NCBI GenBank assembly: GCA_050010755.1
Contig: JBEKKK010000004.1
Coordinates: forward strand, 1 to 64,000
DNA from: Candidatus Bathyarchaeia archaeon
GTDB lineage: Archaea > Thermoproteota > Bathyarchaeia > Bathyarchaeales > Bathycorpusculaceae
Reading direction: 5' to 3'
DNA length: 64,000 bases
Part shown: positions 1 through 64,000 of the stretch, in pieces
How positions within the stretch are numbered: the stretch's first letter is position 1
How the letters are laid out: every line of letters begins with the position of its first letter
The notes under the pieces: model-generated
Database searches by the model: none
What the model saw: the letters and a program-made list of their open reading frames with translations, nothing else
Told to the model about the DNA's origin: nothing
Made by a program: the position numbers and the translations under genes

Positions 1-707
1 TCTTCTAATTTCTGAGCAACTTTTGACCAGTTATCTCTGAGCTGTTTGGTTTCGCCATTTTGGACGCTGTCGAGAATATTCAGAACAAATGAAACTCTTT
101 CTTTAGCCCGTCCTTTAAGTTTTTCATATGCCATTCTAGCAAGCGTTTCTGATTCTTTGGATTTCGCCAAATCGCTGGTCAGCAAATACGCAAACGCCGC
201 ATTCGTATAGAGCGAAGCCACGCCATAACTCAAAGACTCAGAATCCTTTGCAAGAGTCTCCGCTCCCGTCCAGTAATATTTTGCAGAATCAGCCCAGTTT
301 TCAGACCTAAGATAAATCTGAGCTACAGAATGGTACTCGTCACTTGCTCCCTCAAAATGATTTGCGACAAGTTGCAGATTAGCACTGGTCAGATGCTTTT
401 CGATGAGTCTCAATCTGGCCGATTCTGCTGGAGGTTCTAGCTTATGTCTCTTCTTTTTCTTTTTCTTCTTTAGGTAGTCTATATATAAGTGCAAAAACGG
501 AGTTGCTGCACCAACCACAACTAAGAAAAGACCAAGAACGATTGCTTGTCCATATCCAACGGGACCGAGTCCGACCTTGACATCGCTATTGAACCCAGCA
601 TAATAAAGAATCATAGCTCCAACGAGAATCATAATGGCGCTATAAGCTAAATCCGTGCGCCAGCTTCCTCCAAGATAATCATCCGTCAATTCTAAGGGTA
701 AAGACAA
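1..707 (-). CDS. Membrane-anchored helical-repeat (TPR/SNAP-like) protein, runs off the window edge
   Basis: Hand-translated open frame from TTG at 707 to position 1 (not in the ORF track): two hydrophobic segments, a KKKKKKKR tract, then Ala/Tyr-rich helices (EGASDEYHSVAQIY, DSAKYYWTGAE, LYTNAAFAY). Confidence 0.7.
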   Translation of the reverse strand, partial: MSLPLELTDDYLGGSWRTDLAYSAIMILVGAMILYYAGFNSDVKVGLGPVGYGQAIVLGLFLVVVGAATPFLHLYIDYLKKKKKKKRHKLEPPAESARLRLIEKHLTSANLQLVANHFEGASDEYHSVAQIYLRSENWADSAKYYWTGAETLAKDSESLSYGVASLYTNAAFAYLLTSDLAKSKESETLARMAYEKLKGRAKERVSFVLNILDSVQNGETKQLRDNWSKVAQKLE

Positions 708-1291
708 TAGTCGCCCCCAGCTTTCCAAGTTGTGTGGTGTGCAGAGGAATAAAGTTTATCTTGTTTATATTCATCTTCTCGTTTTTCTGTTCTGCACTTT
801 CGACCTAGTTTGTCTTCTGTTGCTGTGCCGATTTAAGATTTCTGTCTCTTGGGTTTTGAAAAATCGGAGTCGAAAAATCGAATTATTCCCTTCGACTTGG
901 TTTTCTCATCTTTCAATTATGCCTTTGACTATTTGTATCAATATCTTCGTGTAGTTCGCTTCATCACTAGCAGGTATTTCTATTTTCGCACTTTCGGTGG
1001 ATGATTTTTGAAGTTGTAATTCTTGCTCATGCTGTTAGCCTCTTTCTGAGCTAGCCTTTTCAAGCGATGGTGTGTTCCAGCAACAACCCTAACAGGATGA
1101 TTGCCCTGCTTTCTAACGACAACATAGTTAGATGAACTGCCACGCTTATGATAACTCAAACAAACTCACAAGAGAAAAAACCTTTACCAAACGAATTTTT
1201 ACAACAAAACCTACCAAACGGAGACTTCACAGAGCCTTCTAACAGTAAAAGTTTTTAGAAAATCATTTGGTATATTCGTCTGGAGAGAGAA

Positions 1292-1585
1292 TTGACAGAG
1301 AGCGAAGACAGTGAAGACAATTTCGTACTTAGTTATCGTCAAGAGGTTCTTCTGAGTCCTGTCCTAATTCTTGCTGGATTTTTTATGTCATATTACGCTT
1401 TTTTGCCTTCAGTCAGACCACCTTCTGGTCAATTATATACGGCGCAATATTTTTGGTGGCAACCATTCCTCTTTGTTGGGTTCATCTTTTTTGGGGTTGG
1501 AACAATATTTCTAATACATGGTTTGTATCATCTCCATCGTGAACACCCGAAAAGTAACAAGGAGATGAAACACCCGCAGAGGTAA
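1292..1585 (+). CDS. Small two-TM hypothetical membrane protein
   Basis: 97-aa ORF with two hydrophobic stretches; GGAGAG upstream of the TTG. Confidence 0.55.
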   Translation: MTESEDSEDNFVLSYRQEVLLSPVLILAGFFMSYYAFLPSVRPPSGQLYTAQYFWWQPFLFVGFIFFGVGTIFLIHGLYHLHREHPKSNKEMKHPQR

Positions 1586-1756
1586 CAGTTCCCCTTCAAT
1601 TGCTCTCCATAATTCTTCTTCTGTTCTGTCATGCCTTTTGATTCACTTCATCCTACCTACTTGAGTACCAACTGTTTACGAGTTTAGTTTTTCATGGAAT
1701 AGTTGATTCAGAAAAACATCTTTAACCGTTTCAGTCTAAACGGACACTAAAGGTTC

Positions 1757-2019
1757 GTAATGTTGCATTGTAATGTTGCATTGTAAATTTCCATGTTGAC
1801 TGGGACGGGTGTTTCCGAAAACGGGCTGAAAATGTTGTTTGCACTGCCGTTAGTGTCTCCCTTCTCTCTTTGCGTTTGGGTTTGACGTCATGCTGAAGTA
1901 GAAGATTTCAACTGTGAACGGTGCCTCCCGCCTTTTTTTCTTTACGTCCGTGTAATGTAGCCACGTAATGTGTCAGCGTAAATCTCTATGTTGGCTGTCA
2001 CGCGTGTTCCGAAAATGGG
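1757..2019. repeat. Degenerate ~70-bp direct repeat pair (1757-1825, 1952-2019), each with 13-bp-period GTAATG/GTAAAT units
   Basis: GTAAATTTCCATGTTGACTGGGACGGGTGTTTCCGAAAACGGG vs GTAAATCTCTATGTTGGCTGTCACGCGTGTTCCGAAAATGGG; GTAA units at 1757/1770/1783 and 1952/1965/1978. Confidence 0.75.
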
Positions 2020-2269
2020 TCTTGTTCTTCTATTGTGATTTCTGGTCATTTTGGCTCTTGCGCTTCTTTGAGGGCTCCTCGAAGAAAAGGTCTATGTTTT
2101 AGATCTCAGCCGTTAAAGAATGGTTGTTGTTTCAAACGAGCAGCATTAGAGCAGAACCGCCGGGAAAAACAGCATTTTCGGTCGATTTTGAAACGAGCCC
2201 GAGTGCGGACATTTCATTAGAAAGACGCGTGAGCAAAAGGGAGGGATGAGTTGAACCGGGGGTTTTGGT

Positions 2270-2872
2270 TTATCTTGAGGCTTGCGCGACTCTTTCGATT
2301 TCGTGTCTCTTTGCTACTGCGAAGCTTTTCATGTCGTTGTTGCCTGCCAGTATTATTTCTTCGGCGAGGCATTCTTCTATGGATCTGGGGTTGTTCGCTG
2401 CTGCTTGTCTGGCTCCGTCTGCGAGATGTCGCAACGCTAGATCGACTCTTCTCTGCGGTGCGACGTCCACTGAAAGGTGGTAGACTATGCCGCCCATGCT
2501 GATGCGTGTCGTGTCTTCGCAGGGTGCGGAGTTTTCGACGGCTTTGACCAGTACTTCTATCGGGTTTTTGCCTGTTCGCAGGTTGACTATCTGAAAGGCG
2601 TGGTGTACCATGTTCATTACTTTGGCTTTTTTGCCGGCGTTTTTTCCGGGGCGCATGAGGTTGTTTGCGAGTCTTTCGACGATGTTGATGCTCGCCTTGC
2701 GGAAGCGTTTATGCTCGTGTCTTCCCATACTGTGTGGGATGACAACCGGTTTCAGTGAGACATATCTCTGTAGGCCCAGGTCTTTGACTGCGATGCCCTT
2801 GAAACTCCATTCACCGAAAAGTTTTACTTCTTTTTCCTTTTTTTCTTCCTGCTTCTGACTCAAAACTCTCAC
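2270..2872 (-). CDS. rps7: 30S ribosomal protein S7 (uS7)
   Basis: [49 protein letters not shown]-terminal ERVAQASR. Confidence 0.97.
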
Positions 2873-3309
2873 CGGGCCGGCTTCTGTTTTCTTCCGTAAA
2901 CGAGTTCGTTCAGAGACACGCCATTTACTGTTATGACCTTCCAGCGAACTCCGGGAATGTCGCCCATGCTTCTTCCACGTGAGCCGCCTATTCCTTCGAC
3001 GAGAACTTCATCGTGCTCGTCCACGACGTTCAATGCGCCGTCCCCGGGCAAGAATGCGGTGATTAGTCTGCCGTTCTTGATAAGTTGGGTTCTTACACAT
3101 TTCCTGATGGCGCTATTGGGCTGTTTGCTCTCCACGCCGACCTTTTCAAGAACGATGCCACGTCCCATCGGCGACCCTTGAAGCGGGTCTGCCTTGACAT
3201 CCAGTCTCAAGATTCTCCGGTTGTAGTACATGCTGCTCCAACGGAACTTCTTGCGTTTCTCAACAAGCGCTCTCGCAGCGAATTCGCCTCTCGGAGACTT
3301 GGAACCCAT
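2869..3309 (-). CDS. rps12: 30S ribosomal protein S12 (uS12)
   Basis: [40 protein letters not shown]; overlaps rps7 start by 4 nt. Confidence 0.98.
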
Positions 3310-3368
3310 GAGCCAAATTTCCTCTCGCTACGTCTAATCACAATCCTCATATTTAAACTGAGCTACGA

Positions 3369-4446
3369 ATGCTGGAGATGTTTTTCAGGCTAATCCAGCC
3401 TTTATTTCTTTGCTCGCTTCGACTCGCCAGCCTCTATATCACAGTCCCCGTACATGGGCGGTTCTGTTGCAGCCCTGTGGGACAGGCTTTGGGTCTTGGG
3501 CCTTCCATGTATGATGTTTGCGGTGTTCTTTCCGAGAATATTTGGGGATTTCCGATAAACAATGTGACTGTGACCCTTGAAGTCAACAACACTGCATGGA
3601 ACTCGGTGTCCACATATGTGGCTGGGCTGTTCGACTTTTATGAGGATTTTCCGCCCGTGCCGTACCAGAACACCACGTACGTAATAACTGTCAGCTTTGC
3701 GGGAACAAACTCCATGAATGCCTCAGCTATTTCATCGACGCCTGATGGCACAACCTACACAGTTTCGACAACGAATCAATTTGGTCTTGAGCCTTCTAGC
3801 AACTTCACGGTGTTGTCTGTCGGCCCACAATCTGTGCTTGGTTCGATGTTGAACGAAACTCCTGCTCAAATGCAGGAAAGTGGAACTGCCACAGGAGTTT
3901 TGAAGGTTCGGAACGAGTTCACTTTGGGATTTCCTTGGTACAGGTTTCACATTATGTATTTCTTTCAAAGCGTTGAACAGTTCGATGTCGGAATCGGATT
4001 GATCGGTGGCAATACCTTTACGCCTGAGAACGATTTTGCTAATACTTACAAAGGGTACGTTCAAAATGTGGTTGTGGACTTGTTCGAAGATTGGTGTGCG
4101 GCGGAGGCCGTTCAGTATATTAGGAGCTTTGACAGGTCAGCTGGAGTGGTGGGCGGCTGCAATCATATCAGCCGTTGCCGTTAAATGTGCTTTGCTTTAT
4201 GTCAATTGTTGGAATTCGCTTACTGATCTTTATACAGAAAAGGCAGCGCAGGTACTCGGAATAATATTGGAGGCGGTTGGCTTCGTGGCCCAGTTCTTGC
4301 CAAGTAATCTGAGCGCATTTTCAGGTAGCATAGGAAGCCTCAACGGTCTCGTTTGGGCTGTGCTCACCGGAATTGCAAACATAATCTTGGACGTAACCGT
4401 TTTTTTGAATATCATAGACGCTAGGATATCCTATTTGGGCGGCTGA
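3369..4446 (+). pseudogene. Frameshifted fragment of a surface/secreted protein (beta-rich region followed by hydrophobic C-terminus)
   Basis: ORFs 3369-4184 and 4006-4446 join into one plausible protein with a 1-nt shift near 4108 (..DWCAAEA / FSILGALTG..); T/S/N-rich strands with NxT/S sequons; no clear N-terminus. Confidence 0.5.
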
Positions 4447-5133
4447 GGATTCGAACCTAAATTGAGAGCGTGTCTCACGAACAGATTGAGACTAGTAATC
4501 AAGTTCAAAGTGCCAAGTTCGTTTTGGGGTTTGTTTGAGAAACCCAACTTTTAATCCAGTTCGGTAGACGCTAACTTATCCTCGTCTAAGGCTTTGTGAT
4601 CACGATATTTCTCGATCTCGGTATCTACTGAAGAGCCGCTAGTTCTTCTTCCTTCAAAGAATTTCAGCTTGGGACAATTTGGTGCTTTGACATTGTTGTT
4701 TCCTTTAAGAGATTATTTTTTGCGGGTTGGCAATGGTCCGCCTCTGCCTTGGTAGGTTAATTGATCGTGTTGGTTGTGCTTTGATAAGCAAATCTATGGC
4801 AAGCCCAAGCAGCTTGCTGTATCTTGCGATCCTGAGTTCGCCTGCGCGGTGTGGCTAGAATTTTGGGCAGTTGAGAAATCTCAGCTTCAGTTTGTCTTTT
4901 TACAGGTCGTAACTGATCTATTTCGATCGGTAGCCTTTTTGAGCTCCTATCGTAGGCTGGAATCTGATGCAATAATTGAGTGGGAGTATGTATTTCATTG
5001 TCGGACAGACGATTTGAATGCTGAGACAATTCCTGAGAAGATGATGCTTGTTAGCTGCGCCAATCGACATAATTTCTATTCCAAAAACAAAGATTTTTAC
5101 CATAGTGCTGCCATTCACATAAATTGAACTGTT

Positions 5134-5598
5134 ATGGTCAAAACAAGACGGAGAGCGTTTTCTCTTGTTTTCCTTTGTTTTGTTCCGATTATAACCATCG
5201 TATTTCTCAGTCTGGTCTATGGCCCTCCGTTTCTTGTTCGGTTGGGAATGTCGTACGTTGGCGGATTCAATTCAATGATTTTGCCGATGTTTTCGATGAG
5301 TGGAGTTTTTGTACTTCTCTGGAATCACTTTGCCATGAAATTGCCTTTTCCGCCTTTCAAACAGAGTTTTTTTCACCCTCGCTTAATGAACGAAAAGATT
5401 GGTAAGGTTGTGTCGTTATTAGCCGCATTACTTACTTTTGAATCTCTGAGCAATGTAACTACGCTTGTAGCATTTTTGGTGGCGATAGTCATCATCCTGA
5501 GTTCATGGTATGCCATTATCGTAGAGCTCGAATTATCCCACGATTTTGCGCAACACACTAGCCTGTATAACCCGCTGAAACGAAAAGACGAACTTTAG
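5134..5598 (+). CDS. Hypothetical multi-pass membrane protein
   Basis: 154 aa with about four hydrophobic segments. Confidence 0.55.
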   Translation: MVKTRRRAFSLVFLCFVPIITIVFLSLVYGPPFLVRLGMSYVGGFNSMILPMFSMSGVFVLLWNHFAMKLPFPPFKQSFFHPRLMNEKIGKVVSLLAALLTFESLSNVTTLVAFLVAIVIILSSWYAIIVELELSHDFAQHTSLYNPLKRKDEL

Positions 5599-5909
5599 AG
5601 TTGGTTATCCTTTTTTCTGAGCAATTTTCATCCCAAAAGGAAAATATGACTTGTTTGTTCTCTCTGATGAAGATATGGTTTTAAGGATACCAGTTCTTTT
5701 CGTTGATCCTCTTTTTCTCAGCTCATTCCTCTGTTGTGGACATTTGAATTTTTCAAACAGGCTGTTCAGGAAATACCATTTCTACAGATTGTTCAACTAA
5801 AAACAGAAAAGTGATAACAAGAAAGAAATGTAGGAATCTCTTTAGGCACACGTTTCAGTTCCTGTCATGCCTTGGATAGGACACAGTGCGCGAATGTCGA
5901 TAGAAGGCT

Positions 5910-6074
5910 TCAGCTTTGTCTGAGCCATTCTGAGCCGGTTATTTTCTTGAAAATGCTCTGCAACAGCTTGTCTGTGTGTGAATCGGGATCACAGCCGTAA
6001 ACTTCAAAGTTCTCCCTTACCAGATCCGCAATCTGGGCGAGCTCTTCATCCGTGAATTCCAACTTTGATTTCAC
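5910..6074 (-). CDS. Small hypothetical protein (54 aa)
   Basis: Hand-translated: MKSKLEFTDEELAQIADLVRENFEVYGCDPDSHTDKLLQSIFKKITGSEWLRQS; GTG start preceded by a purine-rich stretch. Confidence 0.45.
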   Translation of the reverse strand: MKSKLEFTDEELAQIADLVRENFEVYGCDPDSHTDKLLQSIFKKITGSEWLRQS

Positions 6075-6321
6075 TCCTTCATTCCCAGCTCATTAATGCA
6101 GGCGACAACGGAAATCTTCTTTCAGAGAATGGTTGCCGTCGGTTGGATATTGGGCTGTTTTACATATAAATATGGCTCCCTTCAGAGTTTCTTACATTGC
6201 CCGCACAATCCCCGCATTGCCAGAGACTGAATGATTTGGGGCTGTTCCAGCAGTAACCTGTCAAAGGTTTTAAGCAGGTTGCTAACTAGATGGGCATTCA
6301 CAGAGTGGTGAGTCGGATAAA

Positions 6322-7548
6322 TTGAAGTACAGAGACTTCGTTGATTTGAGATACGAGCCGAAAGAGTCAGAAGTTGTCTGCACTTTCCGTGTTGAGCCTT
6401 TTGGAATTGATATGGAGGAGGCAGCGGGGGGTGTTGCTGCTGAGAGTTCGATAGGGACGTGGACGGAGCTTTCAACAGTGAAACCTTACGTGCTTAAACT
6501 AGCGGCTCACGTTTTCAGCATAGAAGGCAACATCGTCAAAATAGCTTACCCCCTGCAACTTTTCGAGTTGGGAAATATGCCCAACATACTGAGCAGCATA
6601 GCTGGAAACGTTTTCGGGTTGAAAGCCTTGAAAAACTTGAGACTCAACGACATAGTCTTCCCCCGGCTGCTTGTCCAGAGTTTCAATGGACCAAAATACG
6701 GTATCGAAGGGATACGAAAGCTGATGAAAGTCCTTGACAGGCCTCTAGTAGGCACGATAATCAAGCCAAAGCTCGGGCTCAAAACGGTTGATCACGCAAA
6801 CGTCGCTTATGATGCTTGGGTGGGAGGATGCGACATAGTTAAAGATGATGAGAATCTCGGTAGCCAGAAGTTTAATCCTTTTGAAGATCGCCTTGTGAAG
6901 ACCTTGGAGAACAGGGATCGTGCTGAAAGGGCGACTGGAGAGAAGAAGGTGTACATGATCAACATAACGGCTGAAACGAATGAAATGTTGAGGAGGGCAG
7001 AGGCCGTTGTGAATAACGGAGGAGAATACGTGATGATTGACATTCTAACCTGCGGGTTTGCTGCCCTGCAAACACTTCGGGATCGAAACTTTGACCTCGT
7101 GATTCATGCTCACAGAGCGGGTCACGCGGCTTTCACGAAGGATCCTAAGCATGGAATTTCAATGCGCGTAATAGCCGAAGTCGCAAGAATTGTAGGCGTG
7201 GATCAGCTTCACGTCGGAACTGTCGTTGGCAAAATGTTTGAAACAGCGGAGGAAGTGGCAGAGAACAGGGATGCTTTGACGATGCAAATGGGCGGATTGA
7301 AGCCAGTGCTGCCTGTTGCCTCGGGAGGATTGCATCCAGGACTTGTTCCTCCACTTGTGAAGTTCTTCGGGAGGGATTTCGTGATCCAGGCTGGTGGAGG
7401 CATTCACGGCCATCCAGATGGAACTATTGCGGGAGCGATGGCGATGCGACAAGCTGTCGACGCGGCAATGAGCGGTGTGCCGCTGACCACGTATGCCCAG
7501 AAATACCGGGAATTGGCGGCGGCCCTGAAAACGTGGGGAACCGCCTAG
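6322..7548 (+). CDS. rbcL: Form III ribulose-1,5-bisphosphate carboxylase
   Basis: AAESSIGTW, GTIIKPKLGL, catalytic KDDE, HAHRAGH, GTVVGKM, SGGLHP, QAGGGIHGHP. Confidence 0.97.
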   Translation: MKYRDFVDLRYEPKESEVVCTFRVEPFGIDMEEAAGGVAAESSIGTWTELSTVKPYVLKLAAHVFSIEGNIVKIAYPLQLFELGNMPNILSSIAGNVFGLKALKNLRLNDIVFPRLLVQSFNGPKYGIEGIRKLMKVLDRPLVGTIIKPKLGLKTVDHANVAYDAWVGGCDIVKDDENLGSQKFNPFEDRLVKTLENRDRAERATGEKKVYMINITAETNEMLRRAEAVVNNGGEYVMIDILTCGFAALQTLRDRNFDLVIHAHRAGHAAFTKDPKHGISMRVIAEVARIVGVDQLHVGTVVGKMFETAEEVAENRDALTMQMGGLKPVLPVASGGLHPGLVPPLVKFFGRDFVIQAGGGIHGHPDGTIAGAMAMRQAVDAAMSGVPLTTYAQKYRELAAALKTWGTA

Positions 7549-7557
7549 GTTCCCTCT

Positions 7558-8544
7558 TCACTTGAAGACCCACGGATACTTTCTGTTCATAACCTCAGTA
7601 ATGGAGTGAGGCGATATTATCCCCTCTTCACATATTATCCCATGAATGAAATCTCTTCGAGTCACGTCAAAGGCCGGATTCCTTACGACCAACTTCTTCG
7701 GCGCCTCTTTCCATATCTCCGTTGAATTTCTCTCTTCTATCTTCTCGTAGTCTCCGTACATCGTTGCGGGGTCGAACTTCAAGAGTTCAGAAACTACGTA
7801 GAAGGGGATTCTCGCTTCCTGAGCCGCAAGGGCGACCATGCTTGTTCCAATCTTGTTTATCACGTTGCCTTCAGAAGTTATCGCGTCCGCTCCCACGACT
7901 ACCATGTCAACCTGATTCATGAAGAATCTCGTGGCTGAATCAATGATGAACATTGTTTTGACGTCGAGATCTAACATTTCTTTGGCGGTAATCTTTCCTT
8001 GGAAGACGGGTCTAGTTTCGGTGCAGATGACTTCGAACGCTTTCCCGTCGCGCTTAGCCTTCTTCAGGAGAAAAGTGACTGTGGAAGAGTGGCAGTGTGT
8101 CAATATTGTAGAGTTGTTCCTAATCCTTCGGGCTCCGATTTCGGCGATTCTTTCCTTCGAGCTTTCCAGATCTTTCAGAAATTGCTGCGAGGCCGTCGAG
8201 ACTGTCTGGCTGAGTTTCTTGATGTTCTTCTGTGGGCTCTTCTCCACCTGATTTATGATCAATCTGACGGCGTTCCTCATCAGCGGTTCAGTCTCTCTTG
8301 AACCGAAAAGAGTTTCCTTAGCTTTCAGCAGTTCTTTCAGAAATTCTTTCTTGGTCTTGGCTCTTGTCTGGTTTGCCAACGTCTCCGTCGCATTTATCGC
8401 AGCTATGGCTACGTTTCTCGCACCCTGAACTTCAAGCTTTCTTATTCTTTCGGCCGCAATCTGTACAGCATCCTGCAAACCTTTCACCCAAACAAACAAA
8501 CTTATGGGAGAATATACAATAAACTTTCGGTGCTGCGATAACAC
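7558..8544 (-). CDS. Ribose-1,5-bisphosphate isomerase (eIF-2B family); true start probably ~8478-8487
   Basis: VQGARNVA, THCHSSTV, ETRP, VGADAIT, NKIGT, NPAFDVT; adjacent to form III RuBisCO. Confidence 0.9.
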   Translation of the reverse strand: MLSQHRKFIVYSPISLFVWVKGLQDAVQIAAERIRKLEVQGARNVAIAAINATETLANQTRAKTKKEFLKELLKAKETLFGSRETEPLMRNAVRLIINQVEKSPQKNIKKLSQTVSTASQQFLKDLESSKERIAEIGARRIRNNSTILTHCHSSTVTFLLKKAKRDGKAFEVICTETRPVFQGKITAKEMLDLDVKTMFIIDSATRFFMNQVDMVVVGADAITSEGNVINKIGTSMVALAAQEARIPFYVVSELLKFDPATMYGDYEKIEERNSTEIWKEAPKKLVVRNPAFDVTRRDFIHGIICEEGIISPHSITEVMNRKYPWVFK

Positions 8545-8766
8545 ACAAATATGAAAACCACTAGCACTCGCTAAATTTAGGCTTCGTTAAGTTTGAGCTC
8601 GAGTTGTACAATCTTTTTCTGCCGCCATAAGAAGTGCCAACAAGACAGTTCTTACACCGTTCTCAGCCAAATGTCCCATAAATTATTGCCATTTCTAATT
8701 TATTACGTTAGGCATATCATTTCTTCTCAAGCCCGCACTATAGTCAGCGCGCGCCTTGGCATTATC

Positions 8767-9024
8767 CTATTTCTCCTTCTCCCATGTTCCGTCAGAAAGA
8801 ATATCTTTTAAGTTATCAGGCTCTTCCTCTAACTTGCTAGATTGCTTGCTGGATTCCTCTTCTTTTTCTTCTTCTTCCTCATTATATTCGTATGGTTGTG
8901 TTTCTTTTAGCTTGTCAAGAGTGATTTGATATTTTTTGTATATTTCACATGTTTGCGTCAGCAACTTTGCAAATGGACAAACGTCGCATGAAGCGACATC
9001 TGGAGGAGCATACGCACATTTCAT
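8767..9024 (-). CDS. Small Cys-containing protein with acidic tract
   Basis: 85 aa, four Cys in the N-terminal part (including CDVC), EEEEEKEEE tract; GGTGA upstream. Confidence 0.6.
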   Translation of the reverse strand: MKCAYAPPDVASCDVCPFAKLLTQTCEIYKKYQITLDKLKETQPYEYNEEEEEKEEESSKQSSKLEEEPDNLKDILSDGTWEKEK

Positions 9025-9158
9025 TCTTATTTCACCTTCTGTTCAAGCAAAATTGTAATTCTAGCCACGATTAAGACCATGGCACTCACTGTTTCTCTTG
9101 CGACACATAGGGTTTAAAACACTTTCTCGAAGGTTTAGGCTGCTAGGCTCAGCGCGAG

Positions 9159-9476
9159 CTATTTACTGGAACGTTCTTGGCCGTACTCATGTATTGCCTT
9201 CTGGAGCAGATCTTTAACGCTTTGACCTGTATCGGCGGTTGAACTGGGTTGTGTTGGATTCTTCTTTTCAAGAATATATTGTTCCGCGCGGTCCCGCAGT
9301 TGTGGAAAATCATCAAGCATAGACTTCAAGACGTCCCAACGGATTTCAGCTGAACCCGCTGTATTGTCTCGCAATATACACTTCATCCCAATAGTAATAG
9401 GCCAACCCTGAAATTTAAGCATTATGTACACTTGTAGTACAATCAAAGGAAAAAGATACAGTTCATGCAAGAACAA
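9159..9476 (-). CDS. Hypothetical protein (start probably at internal MKCILRD)
   Basis: Open frame with globular-like composition in the C-terminal 75 aa. Confidence 0.5.
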   Translation of the reverse strand: MFLHELYLFPLIVLQVYIMLKFQGWPITIGMKCILRDNTAGSAEIRWDVLKSMLDDFPQLRDRAEQYILEKKNPTQPSSTADTGQSVKDLLQKAIHEYGQERSSK

Positions 9477-9590
9477 TCACCTAGCGCGCGCAAACACTTT
9501 TCGATATTCCGTTTTTTGATATGTGTCGAAAATCGAAAGAACTGCTTCATTACGATTTACGATATAGGACACTGAAGAGTGCAGGACCTT

Positions 9591-9743
9591 ATGGGTATGA
9601 GGAAAAAGAAAAACGTTAAACTTCTAAATATTTATCCTTACGATCGCCTGAAGTTTGACTGGGAAGTCAACAGGCGAGTCCAACAGAAACTACTTGACAA
9701 GAAACTCATGCAATGGCGCTCCCTAATATCTAACTGCAGATAA
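9591..9743 (+). CDS. Small basic hypothetical protein (50 aa)
   Basis: Hand-translated: MGMRKKKNVKLLNIYPYDRLKFDWEVNRRVQQKLLDKKLMQWRSLISNCR; AGGA upstream. Confidence 0.4.
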   Translation: MGMRKKKNVKLLNIYPYDRLKFDWEVNRRVQQKLLDKKLMQWRSLISNCR

Positions 9744-10016
9744 TCTCGATTACTGTAAACCCTGAAAACTAATCGCTGATTACGTCTTTGTTCACCGGTC
9801 ATAGCATTTGAAGTTTAGGGCATTTTTTTCCTATTTCAAAAGTTGCTCAATCTGGGAATATTCGAGCCTTACCTTTGAATCTGGTGCGCTCGTATATCAT
9901 AAACTTGTGAGGGTTTTCTTTTCCCTCGACCCAGTTTCGGTCTCGATGCCCCCGTGAACAGAAAAATATAACTCCATTTGGGAACTATTCTAGTTTGACT
10001 TCATGGTGGTTGTGAC

Positions 10017-11267
10017 TTGAGAATAGGTTTCTTCGTATGGGAGTATCCGCCGAGGCTCGTGGGCGGCTTAGGAACATACGCTCAATACATAACGCGCGAG
10101 TACGTCCAGCTTGGACACGATGTCACGGTGTTCACGCTCAATCAGGGTGACTTGAAAACAGCTGAGGTTATAGATGGAGTGGATGTTCAACGACCTTTGA
10201 TTGCAGATGCAAGTAACATTTTTCCAGTTTTTGTGGTGGACGATTTGAAAAGGTGGGGGACGAACATCCGATTTTTTAACGACATATTTATCTACAACAT
10301 TTTAAGTTCTTCGAAGTTTCTTAACGAGCTGGTTAGGAAAGACGGCTATCACTTCGACGTGGTATGCGTTCACGACTGGTTAAGCTGCATCTCCGGATTG
10401 ATAACAAAGAACGAGACGAAAATACCCGTGGTATTTCATGTTCACAGTACCGAGTGGGGCAGGAGCGGTGGACATGGCTCCGAGGTTGTCACGCACCTTG
10501 AGGAGCAAACGGCTCAGAATGCGGATAGAATAGTAACGGTTAGCAACGCGATGCAGGACGATTTGACGAGACACGGCTGGCCTCAGTCAAAGATAAGCGT
10601 AGTCTGGAACGGCGTGGACCCTGCCCAGTATGATCCGAACCTGTGCAAGAGCGAAGATGTCGACGAGTTCAGACAAGAGGCAGGAATCCCGCCGGACTGG
10701 AACATGGTTCTCTTTCTTGGGAGGCTGACATGGGTGAAAAGCGTCAAAAACCTTGTTCAAGCGATGCCTATGGTCTTGAAGGAGTTTCCAAAGACGAAAT
10801 TGGTGATTCTGGGCAAGGGTGAAGAACAGAGCGACATCATCGAAACCGCTGACAGACTTGGAATCAAGGACAATATCGTCTACAGGTTCGACTTCGTTCC
10901 AGAGGATGAGAGGAAATTGTACTATGTTGCATCAGATTTGTGCGTGTTCCCCTCCGTCTACGAACCGTTCGGCATAGTGAGCTTGGAAGCGATGTCTATG
11001 GCAAAGCCAGTCGTCGTCGGTGCGCGAGGAGTTGTTGGCTTCCGAGAGCAAGTCATCAGCTCAGGCCCAGATCAAAACGGAGTCCACGTCAACGGAGAAG
11101 ACCCCGCCGACATAGCCTGGGGAATCAATGAAGCGCTAAGAGACCCGAAAAGAGCAAAACTCTGGGGCCAAAACGGCCGAAAACGAGTGCTGAACTATTT
11201 CACCTGGAAAAAAGTCGCCGAACAGACGCTTGACGTGTATAGCGCGCTGGGTCAGAAAGGAAACTAG
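10017..11267 (+). CDS. GT4-family glycosyltransferase (glycogen synthase-like)
   Basis: WEYPPRLVGGLG, HDW, HSTE, PSVYEPFGIVSLEAM. Confidence 0.92.
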   Translation: MRIGFFVWEYPPRLVGGLGTYAQYITREYVQLGHDVTVFTLNQGDLKTAEVIDGVDVQRPLIADASNIFPVFVVDDLKRWGTNIRFFNDIFIYNILSSSKFLNELVRKDGYHFDVVCVHDWLSCISGLITKNETKIPVVFHVHSTEWGRSGGHGSEVVTHLEEQTAQNADRIVTVSNAMQDDLTRHGWPQSKISVVWNGVDPAQYDPNLCKSEDVDEFRQEAGIPPDWNMVLFLGRLTWVKSVKNLVQAMPMVLKEFPKTKLVILGKGEEQSDIIETADRLGIKDNIVYRFDFVPEDERKLYYVASDLCVFPSVYEPFGIVSLEAMSMAKPVVVGARGVVGFREQVISSGPDQNGVHVNGEDPADIAWGINEALRDPKRAKLWGQNGRKRVLNYFTWKKVAEQTLDVYSALGQKGN

Positions 11268-11298
11268 AAAGACCGCGTCTTGGACCAATTTAGTTTCA

Positions 11299-11898
11299 CT
11301 AATAATACCGTTCGCTCTTCCAGACGTCTGCCGAATCACTGAATCCCCTTTTCTCCCAGTAGCCCATTTCCTTCTTCTCAGTGAATCTTATTCGCGTCAC
11401 CCATAAAGCGCTCTTGTACGCGTATTTGCCAGGAACGACAAGTCGTAGGGGGAATCCATAGCCTTCTTCCAAGGTTTTTCCGTCAAGCTTCATCGCCAAA
11501 AGTATGTCGTCGCCTGAAAGCTCGGGAAGTGAAAGCGACGTCGTGTAGCCATCCGCGCATTCAAAGGTAGCAAACCTCGCGCTTTCTTTAGGCTTAGCCA
11601 AACTAGCTAAGCCTCCGAATCGGATGCCCTCCCATTCACAGTTGAGAACGCTCCATCCTTCAACACAGTGAAAATCACTAGTAGACCGGACGGTCGGGAG
11701 TTCAGCAATTTCTTTCCAGCTGAGCTTTAATGGTTTTTCAACTTCACCATCTACGGTTAGGGTGTACGTGTTCAGGTCGATCTTAGGGTTGGCTCGTGCA
11801 ATGCCAGGGTGATCTATGCCCCATCTTAGGAGCTTCTTGATTGGAGCTTGACCTGGCGGCAGATTGTTGCGATGATTTTCCTTTCCTTGTGAAGCCAT
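11299..11898 (-). CDS. Molybdopterin-binding oxidoreductase (sulfite oxidase-like catalytic domain)
   Basis: LPPGQ, DFHCVEGWS (Mo-ligand Cys), GFPLRLVVPGKYAYKSALW, GYWE. Confidence 0.9.
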   Translation of the reverse strand: MASQGKENHRNNLPPGQAPIKKLLRWGIDHPGIARANPKIDLNTYTLTVDGEVEKPLKLSWKEIAELPTVRSTSDFHCVEGWSVLNCEWEGIRFGGLASLAKPKESARFATFECADGYTTSLSLPELSGDDILLAMKLDGKTLEEGYGFPLRLVVPGKYAYKSALWVTRIRFTEKKEMGYWEKRGFSDSADVWKSERYY

Positions 11899-11965
11899 GC
11901 TTGTTCAAGCTAAAATGAGTTTGCGTTGAAAATAAAAAGGTGTTGCATCACCGACAAACGCGGCG

Positions 11966-13075
11966 TCAGTCTTTGTTTTCGTTGATGAAGCTTGTGAGCT
12001 GTGTTTGATTCTTCTCTTGCCTGACAAAGCTCGCGACTTTTACTCCTACTCTGCGGGCCTCAAAGTCGGTCTGATCGAGAAATCTCTCAAGCAACTCCTT
12101 CACAGCTTCTTTAAATGCTTCAAGATTGTCCGTGGGGTTTTCGAATGTTTTTGATCTCGTGTGGATGCTCATGTCCGTTGCGATTACGATTATTCCAACG
12201 GTCTTGAATGCAAGTCCGTCTTTTGCGATTGTGGCGTGAATTTCGCCGCACAACTGGTCCGTTCTTTCCACTATGAAGCTTAGCTCTCGGGAGTCGTGTT
12301 TCAGGGTGGCGATTCTGCTGATTGATGTGGCTTCTCCCCTCTCTTCAACAGGCTCATCGTCGATTCCAAGGGAGGCATTATGGAAATAAGTCGCCAGGGT
12401 CTTGCCAAAAAAGGCTATAAGCTTTTGCATGTCATAGCTTGACAAATCAAAAATCGTGTTGATTCCCAGCACTTGCATTCGCTCTCTGGTCTTTGCTCCA
12501 ACACCGATGAGTCGGCTCACGGGCAGAGGCCCTAGAAAGACCGTCACTTGGTCAGGCGTGACAACCGTTAGACCGTCGGGTTTTTTTGTATCGGCCGAGA
12601 TTTTTGCGACGAGTTTGTTGGGTGCCACCCCAATTGAACACGTGAGTCTCTCTTGTCGTAGCACTTCGCTCCTTACCCTTTCAGCCAGCTTTCGCCCCTC
12701 TTCAAAGCTTCCCCCTGTCTTTTGAGTAACGTCGAGATACGCTTCGTCTATGCCGACCTGTTCAAAATGGTCCGCTAAGCTCTTCAGGATGTTCATGACT
12801 TTCCCAGAAATCTCTTCGTAAAACTCGTAGTCAACAGGCAGGAACACTGCATTCGTATTCTCCAGTTTTTTCTTGGCAAGGAAAATAGGTATTCCTGACT
12901 TCACTCCGTACGCCCTTGCGACATAATTTGCCGTGCTTACAGCTCCACTGTCTTCGGTCCGTCCAGAATAAACGCAGACCACAACAGGCTTGTCTCGAAT
13001 GGAGGGATTTCTGAGCTCCTCGCACTGGGCAAAGAAATAGTCCAAATCAACAAGCATGACCACCCTTGACTGCAA
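11966..13075 (-). CDS. dbh: Y-family DNA polymerase IV, Dpo4/Dbh type
   Basis: VDLDYFFAQCEE, CVYSGRTEDSGAVSTANYVAR, GIDEAYLD, KPDG; PIP-like QTQLTSF at C-terminus. Confidence 0.95.
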   Translation of the reverse strand: MQSRVVMLVDLDYFFAQCEELRNPSIRDKPVVVCVYSGRTEDSGAVSTANYVARAYGVKSGIPIFLAKKKLENTNAVFLPVDYEFYEEISGKVMNILKSLADHFEQVGIDEAYLDVTQKTGGSFEEGRKLAERVRSEVLRQERLTCSIGVAPNKLVAKISADTKKPDGLTVVTPDQVTVFLGPLPVSRLIGVGAKTRERMQVLGINTIFDLSSYDMQKLIAFFGKTLATYFHNASLGIDDEPVEERGEATSISRIATLKHDSRELSFIVERTDQLCGEIHATIAKDGLAFKTVGIIVIATDMSIHTRSKTFENPTDNLEAFKEAVKELLERFLDQTDFEARRVGVKVASFVRQEKNQTQLTSFINENKD

Positions 13076-13298
13076 AGGCCGGGCTCCTCCACTTGAAAAT
13101 TCTTCCTACACATTTACGTCTTCTGCTGTGCGAAATATGCAAACTAGACAGGTCGTCGCTTACGCTTTCGAAAAAAACGGCCTTGGCTTTGGCCTCCAAT
13201 AATTGCCTCCCCTTCGATTCAGGTCTTTGAACCTTTCGACAATCCATTAATGAAGAAAAAACTGTTCTTTCGATGCGCATGCCCAAATTCGCGTGCTT

Positions 13299-13691
13299 TT
13301 AAGTCGCTGTTACCCGTACAGCTAGTCTTTCTCCGTTGCGATTGTAGGCTGCGACGTTTTTTTCATCGGCAAACGGAGATCCTACAATCATGAGTATGGG
13401 CCCATAAAAGTGGTTCAGATCGGTGCTGGATGGGTTTATGTTTCCTGATGGGTGAGAATGTGCTGTTCCCACAATGGAGAAGTCCATTGGCAGCATACTG
13501 ATCGGAAGGTTGGCAAAGCCTCGTCCGTATTTGGCAAGCGGAGGAACGAGGAGGTCCGTCACCGTGATCACATCTTTTTCCTTTTTGCCGCGAAGCACTA
13601 GAATGGTTTCTCTAGGATAAAGGTGCTTGGCGCCCTCGAAAATAGTCTGCAGCAACTCCTGACAGATAGAGATCGTGCTACATTTTGGCAT
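13299..13691 (-). CDS. JAMM/MPN+ (Mov34) metalloprotease
   Basis: YPRET plus HSHPSGNINPSSTD (HxHx7Sx2D). Confidence 0.9.
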   Translation of the reverse strand: MPKCSTISICQELLQTIFEGAKHLYPRETILVLRGKKEKDVITVTDLLVPPLAKYGRGFANLPISMLPMDFSIVGTAHSHPSGNINPSSTDLNHFYGPILMIVGSPFADEKNVAAYNRNGERLAVRVTAT

Positions 13692-13947
13692 AAAGCCTTT
13701 GAAGCTTTCCCGTACTTAAGTGCATTTCGAAACGTTGGCATCGAGACGAAATCAGATCCTCTTTTGCCCTTCTCGGTTGCTCGTTATTCCTCAATCTCAA
13801 AAAGTGTGGCTTCAAAGTCGGATTAGAAACATGTTTTCAATTTTTGAATTCTATGATCCGCGCTCCGCCTTTTTTTTCTCAATAATCAATCCAGAACACT
13901 AAAATAATCAAAATCTTTCTGTACAACAAAAGCAGAGGAAAAGAGGA

Positions 13948-14619
13948 CTGGGAAAAATAAGAATAGCGTCTTTTGATTTGGATGGAACTCTCACAGACAT
14001 TTCATTCGTGGATTGCGTGTGGTTGGAGGGAATTCCTCGATCTTATGCTCTCAAGCATGGTCTTGCTTTTGAGGATGCCAAGGACTTCGTGACGCGTGAG
14101 TATGGCAAAGTCGGCAGGGAGAGGCTCGAGTGGTATGATCTGAGCTATTGGATTCGGAAATTTGGTTTGGACGTTTCTCCTAGAACGATTTTGGATTTTT
14201 TCAAACAAAGAATAAGAATTTTCCCTGAAGTGATTGAAGTGTTAAACGAGCTTAAGTGCATGGGATTAAGGCTGATAATAGTAACAAATGCCCGCCGGGA
14301 ATTCGCCGATTTGGAGATTGAAAACACAAAGATTGGGCCTTATTTTGAGCAGATTTTTTCTGTAACCTCCGATTTTGGGCTAATAAAGAAAACTCCTGAC
14401 ATTTACAAAAAGGTGTGCGGCATCTGCAAGATTACGCCGAGGGAAATGATTCACGTGGGTGACGATGAGCGTTTCGATTTTGAAGTTCCTAGAGAGATCG
14501 GCATTGAGGCCTTTTACCTCGACAGAACTGGTAAACATTCAGGGCAGTCCGTAATTCACAGTTTAATGGAGCTGAGCCAAAAGCTGACGACTGTGACTCA
14601 CTTGAGTGAGCATAAATGA
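13948..14619 (+). CDS. HAD-superfamily hydrolase, probable CTG start
   Basis: Motif I FDLDGTL starts upstream of the track's start at 13978; VTN, HVGD..FD motifs present. Confidence 0.88.
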   Translation: MGKIRIASFDLDGTLTDISFVDCVWLEGIPRSYALKHGLAFEDAKDFVTREYGKVGRERLEWYDLSYWIRKFGLDVSPRTILDFFKQRIRIFPEVIEVLNELKCMGLRLIIVTNARREFADLEIENTKIGPYFEQIFSVTSDFGLIKKTPDIYKKVCGICKITPREMIHVGDDERFDFEVPREIGIEAFYLDRTGKHSGQSVIHSLMELSQKLTTVTHLSEHK

Positions 14620-14699
14620 TAGTCTCTAAGGCTTGAATACGCTGGAATCAAAACGCAATTAAGTGCAGTCTGGTTTTTCCTTCTTGGAAGGTTTACACG

Positions 14700-15521
14700 T
14701 TGAGTACTTGGCGATTGTTGAAACTTGAAACCCACGATGCGTTCATGAACATGGCTATTGACGAAGCCATTCTGACTGCAAGAATTGAAGGCCGCGTTGC
14801 AGATACGTTGAGATTTTTCAGTTGGAAGCCCTCCGCCGTTTCAATTGGGAAATTTCAAAAGGTCGAAAATGAGGTGCAATTGGAAAACTGCAAGCAGCGC
14901 GGCGTCGACGTTGTGAGACGGATCACAGGAGGAGGCACTGTGTATCACGATGCTGAAGATGAAATTACCTACAGCTTAGTCGCGAGTACTGAGGACTTGA
15001 GAGCAGGGGACATAGCCGATGTGTATGAAAGAATCTACGCAGGTCTAACTAGAGCGCTGAGCATTTTGGGTGTGACTGCAGACTTCAATGAGGGCAACGA
15101 GAGGGCCTGTCCAAACCTGACGGTTAAGGGGAGAAAAATCTCTGGAAGCGCTCAGTGTCATAGGCGCGGAGTTGTTTTGCAGCACGGAACAATCCTTGCA
15201 AACGTCAACTTGGAAAAAATGTTCACGTACCTTCGCGTTCCGTGGGCAGATAGTTGTATGCAAGTTGTGAGCGTCGCAAAACGCAGAATTACCTCGTTGT
15301 ATGATGAACTTGGAAGAAAGCCTTCGCGGGCGGAATTGGTCGGTGCCCTTAGAAAGGGCTTTGCCCAAGCGTTAGGGGTTGAAATTGTAAGCGGTGAACT
15401 GACGTCTCATGAGCGTGAGCTTGCAGAAAAACTCTGCGAGCAAAAATATGTCACCATGAATTGGAACCTCCATGGGAGAGCAGTTTCTGATGTTCAGCCT
15501 CCAAAGCCCACTCTGGAATGA
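14700..15521 (+). CDS. lplA: Lipoate-protein ligase A family, catalytic subunit
   Basis: NMAIDEAIL, VVRRITGGGTVYHD, GRKISGSAQ, LQHGT. Confidence 0.93.
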   Translation: MSTWRLLKLETHDAFMNMAIDEAILTARIEGRVADTLRFFSWKPSAVSIGKFQKVENEVQLENCKQRGVDVVRRITGGGTVYHDAEDEITYSLVASTEDLRAGDIADVYERIYAGLTRALSILGVTADFNEGNERACPNLTVKGRKISGSAQCHRRGVVLQHGTILANVNLEKMFTYLRVPWADSCMQVVSVAKRRITSLYDELGRKPSRAELVGALRKGFAQALGVEIVSGELTSHERELAEKLCEQKYVTMNWNLHGRAVSDVQPPKPTLE

Positions 15522-15568
15522 TAGGTGTTTTGCGCTGAATCGACGGGGGAAAACCGATTTCTCTGAGT

Positions 15569-16111
15569 TCAGCTTCCGCAGTTTACGCCCAGAGTCTTTG
15601 CTAATCGTTTGAAGGCTGCGTCGCTCATCCACTCAGTCTTGAGGTACTGGCAAATTCTTTGGTCCTTCAGTCCCAGTCTTCTCGCTTCTTGAACGGCGTA
15701 ATCATAAGCTTCAACTTCGGTGGGTCTCTCAGTGTAACTGTAGTGGCTGTCAAATAGCTCCTTCCCTTCCATAAACTGTTTCACGTGGACAAGCTCGTGG
15801 ATGATGTCGAGGTAAACGTCGATTCTGTCCCCTTTGTTTAGATATTTGGAGTTAACCATGAGATGGCCGTTTAAGGCGTTCACTCCCATGTATCCTCCTG
15901 CCCACATTAACTGAACTTTGAGGTTTCGAAGCACTTTCTCGGTTTTTTCTCCGAAGAGTCTCTTCACAGCCTCGACCTTATCGAAGCCTATGAAGTACTC
16001 GGAGAATGGACGCGCCGGCCCCCTGAAGAGTATTATTCTATCGAGGTGTGCTGCTCGAGCCAATCGCAACATTCTGAACAGGAGTCGCTCAGGCCAATCC
16101 ATATCTGCCAT
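15569..16111 (-). CDS. Zincin-like putative metalloprotease
   Basis: IIHELVHVKQ (HEXXH) and downstream PTEVEAY. Confidence 0.7.
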   Translation of the reverse strand: MADMDWPERLLFRMLRLARAAHLDRIILFRGPARPFSEYFIGFDKVEAVKRLFGEKTEKVLRNLKVQLMWAGGYMGVNALNGHLMVNSKYLNKGDRIDVYLDIIHELVHVKQFMEGKELFDSHYSYTERPTEVEAYDYAVQEARRLGLKDQRICQYLKTEWMSDAAFKRLAKTLGVNCGS

Positions 16112-16131
16112 TTTTCAGTTTTCCTCAGGAG

Positions 16132-17586
16132 CTATGCTTTTCCGATTTGCCTTGAACCAGTTTGGTGTTTTTCATCTCTCCATTTGACGCCTTGAGGAGT
16201 ATCCTCGACCAATATGCCCATGCCTTTAAGCTGTTGCCTAATTGCGTCAGCAGTTTTCCAGTCCTTCGCCTTTCTTGCTTCTTCCCTTTTCAGAATGAGC
16301 TCTTCAGCGTCTTTCGGCAATTCTTGTTCACTCTTGATTTCGCCCACGACGCCGAGAACCTTGTCAAACTTAACCATTAGATGGTAGACTTCTTGTGCCT
16401 CGTCTTTGCTCAAAGAGTTCTCATCGAGTAGGATGTTGACGTCTCGGACGAAGTCGAAGAGCGAGGCCAAAGCTTCACTGATGCTCAGATCATCGTCCAT
16501 TGCCGCTTCAAAACCAACCCTCACCCTGCTCATCAGCTGCCCAATTTGATTTCCGTTGCTTTTGCCGTCAGCCTCGAGGAGACGGTGCGCGAAGTTTGTT
16601 AGTCTGTCCAGAGTTTTTTTGGCACCTTCCAGACCTTCGAACGTGAAGTTGACTTGCTGCCTGTAATGCGTTGCGAGCAGGAGGTATCTTATGGCCTTGG
16701 GATCGTAGCCCTTGGCGGTCAAGTCTCGCACTGTGTAGAAGTTGCCCAGGCTTTTCGCCATTTTTTTGCCTTCAATGAGCAAGTGTTCGTTGTGAAGCCA
16801 ATAGTTCACGAATTTTTTGCCTGTAGCGGACTCGCTTTGAGCAATCTCGTTTTCGTGATGTGGGAATAGGTTGTCGACACCTCCGCAGTGAATGTCCAAT
16901 GTTTGGCCCAGGTATTTCATCGCCATAGCGGAGCACTCGATGTGCCAGCCTGGTCGTCCCTTGCCAAGGGGCGTCTCCCAGAAAACATCCCCGTCTTCTT
17001 CAGTCCATGCCTTCCACAAGGCAAAATCTTGGGCCTGCTCCTTGGCGTACTCGTCAACCTTCACTCTTGCACTCGGCTTTAAGTTCTCGACCTTTATATT
17101 TGCAAGTTTCCCGTAGTCTTTAAACTTGGAAATCTCATAGTATATCGAGCCATCATCGCCCTTGTATGCATAGCCCTTTTCCATCAGTTTTGTAATGAGG
17201 GCCACCATCTCTGGCACGTTTTCAGTTGCCTTCGGGTAAAACTCTGCCTTTTCAATCTTCAACGTTCCGATATCTTCAAAGAAAGCCTTCGTGTAACGTT
17301 CCGTGTATTCTTTAAGCGGCGCTCCGCTTTTGCTAGCAGCCTTGATCGCCCTGTCGTCCACGTCTGTCACGTTCATGACCTGAGTGACCTTGAAGCCACG
17401 ATACTCAAGCCATCTTCTCAACAGGTCTTCAAAGATGAACGCTCGATAATTTCCAATGTGCCCGTAATCATACACCGTAAGCCCACACGTGTACATCTTG
17501 ACCTTTCCATTTTCGATAGGAACAAACTTTTCCTTCTCACGTGTCAGACTGTTGAAAAACTGAATATTGCCGTGTTCAGATTCCAT
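16132..17586 (-). CDS. cysS: Cysteine--tRNA ligase
   Basis: MYTCGLTVYDYGHIGN, DFALWK, GRPGWHIECSAM, DNLFPHHENE, KMAKS. Confidence 0.97.
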   Translation of the reverse strand: MESEHGNIQFFNSLTREKEKFVPIENGKVKMYTCGLTVYDYGHIGNYRAFIFEDLLRRWLEYRGFKVTQVMNVTDVDDRAIKAASKSGAPLKEYTERYTKAFFEDIGTLKIEKAEFYPKATENVPEMVALITKLMEKGYAYKGDDGSIYYEISKFKDYGKLANIKVENLKPSARVKVDEYAKEQAQDFALWKAWTEEDGDVFWETPLGKGRPGWHIECSAMAMKYLGQTLDIHCGGVDNLFPHHENEIAQSESATGKKFVNYWLHNEHLLIEGKKMAKSLGNFYTVRDLTAKGYDPKAIRYLLLATHYRQQVNFTFEGLEGAKKTLDRLTNFAHRLLEADGKSNGNQIGQLMSRVRVGFEAAMDDDLSISEALASLFDFVRDVNILLDENSLSKDEAQEVYHLMVKFDKVLGVVGEIKSEQELPKDAEELILKREEARKAKDWKTADAIRQQLKGMGILVEDTPQGVKWRDEKHQTGSRQIGKA

Positions 17587-17752
17587 GAATTTTCCCAAGA
17601 AAATAGTATTCAAACACACTTAAGCATTTTCCACTAGTCTCGCCATTTGCCAACCAAAAGAAGCAAACTCTTTTCATACTCGTAGACTTGGCAAAAAGTT
17701 TCGAGGCTCAGCGACTTTTGCTTGTCTCTTTGAATATTTCTTCAAGCGTTAT

Positions 17753-18253
17753 ATGCTTGCAGGCGGTAATATGCGGATAGGAGATACCCCGTTGTTCGAC
17801 AAGATATTGGTTCCCTTAGATGGGTCTGAACATTCTTGGAAAGCGCTGGAAGAGGCGGCTTTGATAGCGAAAAAATTCTCTGGGAAACTAACGCTGATGC
17901 ACGTCTATTCCGTGCAACCTGTCATAATGCCAGAACCATCTACAGGGGGTTCCTTAAGCATTCCGATCATAACGGGCGCAGAGGTTTCCGCTATGATTGA
18001 AGCCGCGATGAAGCTTGGAAACAAAATTCTGACCGACGGAGAACAAAGAATCATGGCCTCGGGGGTTGAAGTCGAAAAAGTACTTGTGGAAGGGCATGCT
18101 GTTGAAGAAATCGTCGGGTTGGCGAACCAAGGCAATTTTGACCTGATCGTGATAGGCGCTCGGGGTGTGAGCCACATGAGAGAACTGCTATTGGGAAGCG
18201 TAACCGACGGAGTGATACACCACGTGCGCTGTCCAGTATTAGTGGTGAAATAA
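17753..18253 (+). CDS. Universal stress protein
   Basis: KILVPLDGS, DLIVIGARG, LLGSVT, CPVLVVK. Confidence 0.93.
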   Translation: MLAGGNMRIGDTPLFDKILVPLDGSEHSWKALEEAALIAKKFSGKLTLMHVYSVQPVIMPEPSTGGSLSIPIITGAEVSAMIEAAMKLGNKILTDGEQRIMASGVEVEKVLVEGHAVEEIVGLANQGNFDLIVIGARGVSHMRELLLGSVTDGVIHHVRCPVLVVK

Positions 18254-18315
18254 GTCTTCTTGCTGCGTTGTGAGCATCTTTAGGCTTATTTGTTTCGAAG
18301 AAGACACTGCAAGAG

Positions 18316-19380
18316 TAGCGCGCGCTGAACAGTTGAAACCAGAGGATAAAGTCAATTGGAACGTGAATAACATGACTCTTTCCTTTAGATTACAAATCAA
18401 GGAAAAAATCAAACAGAAACTTAACGAACTCTAAGATTTATGAGTCAGCGCGTGCGCTAACACATAACCCTTATCAGCCTCACAGTTCAACTAGACTTGG
18501 ATGCTGATGCGAAACCGAGGGTCTCGGTACAACCATTTTGCCGAAACTGGTAACAGTGCAAACAGCAGTCAACAAGAACGCCACCTAATTAGAGACCATC
18601 TGCGTGGCAAGTTCACAACCCGACGAATTTTGGTCGTCGTCTTGGTCATTGCCCTCATTGTCATGACAATAATAGCTTACTTAGTCTACACTAATACGAG
18701 GAACACGTCTCCAAGTTCAATAGATGGGATAGTTATTGAGTCGGGCTACACTGCGGTAGTGGGCAACAAGACCGTTTCAGATGGGAGACTATCCATCACG
18801 GTTAACAATTATCATTTTGAAGAAGCAGAGGATATTGATTGGTTTCCCAGTCTTCCTGTTACTCCAACAGCGGTCTTTATGTTCGTTAATGTTACCGTAG
18901 CGAACGTAGGTTCAGGCAACGCCTCCGTCTCTCCAGCGTGGGTCTTCATGCAGAATGGCAGTTCAATAATCGGAAACACTAATTTTGTGTGGAACGTTTC
19001 CTTTCCCGTGGGAGTGTTTCCAAGCCAAGCGTACCCTGACAACAGCGGCGGCGGAATTTACCTGCCCCCAGGAAAAGAAGTGACATTCTGGTATCTGTTC
19101 TACGTTCCGTACTCTGAGTCTCTGGGACTGAGCGGAGTAGCCCCAAAAATGACCCTCAAGGCCTTAGTTTATTACGAACTCTTGTATGGAGGTAACTACG
19201 AAGGCGATGGTGCATACAGTGGTTCAGCTAAGGACTTAAAAGTTCAGTTCATCGTCCTATATTAGGTGTTAAGAGAGAGAGCGTTCGCCTAAAAGTCTAT
19301 TCACCGGCGTGCGCTAACATCATGTTTTTCTTCTTCATCCATGCATGATTAAACATTCTTGCCTCTTTCTCAGCGCGCCT
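18316..19380. repeat. Second cluster of TAGC-GCGC-GCTA-like palindromes (18316, 18446, 19279, 19305, 19371)
   Basis: TAGCGCGCGCTG, CAGCGCGTGCGCTAA, GAGCGTTCGCCT, CGGCGTGCGCTA, CAGCGCGCCT. Confidence 0.6.
18501..19265 (+). CDS. Membrane-anchored surface protein with Ig-like (DUF4352-like) domain
   Basis: Single N-terminal TM, FMFVNVTVANVGS and LPPGKEVTFWYLFYVP pattern, several sequons. Confidence 0.7.
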   Translation: MLMRNRGSRYNHFAETGNSANSSQQERHLIRDHLRGKFTTRRILVVVLVIALIVMTIIAYLVYTNTRNTSPSSIDGIVIESGYTAVVGNKTVSDGRLSITVNNYHFEEAEDIDWFPSLPVTPTAVFMFVNVTVANVGSGNASVSPAWVFMQNGSSIIGNTNFVWNVSFPVGVFPSQAYPDNSGGGIYLPPGKEVTFWYLFYVPYSESLGLSGVAPKMTLKALVYYELLYGGNYEGDGAYSGSAKDLKVQFIVLY

Positions 19381-19432
19381 CATCAAGTGAACTTATATCG
19401 AAGATTGAACCACTCACAAAAGAGGATGAAAT

Positions 19433-19651
19433 ATGATGCCTTCAACAATTCAAGAAAAGGAAAAAAGGATACTTTCGGAGCTAAAGAAGCAAAATGTTCG
19501 AGTTAGTCATTCTTTAGTTAAGATCGACGCGAAGACAAGGGCATGGGAACATAGGATAGGCAATTTCGAAGATACAACAAAAGAAGATATTGACAAACTA
19601 TGGGAAATAGTTTCTAAGCACTTTAAAGAATGGTTAGAAAGCATTTCCTAA
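19433..19651 (+). CDS. Small hypothetical protein
   Basis: 72 aa, GAGGA upstream, AT-rich. Confidence 0.55.
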   Translation: MMPSTIQEKEKRILSELKKQNVRVSHSLVKIDAKTRAWEHRIGNFEDTTKEDIDKLWEIVSKHFKEWLESIS

Positions 19652-19945
19652 AACTTTATCACGCGACTGTTAACACGAACCCGAACCAAGGGCGTTTCTG
19701 TCACCCGAAAATTAACAGCGTTCCCCATCGCCTATGAAGTTACCAGAATCGCCTACCACAACAGACTTAACAGTATCCTGCAAGAGTGAACTTTATCTAC
19801 TCCTTGACCCGGCGGTTCGAAACACCAACATGGTCTCAGCAGAGTATCGGCGGGCCTGTTTGTCAACGTGCTAGTCCAGTATCCTTCTGGAAAACCTTTT
19901 AACGCAATAGAGGGCAAACTATTTCTTCGTTTTAAGATGAGGGGG

Positions 19946-20818
19946 ATGCTCTTGACCGAAATCAAGAAAATTGCAGTACTGGGGGCGGGCCTAATGGGGC
20001 ATGGCATTGCCCAGGTGGCCGCCCAAACGGGCAAGTATGAAGTGAACCTCAGAGACATCGAACAGAGGTTCATCGACGGAGGCATGGGCATGATTCGAGA
20101 TAGTCTTCAGCGGTTTGTCAAGAGAGGGCAGCTCTCCGAGGAGGAAATGAACGCCGTTCTGAGCAGAATTCATCCGATGCTGGACTTGGAACAAGCGGTT
20201 TGCGATGCTGATCTCATAATCGAAGCCGTGCCCGAGAACGTGGAGCTGAAGAAAACGATGGCTCGAGAGGTGGATAGCTCGGCTCCGGCCCACGCTATAA
20301 TCGCTTCCAATACGTCTTCTGTTAGCATAACCGAAATAGCCTCCGCCACGAAACGGCCCGAAAAAGTTTGCGGAATGCACTTCTTCAACCCTCCCCAACT
20401 CATGAAACTCATAGAAGTCATCAGGGGAGCCAGAACTTCAGACGAAACCATCCAAACAGTCTTGGACGTATCGCACAAGATGGAGAAGGAAACCGTCCTC
20501 GTGAAAAAGGATTGTCCAGGCTTCATAGTGAACCGAATACTCATCCCAGCACTCAACGAGGCCGTGGCAATTTACTGGGAAGGCATTGCGGACAGGGACG
20601 ACATAGACAAGGCCATAAAGCTCGGGCTTAACTGGCCCATGGGCCCACTAATGCTGCTCGACTACATAGGCTCAGACACGACCTTGGCGATCGCCGATGT
20701 TCTTACCCGAGAACTTGATCCCAAGTTCCACCCATCCAACGGACTTAAACAAATGGCAAAAGCGCAGTTGCTCGGAAGAAAAACGGGCAAGGGCTTCTAC
20801 GACTGGACACAAAAATAG
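19946..20818 (+). CDS. hbd: 3-hydroxyacyl-CoA (3-hydroxybutyryl-CoA) dehydrogenase
   Basis: GAGLMGHGIA, IEAVPE, ASNTSS, GMHFFNP, PGFIVNR, WPMGP. Confidence 0.94.
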   Translation: MLLTEIKKIAVLGAGLMGHGIAQVAAQTGKYEVNLRDIEQRFIDGGMGMIRDSLQRFVKRGQLSEEEMNAVLSRIHPMLDLEQAVCDADLIIEAVPENVELKKTMAREVDSSAPAHAIIASNTSSVSITEIASATKRPEKVCGMHFFNPPQLMKLIEVIRGARTSDETIQTVLDVSHKMEKETVLVKKDCPGFIVNRILIPALNEAVAIYWEGIADRDDIDKAIKLGLNWPMGPLMLLDYIGSDTTLAIADVLTRELDPKFHPSNGLKQMAKAQLLGRKTGKGFYDWTQK

Positions 20819-20834
20819 GAGAAGGCAAACCACG

Positions 20835-21617
20835 ATGGAATTCAAATACATAATATACGAAAAAAGCGAGGGGATCGCCACAATTACCCTTAACCGTCCT
20901 GAGGCACTGAACGCTTTCAGCAGAGAGGTCGTGGATGAAATTTTGCAGGCGCTTCAAGATGTAATGAACGACGAAAACGTGCGTGTTGTGGTGCTAACCG
21001 GAGCTGGCGAAAAAGCGTTTTCAGCTGGTGCAGACATAAAGTCCATGATCGGCATGACGGTTCTCAAGGCGCGAGAACTTTCACTGATGGGAGAAAAACT
21101 CTGTTTAGCCCTTGAAAACCTTGAAAAACCCGTCATTGCGGCATTGAACGGCTACGCTCTGGGTGGAGGCTTGGAAGTAGCCATGTCGTGCGACCTTCGT
21201 ATAGCCTCAGAAAATGCTCGGATGGGACAAACAGAAATCAACATAGGTCTAATTCCAGGCTGGGGCGGAACCCAGAGGCTCACACGCTTGATCGGCCGTA
21301 CAAAGGCAAAAGAACTCGTTTTCACGGGCAGAATGATTGACGCAAAAACGGCAGAACAACTCGGCATAATAAACATGGCAGTTCCTCAGGACAAGTTCAA
21401 AGAAACAGTCAGACAGTTTGCCTTAGACCTCGTGTCCAAAGCTCCAGTGGCGGTGAGAGTCGCCAAGGCCTTGATCAACAAGGGTGCCGACATAAGCTTA
21501 GACTCAGCACTGGCGTTGGAACGGGAAGGTTTTGGCGTTGTCGCGTCAACAGAAGATCTAAAGGAGGGCGTCTCAGCCTTCACCGAAAAGAGAAAACCAG
21601 TTTTCAAGGGCAAATAG
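20835..21617 (+). CDS. crt: Enoyl-CoA hydratase/crotonase
   Basis: ITLNRPEALNA, AFSAGADI, GYALGGGLE, QTEINIGLIPGWGGTQRL. Confidence 0.94.
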   Translation: MEFKYIIYEKSEGIATITLNRPEALNAFSREVVDEILQALQDVMNDENVRVVVLTGAGEKAFSAGADIKSMIGMTVLKARELSLMGEKLCLALENLEKPVIAALNGYALGGGLEVAMSCDLRIASENARMGQTEINIGLIPGWGGTQRLTRLIGRTKAKELVFTGRMIDAKTAEQLGIINMAVPQDKFKETVRQFALDLVSKAPVAVRVAKALINKGADISLDSALALEREGFGVVASTEDLKEGVSAFTEKRKPVFKGK

Positions 21618-21825
21618 AAACTTTCCACTAGATCGAACCAAGGCCTTCTTGAATTACGGATTTGCAGTTTTGAGAAGCAACAAGAGACTGATTATTTCCG
21701 TTGGAACGTAGGCTATTCTATTAGCAGCGTTGGCCTCGAATTTAAGATGTATTCACCAAATTCTGCTGAAAAGTGATATATGCAGGTGCCTCGAAAGGCG
21801 TGTCTCAACTGTCAGCAGTTGACGA

Positions 21826-22500
21826 ATGAAGGGTGTGAGTAGATTGATGAGGTTCATAATCTTCGGTCCGCCCGGTTCAGGCAAGGGCACGTATGCCTCT
21901 CGTCTCCAAGCGAAGTTGGATGTTGACGTAATTGCCACTGGAGACCTGCTGCGTGAGATAATGAAGGAAGACACGCCGCTGGGCCGAAAAGTGAAAGGAT
22001 TTGTGGAGAAAGGCCTGCTGGGGCCAAGTGAAGTTGTGACGGAAGTTCTGAAGCAGCGCCTAGCGAAATCAACAGGCAAGAAAGGCTTTATTCTGGATGG
22101 CTATCCTCGGACGATTGAACAGGCTGAAGCTCTGGAAAAATTCGCAAAAATAGACGCTGTCATCCTGCTAACCGTGCCCGAAAAGATAATAGTCGAAAGG
22201 CTGTCCAGCCGCAGAATATGCAAGAACTGCGGAGAAGTGTACAACGTACGCTTCCTGAAACCCAGAGTGGAAGGTGTGTGCGATAAGTGCGGGGGACGAC
22301 TCTACCAACGATCTGACGACAAACCGGATGTCATAAAAGACCGCATTGCAGTCTACGAGAAACAGACGGAACCCGTCCTGCAATACTACAAAAACAAGAA
22401 GATTCCATTCACCGTATTCAAGTGCGATCGACTCGACATGCCACCGGAAGTGGCAGTCGAAAGCATCCTGGAACAGCTTAAGAACTCAAAACTGGTTTAG
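21826..22500 (+). CDS. adk: Adenylate kinase with Zn-lid
   Basis: GPPGSGKGT, TGDLLR, LDGYPRT, CKNC..CDKC lid, QRSDD. Confidence 0.94.
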   Translation: MKGVSRLMRFIIFGPPGSGKGTYASRLQAKLDVDVIATGDLLREIMKEDTPLGRKVKGFVEKGLLGPSEVVTEVLKQRLAKSTGKKGFILDGYPRTIEQAEALEKFAKIDAVILLTVPEKIIVERLSSRRICKNCGEVYNVRFLKPRVEGVCDKCGGRLYQRSDDKPDVIKDRIAVYEKQTEPVLQYYKNKKIPFTVFKCDRLDMPPEVAVESILEQLKNSKLV

Positions 22501-22692
22501 AAGCGTCGACAAAAGTCTAACAAAAAAGTAACCCAAACAAGAAATGGCCCCAGCCAGAATTGCATTAAGGTTTCATGAAGTGGCCCGAAATATTACTTGA
22601 GATCCAATTGGCCGACGCGACTACTGGCTTTCTTTGACTTGCCTCATTAAGTTCGCACTGATTGCGATTGTCTCCTAGAAAAAGGAAGAGGC

Positions 22693-24135
22693 TTAGGCGT
22701 TGCCTATCTCTTTCTTGAAGGCTTCCTTCAGGTATAATCCCCAATCGTCTAATGCTTTGAGTTTTCCGAGGAAGAATCTCAGGACTGGCGGTTCGGACAC
22801 AAATCTTAGTCCCTTGACGAGGTCTCTGTGCTTGTAGAGCCATTTTATTCTGTCAATCGCGTACTCAACGTGAGATATGGAGTAAACTCTTCGAGGAAGG
22901 GCTAACCTTGTCAGTTCGATATCTGCGAAGACCTCTTTTCCTTCTTTGTCCCTGTCCATCGATATCGTGCCCCGTTCCATGCTCCTGATTCCGGAAGATA
23001 CGTATAGTGCTGCGGCCAGTGCGCCGGCAGGGTACTGGGACTGCGGAATTTGTGGCAGGAACTTTTGTGCGTCAAGGTGGCAGGCAAGTCCGCCTGGCGG
23101 CGTCACAACTGGGATGCCTGCTTTGACGAGTTTGTTGACGAAGTACTTGATTTGTTCTATGGAGCAGCCTGCAACGTCGGGGTCCACCATTTCTCGCATT
23201 CCGACGGACATGGCGCCGATTTCTCTCATGGACATTCCGCCGTAGGTGAAGAAGCCTTCGTAAACGGGTAGCCAAGGTTGTATCATTTCGAAGAGTTTCA
23301 GGTTGTTTGTGGCTAGGCAGCCGCCTCTGACGCACGTGTTCTTTCTTCCGCTCATGTAGTAAATGTCTGCCACGCTGCACATTTCCTTGACTATCTCGGC
23401 CACCGTCTTGTTTTCGTACCCCTTTTCCCGTTGTCTTATCAGGTAGGCGTTTTCGCAAATCAGGCTTCCATCTATGACGAGGAGGAGTCCGTTCTCCGTG
23501 CAAATTTGCCTTATCTCCTTCAGGTTTTTCATGGAGAAAGGTTGACCACCGATGAGGTTTGTCGTGGCTTCCATGCGCACGAAGCCAATCTTGTCCTTGC
23601 CATACTTCTGGATGACGTTCTTCAGCTTGTTCGGGTCCATATTGCCTTTGAACGGGTTCGTGCTTTCAGTCTTCAACGCGTCGTCATAGTAGATTTCCAA
23701 AACCTGCATACCCTGAAGTTCAATGTGGGCCTTCGTCGTTGTAAAATGATAGTTCGTGGGAACAACTCCGCCGGGTTTGGCGAAGACCTTTGCCAGCAAG
23801 TGCTCCGCCGCCCTGCCCTGGTGAACGTTCATGACGTGCTTATAGCCTAGCACGTCTTCCACTGCTTTCGCGAACTCGTAGAAAGTCATGCTTCCCGCGT
23901 AAGCGTCATCCGCTTTCAAAAAGCCAGCGAATTGATTGTCACTCATGGCGTTGACGCCGCTGTCCGTGAGCATGTCAAGAAATATGTCTTTCGTCTTCAG
24001 CAGGAACGTGTTGTAGCCAGCTTCTTCTATCGCCTTGAGCCGCTCGTCAATCGGAACCAGCTGGATTTTCTGCACCATTCTTGCCTTGTGCATCTCTATC
24101 GGAATTTCTTCACCGGTGGATAGTTTTATAGACAT
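22693..24135 (-). CDS. tpl: PLP beta-eliminating lyase, tyrosine phenol-lyase type (tryptophanase family)
   Basis: GYNTFLL, DMLTDSG, HQGRAAE, FTTT, MSGRK (PLP Lys), SMERG, RLALPRRVY, LRFF. Confidence 0.85.
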   Translation of the reverse strand: MSIKLSTGEEIPIEMHKARMVQKIQLVPIDERLKAIEEAGYNTFLLKTKDIFLDMLTDSGVNAMSDNQFAGFLKADDAYAGSMTFYEFAKAVEDVLGYKHVMNVHQGRAAEHLLAKVFAKPGGVVPTNYHFTTTKAHIELQGMQVLEIYYDDALKTESTNPFKGNMDPNKLKNVIQKYGKDKIGFVRMEATTNLIGGQPFSMKNLKEIRQICTENGLLLVIDGSLICENAYLIRQREKGYENKTVAEIVKEMCSVADIYYMSGRKNTCVRGGCLATNNLKLFEMIQPWLPVYEGFFTYGGMSMREIGAMSVGMREMVDPDVAGCSIEQIKYFVNKLVKAGIPVVTPPGGLACHLDAQKFLPQIPQSQYPAGALAAALYVSSGIRSMERGTISMDRDKEGKEVFADIELTRLALPRRVYSISHVEYAIDRIKWLYKHRDLVKGLRFVSEPPVLRFFLGKLKALDDWGLYLKEAFKKEIGNA

Positions 24136-24286
24136 GATTGAAACCTCGTGAGGTTGCTGATATCTTGGGCACGTTTTATAATGCTTTCGGTGTCCTTTTT
24201 TCCAATGGCCTTTGCGTGTTTCCAACCAAAACCTATATGTAAAACCCGAAGACTGACACAATCTTCAATTAAATTGGTGATATTCT

Positions 24287-26164
24287 TTGCCTGACACGAA
24301 AATTTTGCTACAGGACGCCTTGGGAAAACGAGCTCTCCTGCTGGGCAACGAAGCCATCGCACGCGGAATTCTGGAAGCAGGCGTGAGCGTGGTAACGACC
24401 TATCCGGGGACGCCTGCTTCTGAGATAGGCGATTCCATTTCAGAAATCGCTTCTAAAGTCGGGTTGTACATGGAATACTCGGTCAACGAAATGGTCGCGG
24501 TTGAAGTTGCAGCGGGCGCCGCGAACTGTGGAGTAAGAGCCCTCACGGCTATGAAGCACGTCGGACTCAACGTGGCCGCTGACATGGTTATGACGTTGGC
24601 CTACACGGGTGTAACAGGAGGCTACGTAATCGTCACTGCGGACGATCCAGAATGTTACAGCTCGCAGAACGAGCAAGATAATCGCTTCTACGCTCTGCTC
24701 GCAAACCTGCCCTGCTTGGAGCCTTCTGATGCTCAAGAGGCGAAGGAAATGACGGTTTACGCTGTCGATATCTCCGAGAAACTAGAGTTGCCTGTGTTCT
24801 TGAGAACGACAACTCGTGTGAGCCACACGCGCGGACCCGTCATTTACGGGAAATTGAGAAAACCAAACTTGAAAGGCGATTTTGTAAGAGACTTGAAACG
24901 CTTGGTGATGGTGCCCGCTAACTCCAGACCCAAGCATGAAGTTCTTTTGAGGCAGGCGGCAAGAGCCAAAGAAATCAGCGAAGAGTCACCTTTCAACATG
25001 GTTGTACGAAATGGAGCAGAAATCGGCATAATCTCGTCAAGCTCAGCCTTCAACTGCGCGGTCGAGGCGGCAACTCTGCTCGGCTTGGATGCGGGTATTC
25101 TGAAACTGGGCATGACTCATCCGCTTCCAGAGAAGATGATTGCAGCTTTCTTGAAGAGTCACAATAGGGTAGTTGTCGTGGAGGAACTTGAACCCTACTT
25201 GGAGATGCAGATTAAAGCAATAGCCAAAGACTGCGCTCCGAACACTGTCATATTTGGAAAGATGAACGGGCAATACTTTCCAAGAGAGGGAGAGCTCACG
25301 ACTCGCTTGGTTGTAAACGGCCTTTCGAAGATAACCGACAAAAAACTTCCGATGGATTTTGGGAGTATCGAAGAGACGTACGGCCGCGTGGTCAAGGATT
25401 TACCATCCAGGCCTCCGATACTCTGCGCTGGTTGTCCGCACAGGGCATCCTTCTACGTTATAAAAAAGGTGGGAGGGGACATGGCGGTGTACCCCGATGA
25501 CATAGGCTGTTACGCCTTGGGAATCGCTCCGCCGTTTGGAGTCGGCGACATCATGATTTGCATGGGAGCAAGCATAGGCCTCGGCCAAGGAATAAGCAGA
25601 GTGACAGGCAGGAATACCATCGCCACGATTGGAGACTCGACCTTCTTCCATGCAGGAATTCCTGCACTCATCAACGCCGTTTACAACAACAGCAAAATGG
25701 TGGTAATTGTGCTGGACAACCTTGCCACAGCGATGACGGGACACCAGCCGCACCCCGGAACAGGCACTACTGGCATGCAAGCTCGTACCGAGAGGATTCT
25801 CATCGAAAAAGTCGCGGAAGGATGCGGCGTCAAATACGTCAGAGTCGTCAACCCATTCAAGACGAAGGAAGCCGAGACGGTGCTGAAGGAAGCCTTGCAG
25901 CAACTAGGGCCTGCGCTCCTGGTTTTCCGAGCTCCCTGCACGTTGATGGACGCGCGAGAGAAGAGGCATAAAGGTGTCGAGATCACGCCTTCCAGAATTT
26001 CTGAGAAGTGCACAAACTGCATGGCCTGCATCAAACTACTAGGCTGCCCGGCTATAACAGCGGAAAATGGTACGGTTAGGATAGACGAGACCTCTTGCTC
26101 TGCCTGTGGACTGTGCGTTTCTATTTGTCCGTTCAATGCCATAGAAGGTGGTTGCGCAGAATGA
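24287..26164 (+). CDS. iorA: Indolepyruvate:ferredoxin oxidoreductase alpha subunit
   Basis: LLGNEAIARG, YPGTP, MKHVGLNVAAD, SSQNEQD, RPPILCAGCPH, DIGCY, IGDSTFFH, C-terminal ferredoxin Cys motifs. Confidence 0.95.
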   Translation: MPDTKILLQDALGKRALLLGNEAIARGILEAGVSVVTTYPGTPASEIGDSISEIASKVGLYMEYSVNEMVAVEVAAGAANCGVRALTAMKHVGLNVAADMVMTLAYTGVTGGYVIVTADDPECYSSQNEQDNRFYALLANLPCLEPSDAQEAKEMTVYAVDISEKLELPVFLRTTTRVSHTRGPVIYGKLRKPNLKGDFVRDLKRLVMVPANSRPKHEVLLRQAARAKEISEESPFNMVVRNGAEIGIISSSSAFNCAVEAATLLGLDAGILKLGMTHPLPEKMIAAFLKSHNRVVVVEELEPYLEMQIKAIAKDCAPNTVIFGKMNGQYFPREGELTTRLVVNGLSKITDKKLPMDFGSIEETYGRVVKDLPSRPPILCAGCPHRASFYVIKKVGGDMAVYPDDIGCYALGIAPPFGVGDIMICMGASIGLGQGISRVTGRNTIATIGDSTFFHAGIPALINAVYNNSKMVVIVLDNLATAMTGHQPHPGTGTTGMQARTERILIEKVAEGCGVKYVRVVNPFKTKEAETVLKEALQQLGPALLVFRAPCTLMDAREKRHKGVEITPSRISEKCTNCMACIKLLGCPAITAENGTVRIDETSCSACGLCVSICPFNAIEGGCAE

Positions 26165-26769
26165 AAGAGTTCAACATTGTTCTGGCCGGAGTAGGTGGAC
26201 AAGGCACGTTGCTGGCTGCGGAGATCATAGGCTCAGCTGCGGTCAAGGAGGGGCTGAACGTTCGGGTTAGCGAAATCCACGGCATGGCCCAGCGTGGAGG
26301 AGCCGTAGTCTCAAACGTGAGAATAGGCGAAGGTGTCTACGCATCGACAGTCTTGGAAGGCCAAGCGGACGTACTCGTCGGGTTTGAGCCTCTAGAAACA
26401 ATACGTAATTTGAAGACTGCGTCGCAGAAAACGACAGTAATTATGAATACCCAGCGAATCCCACCTGTAGAGCTTGCGACCAAAGGCACGGCATACCCCA
26501 CCGACGAAGAGGTAGTGGCGAAGATTCACATGTTCACAAACAGATTAATCGTGGTCGAGGCGGCTGCACTAGCTCGCAAGGCTGGAAGCAGGTTGGCCCA
26601 GAACAGCGTGATGTTGGGAGCTTTGGCTGCTGCAGAAGGGTTTCCCGTCAGCGCCGAGAGTTTGGTAGAGGTTTTGCGGGAGCTTGTCCCGAAAAAACAT
26701 GTGGAAGTTAACGTTAGAGCGTTCGAGCTTGGGCGTGACAGTGTTAGAAAGGGGCAGAAACGGGTCTAG
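26161..26769 (+). CDS. iorB: Indolepyruvate:ferredoxin oxidoreductase beta subunit
   Basis: GVGGQG, SEIHGMAQRGGAV, FEPLE; ATGA overlap with iorA. Confidence 0.95.
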   Translation: MKEFNIVLAGVGGQGTLLAAEIIGSAAVKEGLNVRVSEIHGMAQRGGAVVSNVRIGEGVYASTVLEGQADVLVGFEPLETIRNLKTASQKTTVIMNTQRIPPVELATKGTAYPTDEEVVAKIHMFTNRLIVVEAAALARKAGSRLAQNSVMLGALAAAEGFPVSAESLVEVLRELVPKKHVEVNVRAFELGRDSVRKGQKRV

Positions 26770-27131
26770 CATTCTCTGGTTTTGGCATGTGCCTGATCCG
26801 GTTTTTCATTGTCCAAGATTGCTTTGAGTATGCCTTGAAAAAGTCTCATGTCGGAGACGTTCACGACTGGTATCTGGAAACTCTTGTCGATTTCGTAGAG
26901 TTTCTCATATCTTGCAAACTTTTGGTAGCACACTTGACTTATGGGAAACTCTTTGTTCTTCAGCTCGTGCTCAAAGGATTTGTCGTAGACTTCTAGACAC
27001 AGCAGGTATCCGTTTATCCAATAGAGTCTGCTGACTCCATATGTTGCGGCGCACCAAGCAATGTTCTCAACTGACCGGCAGTCCAAGCCTAGAATGTTAA
27101 CTTTGTTTGTGGGCGTGACTTGTACATCCAA
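26766..27131 (-). CDS. Hypothetical protein
   Basis: 121-aa ORF directly downstream of and co-oriented with the XPF-like gene. Confidence 0.65.
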   Translation of the reverse strand: MDVQVTPTNKVNILGLDCRSVENIAWCAATYGVSRLYWINGYLLCLEVYDKSFEHELKNKEFPISQVCYQKFARYEKLYEIDKSFQIPVVNVSDMRLFQGILKAILDNEKPDQAHAKTREC

Positions 27132-27137
27132 GCAGAT

Positions 27138-27848
27138 TCACTCCGAGAATGGTGTGTTGAGGACGTCTTTAACCTTGCTGCTTATCTTCGGTCCAAGTCC
27201 ATGGACCGTTTCGGGCCAATCGTCCACGTTTATGAGCGCGTTCAGCGGCGTCTGGTAGGATTTGAGTATGGCCAATGCCTTTTCTCTTCCGACGTTGGGT
27301 AGGCTGGCTATGAGATAGATTTGGGCATCTGTGGTCGAATCGACTCTTTTGTAAGGGTGAACCGTAGGAGCCCTTTTCTCGACTATCTGCTCTTGGCGTG
27401 CGGCAACGTATAGGAAGTCGACTGTTTCCTTGTACGAAGTGGTGTTTATGATTGACACTCCGTTTCTTGCGAGGTTGAACAATGCTCCCCAGACGGATGC
27501 GGGTTGGATTCGGCTATACTTGTAGATCACGGGCAAGTATCCTTCCAACAGGATGAGGGACTGAGGATAGGCCTCTTTGAGCTTGAACACTTGCTCGAAG
27601 AGAAAACGCCTAGTGAGCGTGTAGATGAAGTCATGGACAGTTTTTCTTTCAACCGCGCACTGATCTGATAGAACGTAGTCGCCTTTTTCCAGTGTTTCAA
27701 TTCTAATGTGAGCCCCCCGCTCCTTAAGTCCTTTGACGATTTTTGCCGCCGTGTTAGCCTCGCGACAGTCCACGATAATCGTAGGCTGCTCATCGGCGCT
27801 TTCCTTTTTTTCCTTGAGATACGGAAGCAGTGTTTCAGTTCCAGACAT
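27138..27848 (-). CDS. xpf: ERCC4/XPF-family structure-specific nuclease (short form)
   Basis: IIVDCRE, GDY, VERKTVHDF, C-terminal HhH (LPNVG, VHGLGPK); start set at MSGTET. Confidence 0.9.
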   Translation of the reverse strand: MSGTETLLPYLKEKKESADEQPTIIVDCREANTAAKIVKGLKERGAHIRIETLEKGDYVLSDQCAVERKTVHDFIYTLTRRFLFEQVFKLKEAYPQSLILLEGYLPVIYKYSRIQPASVWGALFNLARNGVSIINTTSYKETVDFLYVAARQEQIVEKRAPTVHPYKRVDSTTDAQIYLIASLPNVGREKALAILKSYQTPLNALINVDDWPETVHGLGPKISSKVKDVLNTPFSE

Positions 27849-28206
27849 GGGATCCACTCCGATAACGTATCTTCCTCTGCAACACTTATGCTTATTTGAC
27901 TTTACGAGGAGGCTTCGGTGTATGCGTTTAACTTTATCAACGATTTCCAATGAGGCGTGCATGGGTGATTTGAATTCTGTTGATTGACGGGAGAGGGCTA
28001 ATGTGTGTGCTGACGGCCCCTCCCCCTGGTATACGATATGATCCAAATATGATTTAGGAGAAAAACGTACTAGCTGCCCACCGGTTCTCTCAATCCGGCC
28101 AGCGCGGTTTGGAAACAGGTTTGCGCGCTCGTATGGGATTATGTTAAGTCTTATATTATTGACTGTTAGAATAGGAGTGTGCCTCGCTTGTTGGAACGTG
28201 TGTTTG

Positions 28207-29541
28207 ATGAGAAAGACTATATTCAAGAAGCTTGAGGCTCAGGGGCTGATTGCGAATTACAATCATCTTAGGAAGAACCTGCCTCCTAAGCTTCCTGACA
28301 GAGTTTTTATTTGGGATGAAACCCTGAGGGAAGGAGTTCTGTCCCCGGCTGTTTTTCTAACCTACGTCGAAAAAGTCAAGCTTGCCAAGATGATGGACGA
28401 GACGGGTGTAAGCATAATAACGGTTGGTTTTCCCGCACTGTCAGATGAAGAGAAGAGCACGGTTAAGAAAATTGCAAATGAGGGGTTTCAGCAGGCCAGC
28501 CTTGCCGCCTCAGCACGCATCTTGAAAAGCGACATAGATATCTGCCTTGAATGCGGCATACGAGAGATTCCGATTTTCACGGCGTTCAACGGACTGAACC
28601 TAACGCACAGACTGAAAATGACCAAGGAACAGGTACTGAAAAGAACCGTTGAGTGTATTGAGTACGCAAAAAAACACGGTGTGAAGGTGGACTTTGTCCT
28701 GGAAGATGGTTCAAGAACGCCCTTGCCAGAGATTCTACAGATTTTCGAGGCGGCGGCGAAAGCCGGAGCAGACCGACTAGTCTTGGCGGACTCAGTGGGG
28801 TTCCTGAGGCCGCTGTCAATGCGTTATCTCATTTCACACGTTAGAGACGGTTTATCGGAGTCGCTCAAAAAAACCGTTCCTTTATCGGTTCACTGTCACA
28901 ATGACTTCGGCTTGGCAACGGCGAATAGTCTCGCTGCTGTCGAAGAGGGCGTGGCCTACGTTCACACATGCGTTGCCGGGTACGGTGAAAGGGCAGGATG
29001 CTCGCCGTTGGAAGAGGTTTGCACTGCCCTAGAACTGCTCTACGACGTGGACACCGGCGTGGATCTCGACAAACTGTACAGGCTCTCGCAACTTGCCGAG
29101 AAGGCTTTCGCCCTGCCCATCCAGTTTCACAAGCCGCTAATAGGAGAGAACGCTTTTGCATACGAGGAAGACGAATACGTCAAGGATGTTCTTGCGGACC
29201 CTATGACGATTGAACCGTTTCCGCCGGAAATCATCGGCAGAGAGACCCTGTTTTACCTCGGCAGACAAGCTGGCAGAACCCTAGTTGCGAACCGGTTGGC
29301 ACAAGCAGAAATCAAGGCGACACCCATGCAGATAGAAGAAATCGTTAGAAGGATCAGGGGAGCGCACGAAAGCTTGGACAAGGGCGAAGCCCAGATGACC
29401 TTCTACCAGATAAAGAAGCTCACGAAGGACCTCAGAAAAGGCTTGACAGAAGAAGAATTTTGGAAAATAGTTGAACAGGTAACGAGACAGAAGCCCAAGC
29501 TTCCACAAGAAACGAAAACCGCACCTTCCAAAACTGTCTAG
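28207..29541 (+). CDS. DRE-TIM acyl-CoA condensing enzyme homolog (homocitrate/isopropylmalate/citramalate synthase family), atypical motifs
   Basis: WDETLREG, LADSVG, HCHNDFGLATAN, GYGERAG. Confidence 0.85.
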   Translation: MRKTIFKKLEAQGLIANYNHLRKNLPPKLPDRVFIWDETLREGVLSPAVFLTYVEKVKLAKMMDETGVSIITVGFPALSDEEKSTVKKIANEGFQQASLAASARILKSDIDICLECGIREIPIFTAFNGLNLTHRLKMTKEQVLKRTVECIEYAKKHGVKVDFVLEDGSRTPLPEILQIFEAAAKAGADRLVLADSVGFLRPLSMRYLISHVRDGLSESLKKTVPLSVHCHNDFGLATANSLAAVEEGVAYVHTCVAGYGERAGCSPLEEVCTALELLYDVDTGVDLDKLYRLSQLAEKAFALPIQFHKPLIGENAFAYEEDEYVKDVLADPMTIEPFPPEIIGRETLFYLGRQAGRTLVANRLAQAEIKATPMQIEEIVRRIRGAHESLDKGEAQMTFYQIKKLTKDLRKGLTEEEFWKIVEQVTRQKPKLPQETKTAPSKTV

Positions 29542-29657
29542 CCCCAAACAAGCGTCCCACGGCAGCCATACCAGCACTCCCAACAAGCATTTGCGTGGTC
29601 CGTAAGAACCAGTTTTATATACACGCTTTCGTCTAAGAATCGATCGGGTGGACTTTT

Positions 29658-30824
29658 TTGGATTTTGAGTTGACAGCTGAGCAGAAAATGGTGGTCAAAG
29701 CAGCTTCGGAAGTTGCGAAAGATTTCGACCCCGAGTATTGGAGGAACAAAGACAAGAATCACGAGTTCCCCGAAGATTTCTGGAAAGCCCTGGTTGAGGC
29801 GGGATTTGTCGGTCTCGTCATACCTGAAAAGTACGGCGGAGGCGGAATGGGCATGTTCGAGATGATTTTGGCGATGGAGACTCTGACCTCGGAAAGCTGC
29901 GGCTTAGCCGGAGAATGGTTCTTGTGTTTAACCTCTGTTTTCGGAGGCTTATCCGTGTTGAAACATGGAAACGAACTTCAGAAAGACACTTATCTGCCCA
30001 AAATCTGCAAAGGCATGGAGTTCTGTTTGGGTTTGACGGAGCCAGACGCGGGAAGCAACACTCTGAACATCCAGACAGCAGCCGTGGAGACTGGAGACGA
30101 ATACGTTGTGAACGGAAGAAAAACCCTCATTTCAGGAGCAGACAGGGCACAAGGAATGTTGCTTGTTACAAGAACAACTCCCCTGGAAAAGGCAGAAAAA
30201 AGAACCCTGGGATTGAGCCTGTTTCTCGTGGATCTGCCAAACAAAGCGGTGGAAGTAACTCCCATAGAGAAACACGGAATCAACTACTCAAAAACCTGCG
30301 ACGTCTACATCACGGACCTCAAAATCCCTAGCGAAAACCTGCTGGGCGAGAAAGACAAGGGCTGGTACCTAGTTCTGGACACGCTGAACCCTGAAAGAAT
30401 GTCCTTCTCAGCAGCTGCTGCAGGACTAGGCCTCCTGGCGATAAAAAAAGCAGTTGAACACGCCAAGCAAAGGAAGGTTTTCGGGGCTCCGATAGGCTCC
30501 TACCAAGCGTTGCAATTTCCTCTCGCAGAAGCAAAGGCCAAGATTGAGGCCGCCAAACTGCTCAATTACAAAGCAGCGTCGCTCTACGACCGAGGACAAC
30601 CCTGCGGCGCCGAGGCAAACATGGCCAAAGTTGTCGCCGTAGAAGCAGGCATCCAAGCAGTATACCATGCCATGCAGACTTTCGGCGGCTACGGTTACGC
30701 AGTTGACTATGACGTAGAACGCTGGTGGAGAGAAGTGAACCTAACCAGACTAGCACCCGTAACACATCAGATGGCCCTCTCCTTCATAGGCGAACACGTT
30801 CTAGGCCTACCAAAATCCTACTAA
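29658..30824 (+). CDS. Acyl-CoA dehydrogenase
   Basis: IPEKYGGGG, LTEPDAGS, NGRK, RKVFGAPIGSYQ, QTFGGYGY, VERWWRE. Confidence 0.94.
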   Translation: MDFELTAEQKMVVKAASEVAKDFDPEYWRNKDKNHEFPEDFWKALVEAGFVGLVIPEKYGGGGMGMFEMILAMETLTSESCGLAGEWFLCLTSVFGGLSVLKHGNELQKDTYLPKICKGMEFCLGLTEPDAGSNTLNIQTAAVETGDEYVVNGRKTLISGADRAQGMLLVTRTTPLEKAEKRTLGLSLFLVDLPNKAVEVTPIEKHGINYSKTCDVYITDLKIPSENLLGEKDKGWYLVLDTLNPERMSFSAAAAGLGLLAIKKAVEHAKQRKVFGAPIGSYQALQFPLAEAKAKIEAAKLLNYKAASLYDRGQPCGAEANMAKVVAVEAGIQAVYHAMQTFGGYGYAVDYDVERWWREVNLTRLAPVTHQMALSFIGEHVLGLPKSY

Positions 30825-30972
30825 ATCTCCATCCTGCGCCATCTTGTTGATGCTGACTGCTTTCGTGAGGGTCTGTACGGTTCGTTCAAGAAAAGCCCTT
30901 TGGTTAACATGGACAAAACTTTACCATGAAAAACCCGAAGAGTTAACAATCATTCATGGATAAACTTAATAA

Positions 30973-31008
30973 ATAGGTTAAAGTAGATATTTATCAATTT
31001 TAACCTAT
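30973..31008. promoter_or_regulatory. 36-bp near-perfect inverted repeat upstream of the sedolisin gene
   Basis: ATAGGTTAAA-GTA-GATA-TT-TATC-AAT-TTTAACCTAT immediately before GGAGAG and the TTG start. Confidence 0.55.
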
Positions 31009-31023
31009 AGGAGAGTAAAGATT

Positions 31024-32739
31024 TTGGTCAAAACAGGTAAAAACAGAGCCACCATAATCGCCATGGCAGCACTCGTCCTTGTCATCAGCTTTCCCATCGC
31101 CGTATCAACGGCAGGGGCAACAAAGCCAGAGAGTAACTGGAGAGCACGCACGTTCTTTTACGGTCGGCCGGCATCGCTTTGGGGGCCAGATCCGCTTTCT
31201 CCGAGCCAAATCATTGGCGCATACAATCTCTTTTCGACTTCAGGCGGCGCTGGAAACACGATAGCAATCGTTGACGCATATGATGACCCAACTGTCGCGG
31301 CCGACTTGGCCACATTTAGCAGCTACTTCGGCCTGCCTACGGCTAATTTCGTCGAGCACAAGATGTCCAGCACAATCAGCGTGGACAGCGGCTGGGCGCT
31401 TGAGATATCGCTCGATGTTGAGTGGGCTCACGCCATAGCCCAGAATGCAACGATACTGCTCGTGGAAGCCACGTCCAATAGCCTGACTGATCTTCTGGCC
31501 GCCGTAAGCTACGCAACGAGCTACCCAGGTGTTAAAGCAGCCTCGATGAGCTGGGGTGGAAGCGAATTCTCCACGGAATCCTCGTACGACTCCTACTTTA
31601 ATACAACTGGAATCACCTTCTTCGCATCCAGTGGAGACAGCGGAGCAGGCGTCATTTGGCCATCAAGTTCGCCAAACGTAGTAGGCGTAGGGGGAACGAC
31701 ACTCAATCTTAACTCAAGCGGAGCAGTGACTTCGGAGACAGCATGGAGCGGAAGCGGAGGAGGCTTAAGCGCGTACGAATCCCCGCCAGCATATCAAACA
31801 ACCTATGGCCTCGCATACGGGACACGAGCAGTGCCCGATGTCTCTTACGACGCAGACCCGAACACTGGAGTCTACGTGTATGACAGCACGCCCTACCAAG
31901 GCTCGTCGGGCTGGTGGGACGTGGGCGGCACTAGCGTAGGGGCTCCGCAATGGGCAGCAATAGAAGCCCTTGGACTTTCTGCGAATAACAAAAACTTCTA
32001 CCTGGACGCGGCATCCACAGGCTATGCTTCCTACTTCAGAGACATCAGGAGCGGCTCAAACGGGTACCCAGCAGGCCCAGGCTATGACCTAGTTACAGGC
32101 TTAGGCAGCCCAGTCACCACGAGTTTCACACCATCAACAACGCCCGACTTCTCACTGTCAGCATCACCCACATCGCTGAGCATCAGAACCGGGACCTATG
32201 GAACCTCGACCATAACGGTAACCGCTCTAAACGGCTTCACGGGCACAGTCACACTATCAGCTACATCTCCGACTGGTTGGACTTCAAGTCTCAACCCACC
32301 CTCAATTACAGCGTCCGGCCAATCAACACTCACAATAACCGTGCCCAGTGGCACCAGCAGCGGAACATACTCCGTTACAGTCAATGGCACTAGCGGATCC
32401 TTAACCCACACCGTCGCCATCACAGTGCACGTGACAACCCCCGACTTCTCGCTCTCAGCGTCACCTACATCCTTGAGCATCAGAAGAGGATACTCAGGAA
32501 CCTCGACCATAACCGTAGCCGCTCTCAACGGGTTCACGGGCACAGTCACACTATCAACCACTTCTCAAACAGGGCTAACCATCAGTCTCAGTCCGACCTC
32601 GATTTCGACATCGGGAACATCTACACTGAAAATAACCGTGGCAAGCAACGCAAGAACCGGAACGTACACAGTAACTGTGACAGGCAAAAGCGGTGCGTTA
32701 AGCCACACGGCAAAAGTCAGCGTAACAGTTCGAAGGTAA
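31024..32739 (+). CDS. Secreted S53 (sedolisin) serine-carboxyl peptidase with two C-terminal Ig-like repeats
   Basis: Signal/TM, TIAIVDAYD, EISLDVE, SMSWG, SSGDSG, VPDVS, GGTSVGAP, GYDLVTGLGSP. Confidence 0.92.
   Translation: MVKTGKNRATIIAMAALVLVISFPIAVSTAGATKPESNWRARTFFYGRPASLWGPDPLSPSQIIGAYNLFSTSGGAGNTIAIVDAYDDPTVAADLATFSSYFGLPTANFVEHKMSSTISVDSGWALEISLDVEWAHAIAQNATILLVEATSNSLTDLLAAVSYATSYPGVKAASMSWGGSEFSTESSYDSYFNTTGITFFASSGDSGAGVIWPSSSPNVVGVGGTTLNLNSSGAVTSETAWSGSGGGLSAYESPPAYQTTYGLAYGTRAVPDVSYDADPNTGVYVYDSTPYQGSSGWWDVGGTSVGAPQWAAIEALGLSANNKNFYLDAASTGYASYFRDIRSGSNGYPAGPGYDLVTGLGSPVTTSFTPSTTPDFSLSASPTSLSIRTGTYGTSTITVTALNGFTGTVTLSATSPTGWTSSLNPPSITASGQSTLTITVPSGTSSGTYSVTVNGTSGSLTHTVAITVHVTTPDFSLSASPTSLSIRRGYSGTSTITVAALNGFTGTVTLSTTSQTGLTISLSPTSISTSGTSTLKITVASNARTGTYTVTVTGKSGALSHTAKVSVTVRR
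32143..32736 (+). repeat. Intragenic tandem duplication, 297-bp period (99 aa)
   Basis: PDFSLSASPTSLSIR...GTSTITV.ALNGFTGTVTLS starts at 32143 and 32440. Confidence 0.85.
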
Positions 32740-32866
32740 TCGCTGACATTCTTCCACCTTTTTTCACATCTACGTTGGTTCAGGATGGGCGCACGATCGG
32801 TCTCTTAAGGGCATCCTCAAAGACGCGTTACACTTTCAAACCCGCGCAAACATTAGCGACCGAGCA

Positions 32867-33661
32867 TTATTTCTTTGTTGTCGGAATGTAAATTCCTTGG
32901 GGGTCTATCTCTCTCAATAGTGCCAGTTCTTCGCATGTGGGCAGGTCAGTTGTCGACAAGTCTTTTGGCACTGTCAAGTCAAACTCTGTGTTTTCAAGCA
33001 CCTGTTGAACTGAAACGCCCGGATGGATCGTGGCCAGTCTGATGCGCCTTGTATGCGGGTCAAAATCCATTTGACAAAGGTTGGTCACGACAAGTGATGG
33101 ACCGCCGCCGAGCAACCCTGTTTTTTTCCTCGCATCACATCCGTCCAAGAACCCTGGGCTTGTCAGGTAGTCGAGTTTCTTGACCATTTTCCTTTTCTCA
33201 TGGGTCATGATGACCACCGTGCGATGGGCTGAAGACATTATGTCGTTGCCTCCTCCGCTCCCGGGCAGCCTCACGGTCGGTTTCTCGAAGCTTCCAATGT
33301 AGGTCGTGTTTAGGTTTCCATACATGTCGATTTGCGCCGCGCCGACGAATCCAACGTCCACGTGGCCGCCTTGAAGCATAAGCCCCAATGTTTCGAGTAG
33401 ACCAATTGCTCCAGAAGCACGGTAGCCCAGCCTCGAGTCGGCGATCGACAGGGCAACGTCTTTGGCGTTCGAATCTATGAAACCTGCTTCAAAAACGATT
33501 TTTGCTGCTCGAGCGTGCGTTCTCTTGGCCAGCAACGCTGCAATCATGGGCAAGCCTGTGCCAACGAAGACGACCTCGCCGTTCTTTATTGCTCTTGATC
33601 CGCACACAGCCATGAGTTCAAGTGTAGAAAACTCATCGATCCCTGCAAGTTTCCTAGCCAT
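32867..33661 (-). CDS. Family I CoA-transferase beta subunit (glutaconate CoA-transferase-like)
   Basis: VFVGTGLP, FEAG, GAAQIDMYGNLN, RLPGSGGGND, YLTSPG. Confidence 0.9.
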   Translation of the reverse strand: MARKLAGIDEFSTLELMAVCGSRAIKNGEVVFVGTGLPMIAALLAKRTHARAAKIVFEAGFIDSNAKDVALSIADSRLGYRASGAIGLLETLGLMLQGGHVDVGFVGAAQIDMYGNLNTTYIGSFEKPTVRLPGSGGGNDIMSSAHRTVVIMTHEKRKMVKKLDYLTSPGFLDGCDARKKTGLLGGGPSLVVTNLCQMDFDPHTRRIRLATIHPGVSVQQVLENTEFDLTVPKDLSTTDLPTCEELALLREIDPQGIYIPTTKK

Positions 33662-33673
33662 TTCAGTTCCTCC

Positions 33674-34594
33674 TCAGTAGGCAAACGGTTTCTTGGCTCT
33701 AAACTTCATGAGTCGTTCGATGCCTATCTTCGTCAGAAACTCTGCGTGATCTTTAGTGCCCGTTATGTATTCGCTGCAGTATTTCTGCCACCCTTCCTCG
33801 GTCTTGCATTGGTCGTAGTACGTGCGCACGTGTTCCATGTCGTAATCGTAATAGTTGTAAACCATCATAGGAAACGAACCCCACGGACACTCAACGACAT
33901 GGGTCACGTAAATGTTAGGTATGATCGTCTGGTCTGGCTGAGACCTGATGAACTCAGTATCTACGATTTCTTCAGCCAAAATTATCACTTTCTTCCCAGC
34001 TCTAGCGCCTTCCACATCCTCGCCTTTGATGCCGTCAATCTGCACGTTTCCCTCCCTGTCCACCCGCGAGGCATGCACGATACTGAAATCCGGGCGGACC
34101 GATGGAACGAGCACGATCCTTTCCCCAGTGAACGGACAGTCCATGACCTCTGCCTTCTTCGCTCTAAACTTTTTTTTCGCAAGAATATCTGTGCCGAGCA
34201 TACTCTTCAGAGGCATGAAAGGCACACCCAGCGCACCTCCCATAAATCGCAAAACCATGGCCAAGTTTGAATAATCTTCAATCTCTATTGCCCCCTCCCG
34301 GATTCTACGTTGAATATTGGGCACCAACCCTATACCTTCAATTGCAAAAAACGCCAGTTCTAGACGTGAAACAACCTTTGCTCCGCACAGTATATCCAAG
34401 TCCATTTCAGAACCACAAGTGTAAAGGGTCAAGCCACGCTTTTTCTGCCTTATGAGCTCATGCGCAAAGGCCATCGGGGGACGTTGAAAACCAAAACCTC
34501 CCCAGAAAACATGTGCACCATCCGGAACGAGTTTAACAGCTTCCTTGAGCGTTATTCTTTTATCCTCTACAGGCATCTCAACCAAACTCTTCAC
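33674..34594 (-). CDS. Family I CoA-transferase alpha subunit
   Basis: GGFGFQRPPMAFAHELIRQ, GALGVPFMP, CPFTG, DREGN, AEEIV. Confidence 0.9.
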   Translation of the reverse strand: MKSLVEMPVEDKRITLKEAVKLVPDGAHVFWGGFGFQRPPMAFAHELIRQKKRGLTLYTCGSEMDLDILCGAKVVSRLELAFFAIEGIGLVPNIQRRIREGAIEIEDYSNLAMVLRFMGGALGVPFMPLKSMLGTDILAKKKFRAKKAEVMDCPFTGERIVLVPSVRPDFSIVHASRVDREGNVQIDGIKGEDVEGARAGKKVIILAEEIVDTEFIRSQPDQTIIPNIYVTHVVECPWGSFPMMVYNYYDYDMEHVRTYYDQCKTEEGWQKYCSEYITGTKDHAEFLTKIGIERLMKFRAKKPFAY

Positions 34595-34757
34595 CAGCCA
34601 ACGTTATAGCAACGCATAGACGCGCATCCCGCACATAGATTTTTCGACTCATCAAAAGCAAAACTATGCATTTCACCTTGTAAGATGCTGTGCTCCATAT
34701 CGTATATATGAATATACGCGGCGATCCATTGTGCCAAATGCAACCTTTCCGAGTGCG

Positions 34758-35783
34758 CTACCCTTCTTGCTCTCGGTTTAATTGTTTCTCTGCAGCTGAA
34801 ACTTCTTCAGGCGTTAGTTTTCGTGGGAAGTTGTAGATTGGGCCGCTGGGTTTCTCGTTATAGAATGGACGATTGCAGTCGGGGCATCCCGAGGTGAGAA
34901 AGGGTTCGCCGGTTTGGATGATTTTTCTCAGTGTTCCTCCTCCGACCCCAAAATCGGTGATAGAGCCATTCCCATCGAAACTCATGTCTTTGCATCTCAC
35001 GATTCCGTGCAAAATCAGGTGCCTTGCAGTTTGAATTCGCCTGTATCTCCTGATTAGCGGCTGTGTTTCATTTCCTAACGGTGTTCCCGGTACTGGTGTA
35101 AAGGCAAACAACGCTGGCAACACGGCCAAGTCTACGCATTTTTGGATGGTTTCAACCATCTCTTCGTCGGTCTCGCCCAGTCCGACGATCAAGTGCGTGC
35201 TAACCTTTCCTTCACCGTAGATTTTTCTTGCATGTTTCAGAAGTTCCCATTGCTTTTTCCAGTCGTAAGGTCCTCTCGCACCGACTCCCTTCATCCGTTC
35301 AAAGAGTTCTTCTGTGGCGGCATCCAATGGTATTCCAATCCTTTCGACACCGGCATTCGCCAATCGACGCATGTTTTCGACATTGTGAGGCTGACACGAG
35401 ACTGAAATCGGCACTCTCGCGGATTGGCTTACCGTTCGTGCTATAGCGTATAGGTCGGTAAAGACTTGTGGATAGTTCAGAGCTTGGATGCAAACACGTC
35501 TTATTCTACCACCGCGTGCAGCGTCGATAATTCCCTTTTTCACCTCTAGAGTCCTGTAAGCTGGCCATGAGACTCTCGAAAGCATACCGGCCCGCGTCGT
35601 GCTTTCCCTGGCTTGGGGACAGAATGCACAGTTCGCGGTGCACTTTTCTTGACGGTACGTCATGATGTAAACTGTCGTTGGCGCAACATCAAGCCTTGCT
35701 TCTGCCAATCCCAGGACAACAGCAGATCCGAGAGAAACACGAATCTGCTCCGGCAAGTTTTCAGACGGATCGAAGGACTCCAT
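34758..35783 (-). CDS. lipS2: Radical SAM protein, archaeal lipoyl synthase LipS2 type
   Basis: CTANCAFC, LSRVSWP, HLIVGLGE, LFAFTP, LipS2 motif TSGCPDCNRP. Confidence 0.85.
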   Translation of the reverse strand: MESFDPSENLPEQIRVSLGSAVVLGLAEARLDVAPTTVYIMTYRQEKCTANCAFCPQARESTTRAGMLSRVSWPAYRTLEVKKGIIDAARGGRIRRVCIQALNYPQVFTDLYAIARTVSQSARVPISVSCQPHNVENMRRLANAGVERIGIPLDAATEELFERMKGVGARGPYDWKKQWELLKHARKIYGEGKVSTHLIVGLGETDEEMVETIQKCVDLAVLPALFAFTPVPGTPLGNETQPLIRRYRRIQTARHLILHGIVRCKDMSFDGNGSITDFGVGGGTLRKIIQTGEPFLTSGCPDCNRPFYNEKPSGPIYNFPRKLTPEEVSAAEKQLNREQEG

Positions 35784-35949
35784 TGTACGTCTCCGCCTCA
35801 GACACTAAACCTCAGACGTGTTGTTTTCATGTAATTTGTTAAGTGCTATGCCCTGCTAAAAGGTTTGCCAGCGTAATCAGAAATCTGAACTATATTTAAA
35901 TACGTCTAGCTCTTCGAGCTAGGTGTAATCTATCAGGGGCTCAGGCAGA

Positions 35950-36426
35950 ATGTCTGTGAAAGAGATGACCTGTGAAGAAGTTGATCAGTTTCTCACTTGC
36001 ACGAGAATAGGCCGGTTAGGAATGGTTCTTGAGGAGGGCCCATATGTGGTTCCGATGGGGTTTGCTTATTCTGAAGGAAAGGTGTTCTTTCACACGTGCA
36101 GCAAGGGTTTGAAGATGGATAGCCTCAGAAAGAATGCTCACGTCTGCTTTGAGGTTGACGAAGCTTTGTCTGATGCAACGATGTCGAAGAGCGTAATAAT
36201 CTTCGGAACTGCGGAAATCATCGAGGATGAACAGAGAACGATACCGTATCTGCAGAAGCTCATCGACAAATACAGGGTTCCACTCAACTTTGACGAATAC
36301 ATGGCCAAACCCGGAAGAAACCGAGAGAGCGAACTCAGGGCCGCAAGAATTTGCTTAATCACACCCACAAAAATCACGGGCAGAAAACTACTTCCAAAAG
36401 AAGGACTTCACCCCACTTCCCCATGA
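35950..36426 (+). CDS. Flavin-binding pyridoxamine 5'-phosphate oxidase-like (NimA-like) protein
   Basis: GRLG, PYVVP, FFHT..GLK, VCFEVD, SVIIFG. Confidence 0.85.
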   Translation: MSVKEMTCEEVDQFLTCTRIGRLGMVLEEGPYVVPMGFAYSEGKVFFHTCSKGLKMDSLRKNAHVCFEVDEALSDATMSKSVIIFGTAEIIEDEQRTIPYLQKLIDKYRVPLNFDEYMAKPGRNRESELRAARICLITPTKITGRKLLPKEGLHPTSP

Positions 36427-36591
36427 CCCAATACCCTCAGGGCCATGCAAAATGTGGGCAATTGCCTCGTGGCTCACAGGCTTAATGCTCCGCATAGGTC
36501 GGCAAAACGTAAACCCATCACATGTTTTGGACTATTGATTCAGAATTCACAAGCGATTTATCTGCAGGAAGACAAAGCCACATGCAGGTGT

Positions 36592-36948
36592 ATGGGCATG
36601 CGTAGATCAAAGCTTGAAACATACGAGGCGATATTGGGGACTTTGGCGAAGAAACCGACGAAAATCGACAGGCTCGCATACAAGGTTGGCTTGGACTGCG
36701 CTAATCTGGAAAGAAGCCTGAATTTTCTCATCGAAAACGGACTGGTTAAAGAGATATTCCTTCCGAAGGGTACGTCCTACGCCGCAACTGACAGAGGAAT
36801 ATCAGTTTTCAAGACTCTTGACTCCCAGAAATACTTCAAGAAGATACAAGACCGTCTCGTAGCAATAGACGAAGGCATGAGAATAGCGCCAGAAACGTCA
36901 CAACGCTCGGAAAAGCCGGAGAAAGAAATCTCGGACGAAAAGTATTAA
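36592..36948 (+). CDS. Archaeal winged-helix transcription regulator
   Basis: MRRSKLETYEAIL, LAYKVGL, FLIENGLV, YAATDRG. Confidence 0.8.
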   Translation: MGMRRSKLETYEAILGTLAKKPTKIDRLAYKVGLDCANLERSLNFLIENGLVKEIFLPKGTSYAATDRGISVFKTLDSQKYFKKIQDRLVAIDEGMRIAPETSQRSEKPEKEISDEKY

Positions 36949-36952
36949 GCAG

Positions 36953-37969
36953 TTGAAAGTGCCTTACACACGAAGAACGATGAAACAGATTTCCCCCGAA
37001 GCCATCTGGCGCATGACTGAAAAGGAACTTTCAGCCTTTCTTGACGAGAACCAATTGCCCAGCACGACAAACGAAATCCATTTCTACGCACCAAGCTTCA
37101 CGTACTACAAGACCAGCCACTATCACTCTTCACCAACGGATTTTCCCACAATCTCATTGACTGGGAATGGATGTGCCCTCAACTGTAAGCACTGCGGCGG
37201 CTTAGTTCTTGAAACTATGCACCCAGTCAAGTCATCTGAAGAATTGTTTGAACTGTGCGTCCAGCTGAAGAAAAAAGGCGCCCTGGGATGCTTGATAAGC
37301 GGCGGATGCCTGCCTAACGGTTCTGTGCCCATTAACAAGTTCATCGAGGGCATAACTAGAGTCAAACGGAACCTTGGCTTGACGGTTCTAGTGCACACGG
37401 GCATAATAGACGAGATCACCGCCCAAGCACTGGCAGAGGCCGGGGTGGACTCAGCTCTTGTAGATGTCATCGGCTCAGACGAGACCATCAGAGAAATATA
37501 CAGGCTAAACATGAAAGTGGAAGATTATTCTCGTTCTTTAAGTGCCTTGAAGGAATCTGGAGTTCGGTTCGTTCCACACGTCATAGTCGGGCTCCATTAC
37601 GGAAAACTCGAAGGCGAATTTCAGGCTCTGCGAATGATCCGAAATTGCAACCCATCAGCCTTAGTCATAATCGCGTTCATGCCCATTCATGGGACAGAAA
37701 TGGAACACGTTGACCCGCCGAAGCCTGTAGAGATAGCGAAGGTAATAGCGTCAGCAAGACTCATGTTTCCGAACACTCCGTTGGCTCTGGGTTGTATGCG
37801 TCCCAAAGGAGGACACAGGATCGAAACAGACATCATGGCTGTCAAAGCAGGCGTCGATGCTATAGCATTTCCGACAGAAGAGGTAGTGGATTTCGCACAG
37901 CAACATGGGAGGACGGCGGCCTTCTCACCTCTCTGCTGCTCACAGATTTATGAGGACCTGACGTGCTAA
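36953..37969 (+). CDS. lipS1: Radical SAM protein, archaeal lipoyl synthase LipS1 type
   Basis: CALNCKHC, GCLISGG, VPHVIVGL, LipS1 motifs LGCMRP and C-terminal CC. Confidence 0.85.
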   Translation: MKVPYTRRTMKQISPEAIWRMTEKELSAFLDENQLPSTTNEIHFYAPSFTYYKTSHYHSSPTDFPTISLTGNGCALNCKHCGGLVLETMHPVKSSEELFELCVQLKKKGALGCLISGGCLPNGSVPINKFIEGITRVKRNLGLTVLVHTGIIDEITAQALAEAGVDSALVDVIGSDETIREIYRLNMKVEDYSRSLSALKESGVRFVPHVIVGLHYGKLEGEFQALRMIRNCNPSALVIIAFMPIHGTEMEHVDPPKPVEIAKVIASARLMFPNTPLALGCMRPKGGHRIETDIMAVKAGVDAIAFPTEEVVDFAQQHGRTAAFSPLCCSQIYEDLTC

Positions 37970-37983
37970 TCGCTCAGGCCAGC

Positions 37984-39624
37984 CTATTTTTGAAGGGCCA
38001 CAACAGCCGCCATCGCCGCAAACTCAGAGAAACCGACTGCAAGGAATATAGGTAGAACGGATATGTCAAGCTGGATCGCGCCGAACGCAGCGAATATCGG
38101 AAGTGCAACAACAACGAACCCTTGAATCAGAGTCAAGATGTAGGCGCCGATTTTTGAATAGAGGTTACCGACGGCGAATCCTTCTTTCCAGAACCTCCGT
38201 GTCAGGAGCGTGAGTTCAAGCATAATGCCAGCGGACACTGCAAACGCGTGTATTAACCCGTAAGTCACTATCAAAGTGAGGTCTCTGTGGAGAAACAAAG
38301 CAACAAAGAAAAGTACGACAATAGAAAATAGGTAGGTGACTAATGACAACAAGGTCTTCGCCATTATCAGCGTTCTCTTTCCAATCGGAAGGCTACGCGT
38401 GAACGAGGACGCTAGCCCTTCTATCGACAGCAAAGTCGGTGGAAGAAACAGCGTGATCAACGATATTCCAATCAACGAGCTCAATATAAGTATCGGCGTC
38501 AGGTTGCCAGAAGAAAAGAACAATATTGCAAGGATGATTGTTTGAAAAGCCGGAAGCAGAAAGAGACTTGCAAAGGAAGGCGCTCTTGAAGCAACCCTAA
38601 GATCTTTGCGAATGATTCCAAGCCACGGAATTTGGGGCTTAATCTCGGTGTCTGTGACAACCCCCTTTCCTCTGGATATGGCTCCTGCACCGCCTATCGT
38701 CCGCACCGTCCTTGTGACCCACCTTAAGCAGAAGAACGCAGCGAACGTGTACCCAACGGAAGCTGCGATAGAAAAACCGAACACAGTGTAGTCTGGTGTC
38801 CGCGGAAAGGTCAGGTAGGACGTGAGGAAGCCGAAGGAGAACGGGTAGATGAGAACCAGGAAGTGAAGAACCGTGGAAAGGGACTGAGTCAAGGACGTTA
38901 GGAATTGAACGATGTTTCCTGCGAAGCTTACGACAAGGTACGCGCTGAAAATCGGAAGAATCCAGACTATCATTAAGAGAAGCCGGGCCAGGGTCTGCCA
39001 TCTTGATCTTCCGCCGCCTCCGGCAACTCTGGAGTAGAAGAACCGGGCCGAGCTGACGGTGAGTGCTAGGGCAAATATTTCGGTAATCGCTATGGCCAAA
39101 AGCAATAGAAGACCGCCTAGAAGCGTGCCGCCCACAAGAAAATAGGCTGAGAGAAACATTATCGCCGCTGCTGCAAGGGGAATGTCGAACATCCTTAGGA
39201 AAGAAACGAACAAAATGTTCGAGACCTCCTGTTTCGTGAGCGGAAACGCGCCTAATACGTCGCTCATTTTCGATGAGACGAAACTCGTTGAAACCTGCAG
39301 TCCCATGAAGACTATCAGAAACAGCACGACCGCCAGAAAGGCTGTGACGCTTCCTATAATGGTCACATCCCTTGGAGCGGAGCTTGCCCGTGAGGCTTCG
39401 AAGCCGGTCATGGGGAGAAAAACTGTGAAAGCGAATATCCCTATGAAAAGAGTCGTTGCGAGTTTGCTGATGAGCCCGTTCGTTCGAGCGTTTGCCACGA
39501 GTCTCTTGATATCTGTTGTTCCCCTCTGAGGCAGGGACGAACCAACGCGGAGAGAAAAGATGGATTGGAACGATATCTCTTTGTAAACGATGCTTGAAAG
39601 CTTCCAAAGCTCACGAAGTTTCAC
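37984..39624 (-). CDS. ABC exporter permease
   Basis: Highly hydrophobic 546 aa, internal KDLR motif, next to an ABC ATPase. Confidence 0.8.
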   Translation of the reverse strand: MKLRELWKLSSIVYKEISFQSIFSLRVGSSLPQRGTTDIKRLVANARTNGLISKLATTLFIGIFAFTVFLPMTGFEASRASSAPRDVTIIGSVTAFLAVVLFLIVFMGLQVSTSFVSSKMSDVLGAFPLTKQEVSNILFVSFLRMFDIPLAAAAIMFLSAYFLVGGTLLGGLLLLLAIAITEIFALALTVSSARFFYSRVAGGGGRSRWQTLARLLLMIVWILPIFSAYLVVSFAGNIVQFLTSLTQSLSTVLHFLVLIYPFSFGFLTSYLTFPRTPDYTVFGFSIAASVGYTFAAFFCLRWVTRTVRTIGGAGAISRGKGVVTDTEIKPQIPWLGIIRKDLRVASRAPSFASLFLLPAFQTIILAILFFSSGNLTPILILSSLIGISLITLFLPPTLLSIEGLASSFTRSLPIGKRTLIMAKTLLSLVTYLFSIVVLFFVALFLHRDLTLIVTYGLIHAFAVSAGIMLELTLLTRRFWKEGFAVGNLYSKIGAYILTLIQGFVVVALPIFAAFGAIQLDISVLPIFLAVGFSEFAAMAAVVALQK

Positions 39625-39634
39625 TGGGCCTTCC

Positions 39635-40414
39635 TTACTCCTCTTCCAGAGCCTTGATTACATCCTGCATTCCTGCTTCCTGCTCAGTTACCTTCAAGAA
39701 AATGTCTTCCAACGAGCCTTCAGCATCCTTCACGAGGCCGCGAAGATCGTCGACCGTTCCTTCTCCGACGAGTTTTCCCTTGTTTATTATCGCCACTCTC
39801 GTGCAGAGTTTTTCTGCAACTTCCATGATGTGCGTTGAGAATACAACCGCCCCGCCCTTCTTCGCGTGGAAAGATATCAGCTCCTTGAGGATTTTTGAAG
39901 ACCGCGCGTCCAAACCCACTAAGGGTTCGTCTAAAATCAGAAGCTTCGGGTCGTGCAGCAAGGCCGCAACAATAGCCACCTTTTGCTTGTTTCCCATCGA
40001 CAGGGCCGCTATTGGAGTATCGAAGTACTGGTTCAGTTCAAAAGCGGAAACGAACCTTTCAAGCCTAGGATTAGTCACACTGGCTTGTAACTGTCTTATT
40101 GAAGCGACGAACTCGAAAAACTCCCGCGGCGTCAGAGAATCTATTAGTACAACCTCTTCCGGAACGTAACCGACCTGGCTCTTTGCAGCGGCCTCGTCCG
40201 AAATGGGCGTATCATAAATCTCAACCTTGCCAGCGTGAGGGGTGAGAACACCCACCAAAACTTTAATGGTACTTGTTTTGCCAGCCCCGTTAGGGCCGAG
40301 CAACCCGTAAATCTCGCCGCTATTGACCGTGAACGATAGGTCATCAACTGCCACGAAAGTGCCATACGTAATGCCAAGCCCCTGAACCTTCACAGCAACT
40401 AGTCCCATGTCCAA
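39635..40414 (-). CDS. ABC transporter ATP-binding protein
   Basis: GPNGAGKT, LSMGNKQK, LILDEP, STH. Confidence 0.95.
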   Translation of the reverse strand: MDMGLVAVKVQGLGITYGTFVAVDDLSFTVNSGEIYGLLGPNGAGKTSTIKVLVGVLTPHAGKVEIYDTPISDEAAAKSQVGYVPEEVVLIDSLTPREFFEFVASIRQLQASVTNPRLERFVSAFELNQYFDTPIAALSMGNKQKVAIVAALLHDPKLLILDEPLVGLDARSSKILKELISFHAKKGGAVVFSTHIMEVAEKLCTRVAIINKGKLVGEGTVDDLRGLVKDAEGSLEDIFLKVTEQEAGMQDVIKALEEE

Positions 40415-40674
40415 CCCTTCACAACTGAACCATACCAGCCGCCAGTAGCCTTAATACGTTTCTGAAGTCAAAAACCAGCAACCAAATCCAGATTTTCGAA
40501 CTGTTTCGAAGCTGATTCAACCGATTCAACGCATTTAACGAACCAACTGCCACGCAAGTCAAACAAGCATCCGCACCCAAACGAGTTCGCTTCTTCTTGT
40601 TTCACAACAAAGCCAACACAAAAAATGAAGAAGAACTGGGGCTCTCATCAACAGCACCAAAGACACGTGCGCAA

Positions 40675-41820
40675 TTAATCCTCTGCGCTTGAAATGTTTT
40701 GAGGAACGAACCGCCTAAGCGTCTGCAAAGAGCGAATTTTCTCTTTATCCCCAATTTTCGCACTCTCTACGGCTCTTTTCAAGATCTGGATGGATTCGTC
40801 CATGGCTCTTCTGTCGACTGGACGTGGAACGCCGTCCTTTCCGCCGTATGCAAAAGAATACTTCACCGGATCCTTCCAGCTCGGCTTTTCGCCGTAAATC
40901 ATTTCTGCAACCAGAGCCAAACCCCTGACAGTGGCTGGTCCGACGCCCTTGAAGCCGAGTAATTCTTCATAATTGGAAGGTTGAAACTCATACACGGAGC
41001 GCAGAGTGTCCCAATTTATGTTTTTGGGCATCGACAAACTGCAAAAAGGGCATTCTTTCCATTTCGGGTCCCCGTTCTCGGGGAGCCATTCGCCCAATGA
41101 TTTCTGAAACTCTGGCCTCACAGATTGAACCATTCGCATGAGTCTTTTCGGTTCTTCTTTCACCAAATCCACTGACGCCTTCCGGCTGCCCTCGCTCTCC
41201 TTTGCCGTCATGTCTAACACGGTTTCACGTTTCACTTCTCCCACCACTGCAGTGTGCGGTTCAACGACAAAGCTTCTAACATCGTCCGAGAGCCAATGAT
41301 AGCGCCGCGCCGTCCTGTCTTCGGTGCACATGCCCTGCTGAACGACAGCCCACTTCCCACTGTTAGCGATGAAAAAGGCGTGATGATAAAGCTGATATCC
41401 CGCCTGCACGGCCACGTTGTCAACCTTGGCGCTCATCTTGCTGGCGTGACGCAGAGCTTTGACATCGTCATCTGAAAACCCGAATTCCTCTCCAACAGTT
41501 TCTATTTCCGCTGGTGCCCTTCGTGAAGCCCTCCCTTTTCCTCCGCAGACGGCCATGCCATGCTGTTGAGACGAGACGGCTTGTTTCAGGATTCCCGTTA
41601 GAACCGTTGTCACTCCAGAAGAGTGCCAGTCGTAACCTAGAACGCAGCCCAAAGCCTGGAACCAAAACGGATCTGAAACCCGCCTCAAAAACTCGTCTGA
41701 ACCATACTCATCAACGATTATCGTCACAATTTCCTTCGCCATCTTCTGCATACGCACAACCAGATACCGAGGCGCCTTGCCGTAATGAAGTGGAAGCCTA
41801 GCAACGCCCGTTCTCTGCAC
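40675..41820 (-). CDS. DUF763 family protein
   Basis: LPLHYGKAP, DPFWFQALGCVLGYDWHSSGVTT, VQQGM, ARRYHW, FAYGGKDGVP. Confidence 0.88.
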   Translation of the reverse strand: MQRTGVARLPLHYGKAPRYLVVRMQKMAKEIVTIIVDEYGSDEFLRRVSDPFWFQALGCVLGYDWHSSGVTTVLTGILKQAVSSQQHGMAVCGGKGRASRRAPAEIETVGEEFGFSDDDVKALRHASKMSAKVDNVAVQAGYQLYHHAFFIANSGKWAVVQQGMCTEDRTARRYHWLSDDVRSFVVEPHTAVVGEVKRETVLDMTAKESEGSRKASVDLVKEEPKRLMRMVQSVRPEFQKSLGEWLPENGDPKWKECPFCSLSMPKNINWDTLRSVYEFQPSNYEELLGFKGVGPATVRGLALVAEMIYGEKPSWKDPVKYSFAYGGKDGVPRPVDRRAMDESIQILKRAVESAKIGDKEKIRSLQTLRRFVPQNISSAED

Positions 41821-41862
41821 GGCAACACCGCTTATGATACCAGTTCTCAGAAAGTGGTTTAA

Positions 41863-42351
41863 TCATTTTGCTCTCTTCTTCAAGACATGCCCTTCGCGGT
41901 CAATCTCTCCTGTGCGGATCCGCGTGGTCGAAATAGCCTTGTGATCCTCGGAGGGAACCATGTTAATGACCACTATTTCAATCGGACCCAACCCCATTTC
42001 CTTCCTCTTCTCATTGACTTCAAACGCAACGGGCTCAGTCTCCCTGCTGACCACCAGTGCCTCAACAGGATCCGCGGACAGCAGTACTCCGCCATAGGCG
42101 TCCTTTATCGGGATTATCTCGGCCCTCTGCAGCACTCCTTGATCCTTCAAAAATCCTTTGAGCTCTCTCTTGCGCTGCTCGTAGCGAGCCGTTTGATGCG
42201 GCTTGTACATTTTCTTCACAAACTCATCTGAGGATACGCCGATAATTACCCGTTCGCCCAGGTCGAAAGCCTTGATGAGCAAATCTCTGTGTCCCTTGTG
42301 AAGCTCGTCGAAAGTGCCGCCCAGACCGACAGTTCTGAACTTTTTCCCCAT
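41863..42351 (-). CDS. coaD: Phosphopantetheine adenylyltransferase (archaeal type)
   Basis: GGTFDELHKGH, LVVSRET, ISTTRIR; last gene of the CoA operon. Confidence 0.92.
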   Translation of the reverse strand: MGKKFRTVGLGGTFDELHKGHRDLLIKAFDLGERVIIGVSSDEFVKKMYKPHQTARYEQRKRELKGFLKDQGVLQRAEIIPIKDAYGGVLLSADPVEALVVSRETEPVAFEVNEKRKEMGLGPIEIVVINMVPSEDHKAISTTRIRTGEIDREGHVLKKRAK

Positions 42352-42389
42352 TAGGTTTCACGTTTAACGCGACTATGCTGCATATAAGA

Positions 42390-43643
42390 CTATTTTGGTT
42401 TGAAGGCTTTAAGCGTCACATCCAGTATCTTCGCTGCGATTTCCCGCTTCTTGGCCATAGGCACGTGCACCGTACACTTATTCTTGTCCACAATGAAAAC
42501 CTCATTGGTTTCGGTTCCAAAGCCGGCTCCTTTCTTTCCCACGTCGTTTACCACGATGAGATCAGCCTTGGCTTCCAGCAGCCTCTTGTGGGCACTCTCA
42601 ATAAGCTGTTCCTTGGGAAGCTTGTACTCCGCACGAAAAGCCACCAGAAAAGTTTTGGGACTGACCTTCTTAACACTGTCAATTATCTTGACGGTGGGTT
42701 TCAGTTTCAATTCAAGCGACCGCGTCTGGTGCGACGAAACCTTGTATGAAAAAGGTTTTCCAGGCGTCCAGTCAGCAGCCGCGGCAACGGCTATGACTAT
42801 GTCGTAATGTTTTGACTTCAGTTCAGAAACTACCGCTTCATGCATTTCATCGGTCGTTTCAACATTCACCAAACGAGCTCCAAGAGAAGCGGCCACGGTT
42901 CCAGAGCCATAAATGAGTGTCACTTCTGCGCCGCGGCTCAAGGCTTCGTCTGCTATTGAAACGCCCATTTTTCCTGAGCTTCTGTTCGTTACGACGCGAA
43001 CAGGGTCTATGTGCTCAACGGTTGCGCCAGCAGTTATCAAAACTCTGAGTCCCGTGAAATCCCTTTTGACTCCAAGTTTGCATATCACTGCTTTGGCAAT
43101 ATCTTTGGTTTCGGCGATTTTTGCTTTCCCTTCCTCGATTCTTGGACCAATGAATTCGACCCCTAACGCCTTGAGTTTGCCAATGTTTTCGACCAATATT
43201 GGGTGGTTGTACATGGATTCGTGCATCGCAGGAACAATGATTATCGGGCAGTTTGAGCCGAAGGCCGTTGAGACCACGGAGGAGACGGCGGTGTCGTCAA
43301 TTCCGCAGGCAATCTTGCTTATGGTGTTTGCCGTGGCGGGGGCTATCAGTACAGCATCAGCTGTTAAAGAATGCTCGCCGACTAGGGCCACGTGTTCAAT
43401 CTTCCCTGTCAGTTCAGTTACGACCTTGTTTCCAGTCGCCCATTCCATCAAGTATGGATGAATGATTTTCCCCGCCATTGGTGACATTACTGGAAACACC
43501 TCAGCCCCGTGCCTCATCAAAACTCTGGCGATTTCTGGGCTTTGAACAGCCGCGACGCTGCCAGTAACGCACAACACTATACGTTTTCCCTTCAGCTCGT
43601 TGCCATCGGTTCCAACGATGTGCTTAGATGGATGCACCGACAA
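42390..43643 (-). CDS. coaBC: Phosphopantothenoylcysteine decarboxylase/synthetase
   Basis: VTGSVAA, APATANTISK, PAMHESMY, TAGAT.EHIDPVR, NRSSGKMG, IVVNDV. Confidence 0.96.
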   Translation of the reverse strand: MSVHPSKHIVGTDGNELKGKRIVLCVTGSVAAVQSPEIARVLMRHGAEVFPVMSPMAGKIIHPYLMEWATGNKVVTELTGKIEHVALVGEHSLTADAVLIAPATANTISKIACGIDDTAVSSVVSTAFGSNCPIIIVPAMHESMYNHPILVENIGKLKALGVEFIGPRIEEGKAKIAETKDIAKAVICKLGVKRDFTGLRVLITAGATVEHIDPVRVVTNRSSGKMGVSIADEALSRGAEVTLIYGSGTVAASLGARLVNVETTDEMHEAVVSELKSKHYDIVIAVAAAADWTPGKPFSYKVSSHQTRSLELKLKPTVKIIDSVKKVSPKTFLVAFRAEYKLPKEQLIESAHKRLLEAKADLIVVNDVGKKGAGFGTETNEVFIVDKNKCTVHVPMAKKREIAAKILDVTLKAFKPK

Positions 43644-43659
43644 GATCTGAATCCTCCCA

Positions 43660-44829
43660 TTAACCTCTTAATTTATTTACTATGTTGCTTAAATCTTGCA
43701 GGAATTGGTCAACATGCGTTTCATGAACATGTGGCATCACGACAATGCGAATGTGACGTGGAAAAAGGGATATCGCCCATCCTCGAAGCCTCAATTGTTC
43801 AGCCACTCTGCGAACGTCAACCGCATTCGATGTCAAGCCAACGACGTTCATCACCGGCTCTGTCGCCACACTCAAACCCCTAATACGGGGGATTCCCTCT
43901 GCAAGCTTCAGCGTCAAACGCATGCAGTTTTTAACGATTTTTCTGTAGCCTTCTCGGCCGAGATGCATCATCACTGTCCAGACCGCAATAGCTGAGGCGC
44001 CTGAACGCGTTCCGACCAGCGTGGCTTGATCAGTCTCTCCGCCCGACATATAGGGAATATTCCATGACACGACCTTTCTGTAATTTTCATTACGGAACAC
44101 TATCCCGCCCGCTGGAATGGGAGCCAAGCCCATCTTGTGCGGATCAACCGTGATAGAACACACTTCCGGAATTGCGAAGTCATAGTTAGGAACATTATAT
44201 CCAAGATCCTTCAGGAAAGGAAGTACGAACCCCCCGAAAGCTGCATCCACGTGAAGGCAGAGGTCTTTGTCCAGAGCAATTTCAGATAATTCCTTTATAG
44301 AGTCTACCGCACCCAGTTCCGTGGTTCCTGCAATACCCACGATGGCGATAGTCTTGGGATTCACGATCTTCCTGGCAGATTCAACATCGACTTGAAATCT
44401 GTCATTCAATCTAACTTTGACGATTTTCAAGCCTAGCAGATCTGCGGCTTTGTCGAAGGAGCAGTGAGCAGAAGCTGGCACTATCACCTCAGGCTTGGTT
44501 TTCTTCGACAGCGCTCTGGCCGACCAAAGGGCAAGAACATTCGCCTCCGTTCCGCCAGTAACAATGTTCCCGGAAGCCTTCGGGTTCGAAAAAAGGGTGC
44601 CTAGCATTTTCACTGTTTCTCTTTCTAATTCAGCCACGGCTGGGAAGAGCCCTGAGTCGCCGAGGTTCTTTTCAAGAAACATTGTGTAAATTTTCCTCGC
44701 CAGTGGATGCGGTGCAGTGCACATAGATCCAATTATTCTTCCAGAATCGTAGGTGAAGTCTCCCTGCAGCCTCGATTCAAGCTTCTTGAGTACCATTTTT
44801 TCCGGCATACCTTCAATCTGCATTTTCAA
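43660..44829 (-). CDS. mfnA: PLP-dependent aspartate/tyrosine decarboxylase (MfnA/GAD type)
   Basis: GSMCT, NLGD, TGGTEAN, AHCSFDK, HVDAAFGG, DPHKMG. Confidence 0.92.
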   Translation of the reverse strand: MKMQIEGMPEKMVLKKLESRLQGDFTYDSGRIIGSMCTAPHPLARKIYTMFLEKNLGDSGLFPAVAELERETVKMLGTLFSNPKASGNIVTGGTEANVLALWSARALSKKTKPEVIVPASAHCSFDKAADLLGLKIVKVRLNDRFQVDVESARKIVNPKTIAIVGIAGTTELGAVDSIKELSEIALDKDLCLHVDAAFGGFVLPFLKDLGYNVPNYDFAIPEVCSITVDPHKMGLAPIPAGGIVFRNENYRKVVSWNIPYMSGGETDQATLVGTRSGASAIAVWTVMMHLGREGYRKIVKNCMRLTLKLAEGIPRIRGLSVATEPVMNVVGLTSNAVDVRRVAEQLRLRGWAISLFPRHIRIVVMPHVHETHVDQFLQDLSNIVNKLRG

Positions 44830-44844
44830 GACTTCCTAAACATT

Positions 44845-45615
44845 CTAGTGGTACGTGTGTTCGTCGTCTGGATATTTGCCCGTTGAGACTTCTTGCTTGA
44901 ACTTGGCCACGGCTAGCTTTATCGTCTTGTTCAGGTTCGCGTATGCTTTCACATACTTAGGTTTGAAGCCCTCATCAAAACCGAGCAGGTCGTTTATTAC
45001 AAGAACCTGTCCGTCGCAGTGTTTGCCAGCACCTATGCCTATCGTCGGTACTTTCACAGAATCGGTTATTATCTTGGCTAGGCTTTCGGGGATGCATTCT
45101 AACACTATGGAAAACACGCCGAGCCTGTCTAGCTCTTGGGCATCACGCAGAATCTCTTCGGCTTCTTTAGGCGTTTTTCCTTTGACGCGATAAGTTTCAG
45201 CCATCTGGGGAAGCATTCCCACGTGGCCCATTACAGGTATTCCCTTTTTAATCAGGAGCTTTATGGCCTCTGTTTTGTTTCCTTCGATTTTTACTCCATT
45301 TGCTCCTGCATCAATAAACTGTTTCGCGTTCATTAGGCAGTCTTCGACGGTTGCGCAACTGTCAAGCGGCATATCGCCAATGATAGGCGTGGATGCTGCT
45401 CCCCTTGCAACTGCCCTGACGTGGAACATCATGTCGGTCATTGTCACGGTCTTGGTGTCCTTGTAGCCTTGCACAACCATGCCTGAACTGTCGCCGACGA
45501 GGATTAGGTCTATTCCGGCCTCATCAAGTATTCGTGCCATTTGAAAGTCATAGGCGGTCAACATTAAGATTTTTTGTCTGGCCTTCTTTTGCTTAATTCC
45601 TTCTTGAAAATTCAT
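44845..45615 (-). CDS. panB: Ketopantoate hydroxymethyltransferase
   Basis: MLTAYD, LVGDS, GDMP, VKIEG, VMGHVG, IGIGAG..CDGQVLV. Confidence 0.96.
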   Translation of the reverse strand: MNFQEGIKQKKARQKILMLTAYDFQMARILDEAGIDLILVGDSSGMVVQGYKDTKTVTMTDMMFHVRAVARGAASTPIIGDMPLDSCATVEDCLMNAKQFIDAGANGVKIEGNKTEAIKLLIKKGIPVMGHVGMLPQMAETYRVKGKTPKEAEEILRDAQELDRLGVFSIVLECIPESLAKIITDSVKVPTIGIGAGKHCDGQVLVINDLLGFDEGFKPKYVKAYANLNKTIKLAVAKFKQEVSTGKYPDDEHTYH

Positions 45616-46531
45616 TGTTTTCCTCCAAGAATTTTATGAAACTCGTTATTGCTTCGTTAAGCGGGGTTGAAACGCCATGTTTTTCACCTAACTCGACTAT
45701 TTTTCCGTTTAGAAAGTCAATTTCAGTCTTCTTCCCTTTCGTTAGGTCCTGGTACATCGATGAGAAATTCGTGTATCCTGCAATCTCTTTTTCGATCGAT
45801 TTCTCTAAATCCTGCGGAAAAGTCACCCATTCAGCATTTCCAACATTAACGCACTCTCTGAAAATCTGACGTCTGACAGGCGCCAAGGCTTGCGTTCCGA
45901 TTTCGCGATTTCTAACGCGAAAAACCGCTGTCAGAGGATTAACTACGCTGTTAACAACAACTTTGCACCATATCTTCTCTCTTATATTTTCGCAAACCCT
46001 TGTCTTCAAGCCGGCCCCTTTCAATAAATCCACAATCTCCACCGAAGAAGTGCCATCTTCAACGAATGTTTCTCCTTTCCAATAGCGCACTTCTCCCGCC
46101 TTGAAAAACTCTCCAGCCATGGTCGTGATTCCCCTCAGAACTTTAGCTTTGCCGTTTAGGGCGCGTTTGACTACCTCTTCGTTTCCGAGGCCATTTTGCA
46201 AGACCAAAACGACAGTGTCCTCTTTGAGAAGATTGCATATGCCTCTCATTGCGCTTTCCGAATCATGCGCCTTTGTCGTTAGGAATATCAGCGTCTTCTG
46301 AGGGATTTCTCGAATTTGCGTGTCAGCGGGCAAATGGAAAGTTTGATTCGCATCGCCCAAAACTGACAGACCACTTGCGTTTACGGCGTCTACATGTGCT
46401 TTGTTTCCGATTAGAGTTACGTCATTCTCCTTCGACACTAAAGCTCCTACGGCACTTCCTATTGCTCCAGCCCCCAAGATGAAAATCTTGTTGAACATTG
46501 CATCACTCTTTCTGTCTTCTTGCATGGACAC
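45593..46531 (-). CDS. panE: Ketopantoate reductase
   Basis: GAGAIG, TTKAHD, LQNGLG, WCKVVVN, SSMYQD, TEIDFLNG. Confidence 0.94.
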   Translation of the reverse strand: MSMQEDRKSDAMFNKIFILGAGAIGSAVGALVSKENDVTLIGNKAHVDAVNASGLSVLGDANQTFHLPADTQIREIPQKTLIFLTTKAHDSESAMRGICNLLKEDTVVLVLQNGLGNEEVVKRALNGKAKVLRGITTMAGEFFKAGEVRYWKGETFVEDGTSSVEIVDLLKGAGLKTRVCENIREKIWCKVVVNSVVNPLTAVFRVRNREIGTQALAPVRRQIFRECVNVGNAEWVTFPQDLEKSIEKEIAGYTNFSSMYQDLTKGKKTEIDFLNGKIVELGEKHGVSTPLNEAITSFIKFLEENNEFSRRN

Positions 46532-47297
46532 TTTGTGTCGCGATTTTTGTGAGGCCTTCGTTTATCAAAGCGATAGACTTGGCAAGGTTTTTGTTGTTAT
46601 CAAATTTCTCCAAAATACCTGCAAGTCTCTTGCGGTTTTGTTTTTTGAGATTCTCTGCGGTTTCCACCATTTTCGGTGCGGTTCTCACGATATTGTCGAC
46701 TATTGTGATTGTCGCGCATTGCGCAGTTCGCGACAAGGGGTTCAGATCAACCGCTATCACCTTTTTTCCCATCTTGGCGAGGGCTTCCGTTCTGTCACCA
46801 TCCTCCAGCGGCACCAAGACGACATCGGCCGCCAGTATTCCCCTAGGATCGACCCGACGTCTCTCGCTGTTCAACTCCGGAATCTGTGCAGATGCCTTGC
46901 CGCCCACTCCAAGCACATCCTGCGCTCCAGCTTTATTGAGCAACTCCTCAATAGCAACCTCCCTCTCATAGGATCTGTAAAAAAGGTTGACCTCAATCTT
47001 CGACCCTGTAACCTCAGCGAGTCTCACAATATCTTCAGGAACCAAAGCGACCGTGTTCCCATTAACTGAGATAACTGGATTTTCTGCTCTCAGAAGCATA
47101 GCAACGGCCGCCGAAATAGCTTCAAATGCCGGCTTTCTTGTTCTTTCGCCCAATAAATAATCGAAAGCCTCTCCCCGGCCGTGGGCAATCAAGCCCGAGG
47201 TAGCCACGATTCCTTTGAGATAGCACGCTATCAACCTCTCTCTCACTTGCAGGGATTTTGCCCTAGGATGGTCCGGCGGTATGTTGGTGTCAGTCAT
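46503..47297 (-). CDS. pps: Phosphopantothenate synthetase (archaeal)
   Basis: IPPDHPRAKSL, GLIAHGRGEAFDYLLGE, ISVNGN, VPLEDGDR, DLNPLSRT. Confidence 0.94.
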   Translation of the reverse strand: MTDTNIPPDHPRAKSLQVRERLIACYLKGIVATSGLIAHGRGEAFDYLLGERTRKPAFEAISAAVAMLLRAENPVISVNGNTVALVPEDIVRLAEVTGSKIEVNLFYRSYEREVAIEELLNKAGAQDVLGVGGKASAQIPELNSERRRVDPRGILAADVVLVPLEDGDRTEALAKMGKKVIAVDLNPLSRTAQCATITIVDNIVRTAPKMVETAENLKKQNRKRLAGILEKFDNNKNLAKSIALINEGLTKIATQSVHARRQKE

Positions 47298-48214
47298 GGA
47301 AGCAGCCGTGCTCCCTCATGATCTACCGTGCCGATGACATCTTGACCGCTCTGTGAATTTTCGCAAAAAACCTGCAAGAGCTGCTCAAGCTGACTTTTCT
47401 CTATTACAGAAAAGGCCGATTCGCCGAACATCGGCATGCTGCAAATGATGCCTGCCTTGTCTGCTGCAACAAGGATCTGTCTAACCTTTTCAGTTATTAG
47501 TCCAACGTGCTCAGCGAAACGACGGGAGAGCTTCATGAAATTCATGACGGTCGGCGCCCCTACCAGCTCTCGAATCATATCGCCGCCGAATCGGTTTATG
47601 CGAGCACGGATTTCAGAGTTAGTCAAAGCCTCTTTTGTCGAGAGAGGTCCGAAAACATGAGACACCACATAGGTGTCTTCTAGGAGCGGAAAACGCTTTA
47701 TTTCTCCGATTCCAGGAGCCCCAGGCCTCACACGAATTTCAAACCCGCCAAAAGTTTCGGCTAAGACTGTTCCAAGCCCAGTCCTGCATTCTACTTCCGC
47801 AACGTGGGCGACTTGGGCCGCTTCTAGTTTTGACATTCCGATCTGCAAGGCCTCGTTCAAGGCTAGAGCCAGACTCAGCGCTGCAGCACCACTTGTTCCA
47901 AATCCTGCGCCTAATGGAGCCTCTATACGATGATCTACCGAGATTTCAAAGTGAGAAGCGCTACTGAGGCGCGAAATGAAAGCATCGACGACGCGTTCCG
48001 AAACTCTTGAAGAGTTAACAAGTCTATTGTTGATGCTGACTTTCAAGTTGTATTTGGAACTTTTCTTGATTTTAACAGTCGTTTTGGCTCCCAGATTTAT
48101 TGAGACTCCCGCACCTTTTGATCCCACGCGCAGGGCGTCTGTTGGTTCATCAAATATTTCAAAGAATCCCGTAATGTGGCAGGGTGCGAAAGCAGTGGCC
48201 TCTTCCATCATCAA
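47294..48214 (-). CDS. pok: Pantoate kinase (GHMP family)
   Basis: AFAPCHITGFF, GSKGAG, PLGAGFGTSGA, AHVAEV..TGLG, RPGAPG. Confidence 0.92.
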   Translation of the reverse strand: MMMEEATAFAPCHITGFFEIFDEPTDALRVGSKGAGVSINLGAKTTVKIKKSSKYNLKVSINNRLVNSSRVSERVVDAFISRLSSASHFEISVDHRIEAPLGAGFGTSGAAALSLALALNEALQIGMSKLEAAQVAHVAEVECRTGLGTVLAETFGGFEIRVRPGAPGIGEIKRFPLLEDTYVVSHVFGPLSTKEALTNSEIRARINRFGGDMIRELVGAPTVMNFMKLSRRFAEHVGLITEKVRQILVAADKAGIICSMPMFGESAFSVIEKSQLEQLLQVFCENSQSGQDVIGTVDHEGARLLP

Positions 48215-48488
48215 CGCCTAGTCGTCACGTTTAATGAAACAGCGTCAAATAAGAATTCTGTATGAAATGTCTATACATGTTTAAACTTCGTTCTTCCTAA
48301 TGAGCCTATACGAGAAAAAGAAGCAACGATTCTCGGGATTAGGAGTGTCTGCAGAACCTGTTCATGCTGTACGCTCAACAATCAGAAATTAGAATTCAAC
48401 CGAAGGCATCAAGAAATCAGACGAAAAATGAACTCAGGGCCAGTGCTTAGATATTTAAATATTCGGTCAAATCTCTTACAAGTCACAG

Positions 48489-49193
48489 TTGGTTGAGCCT
48501 CGGATGTCTGAAACGGTTGCTTATCGCCATCTTTTCACGTTGCTGAAGCTGGCTGAAATGGGAGCGCATCGAAGAATTGCAAAAATATCGACGGAGTACT
48601 TAGCCGGGAAGCTTGGGGCCTCTCAGCAGACTGCTTCGCGCTACTTGATTGAACTAGAAAACAAAGGATGGATTGAAAGGACAATAACGCCGGAAGGCTG
48701 TCTAATAAGAATTACAAGTGGGGGAGTGAAGGAGCTGAACAAGCTTTACTCTACCCTTCGCGTGTTAATGGAAGCGGCCTATCCGCCATCAGTTACATTA
48801 GAGGGCAAGGTTTTCACGGGATACGGGGAGGGGGCTTATTATATATCAAGGGAAGGCTACAGAAAACAGTTCATTGAGAAATTGGGCTTTGACCCGTATC
48901 CCGGTACGCTTAACCTGAAACTCGTCACCGACTATGATACCAAAGCTAGAAACGAATTGGAAGCCTACCCCGGAGTGGAAATCGAGGGCTTCAGAGACGA
49001 GGATCGCACTTTTGGCTCAGTGAAATGCTACCCGGTGATTATGGAGAATCAGGTGAAGGGGGCCCTCATCTTGGCTTTGAGAAGCCACTACGACGTATCC
49101 GTGTTGGAGATAATCGCTCCAGTTCCATTAAGGAGACACCTGAAGCTTAAAGACGGGCAAAAGGTGAAGGTTGAAGTGCTGACACTCCCTTGA
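48489..49193 (+). CDS. ribK: CTP-dependent riboflavin kinase with N-terminal HTH
   Basis: SQQTASR HTH; GYGEGAYY, GFDPYPGTLN, LEIIAPVPLR. Confidence 0.93.
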   Translation: MVEPRMSETVAYRHLFTLLKLAEMGAHRRIAKISTEYLAGKLGASQQTASRYLIELENKGWIERTITPEGCLIRITSGGVKELNKLYSTLRVLMEAAYPPSVTLEGKVFTGYGEGAYYISREGYRKQFIEKLGFDPYPGTLNLKLVTDYDTKARNELEAYPGVEIEGFRDEDRTFGSVKCYPVIMENQVKGALILALRSHYDVSVLEIIAPVPLRRHLKLKDGQKVKVEVLTLP

Positions 49194-49263
49194 GAGTGTG
49201 ATCAAGCGCGTGGGGCCCGGTTTTTCTACGGGCATCTTTTTCAAGGGCCTTAGCTTAGCCTTG

Positions 49264-49887
49264 TTATCTAGGATAGTTATATTCGTGGCTGGCGAATTTG
49301 TATCGGCGGGTTGTCGCCAGTGCATAACCTATCAACAGACCCGTCGCTAAGCCGCCCAGGTGGGCCAAGTAGTTTACGTCAGGTCCAAGGTTGATTACGA
49401 AAAAGAAGAGCGCAAAGAGCAGTGCTCCCATAATCGATTGTCGAATCGAGTGTCTTGCGTATACGATCGTCGCTCCCAGGACTCCGAATATGGCGCCTGA
49501 CGCTCCGATGGAAACCGTGTTAGGCGGCCAGAGGGCAAGAGTAAGTAGACCTCCCGATAATCCGCTCAGAAAATAGATGAGGATGTATTCTTTGATGTCA
49601 AACATGTCTTCCGCTCGTAACCCGAAGATCAGCAGGAAAAACATGTTTCCAAAAATGTGCAAAATGTCTGCATGAACAAAAATGGCTGTGAAGAGCCTCC
49701 ACACCTCACCATTCCACACATTAGCGTTAATTTGTCCCACGGCGCTGACGACGCCATCACTAGTATTCAAGCTCCCGCTGAGAATAGACGTGAACACATA
49801 GACCGCGACGTTTACCGTTATGAACACATAAGTGGGCATGAACTCCCGAGAGCTTTTAGACATCCACTCATCTTCTATAGTCCTCAA
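49264..49887 (-). CDS. Rhomboid intramembrane serine protease
   Basis: WRLFT, HIFGNM, GASGAIFG, AHLGG. Confidence 0.93.
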   Translation of the reverse strand: MRTIEDEWMSKSSREFMPTYVFITVNVAVYVFTSILSGSLNTSDGVVSAVGQINANVWNGEVWRLFTAIFVHADILHIFGNMFFLLIFGLRAEDMFDIKEYILIYFLSGLSGGLLTLALWPPNTVSIGASGAIFGVLGATIVYARHSIRQSIMGALLFALFFFVINLGPDVNYLAHLGGLATGLLIGYALATTRRYKFASHEYNYPR

Positions 49888-50341
49888 TTATTCTCTTCTT
49901 AATCTTCGAGGAACTGTCCAACTCGTCTGAGCTGAATTTGCCTATCCGGACTGTCTGAATCTTCAACCCATGTTGCTTAACATAATCTTTCACTGTTTTC
50001 TCCATTCCCATTTGGTCGTATCCGAAAGCAACGACGTCGGGGCTGATTTTTTCAAGAACCTTTGCAACATCGAACGTCTCATAGCCCAGAATCGCCTCGT
50101 CAACAACTCTCAAAGAGGCCACGAGAGCGCACCTTTGGTTCTCAGGCATGATTGGTCTTTCACCCTTCCTGCTCTGAACAGTGCTGTCTCTGCCGATTAT
50201 GACTACCAGCTCAGCATTTGGTCCGCCGGCCTTCTTTGCCTCTTCTAAGAAACGCACGTGCCCGAGGTGCAGCAAGTCAAAAACGCCCGACGCGAGAACT
50301 ATCTTCCCCTTGGTTTTCTTTCCGTTTTCATCGTTGGCCAT
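49868..50341 (-). CDS. ribL: Archaeal FAD synthase
   Basis: GVFDLLHLGH, VDEAILG, FGYDQ, SSSKIK. Confidence 0.88.
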   Translation of the reverse strand: MANDENGKKTKGKIVLASGVFDLLHLGHVRFLEEAKKAGGPNAELVVIIGRDSTVQSRKGERPIMPENQRCALVASLRVVDEAILGYETFDVAKVLEKISPDVVAFGYDQMGMEKTVKDYVKQHGLKIQTVRIGKFSSDELDSSSKIKKRIIEDYRR

Positions 50342-50592
50342 TCGAACGTCACCGTTCCCAACAGTCTCAAGGCGTCAAGTAACCCCTCACAGTAAGCGAT
50401 TGAAGTAAGGCTTACCTCGAATTTCTTTCTTTCCCTGTAGTATTTAGCGTCCTCTAGGTACGCTTTGGCGAAATCCACAACGTTTCTGATGTGGGGAAGG
50501 TCGAGCGTCACTGAGGTCTCGGCAACCTTCATATGGCTGAACACGTGCTCTGCGGAGCTGATGTATTTTGATGTCAACTCGTTTAGGGTCAT
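50299..50592 (-). CDS. DUF357 family protein
   Basis: AKAYLEDAKYY, SIAYCEGLLDALR; usual neighbour of dph5. Confidence 0.88.
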   Translation of the reverse strand: MTLNELTSKYISSAEHVFSHMKVAETSVTLDLPHIRNVVDFAKAYLEDAKYYRERKKFEVSLTSIAYCEGLLDALRLLGTVTFEWPTMKTERKPRGR

Positions 50593-51389
50593 TCTGAAAC
50601 CGTCCCCAATTTTTCAGTTGCTCCTGCAAGCACCACCAAAGCTTCAGCTTCCATAAAGTGAAGTTTTCCCGGAAAAATAAGGCTGTATGGTGGCCCTCGG
50701 AAATCGTAGCTTAGCAATTCCCTTATGAATCCTGCTTTTGCAGTTGGGTCGCTACTGCCAGCCCGAGCAACTCCGACGACGAGGGTCTCCTCGGTCACCA
50801 CGCTCTTTTTCCGCTCTGATTCCACTTTAAGAAGTCCGTTGAGAGCATCACGGATGTTGAGGAAGCGCCTATTCTCAACATTTATGTCAAGTAAGCAGAG
50901 CGTGTGAAGCCCCAGCTTCTTGTTCTGCAAAATCACTTGGTACGGGGTTTCAGAGGAAGTTTCATACGGAAAAGGGATCGTGACGCTTTTGCCGAACTTG
51001 TAATTGTGTAGACCAGAAAGTCCGATTACTGCAGAAAGGGCGCTCGCACCATGAACTATTCTTGTTCGTATTCCCCGTTTTTCAGCTTCAATCCTCAATG
51101 AAACGTGTGTTGTGGCTATCATCGGATCTCCTGGAACAAGTAGTACCGTCTTGTGCTTCTCTGCAGAGTTAAGGATGACCTCCGCATTTCTGTCTTCGAG
51201 GTCTGCCCTCGACACCAGGTTGATTCTCCTGCCACAGGTCTTCTCAAACCTTACCAAAGAAAAATCGGGCAACAGACTCGTGTAGAACTCCGCGAAGACC
51301 GTGTCAGCACTTCTGATTTCATCCAATCCCCGCAAGCTGATTCCCCTGTCATCGTGAAGGCCAAGCCCAATGAACACTAATTCGCCCAT
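50589..51389 (-). CDS. dph5: Diphthine synthase
   Basis: FIGLGL, EFYTS, GDPMIATTH, YKFGKSVTIP, GLHTLCLLD, LHFME. Confidence 0.95.
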   Translation of the reverse strand: MGELVFIGLGLHDDRGISLRGLDEIRSADTVFAEFYTSLLPDFSLVRFEKTCGRRINLVSRADLEDRNAEVILNSAEKHKTVLLVPGDPMIATTHVSLRIEAEKRGIRTRIVHGASALSAVIGLSGLHNYKFGKSVTIPFPYETSSETPYQVILQNKKLGLHTLCLLDINVENRRFLNIRDALNGLLKVESERKKSVVTEETLVVGVARAGSSDPTAKAGFIRELLSYDFRGPPYSLIFPGKLHFMEAEALVVLAGATEKLGTVSE

Positions 51390-51544
51390 TACAATAAACC
51401 TCTTCACAAGCGAGAATGAAGATTGAAACTTAAAACTCTTGGTGTTAAAAAGCATGGCGTTTACAAGAAGCGGAAGCAGTTCGTTTCAGCCTTTTTCATG
51501 AAAAGCGCCAAAGTTATTTAGTCGAATATCTGAAATAAACTGAT

Positions 51545-52111
51545 GTGTCTGAGACAAAGGGGGACGACATGTTGAAAGACGTTGAATTAAGGCTCATTTC
51601 GGAACTCATGAAGAATAGTCGCAGGAGCGACAGGCAACTGGCTAAGGCTTTGGGGGTTTCGCAACCTACGGTTAGTAGATTAATCAGCAAGCTGCAGAAG
51701 GAAGGAGTTATCAAGGAATACACGGCTGTGCCGGATTTCTGCAAGCTAGGTTTCAATCTAATGGCTATCATTATGTTTAAGCTCAGACCCAGTTCTTCGG
51801 CTGAAATCAAGGAGTTGCACGGCGCAGCTCGTGAATTGGAAACCCAACGGCGTCACCCGTACCTCCTAGTTATGGATGGAATAGGGCTTGGGAAGGAGCT
51901 TGTTGCTATCTCGTTCCATAGAGACTACGGAGACTATGCCGATTATATCAGAGCTGTTAGGGAGTCGCCAAATTTCAGGAAAGCCTACGTGAATACCAAG
52001 GACATCGAAGGTTTTCTAATAGACTTAAACTACAAAGACCATTATCAACCGATAACGTTTTCAAGATTGGCCGCCCACCTTCAATTGAAAGAAAACGAGA
52101 AGAACCAATAG
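51545..52111 (+). CDS. Lrp/AsnC-type HTH transcription regulator
   Basis: ELMKNSRRSDRQLAKALGVSQPTV..L.KEGVIKEYT. Confidence 0.88.
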   Translation: MSETKGDDMLKDVELRLISELMKNSRRSDRQLAKALGVSQPTVSRLISKLQKEGVIKEYTAVPDFCKLGFNLMAIIMFKLRPSSSAEIKELHGAARELETQRRHPYLLVMDGIGLGKELVAISFHRDYGDYADYIRAVRESPNFRKAYVNTKDIEGFLIDLNYKDHYQPITFSRLAAHLQLKENEKNQ

Positions 52112-52348
52112 ACGCGGTACCAAGGGCAATTCCCGATGTACATCCCATACCGTGTTAGGGCAATTAGCTCTTCTCTCACAATTGCCTTTCCGGGAACACT
52201 GAAATAGCTCCAAGCTGATAGTGCGTCCATCAATACTAGCTAAGAGAATCGATAAGATTAAGAGTTCAAAATCGCTTGATGTTTGCCCACAAAGACATGT
52301 ACCGGAGATATGATAACACTGTACAACGAAGACGAGGAATGAAGGAAA

Positions 52349-52645
52349 GTGTCAAACTTATTGTCGCGCTTTGCCAAAAAGGTGAAGTTCTGGCTCTTTG
52401 AAGAAAGGGACGATATTTACGCAGAGAATCTAAAGCGCAGGAAACAGCTCCATAACGCCCATTTGATTCAAGTCTTCATTGTTCTGATTGGCATAGGGAC
52501 AATGGCTTTGATCCCGCTGGTGCTTTGGTTCATTACCAAAGGTTTTGTCTTTGTCTATCTTATCTTCACCGCAGTTGCGGGAATCCTCTATCTCTCGATT
52601 GACTCGTACGTCAAACACGTGAATAAACAATACGAATTAAACTAG
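52349..52645 (+). CDS. Small two-TM hypothetical protein
   Basis: 98 aa with two hydrophobic helices. Confidence 0.55.
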   Translation: MSNLLSRFAKKVKFWLFEERDDIYAENLKRRKQLHNAHLIQVFIVLIGIGTMALIPLVLWFITKGFVFVYLIFTAVAGILYLSIDSYVKHVNKQYELN

Positions 52646-53067
52646 AAACAAGAAACAGCCAGAAGCTGTTGCTCTTCTTTATTTCTGTTCTCACCTTTCC
52701 AAGGCGAACAAACTGTCTAAACCATTTACGGCAAGTTGGCCAACCTTCGCGCGTAGACCCAAAAAAGAAGTGATCAAAAAACTTGCCGCCCAGTCATAAC
52801 CGGAAAATGTAAGAAGAAATGTGGAACGAACCAAGCGCGAAAAAATCCGCCCTTGACGCGCGCCATAGTTTGGCCGGCCAAAAGCCGAAAACGTTAAGAA
52901 ACTTTACCAAAGCAAAAATCCGGCAGAAAAGCAGCAGAAGAGGAGTCTAAACTTGTCAAGAATCAACCCCCAGCATACGTCTTCATATATGGACTAGGTG
53001 CTAGCGCAAGAGATAAAAACAAGCTAAAGTTTTGTTACCGAGGGTTCTTTTCTGAAAGAAACCTTGT

Positions 53068-53142
53068 GGGCGGGTAGATCAGCCTGGCATGATCGCCACG
53101 TTGGCATCGTGGAGGTCCCGGGTTCAAATCCCGGCCCGTCCA
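53068..53142 (+). tRNA. tRNA-Ala(GGC)
   Basis: Acceptor GGGCGGG/CCCGTCC with G3:U70, anticodon arm CCACG-TTGGCAT-CGTGG, T-loop TTCAAAT. Confidence 0.95.
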
Positions 53143-53317
53143 CAAAGATTCTTCTTAAAAATCCTTACTAAGTTCTTTTCTTACTCTATTTATGAATATC
53201 ACTGAAAGAAACGTCTGAGAGTCAGAGGAAAGAGTATTTTGGAATACTATTTATTTTCCTCACAATTGTGTGCGAGGAGCGACGACAAAGACCGCATAAA
53301 AACAGCGCGTTCTGAGT

Positions 53318-53896
53318 TCATTTTCTGTAATTTTCAGTTACTTCTAATATTCCTCTCTTGCCAACAGCGAAGACCAAGTTCACGTCTTTGTTCCATTCTT
53401 TTGCGTACATCCATGGTTGGTTTATTCTTCTCTCAGTGGGGTCTACATGTACCCATATTCGGTCGAGCTGAACTTCGTTCCAAACGTGATCGCCTGCCGC
53501 TGCCGTTGACTTGTCATTAAGAGCGGAGCAATCGATGATTAATCGGCAAGTAAACGCGTTTGCTAGAAGCAAGCCGTTATAGAGGAGCGCGAACTCTCCG
53601 CACCTTCCCTTGGATTGTTTGATGATATCCATCGGCATCTCTGCTCTCTGCTTAGGCAGCTCTCCTCTTGTGTATTCGAGATGGCGATGCTCCCAATTCA
53701 GAGAAGACTTCCAATCCAAATCTTCGAGGGGGTCTTTCAGAACAGTCCTAGCGAACTGCTTCAAATTCTTCAAATATTCAGGTTTTGCCATTTTATGATA
53801 GCGTTCTCTGTAGACGTTGACCACCTTTGGATAGCCGCGTTCTCGAGTCCTAGACATATTTACCGTTCTGACAACACAGAGATTCCTTTTCAGCAT
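53318..53896 (-). CDS. Transglutaminase-fold protein resembling the peptide:N-glycanase catalytic core
   Basis: Cys-His-Asp triad in GRCGEF, DHVWNEV, WVHVDP, followed by QPWMY..WNK..VFAVGKRGILEVTENY; true start may be internal. Confidence 0.8.
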   Translation of the reverse strand: MLKRNLCVVRTVNMSRTRERGYPKVVNVYRERYHKMAKPEYLKNLKQFARTVLKDPLEDLDWKSSLNWEHRHLEYTRGELPKQRAEMPMDIIKQSKGRCGEFALLYNGLLLANAFTCRLIIDCSALNDKSTAAAGDHVWNEVQLDRIWVHVDPTERRINQPWMYAKEWNKDVNLVFAVGKRGILEVTENYRK

Positions 53897-53974
53897 TGCT
53901 CATCTGAAATATGAACTTGAGGTCTCTCAACCATCATGCTTTCAAGATATGGGGCTTAGCTGGACCTTGAAAAA

Positions 53975-55603
53975 TCATTTGCATTCTGTGTCCAGTGCCC
54001 AGCTGAACTTCTTCCTCAGCGTCTTTGGGTAGAGCTTGCCCACTGGAAAGTTCATTCTGCAGGCCCATTTCACGTATACCATTGGGTCGATGTATGACTT
54101 TAGTGAAGTTCCCAAATTATACTCTTGTGTTTCCTTGGTTAATACCACGTCAAGCTTCGCTTTTTCCAAGGTTCTGATTGAAGCTTCGGTTTTCTTTCCC
54201 TCTCTCTCTTTTTCCTTCAGTTTCATTTCGAGCTCCGCCACCCTCGCTTCCTTCTTCTTTAGCCTTTCATCGAAGTTAGGCGGTATCTTCCGCTTGTGAT
54301 TGGCAACCTTTGCGGCTTCCAGATTTGCCTTCTTGGCGCAAAATTGTTTTTGGTAGTCAGCGTCCTCCTTCTTGACCCTGCATTCTTCTAGGCTTTTGCG
54401 AACGGTTTGTGTGCACCTCCAGGTTCTGAACACCTTGGCCGTCAACCCTTCCATCTTCTGAGAGAGAAATCTGGACACTTTCCTGGAGTTTATTCCCTCG
54501 AATAGGTATTCGCTGTTCTGCTTCGAGAATTCCCGAATGTTCCTAATGACCAGCGCAGGAGCTTCAATTTTCTTTTCCCATCTCACACAGTCTTTCCCCA
54601 AAAAGTCAAATTTGAGCATGTCGCCCTCCACCTTGATGTGCTCAGGCCTCAATGTTACGGCCCCAACCGTGTCCGCTTCTCCTGGATCCTTTTCGTCTCC
54701 AACCCTTATGTTGACTTTGAGAATGAGCCAGCACACGGTTGCTATTTTTCTTCTCTCCAAGTCTTCGGAGTCCAGGCGCTTCATTATGTGTTCTTCTACT
54801 TTCGGAATCTCTTTGTCAAGTTTCTCCGCTTTCTTGAACTTTTCTTTCTCCATCTTCTGTTTCAGAAAAGCAGAATCCGAGAACCACACGTACTTCATCT
54901 TTCCGGTCAGCTTGTCCTCCCATTTGGCGATGTACATCTTCTCTGGTTCCCAAACTAGCTCCTTCCATCTTCCGTCTGGTCTATTGTTCTTGATGGAGAG
55001 GTTGAGTATGATATCTTCTTCTCTTGGACCTTGTTTCCATTTTCCTCTTCGGGGGTGGTCTCCTCTTCCCGCAAAAATGCATGAGGGCTCAGCCGTCCAG
55101 TTTGCGATCTCCAACTTTCTTTCATCAACTGTTGCGTAGCCGAACCTTTCCCTCAAACTCTCCCTTCGCACTTTTCTCTCTGCAGCTAGCTTTTTCTTCT
55201 CTTCCTTTGTCAAGCTCAGCTTCTTCTGTTGCTCTCTAACCACATAATCTGTGACTATTGAGAAATCGACTTCAGGATCATCCTTAAGTCTTCCATTAAT
55301 CATCCATTCTTCGTCTTTCCTTTCTAGGACTTTAACGTGGTTTATCGTGAACTCTTCTAGAGAACTATTGGAAGGGTTTTCCGCGGTCAGTTTTTTTAGA
55401 AAATCTTCGCCGAAGTTTCTGTAGAAAAGCTTGTCCGGGGGAGAGGTGAGTGAGAGTTTTTTTCTAGCCCAAGCAATGGCCATCTGTTCAGTCTCAGGGC
55501 TGAGCTTCAGAGTTTGCCCATGCACTTTGACTGAAAGCCCTTGATACTCATAGGTTGGAACGTAAATTCCATTGTGCTTGAGACTTTTCATGCGGTACTT
55601 CAT
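53975..55603 (-). CDS. DNA topoisomerase IB
   Basis: LKHNG, EPSCIFAGRGDHPRRGKWK, IRVGDEK, ADTVG, FDFLGKD, AKVFRT, ANHKR, LGTSLKSYIDP (catalytic Tyr). Confidence 0.95.
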   Translation of the reverse strand: MKYRMKSLKHNGIYVPTYEYQGLSVKVHGQTLKLSPETEQMAIAWARKKLSLTSPPDKLFYRNFGEDFLKKLTAENPSNSSLEEFTINHVKVLERKDEEWMINGRLKDDPEVDFSIVTDYVVREQQKKLSLTKEEKKKLAAERKVRRESLRERFGYATVDERKLEIANWTAEPSCIFAGRGDHPRRGKWKQGPREEDIILNLSIKNNRPDGRWKELVWEPEKMYIAKWEDKLTGKMKYVWFSDSAFLKQKMEKEKFKKAEKLDKEIPKVEEHIMKRLDSEDLERRKIATVCWLILKVNIRVGDEKDPGEADTVGAVTLRPEHIKVEGDMLKFDFLGKDCVRWEKKIEAPALVIRNIREFSKQNSEYLFEGINSRKVSRFLSQKMEGLTAKVFRTWRCTQTVRKSLEECRVKKEDADYQKQFCAKKANLEAAKVANHKRKIPPNFDERLKKKEARVAELEMKLKEKEREGKKTEASIRTLEKAKLDVVLTKETQEYNLGTSLKSYIDPMVYVKWACRMNFPVGKLYPKTLRKKFSWALDTECK

Positions 55604-55610
55604 TTGACTT

Positions 55611-56018
55611 TCAACGCTCGCTAAAGGCTTGCTTTCTGGATGCCCGTTGTTTCTTAAATGTTCTGTGCAGGCTTTCAACTATTTCGTGGTCTATGTACCC
55701 CTTGTGCGGGCGGAACCCACCGGTGAAACCATTGGGAATGTGAAGCAGTTCGTGAATGATTGCCTTTTCCCTGTCCTCGACGCTCAACTTGTCGTACCGC
55801 TCAGATATTACTTCTATCACGTAGGAGGGCGGATGGTTAAGTGTCTCTTGCCATATTCTGCCATATCCATGAATTCGAGCAATGGTGCGTCTGGACTCGG
55901 ATCCTCTACTCCTGACGCAGAACACGAACTGCTGGACGACGTGGAAAAAGTCCAAGCTGTCTGCAATTTCGTCCGCAAGTTTCTTAACGTCTGGGGCCTC
56001 TGAATACTCAATTGGCAC
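55611..56018 (-). CDS. Small HEXXH metallopeptidase
   Basis: RSRGS..TIARIHG, YVIEVISE, IIHELLHIP, RPH. Confidence 0.85.
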   Translation of the reverse strand: MPIEYSEAPDVKKLADEIADSLDFFHVVQQFVFCVRSRGSESRRTIARIHGYGRIWQETLNHPPSYVIEVISERYDKLSVEDREKAIIHELLHIPNGFTGGFRPHKGYIDHEIVESLHRTFKKQRASRKQAFSER

Positions 56019-56062
56019 AGTAATCGCCTAATCCATAGGTCATTCGTTCGTCGCTTGGACAT

Positions 56063-56599
56063 TCAGGTATTTCTGGCTCTTGCAATAGCGAGAAAGATTG
56101 CCCTAGCAATTAAGGAAATGCCGATGAACATTATTGCCGCAGCCCAAAACTGAAACCATTTCGTAACGTCGATCGAGGACGTTTGCGTAGGTGCAACAAG
56201 AAACGTTTGAATCAAATACGTTGCACCCAGCCAAAACACGATGTCACCGACGTTCTCAGCCTTTCTGCGCAAAGGTGAATCCAATAGGAATCTTGCTCCC
56301 AGCATCGCGATGAGAAAAACTCCCCACACTAAGCTGAACTCTCGTGCAGCCAAATACACGTCTAAATGGTCCCCAAGATGTTCGGGTGCAGGAAGGTATA
56401 CGTTTGTGCTGCCAACCTGAACTACATGGAAATGACTGAGAAACGTGCTCACCTTGTCGAGAAGGTTGGGTGTCGTTATGAACAATGTGCCCACAAGAAT
56501 TAGAAAAAACCCTACGGAAACAGCGCTGAGTAGTCCTTCGTAATGTCTATGCATATAGTCTCTAGAATCTTGATGCAATTTACCTGCCTCTGTCCACAA
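56063..56599 (-). CDS. Hypothetical four-TM membrane protein
   Basis: Four hydrophobic segments. Confidence 0.7.
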   Translation of the reverse strand: MWTEAGKLHQDSRDYMHRHYEGLLSAVSVGFFLILVGTLFITTPNLLDKVSTFLSHFHVVQVGSTNVYLPAPEHLGDHLDVYLAAREFSLVWGVFLIAMLGARFLLDSPLRRKAENVGDIVFWLGATYLIQTFLVAPTQTSSIDVTKWFQFWAAAIMFIGISLIARAIFLAIARARNT

Positions 56600-56701
56600 T
56601 GTTCTTTATGATTCTATATAACATTTTTCAGCCTTCTTTGAGTAGAAATGTTTTAAATACTCAAAATCAAGATAACTGCAGATGCATCCAAGGGGAAGAG
56701 T

Positions 56702-57091
56702 ATGTCGTATTGTCCAAAGTGTGGCAGCAAAGTAGAGGAAGGGATGAGCTTCTGCCCAAAATGTGGAGCTCCGCTTAACGTCGAAAACGTCTCTAGTGTC
56801 CCTCCTGCGCCCGCACCAACATACCGCCGAGACGAAAAGACAGAAGAGAAATCTGAGAAACATGAGAAACGAGAGAAGAACGAGAAGTACGAGAAGCATG
56901 AGTACGGCTTCATGGGTCCGCTCATAGGCGGTGTGATTTTACTTTTCATTGGTGCCGCTTTGTATCTAAATTCCATAAATTATAATGTCGCAGTGCTGTG
57001 GGCCCTGTTCTTTGTCTTGATCGGAGTACTCATAGTCGTCGCTAGCATCTACGGTGTAATAATGGCCAGTCGCAGGCATCCGAGAACCTAG
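56702..57091 (+). CDS. Zinc-ribbon membrane protein with EKx repeat tract
   Basis: CPKCG..FCPKCG, EKSEKHEKREKNEKYEKHE, two C-terminal TMs. Confidence 0.8.
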   Translation: MSYCPKCGSKVEEGMSFCPKCGAPLNVENVSSVPPAPAPTYRRDEKTEEKSEKHEKREKNEKYEKHEYGFMGPLIGGVILLFIGAALYLNSINYNVAVLWALFFVLIGVLIVVASIYGVIMASRRHPRT

Positions 57092-58230
57092 GTGAACCCC
57101 CCGAAAAGCAACCGATATAGTCGATGTTCCAAGACGGTCCATGTTTTGTCTCTGCCAAAAACGCGGAAGTAGTTTTTGCCAGCGGATTCCACCAGATCGC
57201 CGATTCGGTATCTCGGAAGAATACACGAAGACACGACCAAACGTCCCCACTCGCCGCGGTTGAGTTCATGTAGCATTTTCGTGCCTTTGCCAGTTTCGAC
57301 TTCGAGAAAGTAGGTGTCATAATTTGGCGTAACGTATGGCAACTCGTCCAGCTGCTGTGCAAAAACGCCTTCGGTTGCGCTGTAGATTTCAACGACAGGA
57401 ACCTGTCCGAAGTATTTCTTTAGCACGGGCGCATATTTGAACTGGATTTTCCGCACGCTTGTACAAAAAAGAGCCCGCAGATTCCACAGTTCCTTGGGTT
57501 TCTTCCCATGTTTTTTGTTAACATATCTCGCGAAAGAAAGAATTACTGGAGTGACTCCTATGGCGGCAGTCACGTTCACGCTGAGTGCTTGTTGATACGT
57601 AAGTTCGAACCTTTTTTCCCAGTCTTGCCTCTTGATTCCTGTGCCCAGAGCGTCAATGTCTTCTTGACGAGGAATAAGACTTACGGAGTCAAGCGCGGGG
57701 TTGAGTCTGGCATAGGTGCCTGAGCTGTATCCGTAGCTCATCATACTTCCGTCAACGATCATAGTGTGAACGTTGGAAGGAAAGTTGAGGTTCAGAATTC
57801 TTCCATCAAGAAGTTCAAAATCATTGGTTCGCAACACGTGATTGACGAGTCCTCTTGCTCCGCAAGTGAAGATTTGTTCCAGATGCGTCTTTGTGGCAGG
57901 CAACACTTTTGCAGGGCCTGTTGAACCTCTCGTCATGACCCAGCATGCTAATGGCTCGGGAAGAATCGCGCTATAATTGCCCTTCTTGATCTCAGCCAAG
58001 AGCGGCCGAAGCCTCAGGTATTCCAAGGCTGGGAAATTCTTCCTGTAATCCTCGATTTCCAACGTTTCGGATGCGCCGTGGCTTTCTCCGTAACCAGTCT
58101 TTTGATATTCCCTCAACAGCCTAGACAGGACTTCTCTTTGAGCCTCCTGAGGATTCTTCAAAGACGCGTACCATGGGCCAATAATTGGCTTGAAAATGCC
58201 GAGGCTGCCCTTCTTTCTGGTAGATAGCAT
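57088..58230 (-). CDS. GH3-family acyl-acid amido synthetase-like protein
   Basis: NPQEAQREVL, TRGSTGPAKVLP, EIYSATEG, RYRIGDLV, GR. Confidence 0.8.
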   Translation of the reverse strand: MLSTRKKGSLGIFKPIIGPWYASLKNPQEAQREVLSRLLREYQKTGYGESHGASETLEIEDYRKNFPALEYLRLRPLLAEIKKGNYSAILPEPLACWVMTRGSTGPAKVLPATKTHLEQIFTCGARGLVNHVLRTNDFELLDGRILNLNFPSNVHTMIVDGSMMSYGYSSGTYARLNPALDSVSLIPRQEDIDALGTGIKRQDWEKRFELTYQQALSVNVTAAIGVTPVILSFARYVNKKHGKKPKELWNLRALFCTSVRKIQFKYAPVLKKYFGQVPVVEIYSATEGVFAQQLDELPYVTPNYDTYFLEVETGKGTKMLHELNRGEWGRLVVSSCILPRYRIGDLVESAGKNYFRVFGRDKTWTVLEHRLYRLLFGGFT

Positions 58231-58356
58231 TATCGCTCAAGCGACATTCTGGTTGCTCGACTTATTAGTTCTTTTGACCGGATAAAAATGGATGTTGAGC
58301 TGCATACCGATTGAGAACAGAATAGTTGGAATCCAAGGGTGCGCTCCATATAGTAG

Positions 58357-58429
58357 TAGCCCGGGAGAGATTCGAACTCTCGTCAGCGGCTCCAGAGGCC
58401 GCCATGTTTGACCACTGCACCACCGGGCT
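58357..58429 (-). tRNA. tRNA-Gln(CTG)
   Basis: AGCCCGG/CCGGGCT acceptor, GCGGC-CTCTGGA-GCCGC anticodon arm, GAGAG-TTCGAAT-CTCTC. Confidence 0.95.
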
Positions 58430-58499
58430 CTGTTCAATGAAATAGAGACTGGTCTTTCTTTATAATAACTTTAACGTTGGGAGTCGAAGGAATGACCCG

Positions 58500-58706
58500 T
58501 TATTTTCTTTTCATTGTCGCATCGCTGATGCAGTTGCATTCTTGAGCACTCGGGTAGTAGTCTTCGCAGCATGAGAGTGTCTGAACTATTGGATCTTTGT
58601 TCTTCAAGAATCGTCTCGTGCAGAATATTTGATCTGGATAGTTGTAGGCGTTATGACTAGTGCAGTTTCCGCAGACCTTACGCTTGTTCGAAGCTTTATT
58701 GTTCAT
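58500..58706 (-). CDS. Small Cys-rich protein
   Basis: CGNC, FC, CC, CNC; overlaps the end of the DHS gene. Confidence 0.6.
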   Translation of the reverse strand: MNNKASNKRKVCGNCTSHNAYNYPDQIFCTRRFLKNKDPIVQTLSCCEDYYPSAQECNCISDATMKRK

Positions 58707-59727
58707 TCAGATCCTCCTGTTTGAACATTTCATTTCTTGCCCTTGGCGGTCTCTTGAAACCTTCACCGAGCCGTTCAATCACAGAGGCTACCATCGTGGG
58801 AAAAACCATCATGGCTTCGCCTATCACCATGGTCTTGTCTGATTCGCTCTTCAGTTTTCCCCAGCTTACCGTTTCTTCGAGTGTGGATCCGGACAGTCCT
58901 CCGGTTTCTGGTCGATCCATGGTTATCACGACGGCATAATCGATGCCTGATTTTGTTGCAAGTGCAGCGGATTGTATGGTGTTCCTCGGAACTCCGCCTC
59001 CTATAATCACCATGCCGTTTCTTGGAGATTTCTTGCACACATTGATTATCTCGGGCACATCTTTGAAAGCGTCGACCATTATCGTGTTCTTGAAGTGTTT
59101 CCGGGTGGCGTGAAGGTTATAGATATAGCCAAATTCGGAATCGCGCACGGCTGGGATGAAGATTGGCGCTTTGGCTTCGTACGCAGCGCGCAAAATTGAA
59201 TTCGGGTCTTTGAGTCTTCTGCCTAGTTCCCAAGCGAACTCTCTTGAGGACAAACTTTTTCCTCCGTATTCGGCCGCAATGGCGTCGTACATTTCCACGA
59301 GGTTCATGTCCAGCCTTATGAAGTCCTCCTCGGGCACGAAAACGTCGTAAATTCGGTAAGTGTGGTTCCTGTAGAGCAAATAGTCGTCAACGTTCCAATG
59401 ACCCTTATAATGATGACCACCCAACGCCTCAACCGTATCGTGAACCATGTTCGCGCCAGTTGTCACCAACACGTCGATGAGGTTTTCCCGTATCATATCC
59501 GCAATCAATGTTCGCATCCCAGCAGGGACTACAGCCCCAGCCAAGCCCAAAAAAACCGTGCATTTCTTGTCACGCACCATCCGCTCATAAATGTCACACG
59601 CAGCAGCGAGTCTTCCGGCCCCGAATGATCCTGAATTCTTGAACTGCTTGACAAGCTGGTCAACGGTGAGCGTCCCATTAATTTTCACGTGCTTCACTGG
59701 TTCTCGGAGTATCTCCTTCCTCTGCAT
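58696..59727 (-). CDS. dys: Deoxyhypusine synthase
   Basis: LVTTGANMVHD, RIYDV, PAVRDS, GGGVPRN, GGLSGSTLEETVSWGK. Confidence 0.93.
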   Translation of the reverse strand: MQRKEILREPVKHVKINGTLTVDQLVKQFKNSGSFGAGRLAAACDIYERMVRDKKCTVFLGLAGAVVPAGMRTLIADMIRENLIDVLVTTGANMVHDTVEALGGHHYKGHWNVDDYLLYRNHTYRIYDVFVPEEDFIRLDMNLVEMYDAIAAEYGGKSLSSREFAWELGRRLKDPNSILRAAYEAKAPIFIPAVRDSEFGYIYNLHATRKHFKNTIMVDAFKDVPEIINVCKKSPRNGMVIIGGGVPRNTIQSAALATKSGIDYAVVITMDRPETGGLSGSTLEETVSWGKLKSESDKTMVIGEAMMVFPTMVASVIERLGEGFKRPPRARNEMFKQEDLNEQ

Positions 59728-59844
59728 CAGAATACACGCTCAGAAACCAACTGTTTAGTCGATTAAGCACAAATATCTTTCCGTACTTTTTCCGAAACTA
59801 GAAGGTCAGGTTATTAAACTTCTGATCTTTTGCAATTCGAGTTT

Positions 59845-60078
59845 TCACAGCAACGCGAAATCAGCTGACTTGATTCTTCCTCTCGAGTCCAGAGTAACTT
59901 CGAATTTCTCAGCCCAAGGATGCCCCTCCAAGTCTATAGGGCACGTTCCCCGAACGATCCAGATTTCCTGTTTCTGCTCAACCGTAGAAACCTCGACCCT
60001 ATCAGTGAACTTCCTCTTCTTGAGAAGCTCAACCGTTATCTGCTCCGCTGCTTCCTTCGTAATGACATTATCCTTCAT
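59845..60078 (-). CDS. Small hypothetical protein (PepSY-like pattern)
   Basis: ITKEAAEQI, WIVRG, FEVTLDSRGRIKS. Confidence 0.6.
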   Translation of the reverse strand: MKDNVITKEAAEQITVELLKKRKFTDRVEVSTVEQKQEIWIVRGTCPIDLEGHPWAEKFEVTLDSRGRIKSADFALL

Positions 60079-60241
60079 TGCGGTTCCTCGGGCAAGGCAA
60101 ATCGCCTTACTGTTCCTTTTGGAAGCATTAAAGGTTGTGAATGTAAAATCTTTAATCTGGATACATAGCAATCTCACGCTACACGATTACTGTCATGCCT
60201 ACTAGATAGATTCAAATCGAACAGGTGTCGTTGGTAACTCA

Positions 60242-61345
60242 ATGGTATTTCAACCGGAGAAGGCACCAATTAGCGAAAGGAGAAGAATAATATTCCATTT
60301 TGACATGGACCATTTTTTCACTGCTATCGAGGAGAGAGAACATCCTGAACTCAAAGGCAAGCCAGTAATTGTTGGAGCTGATCCGAAGGGAGGAACTGGA
60401 AGGGGAGTCGTTAGCACCTCTAATTATCTAGCTAGGGAGTTCGGTGTCAGGTCAGGCATGCCTATCTCAAGAGCCTGGAAACTGTGTCCAAACGCGGTCT
60501 ACATGCCTGTCAACTACAAGCTCTACTCGGAAGTCTCAAGTAGAATCATGGACATACTTCGAAGGCACGCGGACAAGTTTGAACAATGGGGCATCGATGA
60601 AGCCTTTCTGGACGTTACGGCAAAAGTCAACGACTACGTCTCCGCGAAGGCTCTCGCCATGCACATAAAGCACGGAATCTACAGACAGGAAAAATTGACG
60701 TCCTCAGTTGGGATAGGCTCGAACAAGCTGGTAGCAAAGATAGCCAGCGACTTCCAAAAACCCGACGGCTTAACTCTAGTCAAAGAGGAAGACATCGGAA
60801 AATTCCTAGCTCCGTTGGCTGTTCGGAAACTACTCTGGGTTGGAAGAAAGACTGGACAAAAACTGGAAGACATGGGCATAAAGACTGTGGGAGATTTGGC
60901 CCATTATGACGCTCAAATGTTGACTGATGCTTTCGGCGTGATGGGAAAACAGCTTCATCTGATGGCCCTTGGAATAGATAAGAGCGAAGTCCGTGAAAGA
61001 AACTGGGTTAAATCCATAAGCCGTGAGTTTACCTTTCAAGAAGACACGGATGACCTGGACTCCATTTTGAGAAATCTTGACATGCTGGCTGAAGAAGTGA
61101 ATAAGGATGCTCTGAACCAGCGGCTTCAATTTAAGACCGTCACAGTTAAGGTTAGATACTCAAACTTCGAAACCCACACCCACAGCAAAACGCTTCCCTT
61201 CATCACAGACCGCTTAATCGACTTGGAAAGAGCAGCACGCGAGCTTCTTCAGCCATATCTTAAGCTCGAACGAAAAATCAGACTCATAGGCGTAAGAGTG
61301 TCAAGTTTAGTCTCAAGCGAAAAACAAAGAAGGCTTTTTCAATGA
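60242..61345 (+). CDS. dinB: Y-family DNA polymerase IV, second paralog (DinB type)
   Basis: HFDMDHFF, RGVVSTSNYLAR, GIDEAFLD, KIASDFQKPDGL, IRLIGV, terminal QRRLF. Confidence 0.95.
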   Translation: MVFQPEKAPISERRRIIFHFDMDHFFTAIEEREHPELKGKPVIVGADPKGGTGRGVVSTSNYLAREFGVRSGMPISRAWKLCPNAVYMPVNYKLYSEVSSRIMDILRRHADKFEQWGIDEAFLDVTAKVNDYVSAKALAMHIKHGIYRQEKLTSSVGIGSNKLVAKIASDFQKPDGLTLVKEEDIGKFLAPLAVRKLLWVGRKTGQKLEDMGIKTVGDLAHYDAQMLTDAFGVMGKQLHLMALGIDKSEVRERNWVKSISREFTFQEDTDDLDSILRNLDMLAEEVNKDALNQRLQFKTVTVKVRYSNFETHTHSKTLPFITDRLIDLERAARELLQPYLKLERKIRLIGVRVSSLVSSEKQRRLFQ

Positions 61346-61900
61346 CCCTTTTTCTGTTGCCTAGTCTCAATCCTTCCCTTGACTCTTCGAATCTCGAGAA
61401 TGGGTTATCCGCATCCGAACAGGCGCCATGAACCAAGTCTTCGTCCTGAGCCCATGGAAAAGTCGCATCGTATCTCATCGCAAACAGGTGAATTAAATAA
61501 TTGGGGCCTTCCTGCAGATGAGCGATTGTACAGTGAGTTTAGATGTCGTTATGAGTGAGTTTTGAGTCTGAACAGAGCCTGCTGGCATGTCCATTCGCAA
61601 AACACAGTCTCCATCCAACTTAGTTCTGAAAAACTTTTTTTTCTCGCATCAAAAACCGCGCCCAAACTCAATGCTTCCCTTCTGTAATCTTTTCAGCATC
61701 CTAAATCACGCGCTCTTAACTTATTTAACAAGATCTGAGCACCTGGGAAGTAAGGTTGTCGAGGCACTGTTGCAAATGTCTTCGTTGAGTGATCTTCCGT
61801 CGAACAGTATTTTGTCACCCACCTTATACCTGAAAGCGCATTTCCCCTTTTGACTCAAAATCGCTACTTCAACCACGAATAAAACAATCTTCGAGTCATT

Positions 61901-62191
61901 TCAGCTGCTGATATTGTATTTCTCCCTTATTCTTTCGTCAGCTATCTTTGCAATCATCGCATTTGAAATAAGCACGCATTTTACTCCGACCAGTTCAGCA
62001 AGCTCCGCCGGCTTTTGATCTTGGGTGACCAGCAGCATGTCATGAGCCCTTGCGTAATCAACAACAACTTTGTCACTTGCCCCCCTTAAGCCCACGTCTT
62101 GAGCTGCCTGCACGTCCCACCCCAAAGTCTCAAAGTATTCCTTCAAGCCAGCATACATCTCATCAAGCAAAAGCTTCATTGCAGTCACCAC
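61901..62191 (-). CDS. PIN-like (DUF5615/Mut7-C-like) domain protein
   Basis: MKLLLDEM, GWDV, GASD, LLVTQD. Confidence 0.8.
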   Translation of the reverse strand: MVTAMKLLLDEMYAGLKEYFETLGWDVQAAQDVGLRGASDKVVVDYARAHDMLLVTQDQKPAELAELVGVKCVLISNAMIAKIADERIREKYNISS

Positions 62192-62321
62192 ATGTGCTCT
62201 AGTCCAGGTTTCCGATATATAGACGCTTCCTCAGAAGCGCAGACCCTTGTTCCTAAATACAATTTAAAAGTTTGCAGCCTCTGCTATCGACAAATTGTCA
62301 AGTGGGCACCATTGTGCCAAA

Positions 62322-62417
62322 TGGCGGGCCCGCAGGGATTCGAACCCCGGGTGTCCGGTCTTTTCAGATCTCCGGCTCCGAAGGCCGGTGCCTTAATCCA
62401 GACTGGGCTACGGGCCC
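62322..62417 (-). tRNA. tRNA-Arg(TCG) with 17-nt intron (62353-62369) at position 45/46; CCA encoded
   Basis: GGGCCCG/CGGGCCC acceptor, CCGGC-CTTCGGA-GCCGG anticodon arm, BHB CCGG-AGA / CCGG-ACA, T-loop TTCGAAT. Confidence 0.92.
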
Positions 62418-62637
62418 CCATCCAAGAATTGTTGCGAACTAATTAAAAGGGTTCCGAAATTCCTTTTAACGATTTTCGGGGCTCCTTTGACTATTTGCGT
62501 TTTCTGAAGTGTGCCAGGTTGTCTTTCTACATTAGGAACCCGCCCCCCCCCCATCCACCATCTCGGAACGCGCGCACTGAGCAAAAATTCTTAAAACGGC
62601 AACGGGAAATCAATACAACATTCCGGAAGGATCGAGC

Positions 62638-62931
62638 ATGATAAACCTGTTAATCATCACAATTCCAGTCGTCGTCATCGCCATCGCTGTCGTGCTCTAC
62701 GTTCTGTTTCCCAAGTTCGGACTGCACTACACGTCAGAACTGACGTGCCCAAAATGTGGAAAAACCTTTGACTACAACTGGGTTCCAGGAGGATCCTTCA
62801 CCGCCCTCCGACTTGGAAGCAAGAGATACATAAGCTGTCCACACTGCCACGAATGGTCCACCTACAACATAAAGTCAACCCGAACCGGCAAAGCAGAACC
62901 CGCCAATGGGAAGCGCGCGCCATTGAAATAG
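62638..62931 (+). CDS. Small membrane-anchored zinc-ribbon protein
   Basis: N-terminal TM, CPKCG and CPHC. Confidence 0.7.
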   Translation: MINLLIITIPVVVIAIAVVLYVLFPKFGLHYTSELTCPKCGKTFDYNWVPGGSFTALRLGSKRYISCPHCHEWSTYNIKSTRTGKAEPANGKRAPLK

Positions 62932-63028
62932 CTTGTATCAACTCTTTAGGAGCCATGAGCTAGATTAAAGAGGTAACAGAACGTCTTTATATGCTAGGTA
63001 TCTAACTTTGAACTGGTGGAGATAGAAT

Positions 63029-63253
63029 ATGAGACCTGAACATTATAAGCAGAATAGACCGATGAAGAAGGACAAACTCAAAGAAAAAGGCCGGACTAGC
63101 GTACCTCAACGTCGAGTGGTTGCAGCTGCTCAAAAAGCGAAAAACATCACTTCTCCGAAATTGCGTGAGGCTTACTCCACTAAAATAGAATGGATAACGA
63201 AGCTTATTCCCAAATTGAAGGAAGAAACCGAAGCGCCGAAAGAAAAAGAATAG
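63029..63253 (+). CDS. Small basic hypothetical protein
   Basis: 74 aa, GGAGA upstream. Confidence 0.5.
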   Translation: MRPEHYKQNRPMKKDKLKEKGRTSVPQRRVVAAAQKAKNITSPKLREAYSTKIEWITKLIPKLKEETEAPKEKE

Positions 63254-63513
63254 CTCAGATAAACCTGCGCACAAACTCTGGAAGACTTGCATCGGCTGTT
63301 TCCAGCGCGCTACTTTTTCAAAGATTTCGGCTAATGGACTTGCTCATTTCTTGATATCAGAAACAACATTTTGTTTTTCCCAAGTCCTTAAATAGGAATA
63401 AAAAGGGGAAGTGTGCACGATTCTATTTTGCCTATGTGGCGACATCTCCACTCTTCCAAGAGTCCGAAAACACTTAAAAACGGTCAATAGATTTATAATA
63501 GCTAACATTACCT

Positions 63514-63588
63514 GGGCCGGTAGCTCAGCTTGGCTTGAGCGTTCGGCTGATAACCGAAAGGTCGAGAGTTCAAATCTCTCCCGGCCCA
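63514..63588 (+). tRNA. tRNA-Ile(GAT)
   Basis: GGGCCGG/CCGGCCC acceptor, TTCGG-CTGATAA-CCGAA, GAGAG-TTCAAAT-CTCTC; TTTATAA box at 63492. Confidence 0.96.
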
Positions 63589-63865
63589 CTTTTTCATTCA
63601 CTTCGATTTCCTGAAAAACATGTACGTTTCAGGTGTCGTGCAAACATAGTCCAAGACACTTTCAACAAGTTGTTTGGCCTCTTCTGCGGTCTCTGCGGCT
63701 TTAGCGCGGGCTAACGGCTTCTTTATTTCCTAAAAGCTTATTGTACAGACAAGGAAAGAATTGGAAAGAGCTGAGGGCGCTGACAGTAGGGTCTAAGTGG
63801 TATCACATAGTATAGGCGGCAAGTTTTATAAACGGAATGAAACAGAAACCATCGCAGGTGATTCT

Positions 63866-64000
63866 TTGTCGAAAAATGATGACGATGTGTTAGAGGAATT
63901 GAAGAAGATCCGAGCATTGCTGGAACCAAAAGCTGCACCGCCCGCACCAAAAGGACTATGGGCCGAATTCATGGACTTCATCAGCAAGTACAAGGTTCTC
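63866..64000 (+). CDS. mscL: Large-conductance mechanosensitive channel (MscL-like), 5' part only
   Basis: Hand-translated: MSKNDDDVLEELKKIRALLEPKAAPPAPKGLWAEFMDFISKYKVL; EF.DFI.KYKVL resembles the MscL S1 helix; GGTGA upstream. Confidence 0.65.
   Translation, partial: MSKNDDDVLEELKKIRALLEPKAAPPAPKGLWAEFMDFISKYKVL

Follow-up and report, generated by a model that had tools for sequence, protein, structure and literature searches.

What are the short GC-rich palindromes that recur beside small orphan genes in this archaeal DNA, and are those genes delivered through them? The window analyzed is a 64,000-nt stretch of Candidatus Bathyarchaeia archaeon (GCA_050010755.1, contig JBEKKK010000004.1). 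Its initial annotation listed 14 such palindromes and proposed them to be recombination sites that delimit single-gene cassettes, integron-like in logic. All 14 strings are present at their coordinates, but their quality is uneven and the motif was drawn too loosely. Seven sites (8745, 9482, 18316, 19371, 62568, 62911, and 63303) each contain a strictly alternating tract 6 or more letters long, and two (9150 and 63701) are one mismatch from AGCGCGCGCT, whereas 8562, 18446, 19279, 19305, and 53303 are at least two mismatches off. Matches to AGCGCGCGCT with up to two mismatches are at the chance level in the window (32 found versus 25.2 ± 5.5, with 12 of 100 shuffles reaching 32); with up to one mismatch, 6 were found versus 1.71 ± 1.18, and none of 100 shuffles reached 6. 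GCGCGC alone was found 15 times (13.4 expected; 41 of 100 shuffles reach 15). Strict tracts at 11242, 28123, 52857, and 59186 had been missed. The window tracts and the variable patches around them are listed in Table 1.

Table 1. Palindromic tracts and variable patches of the window.
Feature	Position	Strand	Remarks
(GC)4 tract, context CAGCGCGCGCCT	8747..8754	.	in G000-specific patch A, 13 nt beyond stop of ORF 8767-9024(-)
Degenerate tract AGCGCGAGCT (listed as 9150)	9151..9160	.	exact left edge of 325-bp duplication
(GC)4 tract, context TAGCGCGCGCAA	9484..9491	.	17 nt past right end of duplicated segment
Patch A, 1.4 kb, 2 small ORFs and 3 tracts	8533..9953	.	unique to this genome (G000); between IF-2B-family and glycosyltransferase genes
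GCGCGC in 3′ end of glycosyltransferase ORF	11242..11247	.	probably a background occurrence
Perfect A(GC)4T, TAGCGCGCGCTG	18318..18325	.	~65 nt inside left edge of patch B; length-polymorphic
Patch B, 1.6 kb, ORFs 18270-18434, 18501-19265, 19433-19651	18253..19861	.	species-specific versus G002 and G004
(GC)3 tract in patch B	19373..19378	.	
(GC)3 tract	28123..28128	.	directly upstream of gene 28141-29541
CGCGCGC tract, variable gap	52857..52863	.	segments replaced in G004 and G002
GCGCGC within ORF 58696-59727(-)	59186..59191	.	probably background
CGCGCGC tract	62569..62575	.	tRNA-rich variable region 62.2-63.8 kb
(GC)4 tract AAGCGCGCGCCA	62913..62920	.	3′ end of ORF 62638-62931
(GC)3 tract	63305..63310	.	
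One-mismatch tract AGCGCGGGCT (listed as 63701)	63703..63712	.	

Across the genome, the unit takes the form (T)A(GC)3-5T(A), most commonly the ten-letter palindrome A(GC)4T. Tracts of 6, 8, and 10 letters number 261, 169, and 19, respectively, and A(GC)nT occurs 45 times with n = 3, 69 times with n = 4, and 3 times with n = 5. Even tracts begin with G in 238 cases versus 20 with C. An A precedes 79% of (GC)4 sites and a T follows 65% of them, the two sides being independent of each other. In a position matrix, conservation ends 2 letters from the tract on each side, and no longer shared element was found among 1336 flanks, in which the biggest sequence-sharing families had 6 and 4 members. Other dinucleotide repeats are enriched only 2- to 4-fold.

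The genome-wide excess over the Markov expectation is very strong. GCGCGCGC occurs 253 times versus 21 to 27 expected (orders 0 to 3), and it is the top enriched 8-mer of non-coding DNA (188 copies versus 3.9 at order 1 or 11 at order 2), where AGCGCGCGCT was found 56 times versus 0.3 expected. Non-coding DNA, as delimited by a crude ORF caller, makes up 16% of the genome yet carries 65 to 83% of copies; no such enrichment was seen for the control palindromes GCCGGC, GGCGCC, and CCGCGG. Tract density is 0.17 per kb in the window and 0.31 per kb in the whole genome. All four kinds of intergenic region carry the tract, at ~1 to 1.7 per kb, with the highest density between convergent genes. The early impression that housekeeping intergenic regions are poor in tracts was borne out: 106 length-conserved syntenic gaps hold 2 tracts in 8.5 kb, versus 1.2 to 1.5 per kb across all short gaps.

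About one ORF does separate successive copies at 8.7 to 9.5 kb and at 62.5 to 63.7 kb of the window. Relatives show how variable these places are. The patch A locus spans ~45 bp in four relatives; a contig of a strain ~97.6% identical diverges from the window sequence at 9957, and in a more distant relative positions 8496 to 9953 are skipped. The patch B locus spans ~145 bp in G002 and G004. Neither patch has its edges at a tract, the empty sites of the relatives contain none, and 10 of 14 G000-specific insertions are likewise without one. At 18318, the ~97.6% identical strain has one more GC, that is, (GC)5 versus (GC)4 in the window. In the gap at 52857, a tract lies at the left joint of G004 (event G004C4 129547). 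The 62.2- to 63.8-kb region measures 1.4 to 1.6 kb here versus 8.7 to 9.4 kb in G004, with 3 versus 9 tracts.

The initial annotation had predicted that breakpoints between relatives would fall in the motif and that an empty site would retain one copy. Both expectations found support in the one pair of sister species compared, G002 and G004 (91 to 96.7% identical, ~230 kb). Among 32 indel or replacement events, a strict tract lies within 10 nt of a joint edge in 16 (14 of 26 in a first set and 2 of 6 in a second), and in the first 26 events, tract-to-joint distances are bimodal, either up to 8 nt or at least 28 nt. The chance value for such proximity is 15%, a generous figure in which four non-coding positions are drawn at random and a single one near a tract suffices; the binomial P is 5 × 10−6. 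Tracts are thus found at these joints far more often than by chance, and often the allele without the segment is the only one to carry a tract. The short allele often has exactly one tract at the joint. In alignments examined by eye, a tract present only in the short allele fills the gap at six G004C4 positions (33693, 46954, 78236, 124136, 142139, and 154436) and likewise at 42265 (left joint), while the ends of the long alleles at these seven joints have none; in long alleles, generally no more than one end carries a tract. The other 16 events, including every large insert with direct-repeat ends, are without a tract.

In three events, a strong ORF of the long allele, encoding a ChrB_C protein, an SAM methyltransferase, or a double GNAT protein, spans the joint; the short allele is therefore a deletion, and it has lost most of a recognizable gene. 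Some tract-bearing short alleles are, in other words, deletions that cut real genes. Polarity is fixed for these three events only. Outgroups failed to align across the remaining joints, so most events fit both a tract that was newly written and a segment that inserted into a tract and destroyed it. Three indels of 10 to 13 bp consist of A(GC)n in an otherwise collinear alignment. In two events, the filler resembles, by eye, a sequence ~13 nt off, which fits ordinary templated repair more than a dedicated writer. The 48 tract positions within the G002/G004 alignments include 17 identical ones, 5 that differ in length, and 23 that differ by substitution.

Duplications within the genome have tracts at their ends too. 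An end lies within 10 nt of a tract in 74 of 488 self-matches, versus 21 in a shifted control, and in 13 self-matches the tract is at the same end of both copies, versus 0.2 in the control; in all 13, it bounds one side only. Positions 9151 to 9472 of the window, an example of such a duplication, are 90% identical to C1:457895-458219, with homology starting at the tract in both copies; in the C1 copy, this tract reads A-GCGCGCGC-T. One duplicated unit consists of a small gene with a tract at its 3′ end. One-sided boundaries, joints inside genes, and patch edges without a tract speak against integron-like capture of single-gene cassettes.

The tracts look instead like the mark of an undescribed DNA break-and-rejoin route; a literature search found no description of them in print. 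With belief and doubt about evenly balanced, we read them as joints of illegitimate recombination, situated at sites of past deletion, replacement, insertion, or copying. They were probably written or used during end joining. Broken ends in this lineage would be joined via a short self-complementary GC tract, which might be newly synthesized on 3′ ends, each strand then reading A followed by GCGC..., or might already be there and serve as a universal microhomology; because the tract is palindromic, any tract could pair with any other in either orientation. Scars of this kind would accumulate in non-coding, fast-turnover DNA, slip in length, decay via point mutation, and give way to new ones. 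The small orphan genes between the window tracts may accordingly be mosaic pieces from repeated events rather than cassettes. Spread over the class is patchy (26 of 301 genomes are motif-rich, the threshold being 10 or more copies and a count no less than 3 times that of the reversed control), which suggests that a lineage-specific, transferable enzyme is behind the tracts.

Alternatively, a cut-and-paste transposon with GCGCGC tips could have left the tracts, either as footprints of its excision or as tip-to-tip remnants. If its two palindromic tips were joined as the element was lost, (GC)3-5 would remain, and sloppy excision would also remove flanking DNA; 6-letter tips overlapping by 6, 4, or 2 letters would yield tracts of 6, 8, or 10, the lengths counted above. 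The genome does contain an IS5-family element (C2:77969-79057) with a 348-aa DDE_Tnp_1 + DUF772 transposase and 27-nt inverted ends, and both it and its 130- to 300-bp MITEs have ...GCGCGC at both ends. MITE-like inverted pairs are present in G002, G003, and G004, TA precedes most ends in this genus, and the conserved IS tip is GCGCGC in five other genomes. A 165-bp copy recurs with 95 to 97% identity at six places across five contigs of G002; among the joints, one is formed by a MITE end, and at another, a MITE stands opposite a solo tract. We nevertheless regard such footprints as an unlikely origin. In metagenome assemblies, where repeats often drop out, 8 of 26 motif-rich genomes carry the tip pattern, as do 27 of 275 others, and the transposase turns up in 7 of 26 and 29 of 275, so that the element does not track the motif; G089, G080, and G243 have 131, 94, and 83 motif copies with no tip pattern found, G196 and G135 have 30 and 18 tips without a motif excess, and 4 tip matches in this genome stand against ~400 non-coding tracts, solo tracts outnumbering element ends ~100 to 1. 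Moreover, the three clean 10- to 13-bp indels are not at TA, and a filled-versus-solo pair was seen in none of the 32 events.

The cassette idea in its general form, in which a site-specific enzyme, nuclease or recombinase, recognizes tracts, places its crossover there, and swaps segments between them, as in dif modules or integron cassettes, also seems unlikely to us. A dimeric protein would suit a palindrome of 10 bp whose length optimum is sharp (n = 4), and a transferable gene would suit the patchy distribution. Duplicates beginning at a tract are consistent with a site-specific recombinase, as are G004C4 14731, 41388, and the right joint of 42265, where homology stops exactly at the tract in both alleles. 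A 4.8-kb G002 insert has CGCGCGC on one flank and a degenerate GCGTGCGC on the other, and one replaced segment is bounded by tracts on either side. However, site-specific exchange does not account for the one-sided boundaries of all 13 shared-tract duplications, for long alleles often tractless at both ends, for joints inside ORFs, or for the tractless empty sites of the window patches, and it leaves the origin of hundreds of sites unexplained. No recombinase is so far linked to the motif, the candidate examined being a Y1 HUH transposase (Y1_Tnp); it was not found in this genome and shows no correlation with the motif, and the co-occurrence with an HUH enzyme proposed at the outset did not materialize.

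Strong sequence and length specificity, palindromy, and presence in all four intergenic kinds would also suit a site for an abundant lineage-specific DNA-binding protein (nucleoid, boundary, or silencing), with the link to variable DNA being secondary. One site, the tract at 28123, is kept among species ~80% identical: G002 has a tract at the same joint, and G004 has none. Yet none of the 106 conserved syntenic gaps has a tract common to both species at this same level of identity, and a binding site would explain neither tracts exactly at deletion scars nor the clean indels. The operator alternative of the initial annotation fails on spacing: a TATA box lies within 12 nt in only 14 of 800 flanks, with no fixed distance, and no T-run peak was seen near tracts in a flank scan. 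We consider a binding site quite improbable.

Alternating GC is a classic Z-DNA former, and non-B DNA in the form of Z-DNA or slipped structures, fragile enough to break by itself and growing via slippage, would fit the GC-step length polymorphism and the tracts at joints. That reading is very improbable given that (CG)n of the other phase is 12 times rarer, that flanks are specific, that tract length has its peak at 8 letters with a collapse at 12, that no enrichment is seen for other alternating repeats, that a physical property should be shared by relatives of similar base composition rather than patchy, and that such patterns are generally suppressed in prokaryotes (PMC4060949).

Several known systems resemble parts of this picture. 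TA-targeting cut-and-paste transposons (Tc1/mariner, IS630) leave excision footprints, and solo remnants of IS or MITE ends are comparable; the IS5-family element with GCGCGC tips and the TA-flanked MITEs of this genus recall them, but element and motif distributions differ over the 301 genomes. The attC sites of integrons are structured, 57 to 141 bp long, and recombined by IntI on both sides. Like integron cassettes, the loci described here have small ORFs between successive tracts, one-copy empty alleles in some cases, and one duplicated unit with its tract at the 3′ end of a small gene. Unlike attC, the tract is far shorter, with one-sided boundaries, joints inside genes, and no linked recombinase known. 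REP/BIME sequences with RAYT transposases (PMC3733652) are likewise extragenic and lineage-specific, number in the hundreds, lie near gene ends, and reach their highest density between convergent genes. REPs are 20- to 40-bp imperfect palindromes with a GTAG or CGTC tag, whereas the tract unit is 10 to 12 bp and untagged, in a genome without a detected Y1 transposase. The GC clusters of yeast mitochondria (PMC4478555) are also GC-rich palindromes scattered in intergenic DNA, sporadic between strains, with fast turnover, a link to recombination (PMC4478555 cites Dieckmann and Gandy 1987 on preferential recombination between GC clusters), and, as here, a mechanism of spread that is not known. 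They form hairpins of ~30 to 50 nt, with a family sequence and an AG target. The tract, in contrast, is 8 to 12 nt long, has an unconserved flank, and cannot fold alone.

The reading that we favor, joints left by end joining, has its counterparts in end-joining fillers and N-type insertions, such as TdT N-nucleotides, templated insertions of polymerase theta-type repair, and bacterial Ku/LigD joining. Ku, however, was not found in this genome (93% complete) and does not track the motif across genomes (6 of 26 motif-rich, 82 of 275 others). Like end-joining fillers, the tracts are extra letters foreign to both flanks and placed exactly at deletion joints, and two fillers look copied from ~13 nt away, as templated insertions are. 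Unlike such fillers, the tract has a single, fixed, and self-complementary sequence, an optimal length, and a flank preference, and it is frequent enough to rank first in enrichment among non-coding words.

The initial annotation listed 14 variants of a short GC palindrome in the window and proposed that they delimit single-gene cassettes. All 14 strings were found at their positions. As copies of the motif, which reads (T)A(GC)3–5T(A) and most commonly A(GC)4T, seven hold as strict alternating tracts of at least 6 letters and two lie one mismatch from AGCGCGCGCT; the other five are further off. Strings with up to two mismatches to AGCGCGCGCT are at chance level in the window (32 versus 25.2 expected), and those with up to one mismatch number 6 versus 1.71 expected, a count reached by none of 100 shuffles. 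The window, 64 kb at the start of contig C4 in a 2.19-Mb assembly of eight contigs (47.7% G+C), is motif-poor, with 0.17 tracts per kb versus 0.31 per kb genome-wide.

Across the source genome (G000), GCGCGCGC occurs 253 times versus about 21 to 27 expected, and the tract-length histogram (261, 152, 169, 66, 19, and 1 tracts of 6, 7, 8, 9, 10, and 11 letters, respectively) has a second peak at 8. Non-coding DNA was defined as DNA outside the open reading frames (ORFs) of a crude custom caller (84% coding). By this definition, 65 to 83% of motif copies are non-coding, a bias absent from three control GC palindromes; GCGCGCGC is the top enriched 8-mer of non-coding DNA (188 versus 3.9 to 11 expected), and AGCGCGCGCT is found there 56 times versus 0.3 expected. 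A published survey includes the statement that alternating GC patterns are generally suppressed in prokaryotes (PMC4060949).

Exact breakpoints can be read between two sister species of the genus, G002 and G004, which are 91 to 96.7% identical; ~230 kb were compared. From the first set of joints, two paralogous high-scoring pairs (HSPs) on G002:C1 below 10 kb were removed and two contig-to-contig transitions were left uncounted; from the second, one adjacent HSP pair with subject ranges overlapping by 226 nt was dropped. Between adjacent collinear alignments, we obtained 32 indel or replacement events, 16 of which have a strict tract within 10 nt of the joint edge. With a generous chance value of 15% for a tract at a joint, this corresponds to P ~5e-6, a positive outcome for the suggested check of whether breakpoints of gene gain and loss fall in the motif. 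Tract-joint distances in the first 26 events are all either ≤8 nt or ≥28 nt.

As read from the printed joints, the tract in ~7 events is present solely in the short allele and exactly fills the gap, as in CTTCTT-A-GCGCGCGC-ACA-ATATC, opposite 1.2 kb in the sister, and in TAGCGTG-GCGC-GCGACAG, opposite 882 bp. Both alleles carry the tract in three events, and homology ends there; in four, the tract lies at one end of the long allele. Letters absent from both flanks stand at the joints at positions 78236, 124136, 142139, and 154436 of G004:C4, and two fillers resemble, on reading of the joints, sequence ~13 nt away. The long-allele segments are unique DNA rather than copies of one element. The outgroups do not align across the motif-bearing joints or across three clean indels, and thus do not set their polarity. 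In three motif-bearing events, a strong ORF of the long allele (encoding a ChrB_C protein, a methyltransferase, and a double GNAT protein) spans the joint, and therefore the short allele there is a gene-cutting deletion.

Tract-free events include all of the large inserts (5.2 to 17.5 kb), most of which have direct-repeat ends. Since the source genome, taken as an outgroup, has the empty state for four tract-free, precise-ended events and for another with its nearest tract 28 nt into the insert, these five are ordinary insertions. For the inserts of 3 to 17.5 kb flanked by short direct repeats (see the table), the sister species has a precise empty site, as does the source genome for both inserts on G004:C4; the inserts are ordinary integrative elements that make no use of the GC tract. 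A large part of G002:C1 between ~20 and 100 kb is without a counterpart in the 99%-complete G004 assembly: no counterpart was found for 80 to 100 kb, and only paralogous matches were found for 40 to 60 kb. This region may be a big strain-specific island.

The 149 kb of alignments gave 48 tract positions for classification, with another 10 tracts set aside because they lay no more than 25 columns from the end of an HSP. The tract is identical in 17 positions, differs in length in 5, and is substituted in 23 (mostly bare GCGCGC); the remaining 3 are clean 10- to 13-bp A(GC)n indels, none of them at TA.

Duplications within the source genome also begin at tracts. A small gene with its upstream region (window 9151–9472) recurs on contig C1 at 90% identity, and in both places homology starts exactly at the tract, which is degenerate in the window (position 9150) and, in C1, a perfect A(GC)4T directly next to a stop codon. 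At the other end, homology stops 17 or 60 nt before reaching the next tract. Overall, a tract lies no more than 10 nt from an end of 74 of the 488 self-matches, versus 21 in a shifted control. Thirteen self-matches have a tract at the same end of both copies (0.2 in the control), always at one end only. Each copy of a six-member, ~400-bp repeat family starts exactly at a (GC)n tract, with an AT-rich box (GAATTAAATAATTGG...) ~10 nt in; the repeated unit might bear a promoter or encode a small RNA. A second family of enriched non-coding words is centered on GCAACATTACATC; the related ACATTACA occurs 54 times in non-coding DNA versus 4 expected. These words belong to a ~190-bp dispersed repeat with copies on at least six G002 contigs.

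A longer shared end at some joints led us to an IS5-family element and to MITE-like pairs, both with GCGCGC tips. Another right end, which is perfect, follows 0.8 kb beyond the IS5-family element and encloses an additional ORF for a 238-amino acid membrane protein (G000 C2:77969–79864, locus L133:1466–3369), so that the element may carry a passenger gene. Its tip is conserved in five other genomes. MITE-like pairs are present in all four genomes sampled and are mostly TA-flanked; a 165-bp copy recurs at 95 to 97% identity in six places across five G002 contigs, and the family seems to have been recently active.

The tracts could be footprints or tip-to-tip remnants of such an element, giving TA(GC)3–5TA, and an element with matching termini is indeed present in the source genome. 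We consider this origin unlikely. Motif-rich genomes were defined as those with at least 10 motif copies and at least three times the reversed control. Subject to the under-assembly of repeats in such genomes, the distributions of element and motif disagree: the tip pattern occurs in 8 of 26 motif-rich versus 27 of 275 other genomes and the transposase in 7 of 26 versus 29 of 275; genomes with 131, 94, and 83 motif copies lack the tip pattern, and no motif excess is seen in those with 30 and 18 tips. Among the 32 events, there is no clean pair of element versus footprint at one site; in one, a MITE stands opposite a solo tract followed by unrelated DNA.

AGCGCGCGCT is found 69 times in the source genome, 29 to 115 times in four other species of the genus, and 0 to 9 times in 26 genomes of other genera (0 to 6 for the reversed control). 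Motif-rich genomes (26 of the 301 in the class) are scattered and include most of two other families; the trait is therefore patchy. None of Ku, the Y1 HUH transposase, the IS5-family transposase, and the tip pattern tracks motif richness: Ku is encoded in 6 of 26 motif-rich versus 82 of 275 other genomes (88 of 301 in the class), and the Y1 HUH transposase (PF01797), without a match at E ≤ 1e-5 in the source genome, in 6 of 26 versus 29 of 275. The suggested co-occurrence with an HUH enzyme thus failed for this type. Other Bathyarchaeia contigs, reached through the glycosyltransferase, likewise abound in tracts: 21 kb hold 16 at one locus (L052) and 12 at another (L113). L052 spans 21 kb of a metagenome contig of 2.46 Mb, and one of the two loci comes from an apparently complete chromosome. 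Among the metagenome contigs, the closest locus has 88% protein identity, i.e., above-strain divergence.

DNA uptake sequences are kept at the same places in relatives and are common in core DNA. The motif resembles them as a lineage-specific 10- to 12-mer in great excess, but none of 106 conserved gaps has a shared tract. These length-conserved syntenic gaps (421 kb, two relatives) hold two tracts in the source genome and four in the relatives, versus 25 and 41, respectively, in 38 indel gaps. Since all short intergenic gaps of the source genome together have 1.2 to 1.5 tracts per kb, the avoidance is particular to conserved gaps. A tract is present in only 4 of 14 insertions unique to the source genome.

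The window itself is collinear with its four ~80% identical relatives, at which distance non-coding DNA is too diverged for exact breakpoints. Its AT-rich patches at 8533–9953 and ~18253–19861, where the majority of the initially listed sites lie, are species-specific, the relatives having ~45 and ~145 bp there, and no tracts were found at the patch edges or in the relatives’ empty sites. A ~97.6% identical strain from a public peat run has (GC)5 at 18318, and its contig departs from the window exactly at the right edge of the first patch. Elsewhere in the window, the tail-to-tail RuBisCO and IF-2B-family genes form the pair that one would expect for the archaeal AMP salvage pathway. The only Rfam matches are four tRNAs in the variable region at 53 to 63.6 kb, one of them, at 93 nt, probably intron-bearing. 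With the form III-like RuBisCO beside the IF-2B-family gene, this tRNA, and TATA-like boxes, the window has an archaeal appearance.

The anatomy of the tracts argues against several further origins. (GC)4 sites are preceded by A in 79% and followed by T in 65% of cases, the next letters out being T (47%) and A (48%); beyond two letters on either side, there is no conservation, and information is confined to 10 to 12 bp. A(GC)nT occurs 45, 69, and 3 times for n = 3, 4, and 5. The two flanks of one site vary independently of each other. Tracts are present in all four kinds of intergenic region, most densely between convergent genes and often 0 to 20 nt past a stop codon. An operator or terminator was ruled out: TATA-like boxes are present in the window, but there is no fixed spacing between them and the tract (a box lies within 12 nt in 14 of 800 flanks), and no T-run was seen near tracts. 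The regulatory site offered as an alternative in the initial annotation thus finds no backing in a fixed position relative to TATA boxes or in conservation across orthologous gaps. A fragile Z-DNA or other non-B tract, for which any alternating purine-pyrimidine tract would serve alike, does not agree with the phase of even tracts, 238 being G-first and C-last and 20 the opposite. Mismatch repair biased toward the motif was rejected because one-transition neighbors are enriched (41 versus 2.5 expected) rather than depleted. General microsatellite slippage was ruled out since other dinucleotide repeats, including alternating ones, are only 2- to 4-fold enriched in non-coding DNA. The 1336 flanks are essentially unique, the largest sequence-sharing families having six and four members, which rules out a longer repeat or MITE with the tract at its core; a snap-back or hairpin origin was dismissed because the flanks of a site are not mutually complementary beyond base preference.

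Coordinates of elements, repeats, inserts, and genes
Feature	Location	Strand	Description
IS5-family element	G000 C2:77969–79057		348-aa DDE_Tnp_1 + DUF772 transposase; 27-nt inverted ends beginning GCGCGC
MITE-like pairs	G004:C4:14726–14887; G002:C1:177426–177607, 126236–126367; G003:C2:255989–256171, 99002–99302		130–300 bp, GCGCGC tips
~400-bp repeat family	G000 C1:578433–578828, 898022–898410, 1361838–1362201, 1071522–1071978, 1414264–1414707; C2:143193–143589		six members
Word family around GCAACATTACATC	G000 C4:73797–74114; L007:6650–6842 (locus)		examples
Direct-repeat-flanked inserts	G004:C4:65680–76610, 99711–117192; G004:C30:13482–19122; G004:C18:31915–34891		3–17.5 kb
Ku homologues	G002:C3:47133–47669; G003:C9:92481–93017; G004:C16:6054–6590		
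RuBisCO large-chain homologue and IF-2B-family gene	window 6322–8544		RuBisCO 408 aa, form III-like; tail to tail
tRNA match	window 62325–62417	−	93 nt; Rfam

We give roughly even credence to the reading that the tracts are joint scars or hotspots of illegitimate recombination, probably made in end joining. Joint letters absent from both flanks, as in end joining with filler, were observed; Ku (PF02735), which also belongs to that process, had no match in the 93%-complete source assembly but is present in G002, G003, and G004. A more specific proposal, which we put forward tentatively and hold to be somewhat doubtful, is that some lineages of Bathyarchaeia possess a dedicated, transferable, GC-writing DNA-joining activity that seals breaks with a self-complementary tract. 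Each broken 3′ end would be extended with GCGC..., preferably after A, and the two GC tails would then anneal to each other. Annealing of GC-tailed ends agrees with the tracts present de novo in deletion alleles, with the small clean indels, with the preferred phase, and with a start of A followed by G that is independent on the two strands. The use of an existing tract as priming or annealing microhomology agrees with the shared-tract joints and one-sided duplications. The two fillers that look copied from ~13 nt away could reflect ordinary templated repair.

In the source genome, then, the top enriched non-coding word is a single alternating GC tract that lies at points of gene-content change. 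If GC writing is real, this most over-represented word would be the mark left over time by a new way of repairing double-strand breaks, one defined in sequence, which would also drive the loss of genes and the capture and duplication of segments. Tracts written in repair would imply an unknown archaeal end-joining chemistry and leave a readable record of deletion and capture in an unculturable lineage; if they are targets instead, they would constitute a new minimal recombination site. In both cases, they account for the mosaics of small orphan ORFs and gene stubs in these genomes and provide a simple marker of rearrangement joints in metagenome-assembled genomes. Since the distribution is patchy, the responsible gene should be findable by phyletic profiling.

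The attC site of integrons is an imperfect inverted repeat of 57 to 141 bp with conserved inner and outer boxes; it flanks cassettes at both ends, one copy stays in the empty site, and the array lies next to an IntI-type tyrosine recombinase gene with attI and a promoter. The integron-like logic proposed in the initial annotation survives insofar as segments are joined at the motif, but the structured site does not, the unit being 10 to 12 bp only with no shared flanks beyond a few small families (the largest with 6 and 4 of 1336); two-sided cassette boundaries and a linked recombinase seem unlikely. The empty allele has one tract in the ~7 short-allele events, the long alleles mostly have a tract at one end or none, and all 13 shared-tract duplications are bounded on one side only. 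We found no published description of the motif in the literature on archaeal intergenic GC palindromes and Bathyarchaeia intergenic repeats. REP elements are described, in part of one source, as hairpin-forming palindromes of 20 to 40 bp with a conserved tetranucleotide tag (PMC3733652). The motif differs from REP and BIME elements in its 10- to 12-bp unit, with nothing conserved beyond two letters per side, and from those paired with a RAYT in that no RAYT-type Y1 HUH transposase was found in the source genome. The closest published analogue, as far as part of PMC4478555 portrays it, is the palindromic GC clusters of yeast mitochondria.

Follow-up and report, generated by a model that had tools for sequence, protein, structure and literature searches.

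The window, a 64,000-nucleotide stretch of contig JBEKKK010000004.1 from Candidatus Bathyarchaeia archaeon, carries on its minus strand a gene for a PNGase-like protein. Its extent is as follows, with residues numbered throughout from Met1 of the whole reading frame.

53318..53896, minus strand: whole open reading frame, 192 amino acids plus the stop codon at 53318..53320
53318..53857, minus strand: likeliest coding sequence, 179 amino acids from Met14 (ATG at 53855..53857)

The frame and its peptides are present exactly as an earlier note on this DNA had quoted them. An in-frame stop lies two codons 5' of Met1 and the frame therefore cannot extend N-terminally. Met14 is favoured as the start by the database gene call (P0001, 179 amino acids) and by the alignment, where it is the start in most homologues (e.g., P0011, P0019 and P0047); in the structure model, residues 1–17 have pLDDT <50. 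The gene is real and conserved: 245 homologues match it at E <= 1e-3, of which the 120 listed are 55–100% identical.

We compared the protein with 177,635 distinct PDB sequences using phmmer and obtained three matches at E <= 1, all of them PNGases: 1x3w (E 3.3e-11), 3esw (4.7e-11) and 2f4m (1.3e-5). The family profile finds the same entries with E values of 5.4e-14, 6.4e-14 and 3.1e-11, respectively, and its remaining PDB rows are two unrelated lipoproteins (E 0.55 and 0.77). The claimed likeness to the eukaryotic PNGase core is thus borne out, since the PDB sequence matches are yeast and mouse PNGase only. The yeast Png1 strings that the earlier note gave are also correct, as the HMMER alignment with chain 1x3w_A shows (query residues 85–190 against chain residues 170–266); here we counted about 33 identical positions from the printed alignment. 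With hhalign, the match to the Zn-type PNGases has a probability of 99.87 and an E value of 1.1e-31 over 104 columns with 35% identity, begins at residue 81 and reaches the C-terminus.

The structure model (mean pLDDT 83.7) superimposes best on mouse PNGase 2f4o, with a Z score of 14.5 and an rmsd of 2.8 Å over 158 residues (24% identity), followed by XPC (8ebs_H; Z 12.0, rmsd 3.5 Å, 154 residues). The best transglutaminase-like (TGL) structure outside PNGase and XPC is 3kd4 at Z 10.8, 3.7 Z units below PNGase. PNGase and XPC also take the top ranks in Foldseek. Among domain models, PF01841 (transglutaminase-like) is matched above its cut-off (E 1.2e-11, 45.2 bits versus 23), as is PF04473/DUF553 (23.6 bits versus 20.5). 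PF03835, the Rad4 transglutaminase-like domain, is not matched by the protein at E <= 0.1, and the NCBIfam scan returns nothing but a lipoprotein model that stays below threshold (24.9 bits versus a cut-off of 450). The ESM Atlas returns only transglutaminase-like clusters, assigned from few records to Bathyarchaeota, Nanobdellota, WWE3 and Myxococcota.

The protein can be divided into the following parts.

53657..53839, minus strand: N-terminal helical region, residues 20–80, standing at the position of the eukaryotic PNGase Zn ribbon
53321..53656, minus strand: transglutaminase-like core and PNGase/Rad4-type C-terminal extension, residues 81–192, the part homologous to Png1/NGLY1
53600..53602, minus strand: catalytic Cys99 (GRCGEF), aligned to the Cys of yeast Png1 KGRCGEW
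53492..53530, minus strand: 13-residue insert, residues 123–135, CSALNDKSTAAAG, directly before the catalytic His
53486..53488, minus strand: catalytic His137 (GDHVW), from the alignment
53441..53443, minus strand: catalytic Asp152 (WVHVDP), from the alignment
53327..53434, minus strand: C-terminal extension, residues 155–190, from per-group residue frequencies

Cys99, His137 and Asp152 are invariant in all 22 aligned family members, and 117 of the 120 members examined have all three triad motifs; the Png1 triad is numbered Cys191/His218/Asp235 in PMC2791212. The N-terminal helical region contains a conserved W68-E-H70-x-H72 motif and three helices (24–37, 39–51 and 62–72) modelled at pLDDT about 90–97. 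This region is not alignable to the eukaryote-type profile, as hhalign starts at residue 81. It is common to the membrane-anchored archaeal relatives, in three of which (P0122, P0123 and P0128) HMM coverage runs from position 6–8. Zn-type PNGases do not have the insert, and about half of the membrane-anchored relatives do. D122-C123-S124 is invariant within the family, and insert residues 132–134 have pLDDT <50 in the structure model.

Similarity beyond the generic triad, as the earlier note had claimed, resides chiefly in the C-terminal extension, which is retained. Residues E155, P161, Y164, W168, K170, D185-V186-T187 and Y190 are common to the family, the membrane-anchored forms and the Zn-type PNGases but not to generic TGL domains. 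Those from P161 onwards are present in 100% of the family (D185 as D/E) and in 91–100% of 60 Zn-type rows, versus at most 54% of 11 generic TGL rows. Together with the extension residues, R84, R98, E101, D136, H150 and E155 are likewise kept in 86–100% of Zn-type PNGases and not in the 11 generic TGL domains. A further argument was dropped: equivalents of the chitobiose-binding residues of Png1 (R210, W220, E222 and W231) are kept in the protein but do not discriminate, because generic TGL domains keep them too (63–100%). According to PMC6222260, this extension after the catalytic Asp unites PNGase with Rad4 and sets the two apart from other TGL domains.

The protein has cysteines at positions 7, 99, 117 and 123 and no CxxC, and paired CxxC motifs occur in none of the 120 family members examined; in the Zn-type proteins, the catalytic Cys is preceded by such pairs at distances of about 60 and 26 residues. 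In a hydropathy scan, the only predictor applied here, the highest 19-residue Kyte–Doolittle value is 1.51 against a threshold of 1.6, which none of the 120 members reaches. The Zn-binding pairs are thus missing and no signal peptide is evident, in agreement with the earlier note, and the family is predicted from these features to be soluble and of the cytosolic type. As reported in PMC2866665, yeast Png1 needs its Zn-binding CxxC motif (C165T abolishes activity), and Drosophila Pngl, which is without the second CxxC, was found inactive in 2010 yet able to bind glycans.

We then placed the family in a rooted tree of 61 PNGase-like rows and eight generic archaeal TGL rows, in which the thaumarchaeal Zn-type sequences are not included. 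The PNGase-like rows split from the generic ones with support of 95/83 (90 in a quick tree), so that the family (clade support 99/95) stands apart from the generic prokaryotic transglutaminase-like proteases. The protein is a member of the PNGase/Rad4 branch and not a generic transglutaminase-like protease. The family is nested in a set of 23 rows (99/92), 14 of which are proteins with predicted membrane helices, and the larger zinc-less clade to which it belongs (99/87) is the sister of a Zn-ribbon clade that includes the named eukaryotic PNGases. A tree constrained to unite the family and the Zn-ribbon clade is worse by 43.8 log-likelihood units and is rejected by the AU test (p 0.0136). The phylogeny hence upholds one part of the earlier proposal, membership of the PNGase branch, and contradicts the other: the protein does not group beside the Zn-ribbon/eukaryotic clade, its special closeness to eukaryotic PNGase is not supported and the suggestion of a eukaryote-signature protein is disfavoured.

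Outside the family, the best matches have E values from 4.8e-46 to about 1e-15; they are about 200 amino acids long and mostly carry an N-terminal hydrophobic helix, which in the nearest relatives is preceded by Lys/Arg. Names are of little help: of ten mostly membrane-anchored relatives, one is called 'hypothetical protein' and the others are unnamed, and of ten Zn-type proteins four are named, all from eukaryotic sources. A match to the Zn-type profile that covers the ribbon was found in none of the 201 genomes of the phylum searched.

Bathyarchaeia contain a second soluble family, Sol2 (about 160 amino acids; loci L059–L064), from the same order. It resembles the present family in being soluble and zinc-less, with an intact triad and a position on the PNGase branch. 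However, it branches apart as a clade of its own (SH-aLRT 100), with other membrane-anchored forms around it, is without the 13-residue insert and fits the eukaryote-type profile better (E values of 7e-43 to 2e-38, versus 4.7e-31 for the gene at 53318..53896). The one member tested, L059, also passes PF03835 (34.4 bits versus a cut-off of 27), as do three of the four Zn-type proteins scanned.

In comparison with yeast Png1 and mouse and human NGLY1 (EC 3.5.1.52; 1x3w, 3esw, 2f4m and 2f4o), the protein shares the transglutaminase fold, the Cys-His-Asp triad, the FPR/PxR-x-x-P lead-in, the GRCGE, DHVW and WxHxDP motifs and the entire C-terminal extension (P-x-x-Y-x-x-x-W-x-K ... D-V-T-x-x-Y). 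Neither the eukaryotic enzymes nor the archaeal protein, the latter judged by hydropathy scan, have a signal peptide or membrane segment. In contrast, the archaeal protein has a loop and helix of about 29 residues in place of the 2 x CxxC Zn ribbon, is only about 180 residues long without PUB or PAW domains, carries the insert before the catalytic His and belongs to a family that is not monophyletic with the eukaryotic enzymes. XPC/Rad4, the second-best fold match, lies on the same branch and has the same extension. Whereas PMC6222260 describes Rad4/XPC as having no catalytic activity and as being joined to BHD/ArdC-N DNA-binding domains, our family has an invariant triad and no further domain.

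Archaeal PNGase homologs were described in 2018 by Krishnan, Burroughs, Iyer and Aravind in iScience (PMC6222260); this paper and its preprint are the only literature on archaeal PNGases that we found, and the idea that archaeal PNGases are precursors of the eukaryotic enzyme is already published there. Two archaeal architectures are distinguished in it, a cytosolic Zn-ribbon type in Thaumarchaeota and a surface-anchored type elsewhere; the name 'Bathyarchaeota' does not occur in its main text. Proteins of the cell-surface type are reported to begin with a signal peptide and to carry a membrane helix at the C-terminus; gene linkage connects them with an NxT/S-repeat glycoprotein and with conflict genes (EVE, REase or PIWI). 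Our family groups in the tree with zinc-less archaeal and metagenomic homologs, probably of this type, that have an intact triad, and it shares their N-terminal helical region, but it differs from the published description in having no hydrophobic segment (none of 120 members), no such neighbors and no PADLOC match. The thaumarchaeal proteins with a Zn-binding domain (ALI37408.1, OLE40692.1 and OLC36996.1), reported as sister of eukaryotic PNGase and Rad4, are likewise archaeal and predicted to be intracellular, with an intact triad as the same paper has it; its description nevertheless sets them apart from our family, which is without the Zn-binding domain and branches elsewhere. The soluble zinc-less architecture of this family and Sol2 thus fits neither type as published in PMC6222260 and represents a third.

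The neighbors of the gene differ between lineages and give no functional lead. At 28 loci, the context is topoisomerase IB in eight, a Cdv cluster in seven, TrmI in four and other genes in nine, and the recurring neighbor clusters contain topoisomerase IB/metallopeptidase, Cdv genes, TrmI or a permease (one example of each was annotated). Neither a glycan-related neighbor nor a conserved membrane-protein partner was found across these loci, nor was linkage to an NxT/S-repeat glycoprotein or EVE/REase/PIWI conflict genes in the recurring clusters, and PADLOC gives no match for the gene or three of its neighbors. No RNA data set was listed as covering 53000..56100. A Top1/Wss1-like link, combining the TGL protein with the eukaryote-type topoisomerase IB and an upstream HExxH metallopeptidase, was considered and rejected, as the TGL gene adjoins topoisomerase IB at only 8 of 28 loci. 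Topoisomerase IB and PF18894 are adjacent in all four genomes of the window's own taxonomic family that have both and in none of the seven genomes with both that were compared outside it, and PF18894 is also common in families without topoisomerase IB; we read the topoisomerase IB adjacency as lineage synteny. Nor do we assign functional meaning to the Cdv/ESCRT-III cluster, which the gene adjoins at 7 of 28 loci with a small opposite-strand gene in between. The genome does encode an STT3/AglB oligosaccharyltransferase (E 7.6e-37), and N-glycoproteins should therefore exist in this organism.

The reading we prefer, with moderate confidence, is that of a soluble, roughly 180-residue cytosolic thiol amidase of the PNGase/Rad4 branch, from a zinc-less sub-branch of otherwise mostly membrane-anchored members; it is probably a glycoamidase. 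Cys99, activated by His137 and Asp152, would attack the side-chain amide; a thioester would form, the amine part would leave and the thioester would then be hydrolysed. The likeliest target would be the amide between Asn and the glycan in N-glycopeptides or unfolded N-glycoproteins entering the cytoplasm, whether released as the cell turns over its own surface glycoproteins or imported as glycopeptides. As with Png1/NGLY1, Asn would be converted to Asp and the glycan set free. The membrane anchor would have been lost, as the tree suggests, in an internalisation separate from the Zn-ribbon line of the eukaryotic enzymes.

A possible alternative, though one that we find less convincing, is that the same fold and branch serve a substrate other than an N-glycan, the protein being a cytosolic cysteine peptidase, isopeptidase or protein deamidase (acting, for example, on a modifier isopeptide or a Gln/Asn side chain). 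The transglutaminase fold supports many amide chemistries, and our fold list contains transglutaminases, LapG, CPR-C4 proteases, pseudomurein endoisopeptidases, protein glutaminases and vasohibins at Z 4.6–10.2. The ribbon that yeast Png1 needs (PMC2866665) is missing, the invariant D122-C123-S124 insert sits beside the catalytic His and no neighbor is glycan-related. What keeps glycoamidase activity ahead is that the PDB sequence matches are to PNGases only, that the PNGase-specific extension and cleft residues are 100% conserved in the family and that PNGase scores 3.7 Z units above the best TGL structure outside PNGase/XPC.

It is unlikely that the protein, as its nearest relatives would, leaves the cell or becomes attached to its surface by a route invisible in the sequence or through a membrane partner, and trims surface glycoproteins. 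The Lys/Arg before the relatives' N-terminal helix would place their domain outside by the positive-inside rule, and archaeal homologs outside Thaumarchaeota are called cell-surface proteins in PMC6222260. Against this, no hydrophobic segment occurs in any of the 120 members, the stop codon directly upstream rules out a missed leader and no membrane-protein partner is conserved across the 28 loci. Quite unlikely, too, is a non-catalytic binder or scaffold that holds a glycan or peptide in the PNGase cleft, as in XPC/Rad4 or the reported Drosophila Pngl. XPC is indeed the second-best fold match (Z 12.0), and the fly protein and yeast mutants that have lost the Zn motif are also inactive (PMC2866665), but the triad is conserved here (motifs in 117 of 120 members, residues invariant in 22 rows). 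Since the membrane-anchored relatives also have no ribbon and yet keep the triad, the zinc-less state is old and compatible with active-site conservation. An archaeal sister or direct precursor of eukaryotic cytosolic PNGase is highly improbable: solubility, the best structure and sequence matches and a eukaryote-type topoisomerase IB next door would suit it, but the tree (99/87; 99/92), the AU test (p 0.0136), the absence of the ribbon that ties thaumarchaeal to eukaryotic forms (PMC6222260) and the closer fit of Sol2 to the eukaryote profile all argue against it.

Since the special closeness to eukaryotes fails, the protein is an incremental addition rather than a surprise, whichever amide it cuts. 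A cytosolic PNGase is characteristic of glycoprotein quality control in eukaryotes, and humans who lose the enzyme have NGLY1 deficiency. Against the preferred reading, no cytosolic route for N-glycoprotein disposal is known in archaea. We suggest, tentatively and with some doubt, that Bathyarchaeia may have internalised a surface deglycosylase independently of the eukaryote line, possibly twice (this family and Sol2), arriving at a working PNGase without a Zn ribbon. This would amount to an ERAD-like step in an archaeon far from the eukaryotic stem, in which extracted or imported glycopeptides are deglycosylated before proteolysis, and the Zn ribbon would not be intrinsic to PNGase chemistry. 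It is pure conjecture that, with the ribbon gone, stabilisation of the site might have passed to the invariant His70/His72 and Asp122-Cys123. If active, the protein would provide a minimal 180-residue PNGase for enzymology and would allow intracellular archaeal deglycosylation to be tested; if it cuts another amide, it would represent a functional shift within the PNGase branch.

The PNGase-like gene of the window is real and conserved. Residues are numbered on the longest reading frame.

53318..53896, minus strand: ORF of the PNGase-like protein, 192 codons, containing the peptides quoted by the earlier note

A stop codon lies two codons 5' of the first ATG of this ORF, and M14 (ATG at 53855..53857) is the start in several aligned homologues and in the 179-aa gene called in the database (P0001). 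Since residues 1–17 are disordered in the structure model, we take the coding sequence as 53318..53857. A word-indexed search returned 245 homologues at E ≤ 1e-3; the 120 listed are 151–226 aa long and 55–100% identical, and all eight organism-named proteins among them (including P0011, P0047, P0098, P0099, P0113 and P0119) belong to Bathyarchaeia or Bathyarchaeota. Scanning species-representative genomes with a sequence pattern turned up 27 loci, 26 titled Bathyarchaeia, -ota, -ales or -um and one titled Acidiferrales bacterium. This last contig (L007, Candidatus Acidiferrales bacterium) carries a Bathyarchaeial PNGase-like gene at 60% identity, shares its upstream gene order with Bathyarchaeia loci L005, L008 and L009, and is probably a mis-binned archaeal contig. 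In the window's genome (2.19 Mb, eight contigs, the window on contig 4; estimated completeness 93%), the gene is the sole match to PF01841.

The likeness of the protein to PNGase is real. Pfam assigns Transglut_core (E 1.2e-11) plus DUF553, and among all distinct PDB sequences the protein matches only yeast Png1 (3.3e-11 and 4.7e-11) and mouse PNGase (1.3e-5). A 22-sequence family profile sharpened the PDB matches to 5.4e-14 and 3.1e-11 and found no other transglutaminase-fold entries among PDB sequences. Profile–profile comparison with nine PNGases carrying two CxxC motifs (Zn-type, which include the eukaryotic enzymes) gave a probability of 99.87 and E 1.1e-31, with 104 columns aligned at 35% identity between P81 and the C-terminus. 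The AlphaFold2 model (mean pLDDT 83.7, pTM 0.82) superimposes best on mouse PNGase (Z 14.5, rmsd 2.8 Å over 158 residues), followed within the same branch by XPC (Z 12.0) and Rad4 (10.5). The highest match outside this branch is a putative protease of Parabacteroides (Z 10.8), animal transglutaminases score Z 9.3–10.2, and Foldseek likewise ranks PNGase and XPC at the top.

To compare individual residues, we aligned the domains of 11 family members, 48 relatives predicted to carry membrane helices, 60 Zn-type proteins and 11 generic transglutaminase-like (TGL) domains from the same phylum. Cys99, His137 and Asp152 are universal across the three PNGase-like groups; the generic domains have D (72%) or E (27%) at the Asp152 position. 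W139, W148, R118 and E141 are common in generic domains too. Residues R84, R98, E101, D136, H150, E155, P161, Y164, W168, K170, D185-V186-T187 and Y190 are 100% conserved in the family (D185 as D/E) and 86–100% conserved in the Zn-type set, but unconserved in the generic set. They include the C-terminal extension that unites PNGase and Rad4 (PMC6222260). Because these PNGase-specific positions are conserved in the family but not in generic TGL domains, the similarity exceeds the catalytic triad.

Zn-type proteins carry their two CxxC motifs about 60 and 26 residues N-terminal to the catalytic Cys. The window's protein has no CxxC, and paired CxxC motifs occur in none of 120 family members examined. 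Whereas Zn-type PNGases have the Zn ribbon, the window's protein fills this space with a well-modelled loop and helix (residues 52–80), and it also has an insert before the catalytic His that is absent from Zn-type PNGases.

53681..53695, minus strand: W68-E-H70-x-H72 motif, family-invariant, in the helix that takes the place of the Zn ribbon of eukaryotic PNGases
53492..53530, minus strand: 13-residue insert (residues 123–135) before the catalytic His, with invariant D122-C123-S124 at its start

The earlier note had read from sequence a close resemblance to the PNGase catalytic core, similarity beyond the generic triad and absence of the Zn-binding CxxC pairs; all three readings hold, and the yeast Png1 strings it gave are reproduced in the alignment to yeast Png1.

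The neighbours of the gene vary across 28 loci, the window included. In eight loci, the genes upstream of it, all on its strand, encode a GH3-like protein, a membrane protein, a PF18894 metallopeptidase and a topoisomerase IB of eukaryote type; seven loci have an ESCRT-III/CdvA/ESCRT-III/Vps4 cluster next to it, in four it follows a TrmI methyltransferase, and nine show yet other contexts.

53975..55678, minus strand: full eukaryote-type topoisomerase IB, 567 aa (PF02919, PF01028, PF14370)
55611..56018, minus strand: HExxH metallopeptidase, 135 aa (PF18894, E 2.3e-21), overlapping the topoisomerase IB ORF start
57088..58230, minus strand: GH3-family N-terminal domain protein, 380 aa (PF03321, E 7e-20), conserved in 8 of 28 loci
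58696..59727, minus strand: deoxyhypusine synthase, farther upstream (PF01916, E 1.6e-95)
L013, 6001..10646: Cdv cluster next to the PNGase-like gene (Snf7-like, CdvA, Snf7-like, Vps4-like AAA ATPase with MIT domain)
L005, 2379..3857: fusion of dihydrodipicolinate-synthase-family (PF00701) and formaldehyde-activating enzyme (PF08714) domains, 492 aa

Topoisomerase IB lies 79 nt upstream of the PNGase-like ORF on the same strand; across the phylum, PF01028 is present in 38 of the 81 genomes sampled. The metallopeptidase adjoins it in all four genomes of the window's taxonomic family that have both, and in none of seven genomes compared outside. Since the adjacency was seen only within this taxonomic family among the genomes compared, a Top1/Wss1-like pairing is unsupported beyond local synteny. 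The layout of L013 is repeated in L016, L023, L024, L025, L027 and L028 (seven related loci), with a small opposite-strand gene between cluster and PNGase-like gene in all but L023. In four loci, TrmI and the PNGase-like gene both have the PF00701–PF08714 fusion upstream of them. With one example per context cluster annotated, genes for glycosylation, defence or the proteasome do not recur across the 28 loci, and PADLOC gave no match on the gene and three neighbours. An STT3/AglB homologue is encoded elsewhere in the window's genome.

The analysis establishes the fold and its branch, an active site that is intact and conserved, an architecture both soluble and zinc-less, and the place in the tree (see below); the remainder of the mechanism is inferred. 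In the cytoplasm, the protein would act as a Cys-His-Asp amidase that passes through a thioester intermediate, and the bond most likely cut would be the amide joining Asn to the glycan in glycopeptides or unfolded glycoproteins, giving Asp and free glycan. We hold this reading with moderate confidence. In Thermoproteota, Sulfolobus for example, N-glycans have a chitobiose core, and Bathyarchaeia probably live on detrital protein; if true, both would supply substrates for such an amidase. The same active site could possibly serve an amide other than the N-glycan linkage, a tentative alternative. An extracellular role is unlikely; a hydropathy scan found no 19-residue stretch with Kyte–Doolittle hydropathy ≥ 1.6 in any of 120 family members. 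For PNGases with altered zinc sites, yeast Png1 C165T, mutated in the second CxxC, is reported to be inactive, and fly Pngl, without the second CxxC, bound a glycan probe with no activity found (Funakoshi et al., PMC2866665). That the window's protein, with its triad intact, is a non-catalytic binder is quite improbable. Fly Pngl itself is said in later work to act on substrates.

To place the amidase candidate among PNGases, we searched 1.84 billion representatives exhaustively with HMMER (723 matches at E ≤ 1e-3). Beyond the family, the best matches (4.8e-46 to about 1e-15) are for the most part some 200 aa long and have a hydrophobic helix at the N-terminus, after Lys/Arg; Zn-type proteins enter near 1e-12. 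Among 127 complete-domain representatives, 48 have a predicted membrane helix, 40 two CxxC, 20 one and 19 neither. A quick tree of 147 rows used 11 of 22 A1 family members and 11 of 30 generic-TGL loci, leaving out incomplete domains, four representatives lacking G-x-C where it was expected, and segments < 105 aa. It agrees with a careful LG+C20 tree of 69 rows (8 family, 27 membrane-type, 20 Zn-type including the named Capsicum PNGase, 6 neither, 8 outgroups), from which two long-branch rows and three outgroups were left out. Because the alignment has only 124 columns, deep branches need careful reading. PNGase-like proteins, the window's family included, stand apart from generic TGL domains (95/83). 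The Zn-type clade (100/88), whose named members are all eukaryotic (Capsicum and 4 of 10 looked up), is sister to a zinc-less clade (99/87). Within the tree, a 23-row set (99/92) that includes 14 membrane-type proteins encloses the window's family (99/95), and a tree constrained to unite this family with the Zn-type clade is worse by 43.8 log-likelihood units (AU p 0.0136; the constraint is the earlier note's hypothesis, the test was written after the tree was seen). True sisterhood with eukaryotic PNGase is thus highly improbable, and the special kinship proposed earlier falls away.

Archaeal PNGases were described by Krishnan, Burroughs, Iyer and Aravind (iScience 2018, PMC6222260), who report the triad kept in all and, for thaumarchaeal PNGases, a Zn-binding domain in common with the eukaryotic ones, of which they are the sister group. 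The paper describes archaeal homologues outside Thaumarchaeota as cell-surface proteins. In the literature found by search, only this paper and its preprint discuss archaeal PNGases; 'Bathyarchaeota' was not found in its main text, and the full homologue lists in its supplements may bear on novelty. What is new is an architectural variant within PNGase homologues already published. The earlier note's observation stands, with likeness beyond the triad and absence of the Zn-binding motifs; its eukaryote-signature reading does not, given the tree position and AU test.

The family profile matched 13 of 151 sampled Bathyarchaeia genomes, all of the window's order, and only three (the window's among them) at E ≤ 2.1e-80. 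We retrieved 12 of 17 listed places: two are orthologue loci (G075, G147), four encode PNGase-like forms with several membrane helices, and six encode a second soluble, zinc-less family of 159–214 aa, Sol2 (L059–L064; genomes G071, G108, G096, G102, G087 and G067). A quick tree of 82 rows recovers Sol2 as a separate clade (SH-aLRT 100) amid other membrane-type proteins; unlike the window's family, it has no insert before the catalytic His. L059, the sole member scanned, lies above the Pfam cut-off for a Rad4 domain. With a eukaryote-type profile, the four of six Sol2 genomes within the profile-search sample (G087, G071, G067, G096) score 7e-43 to 2e-38, compared with 4.7e-31 for the window's gene; no match covering the Zn ribbon was found in 201 genomes of the phylum searched. 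Judged from sequence, the family most like the eukaryotic enzyme is not that of the window. With Sol2 and the window's family in one order, soluble zinc-less forms are recurrent there, and Sol2 may be the more interesting target of the two.
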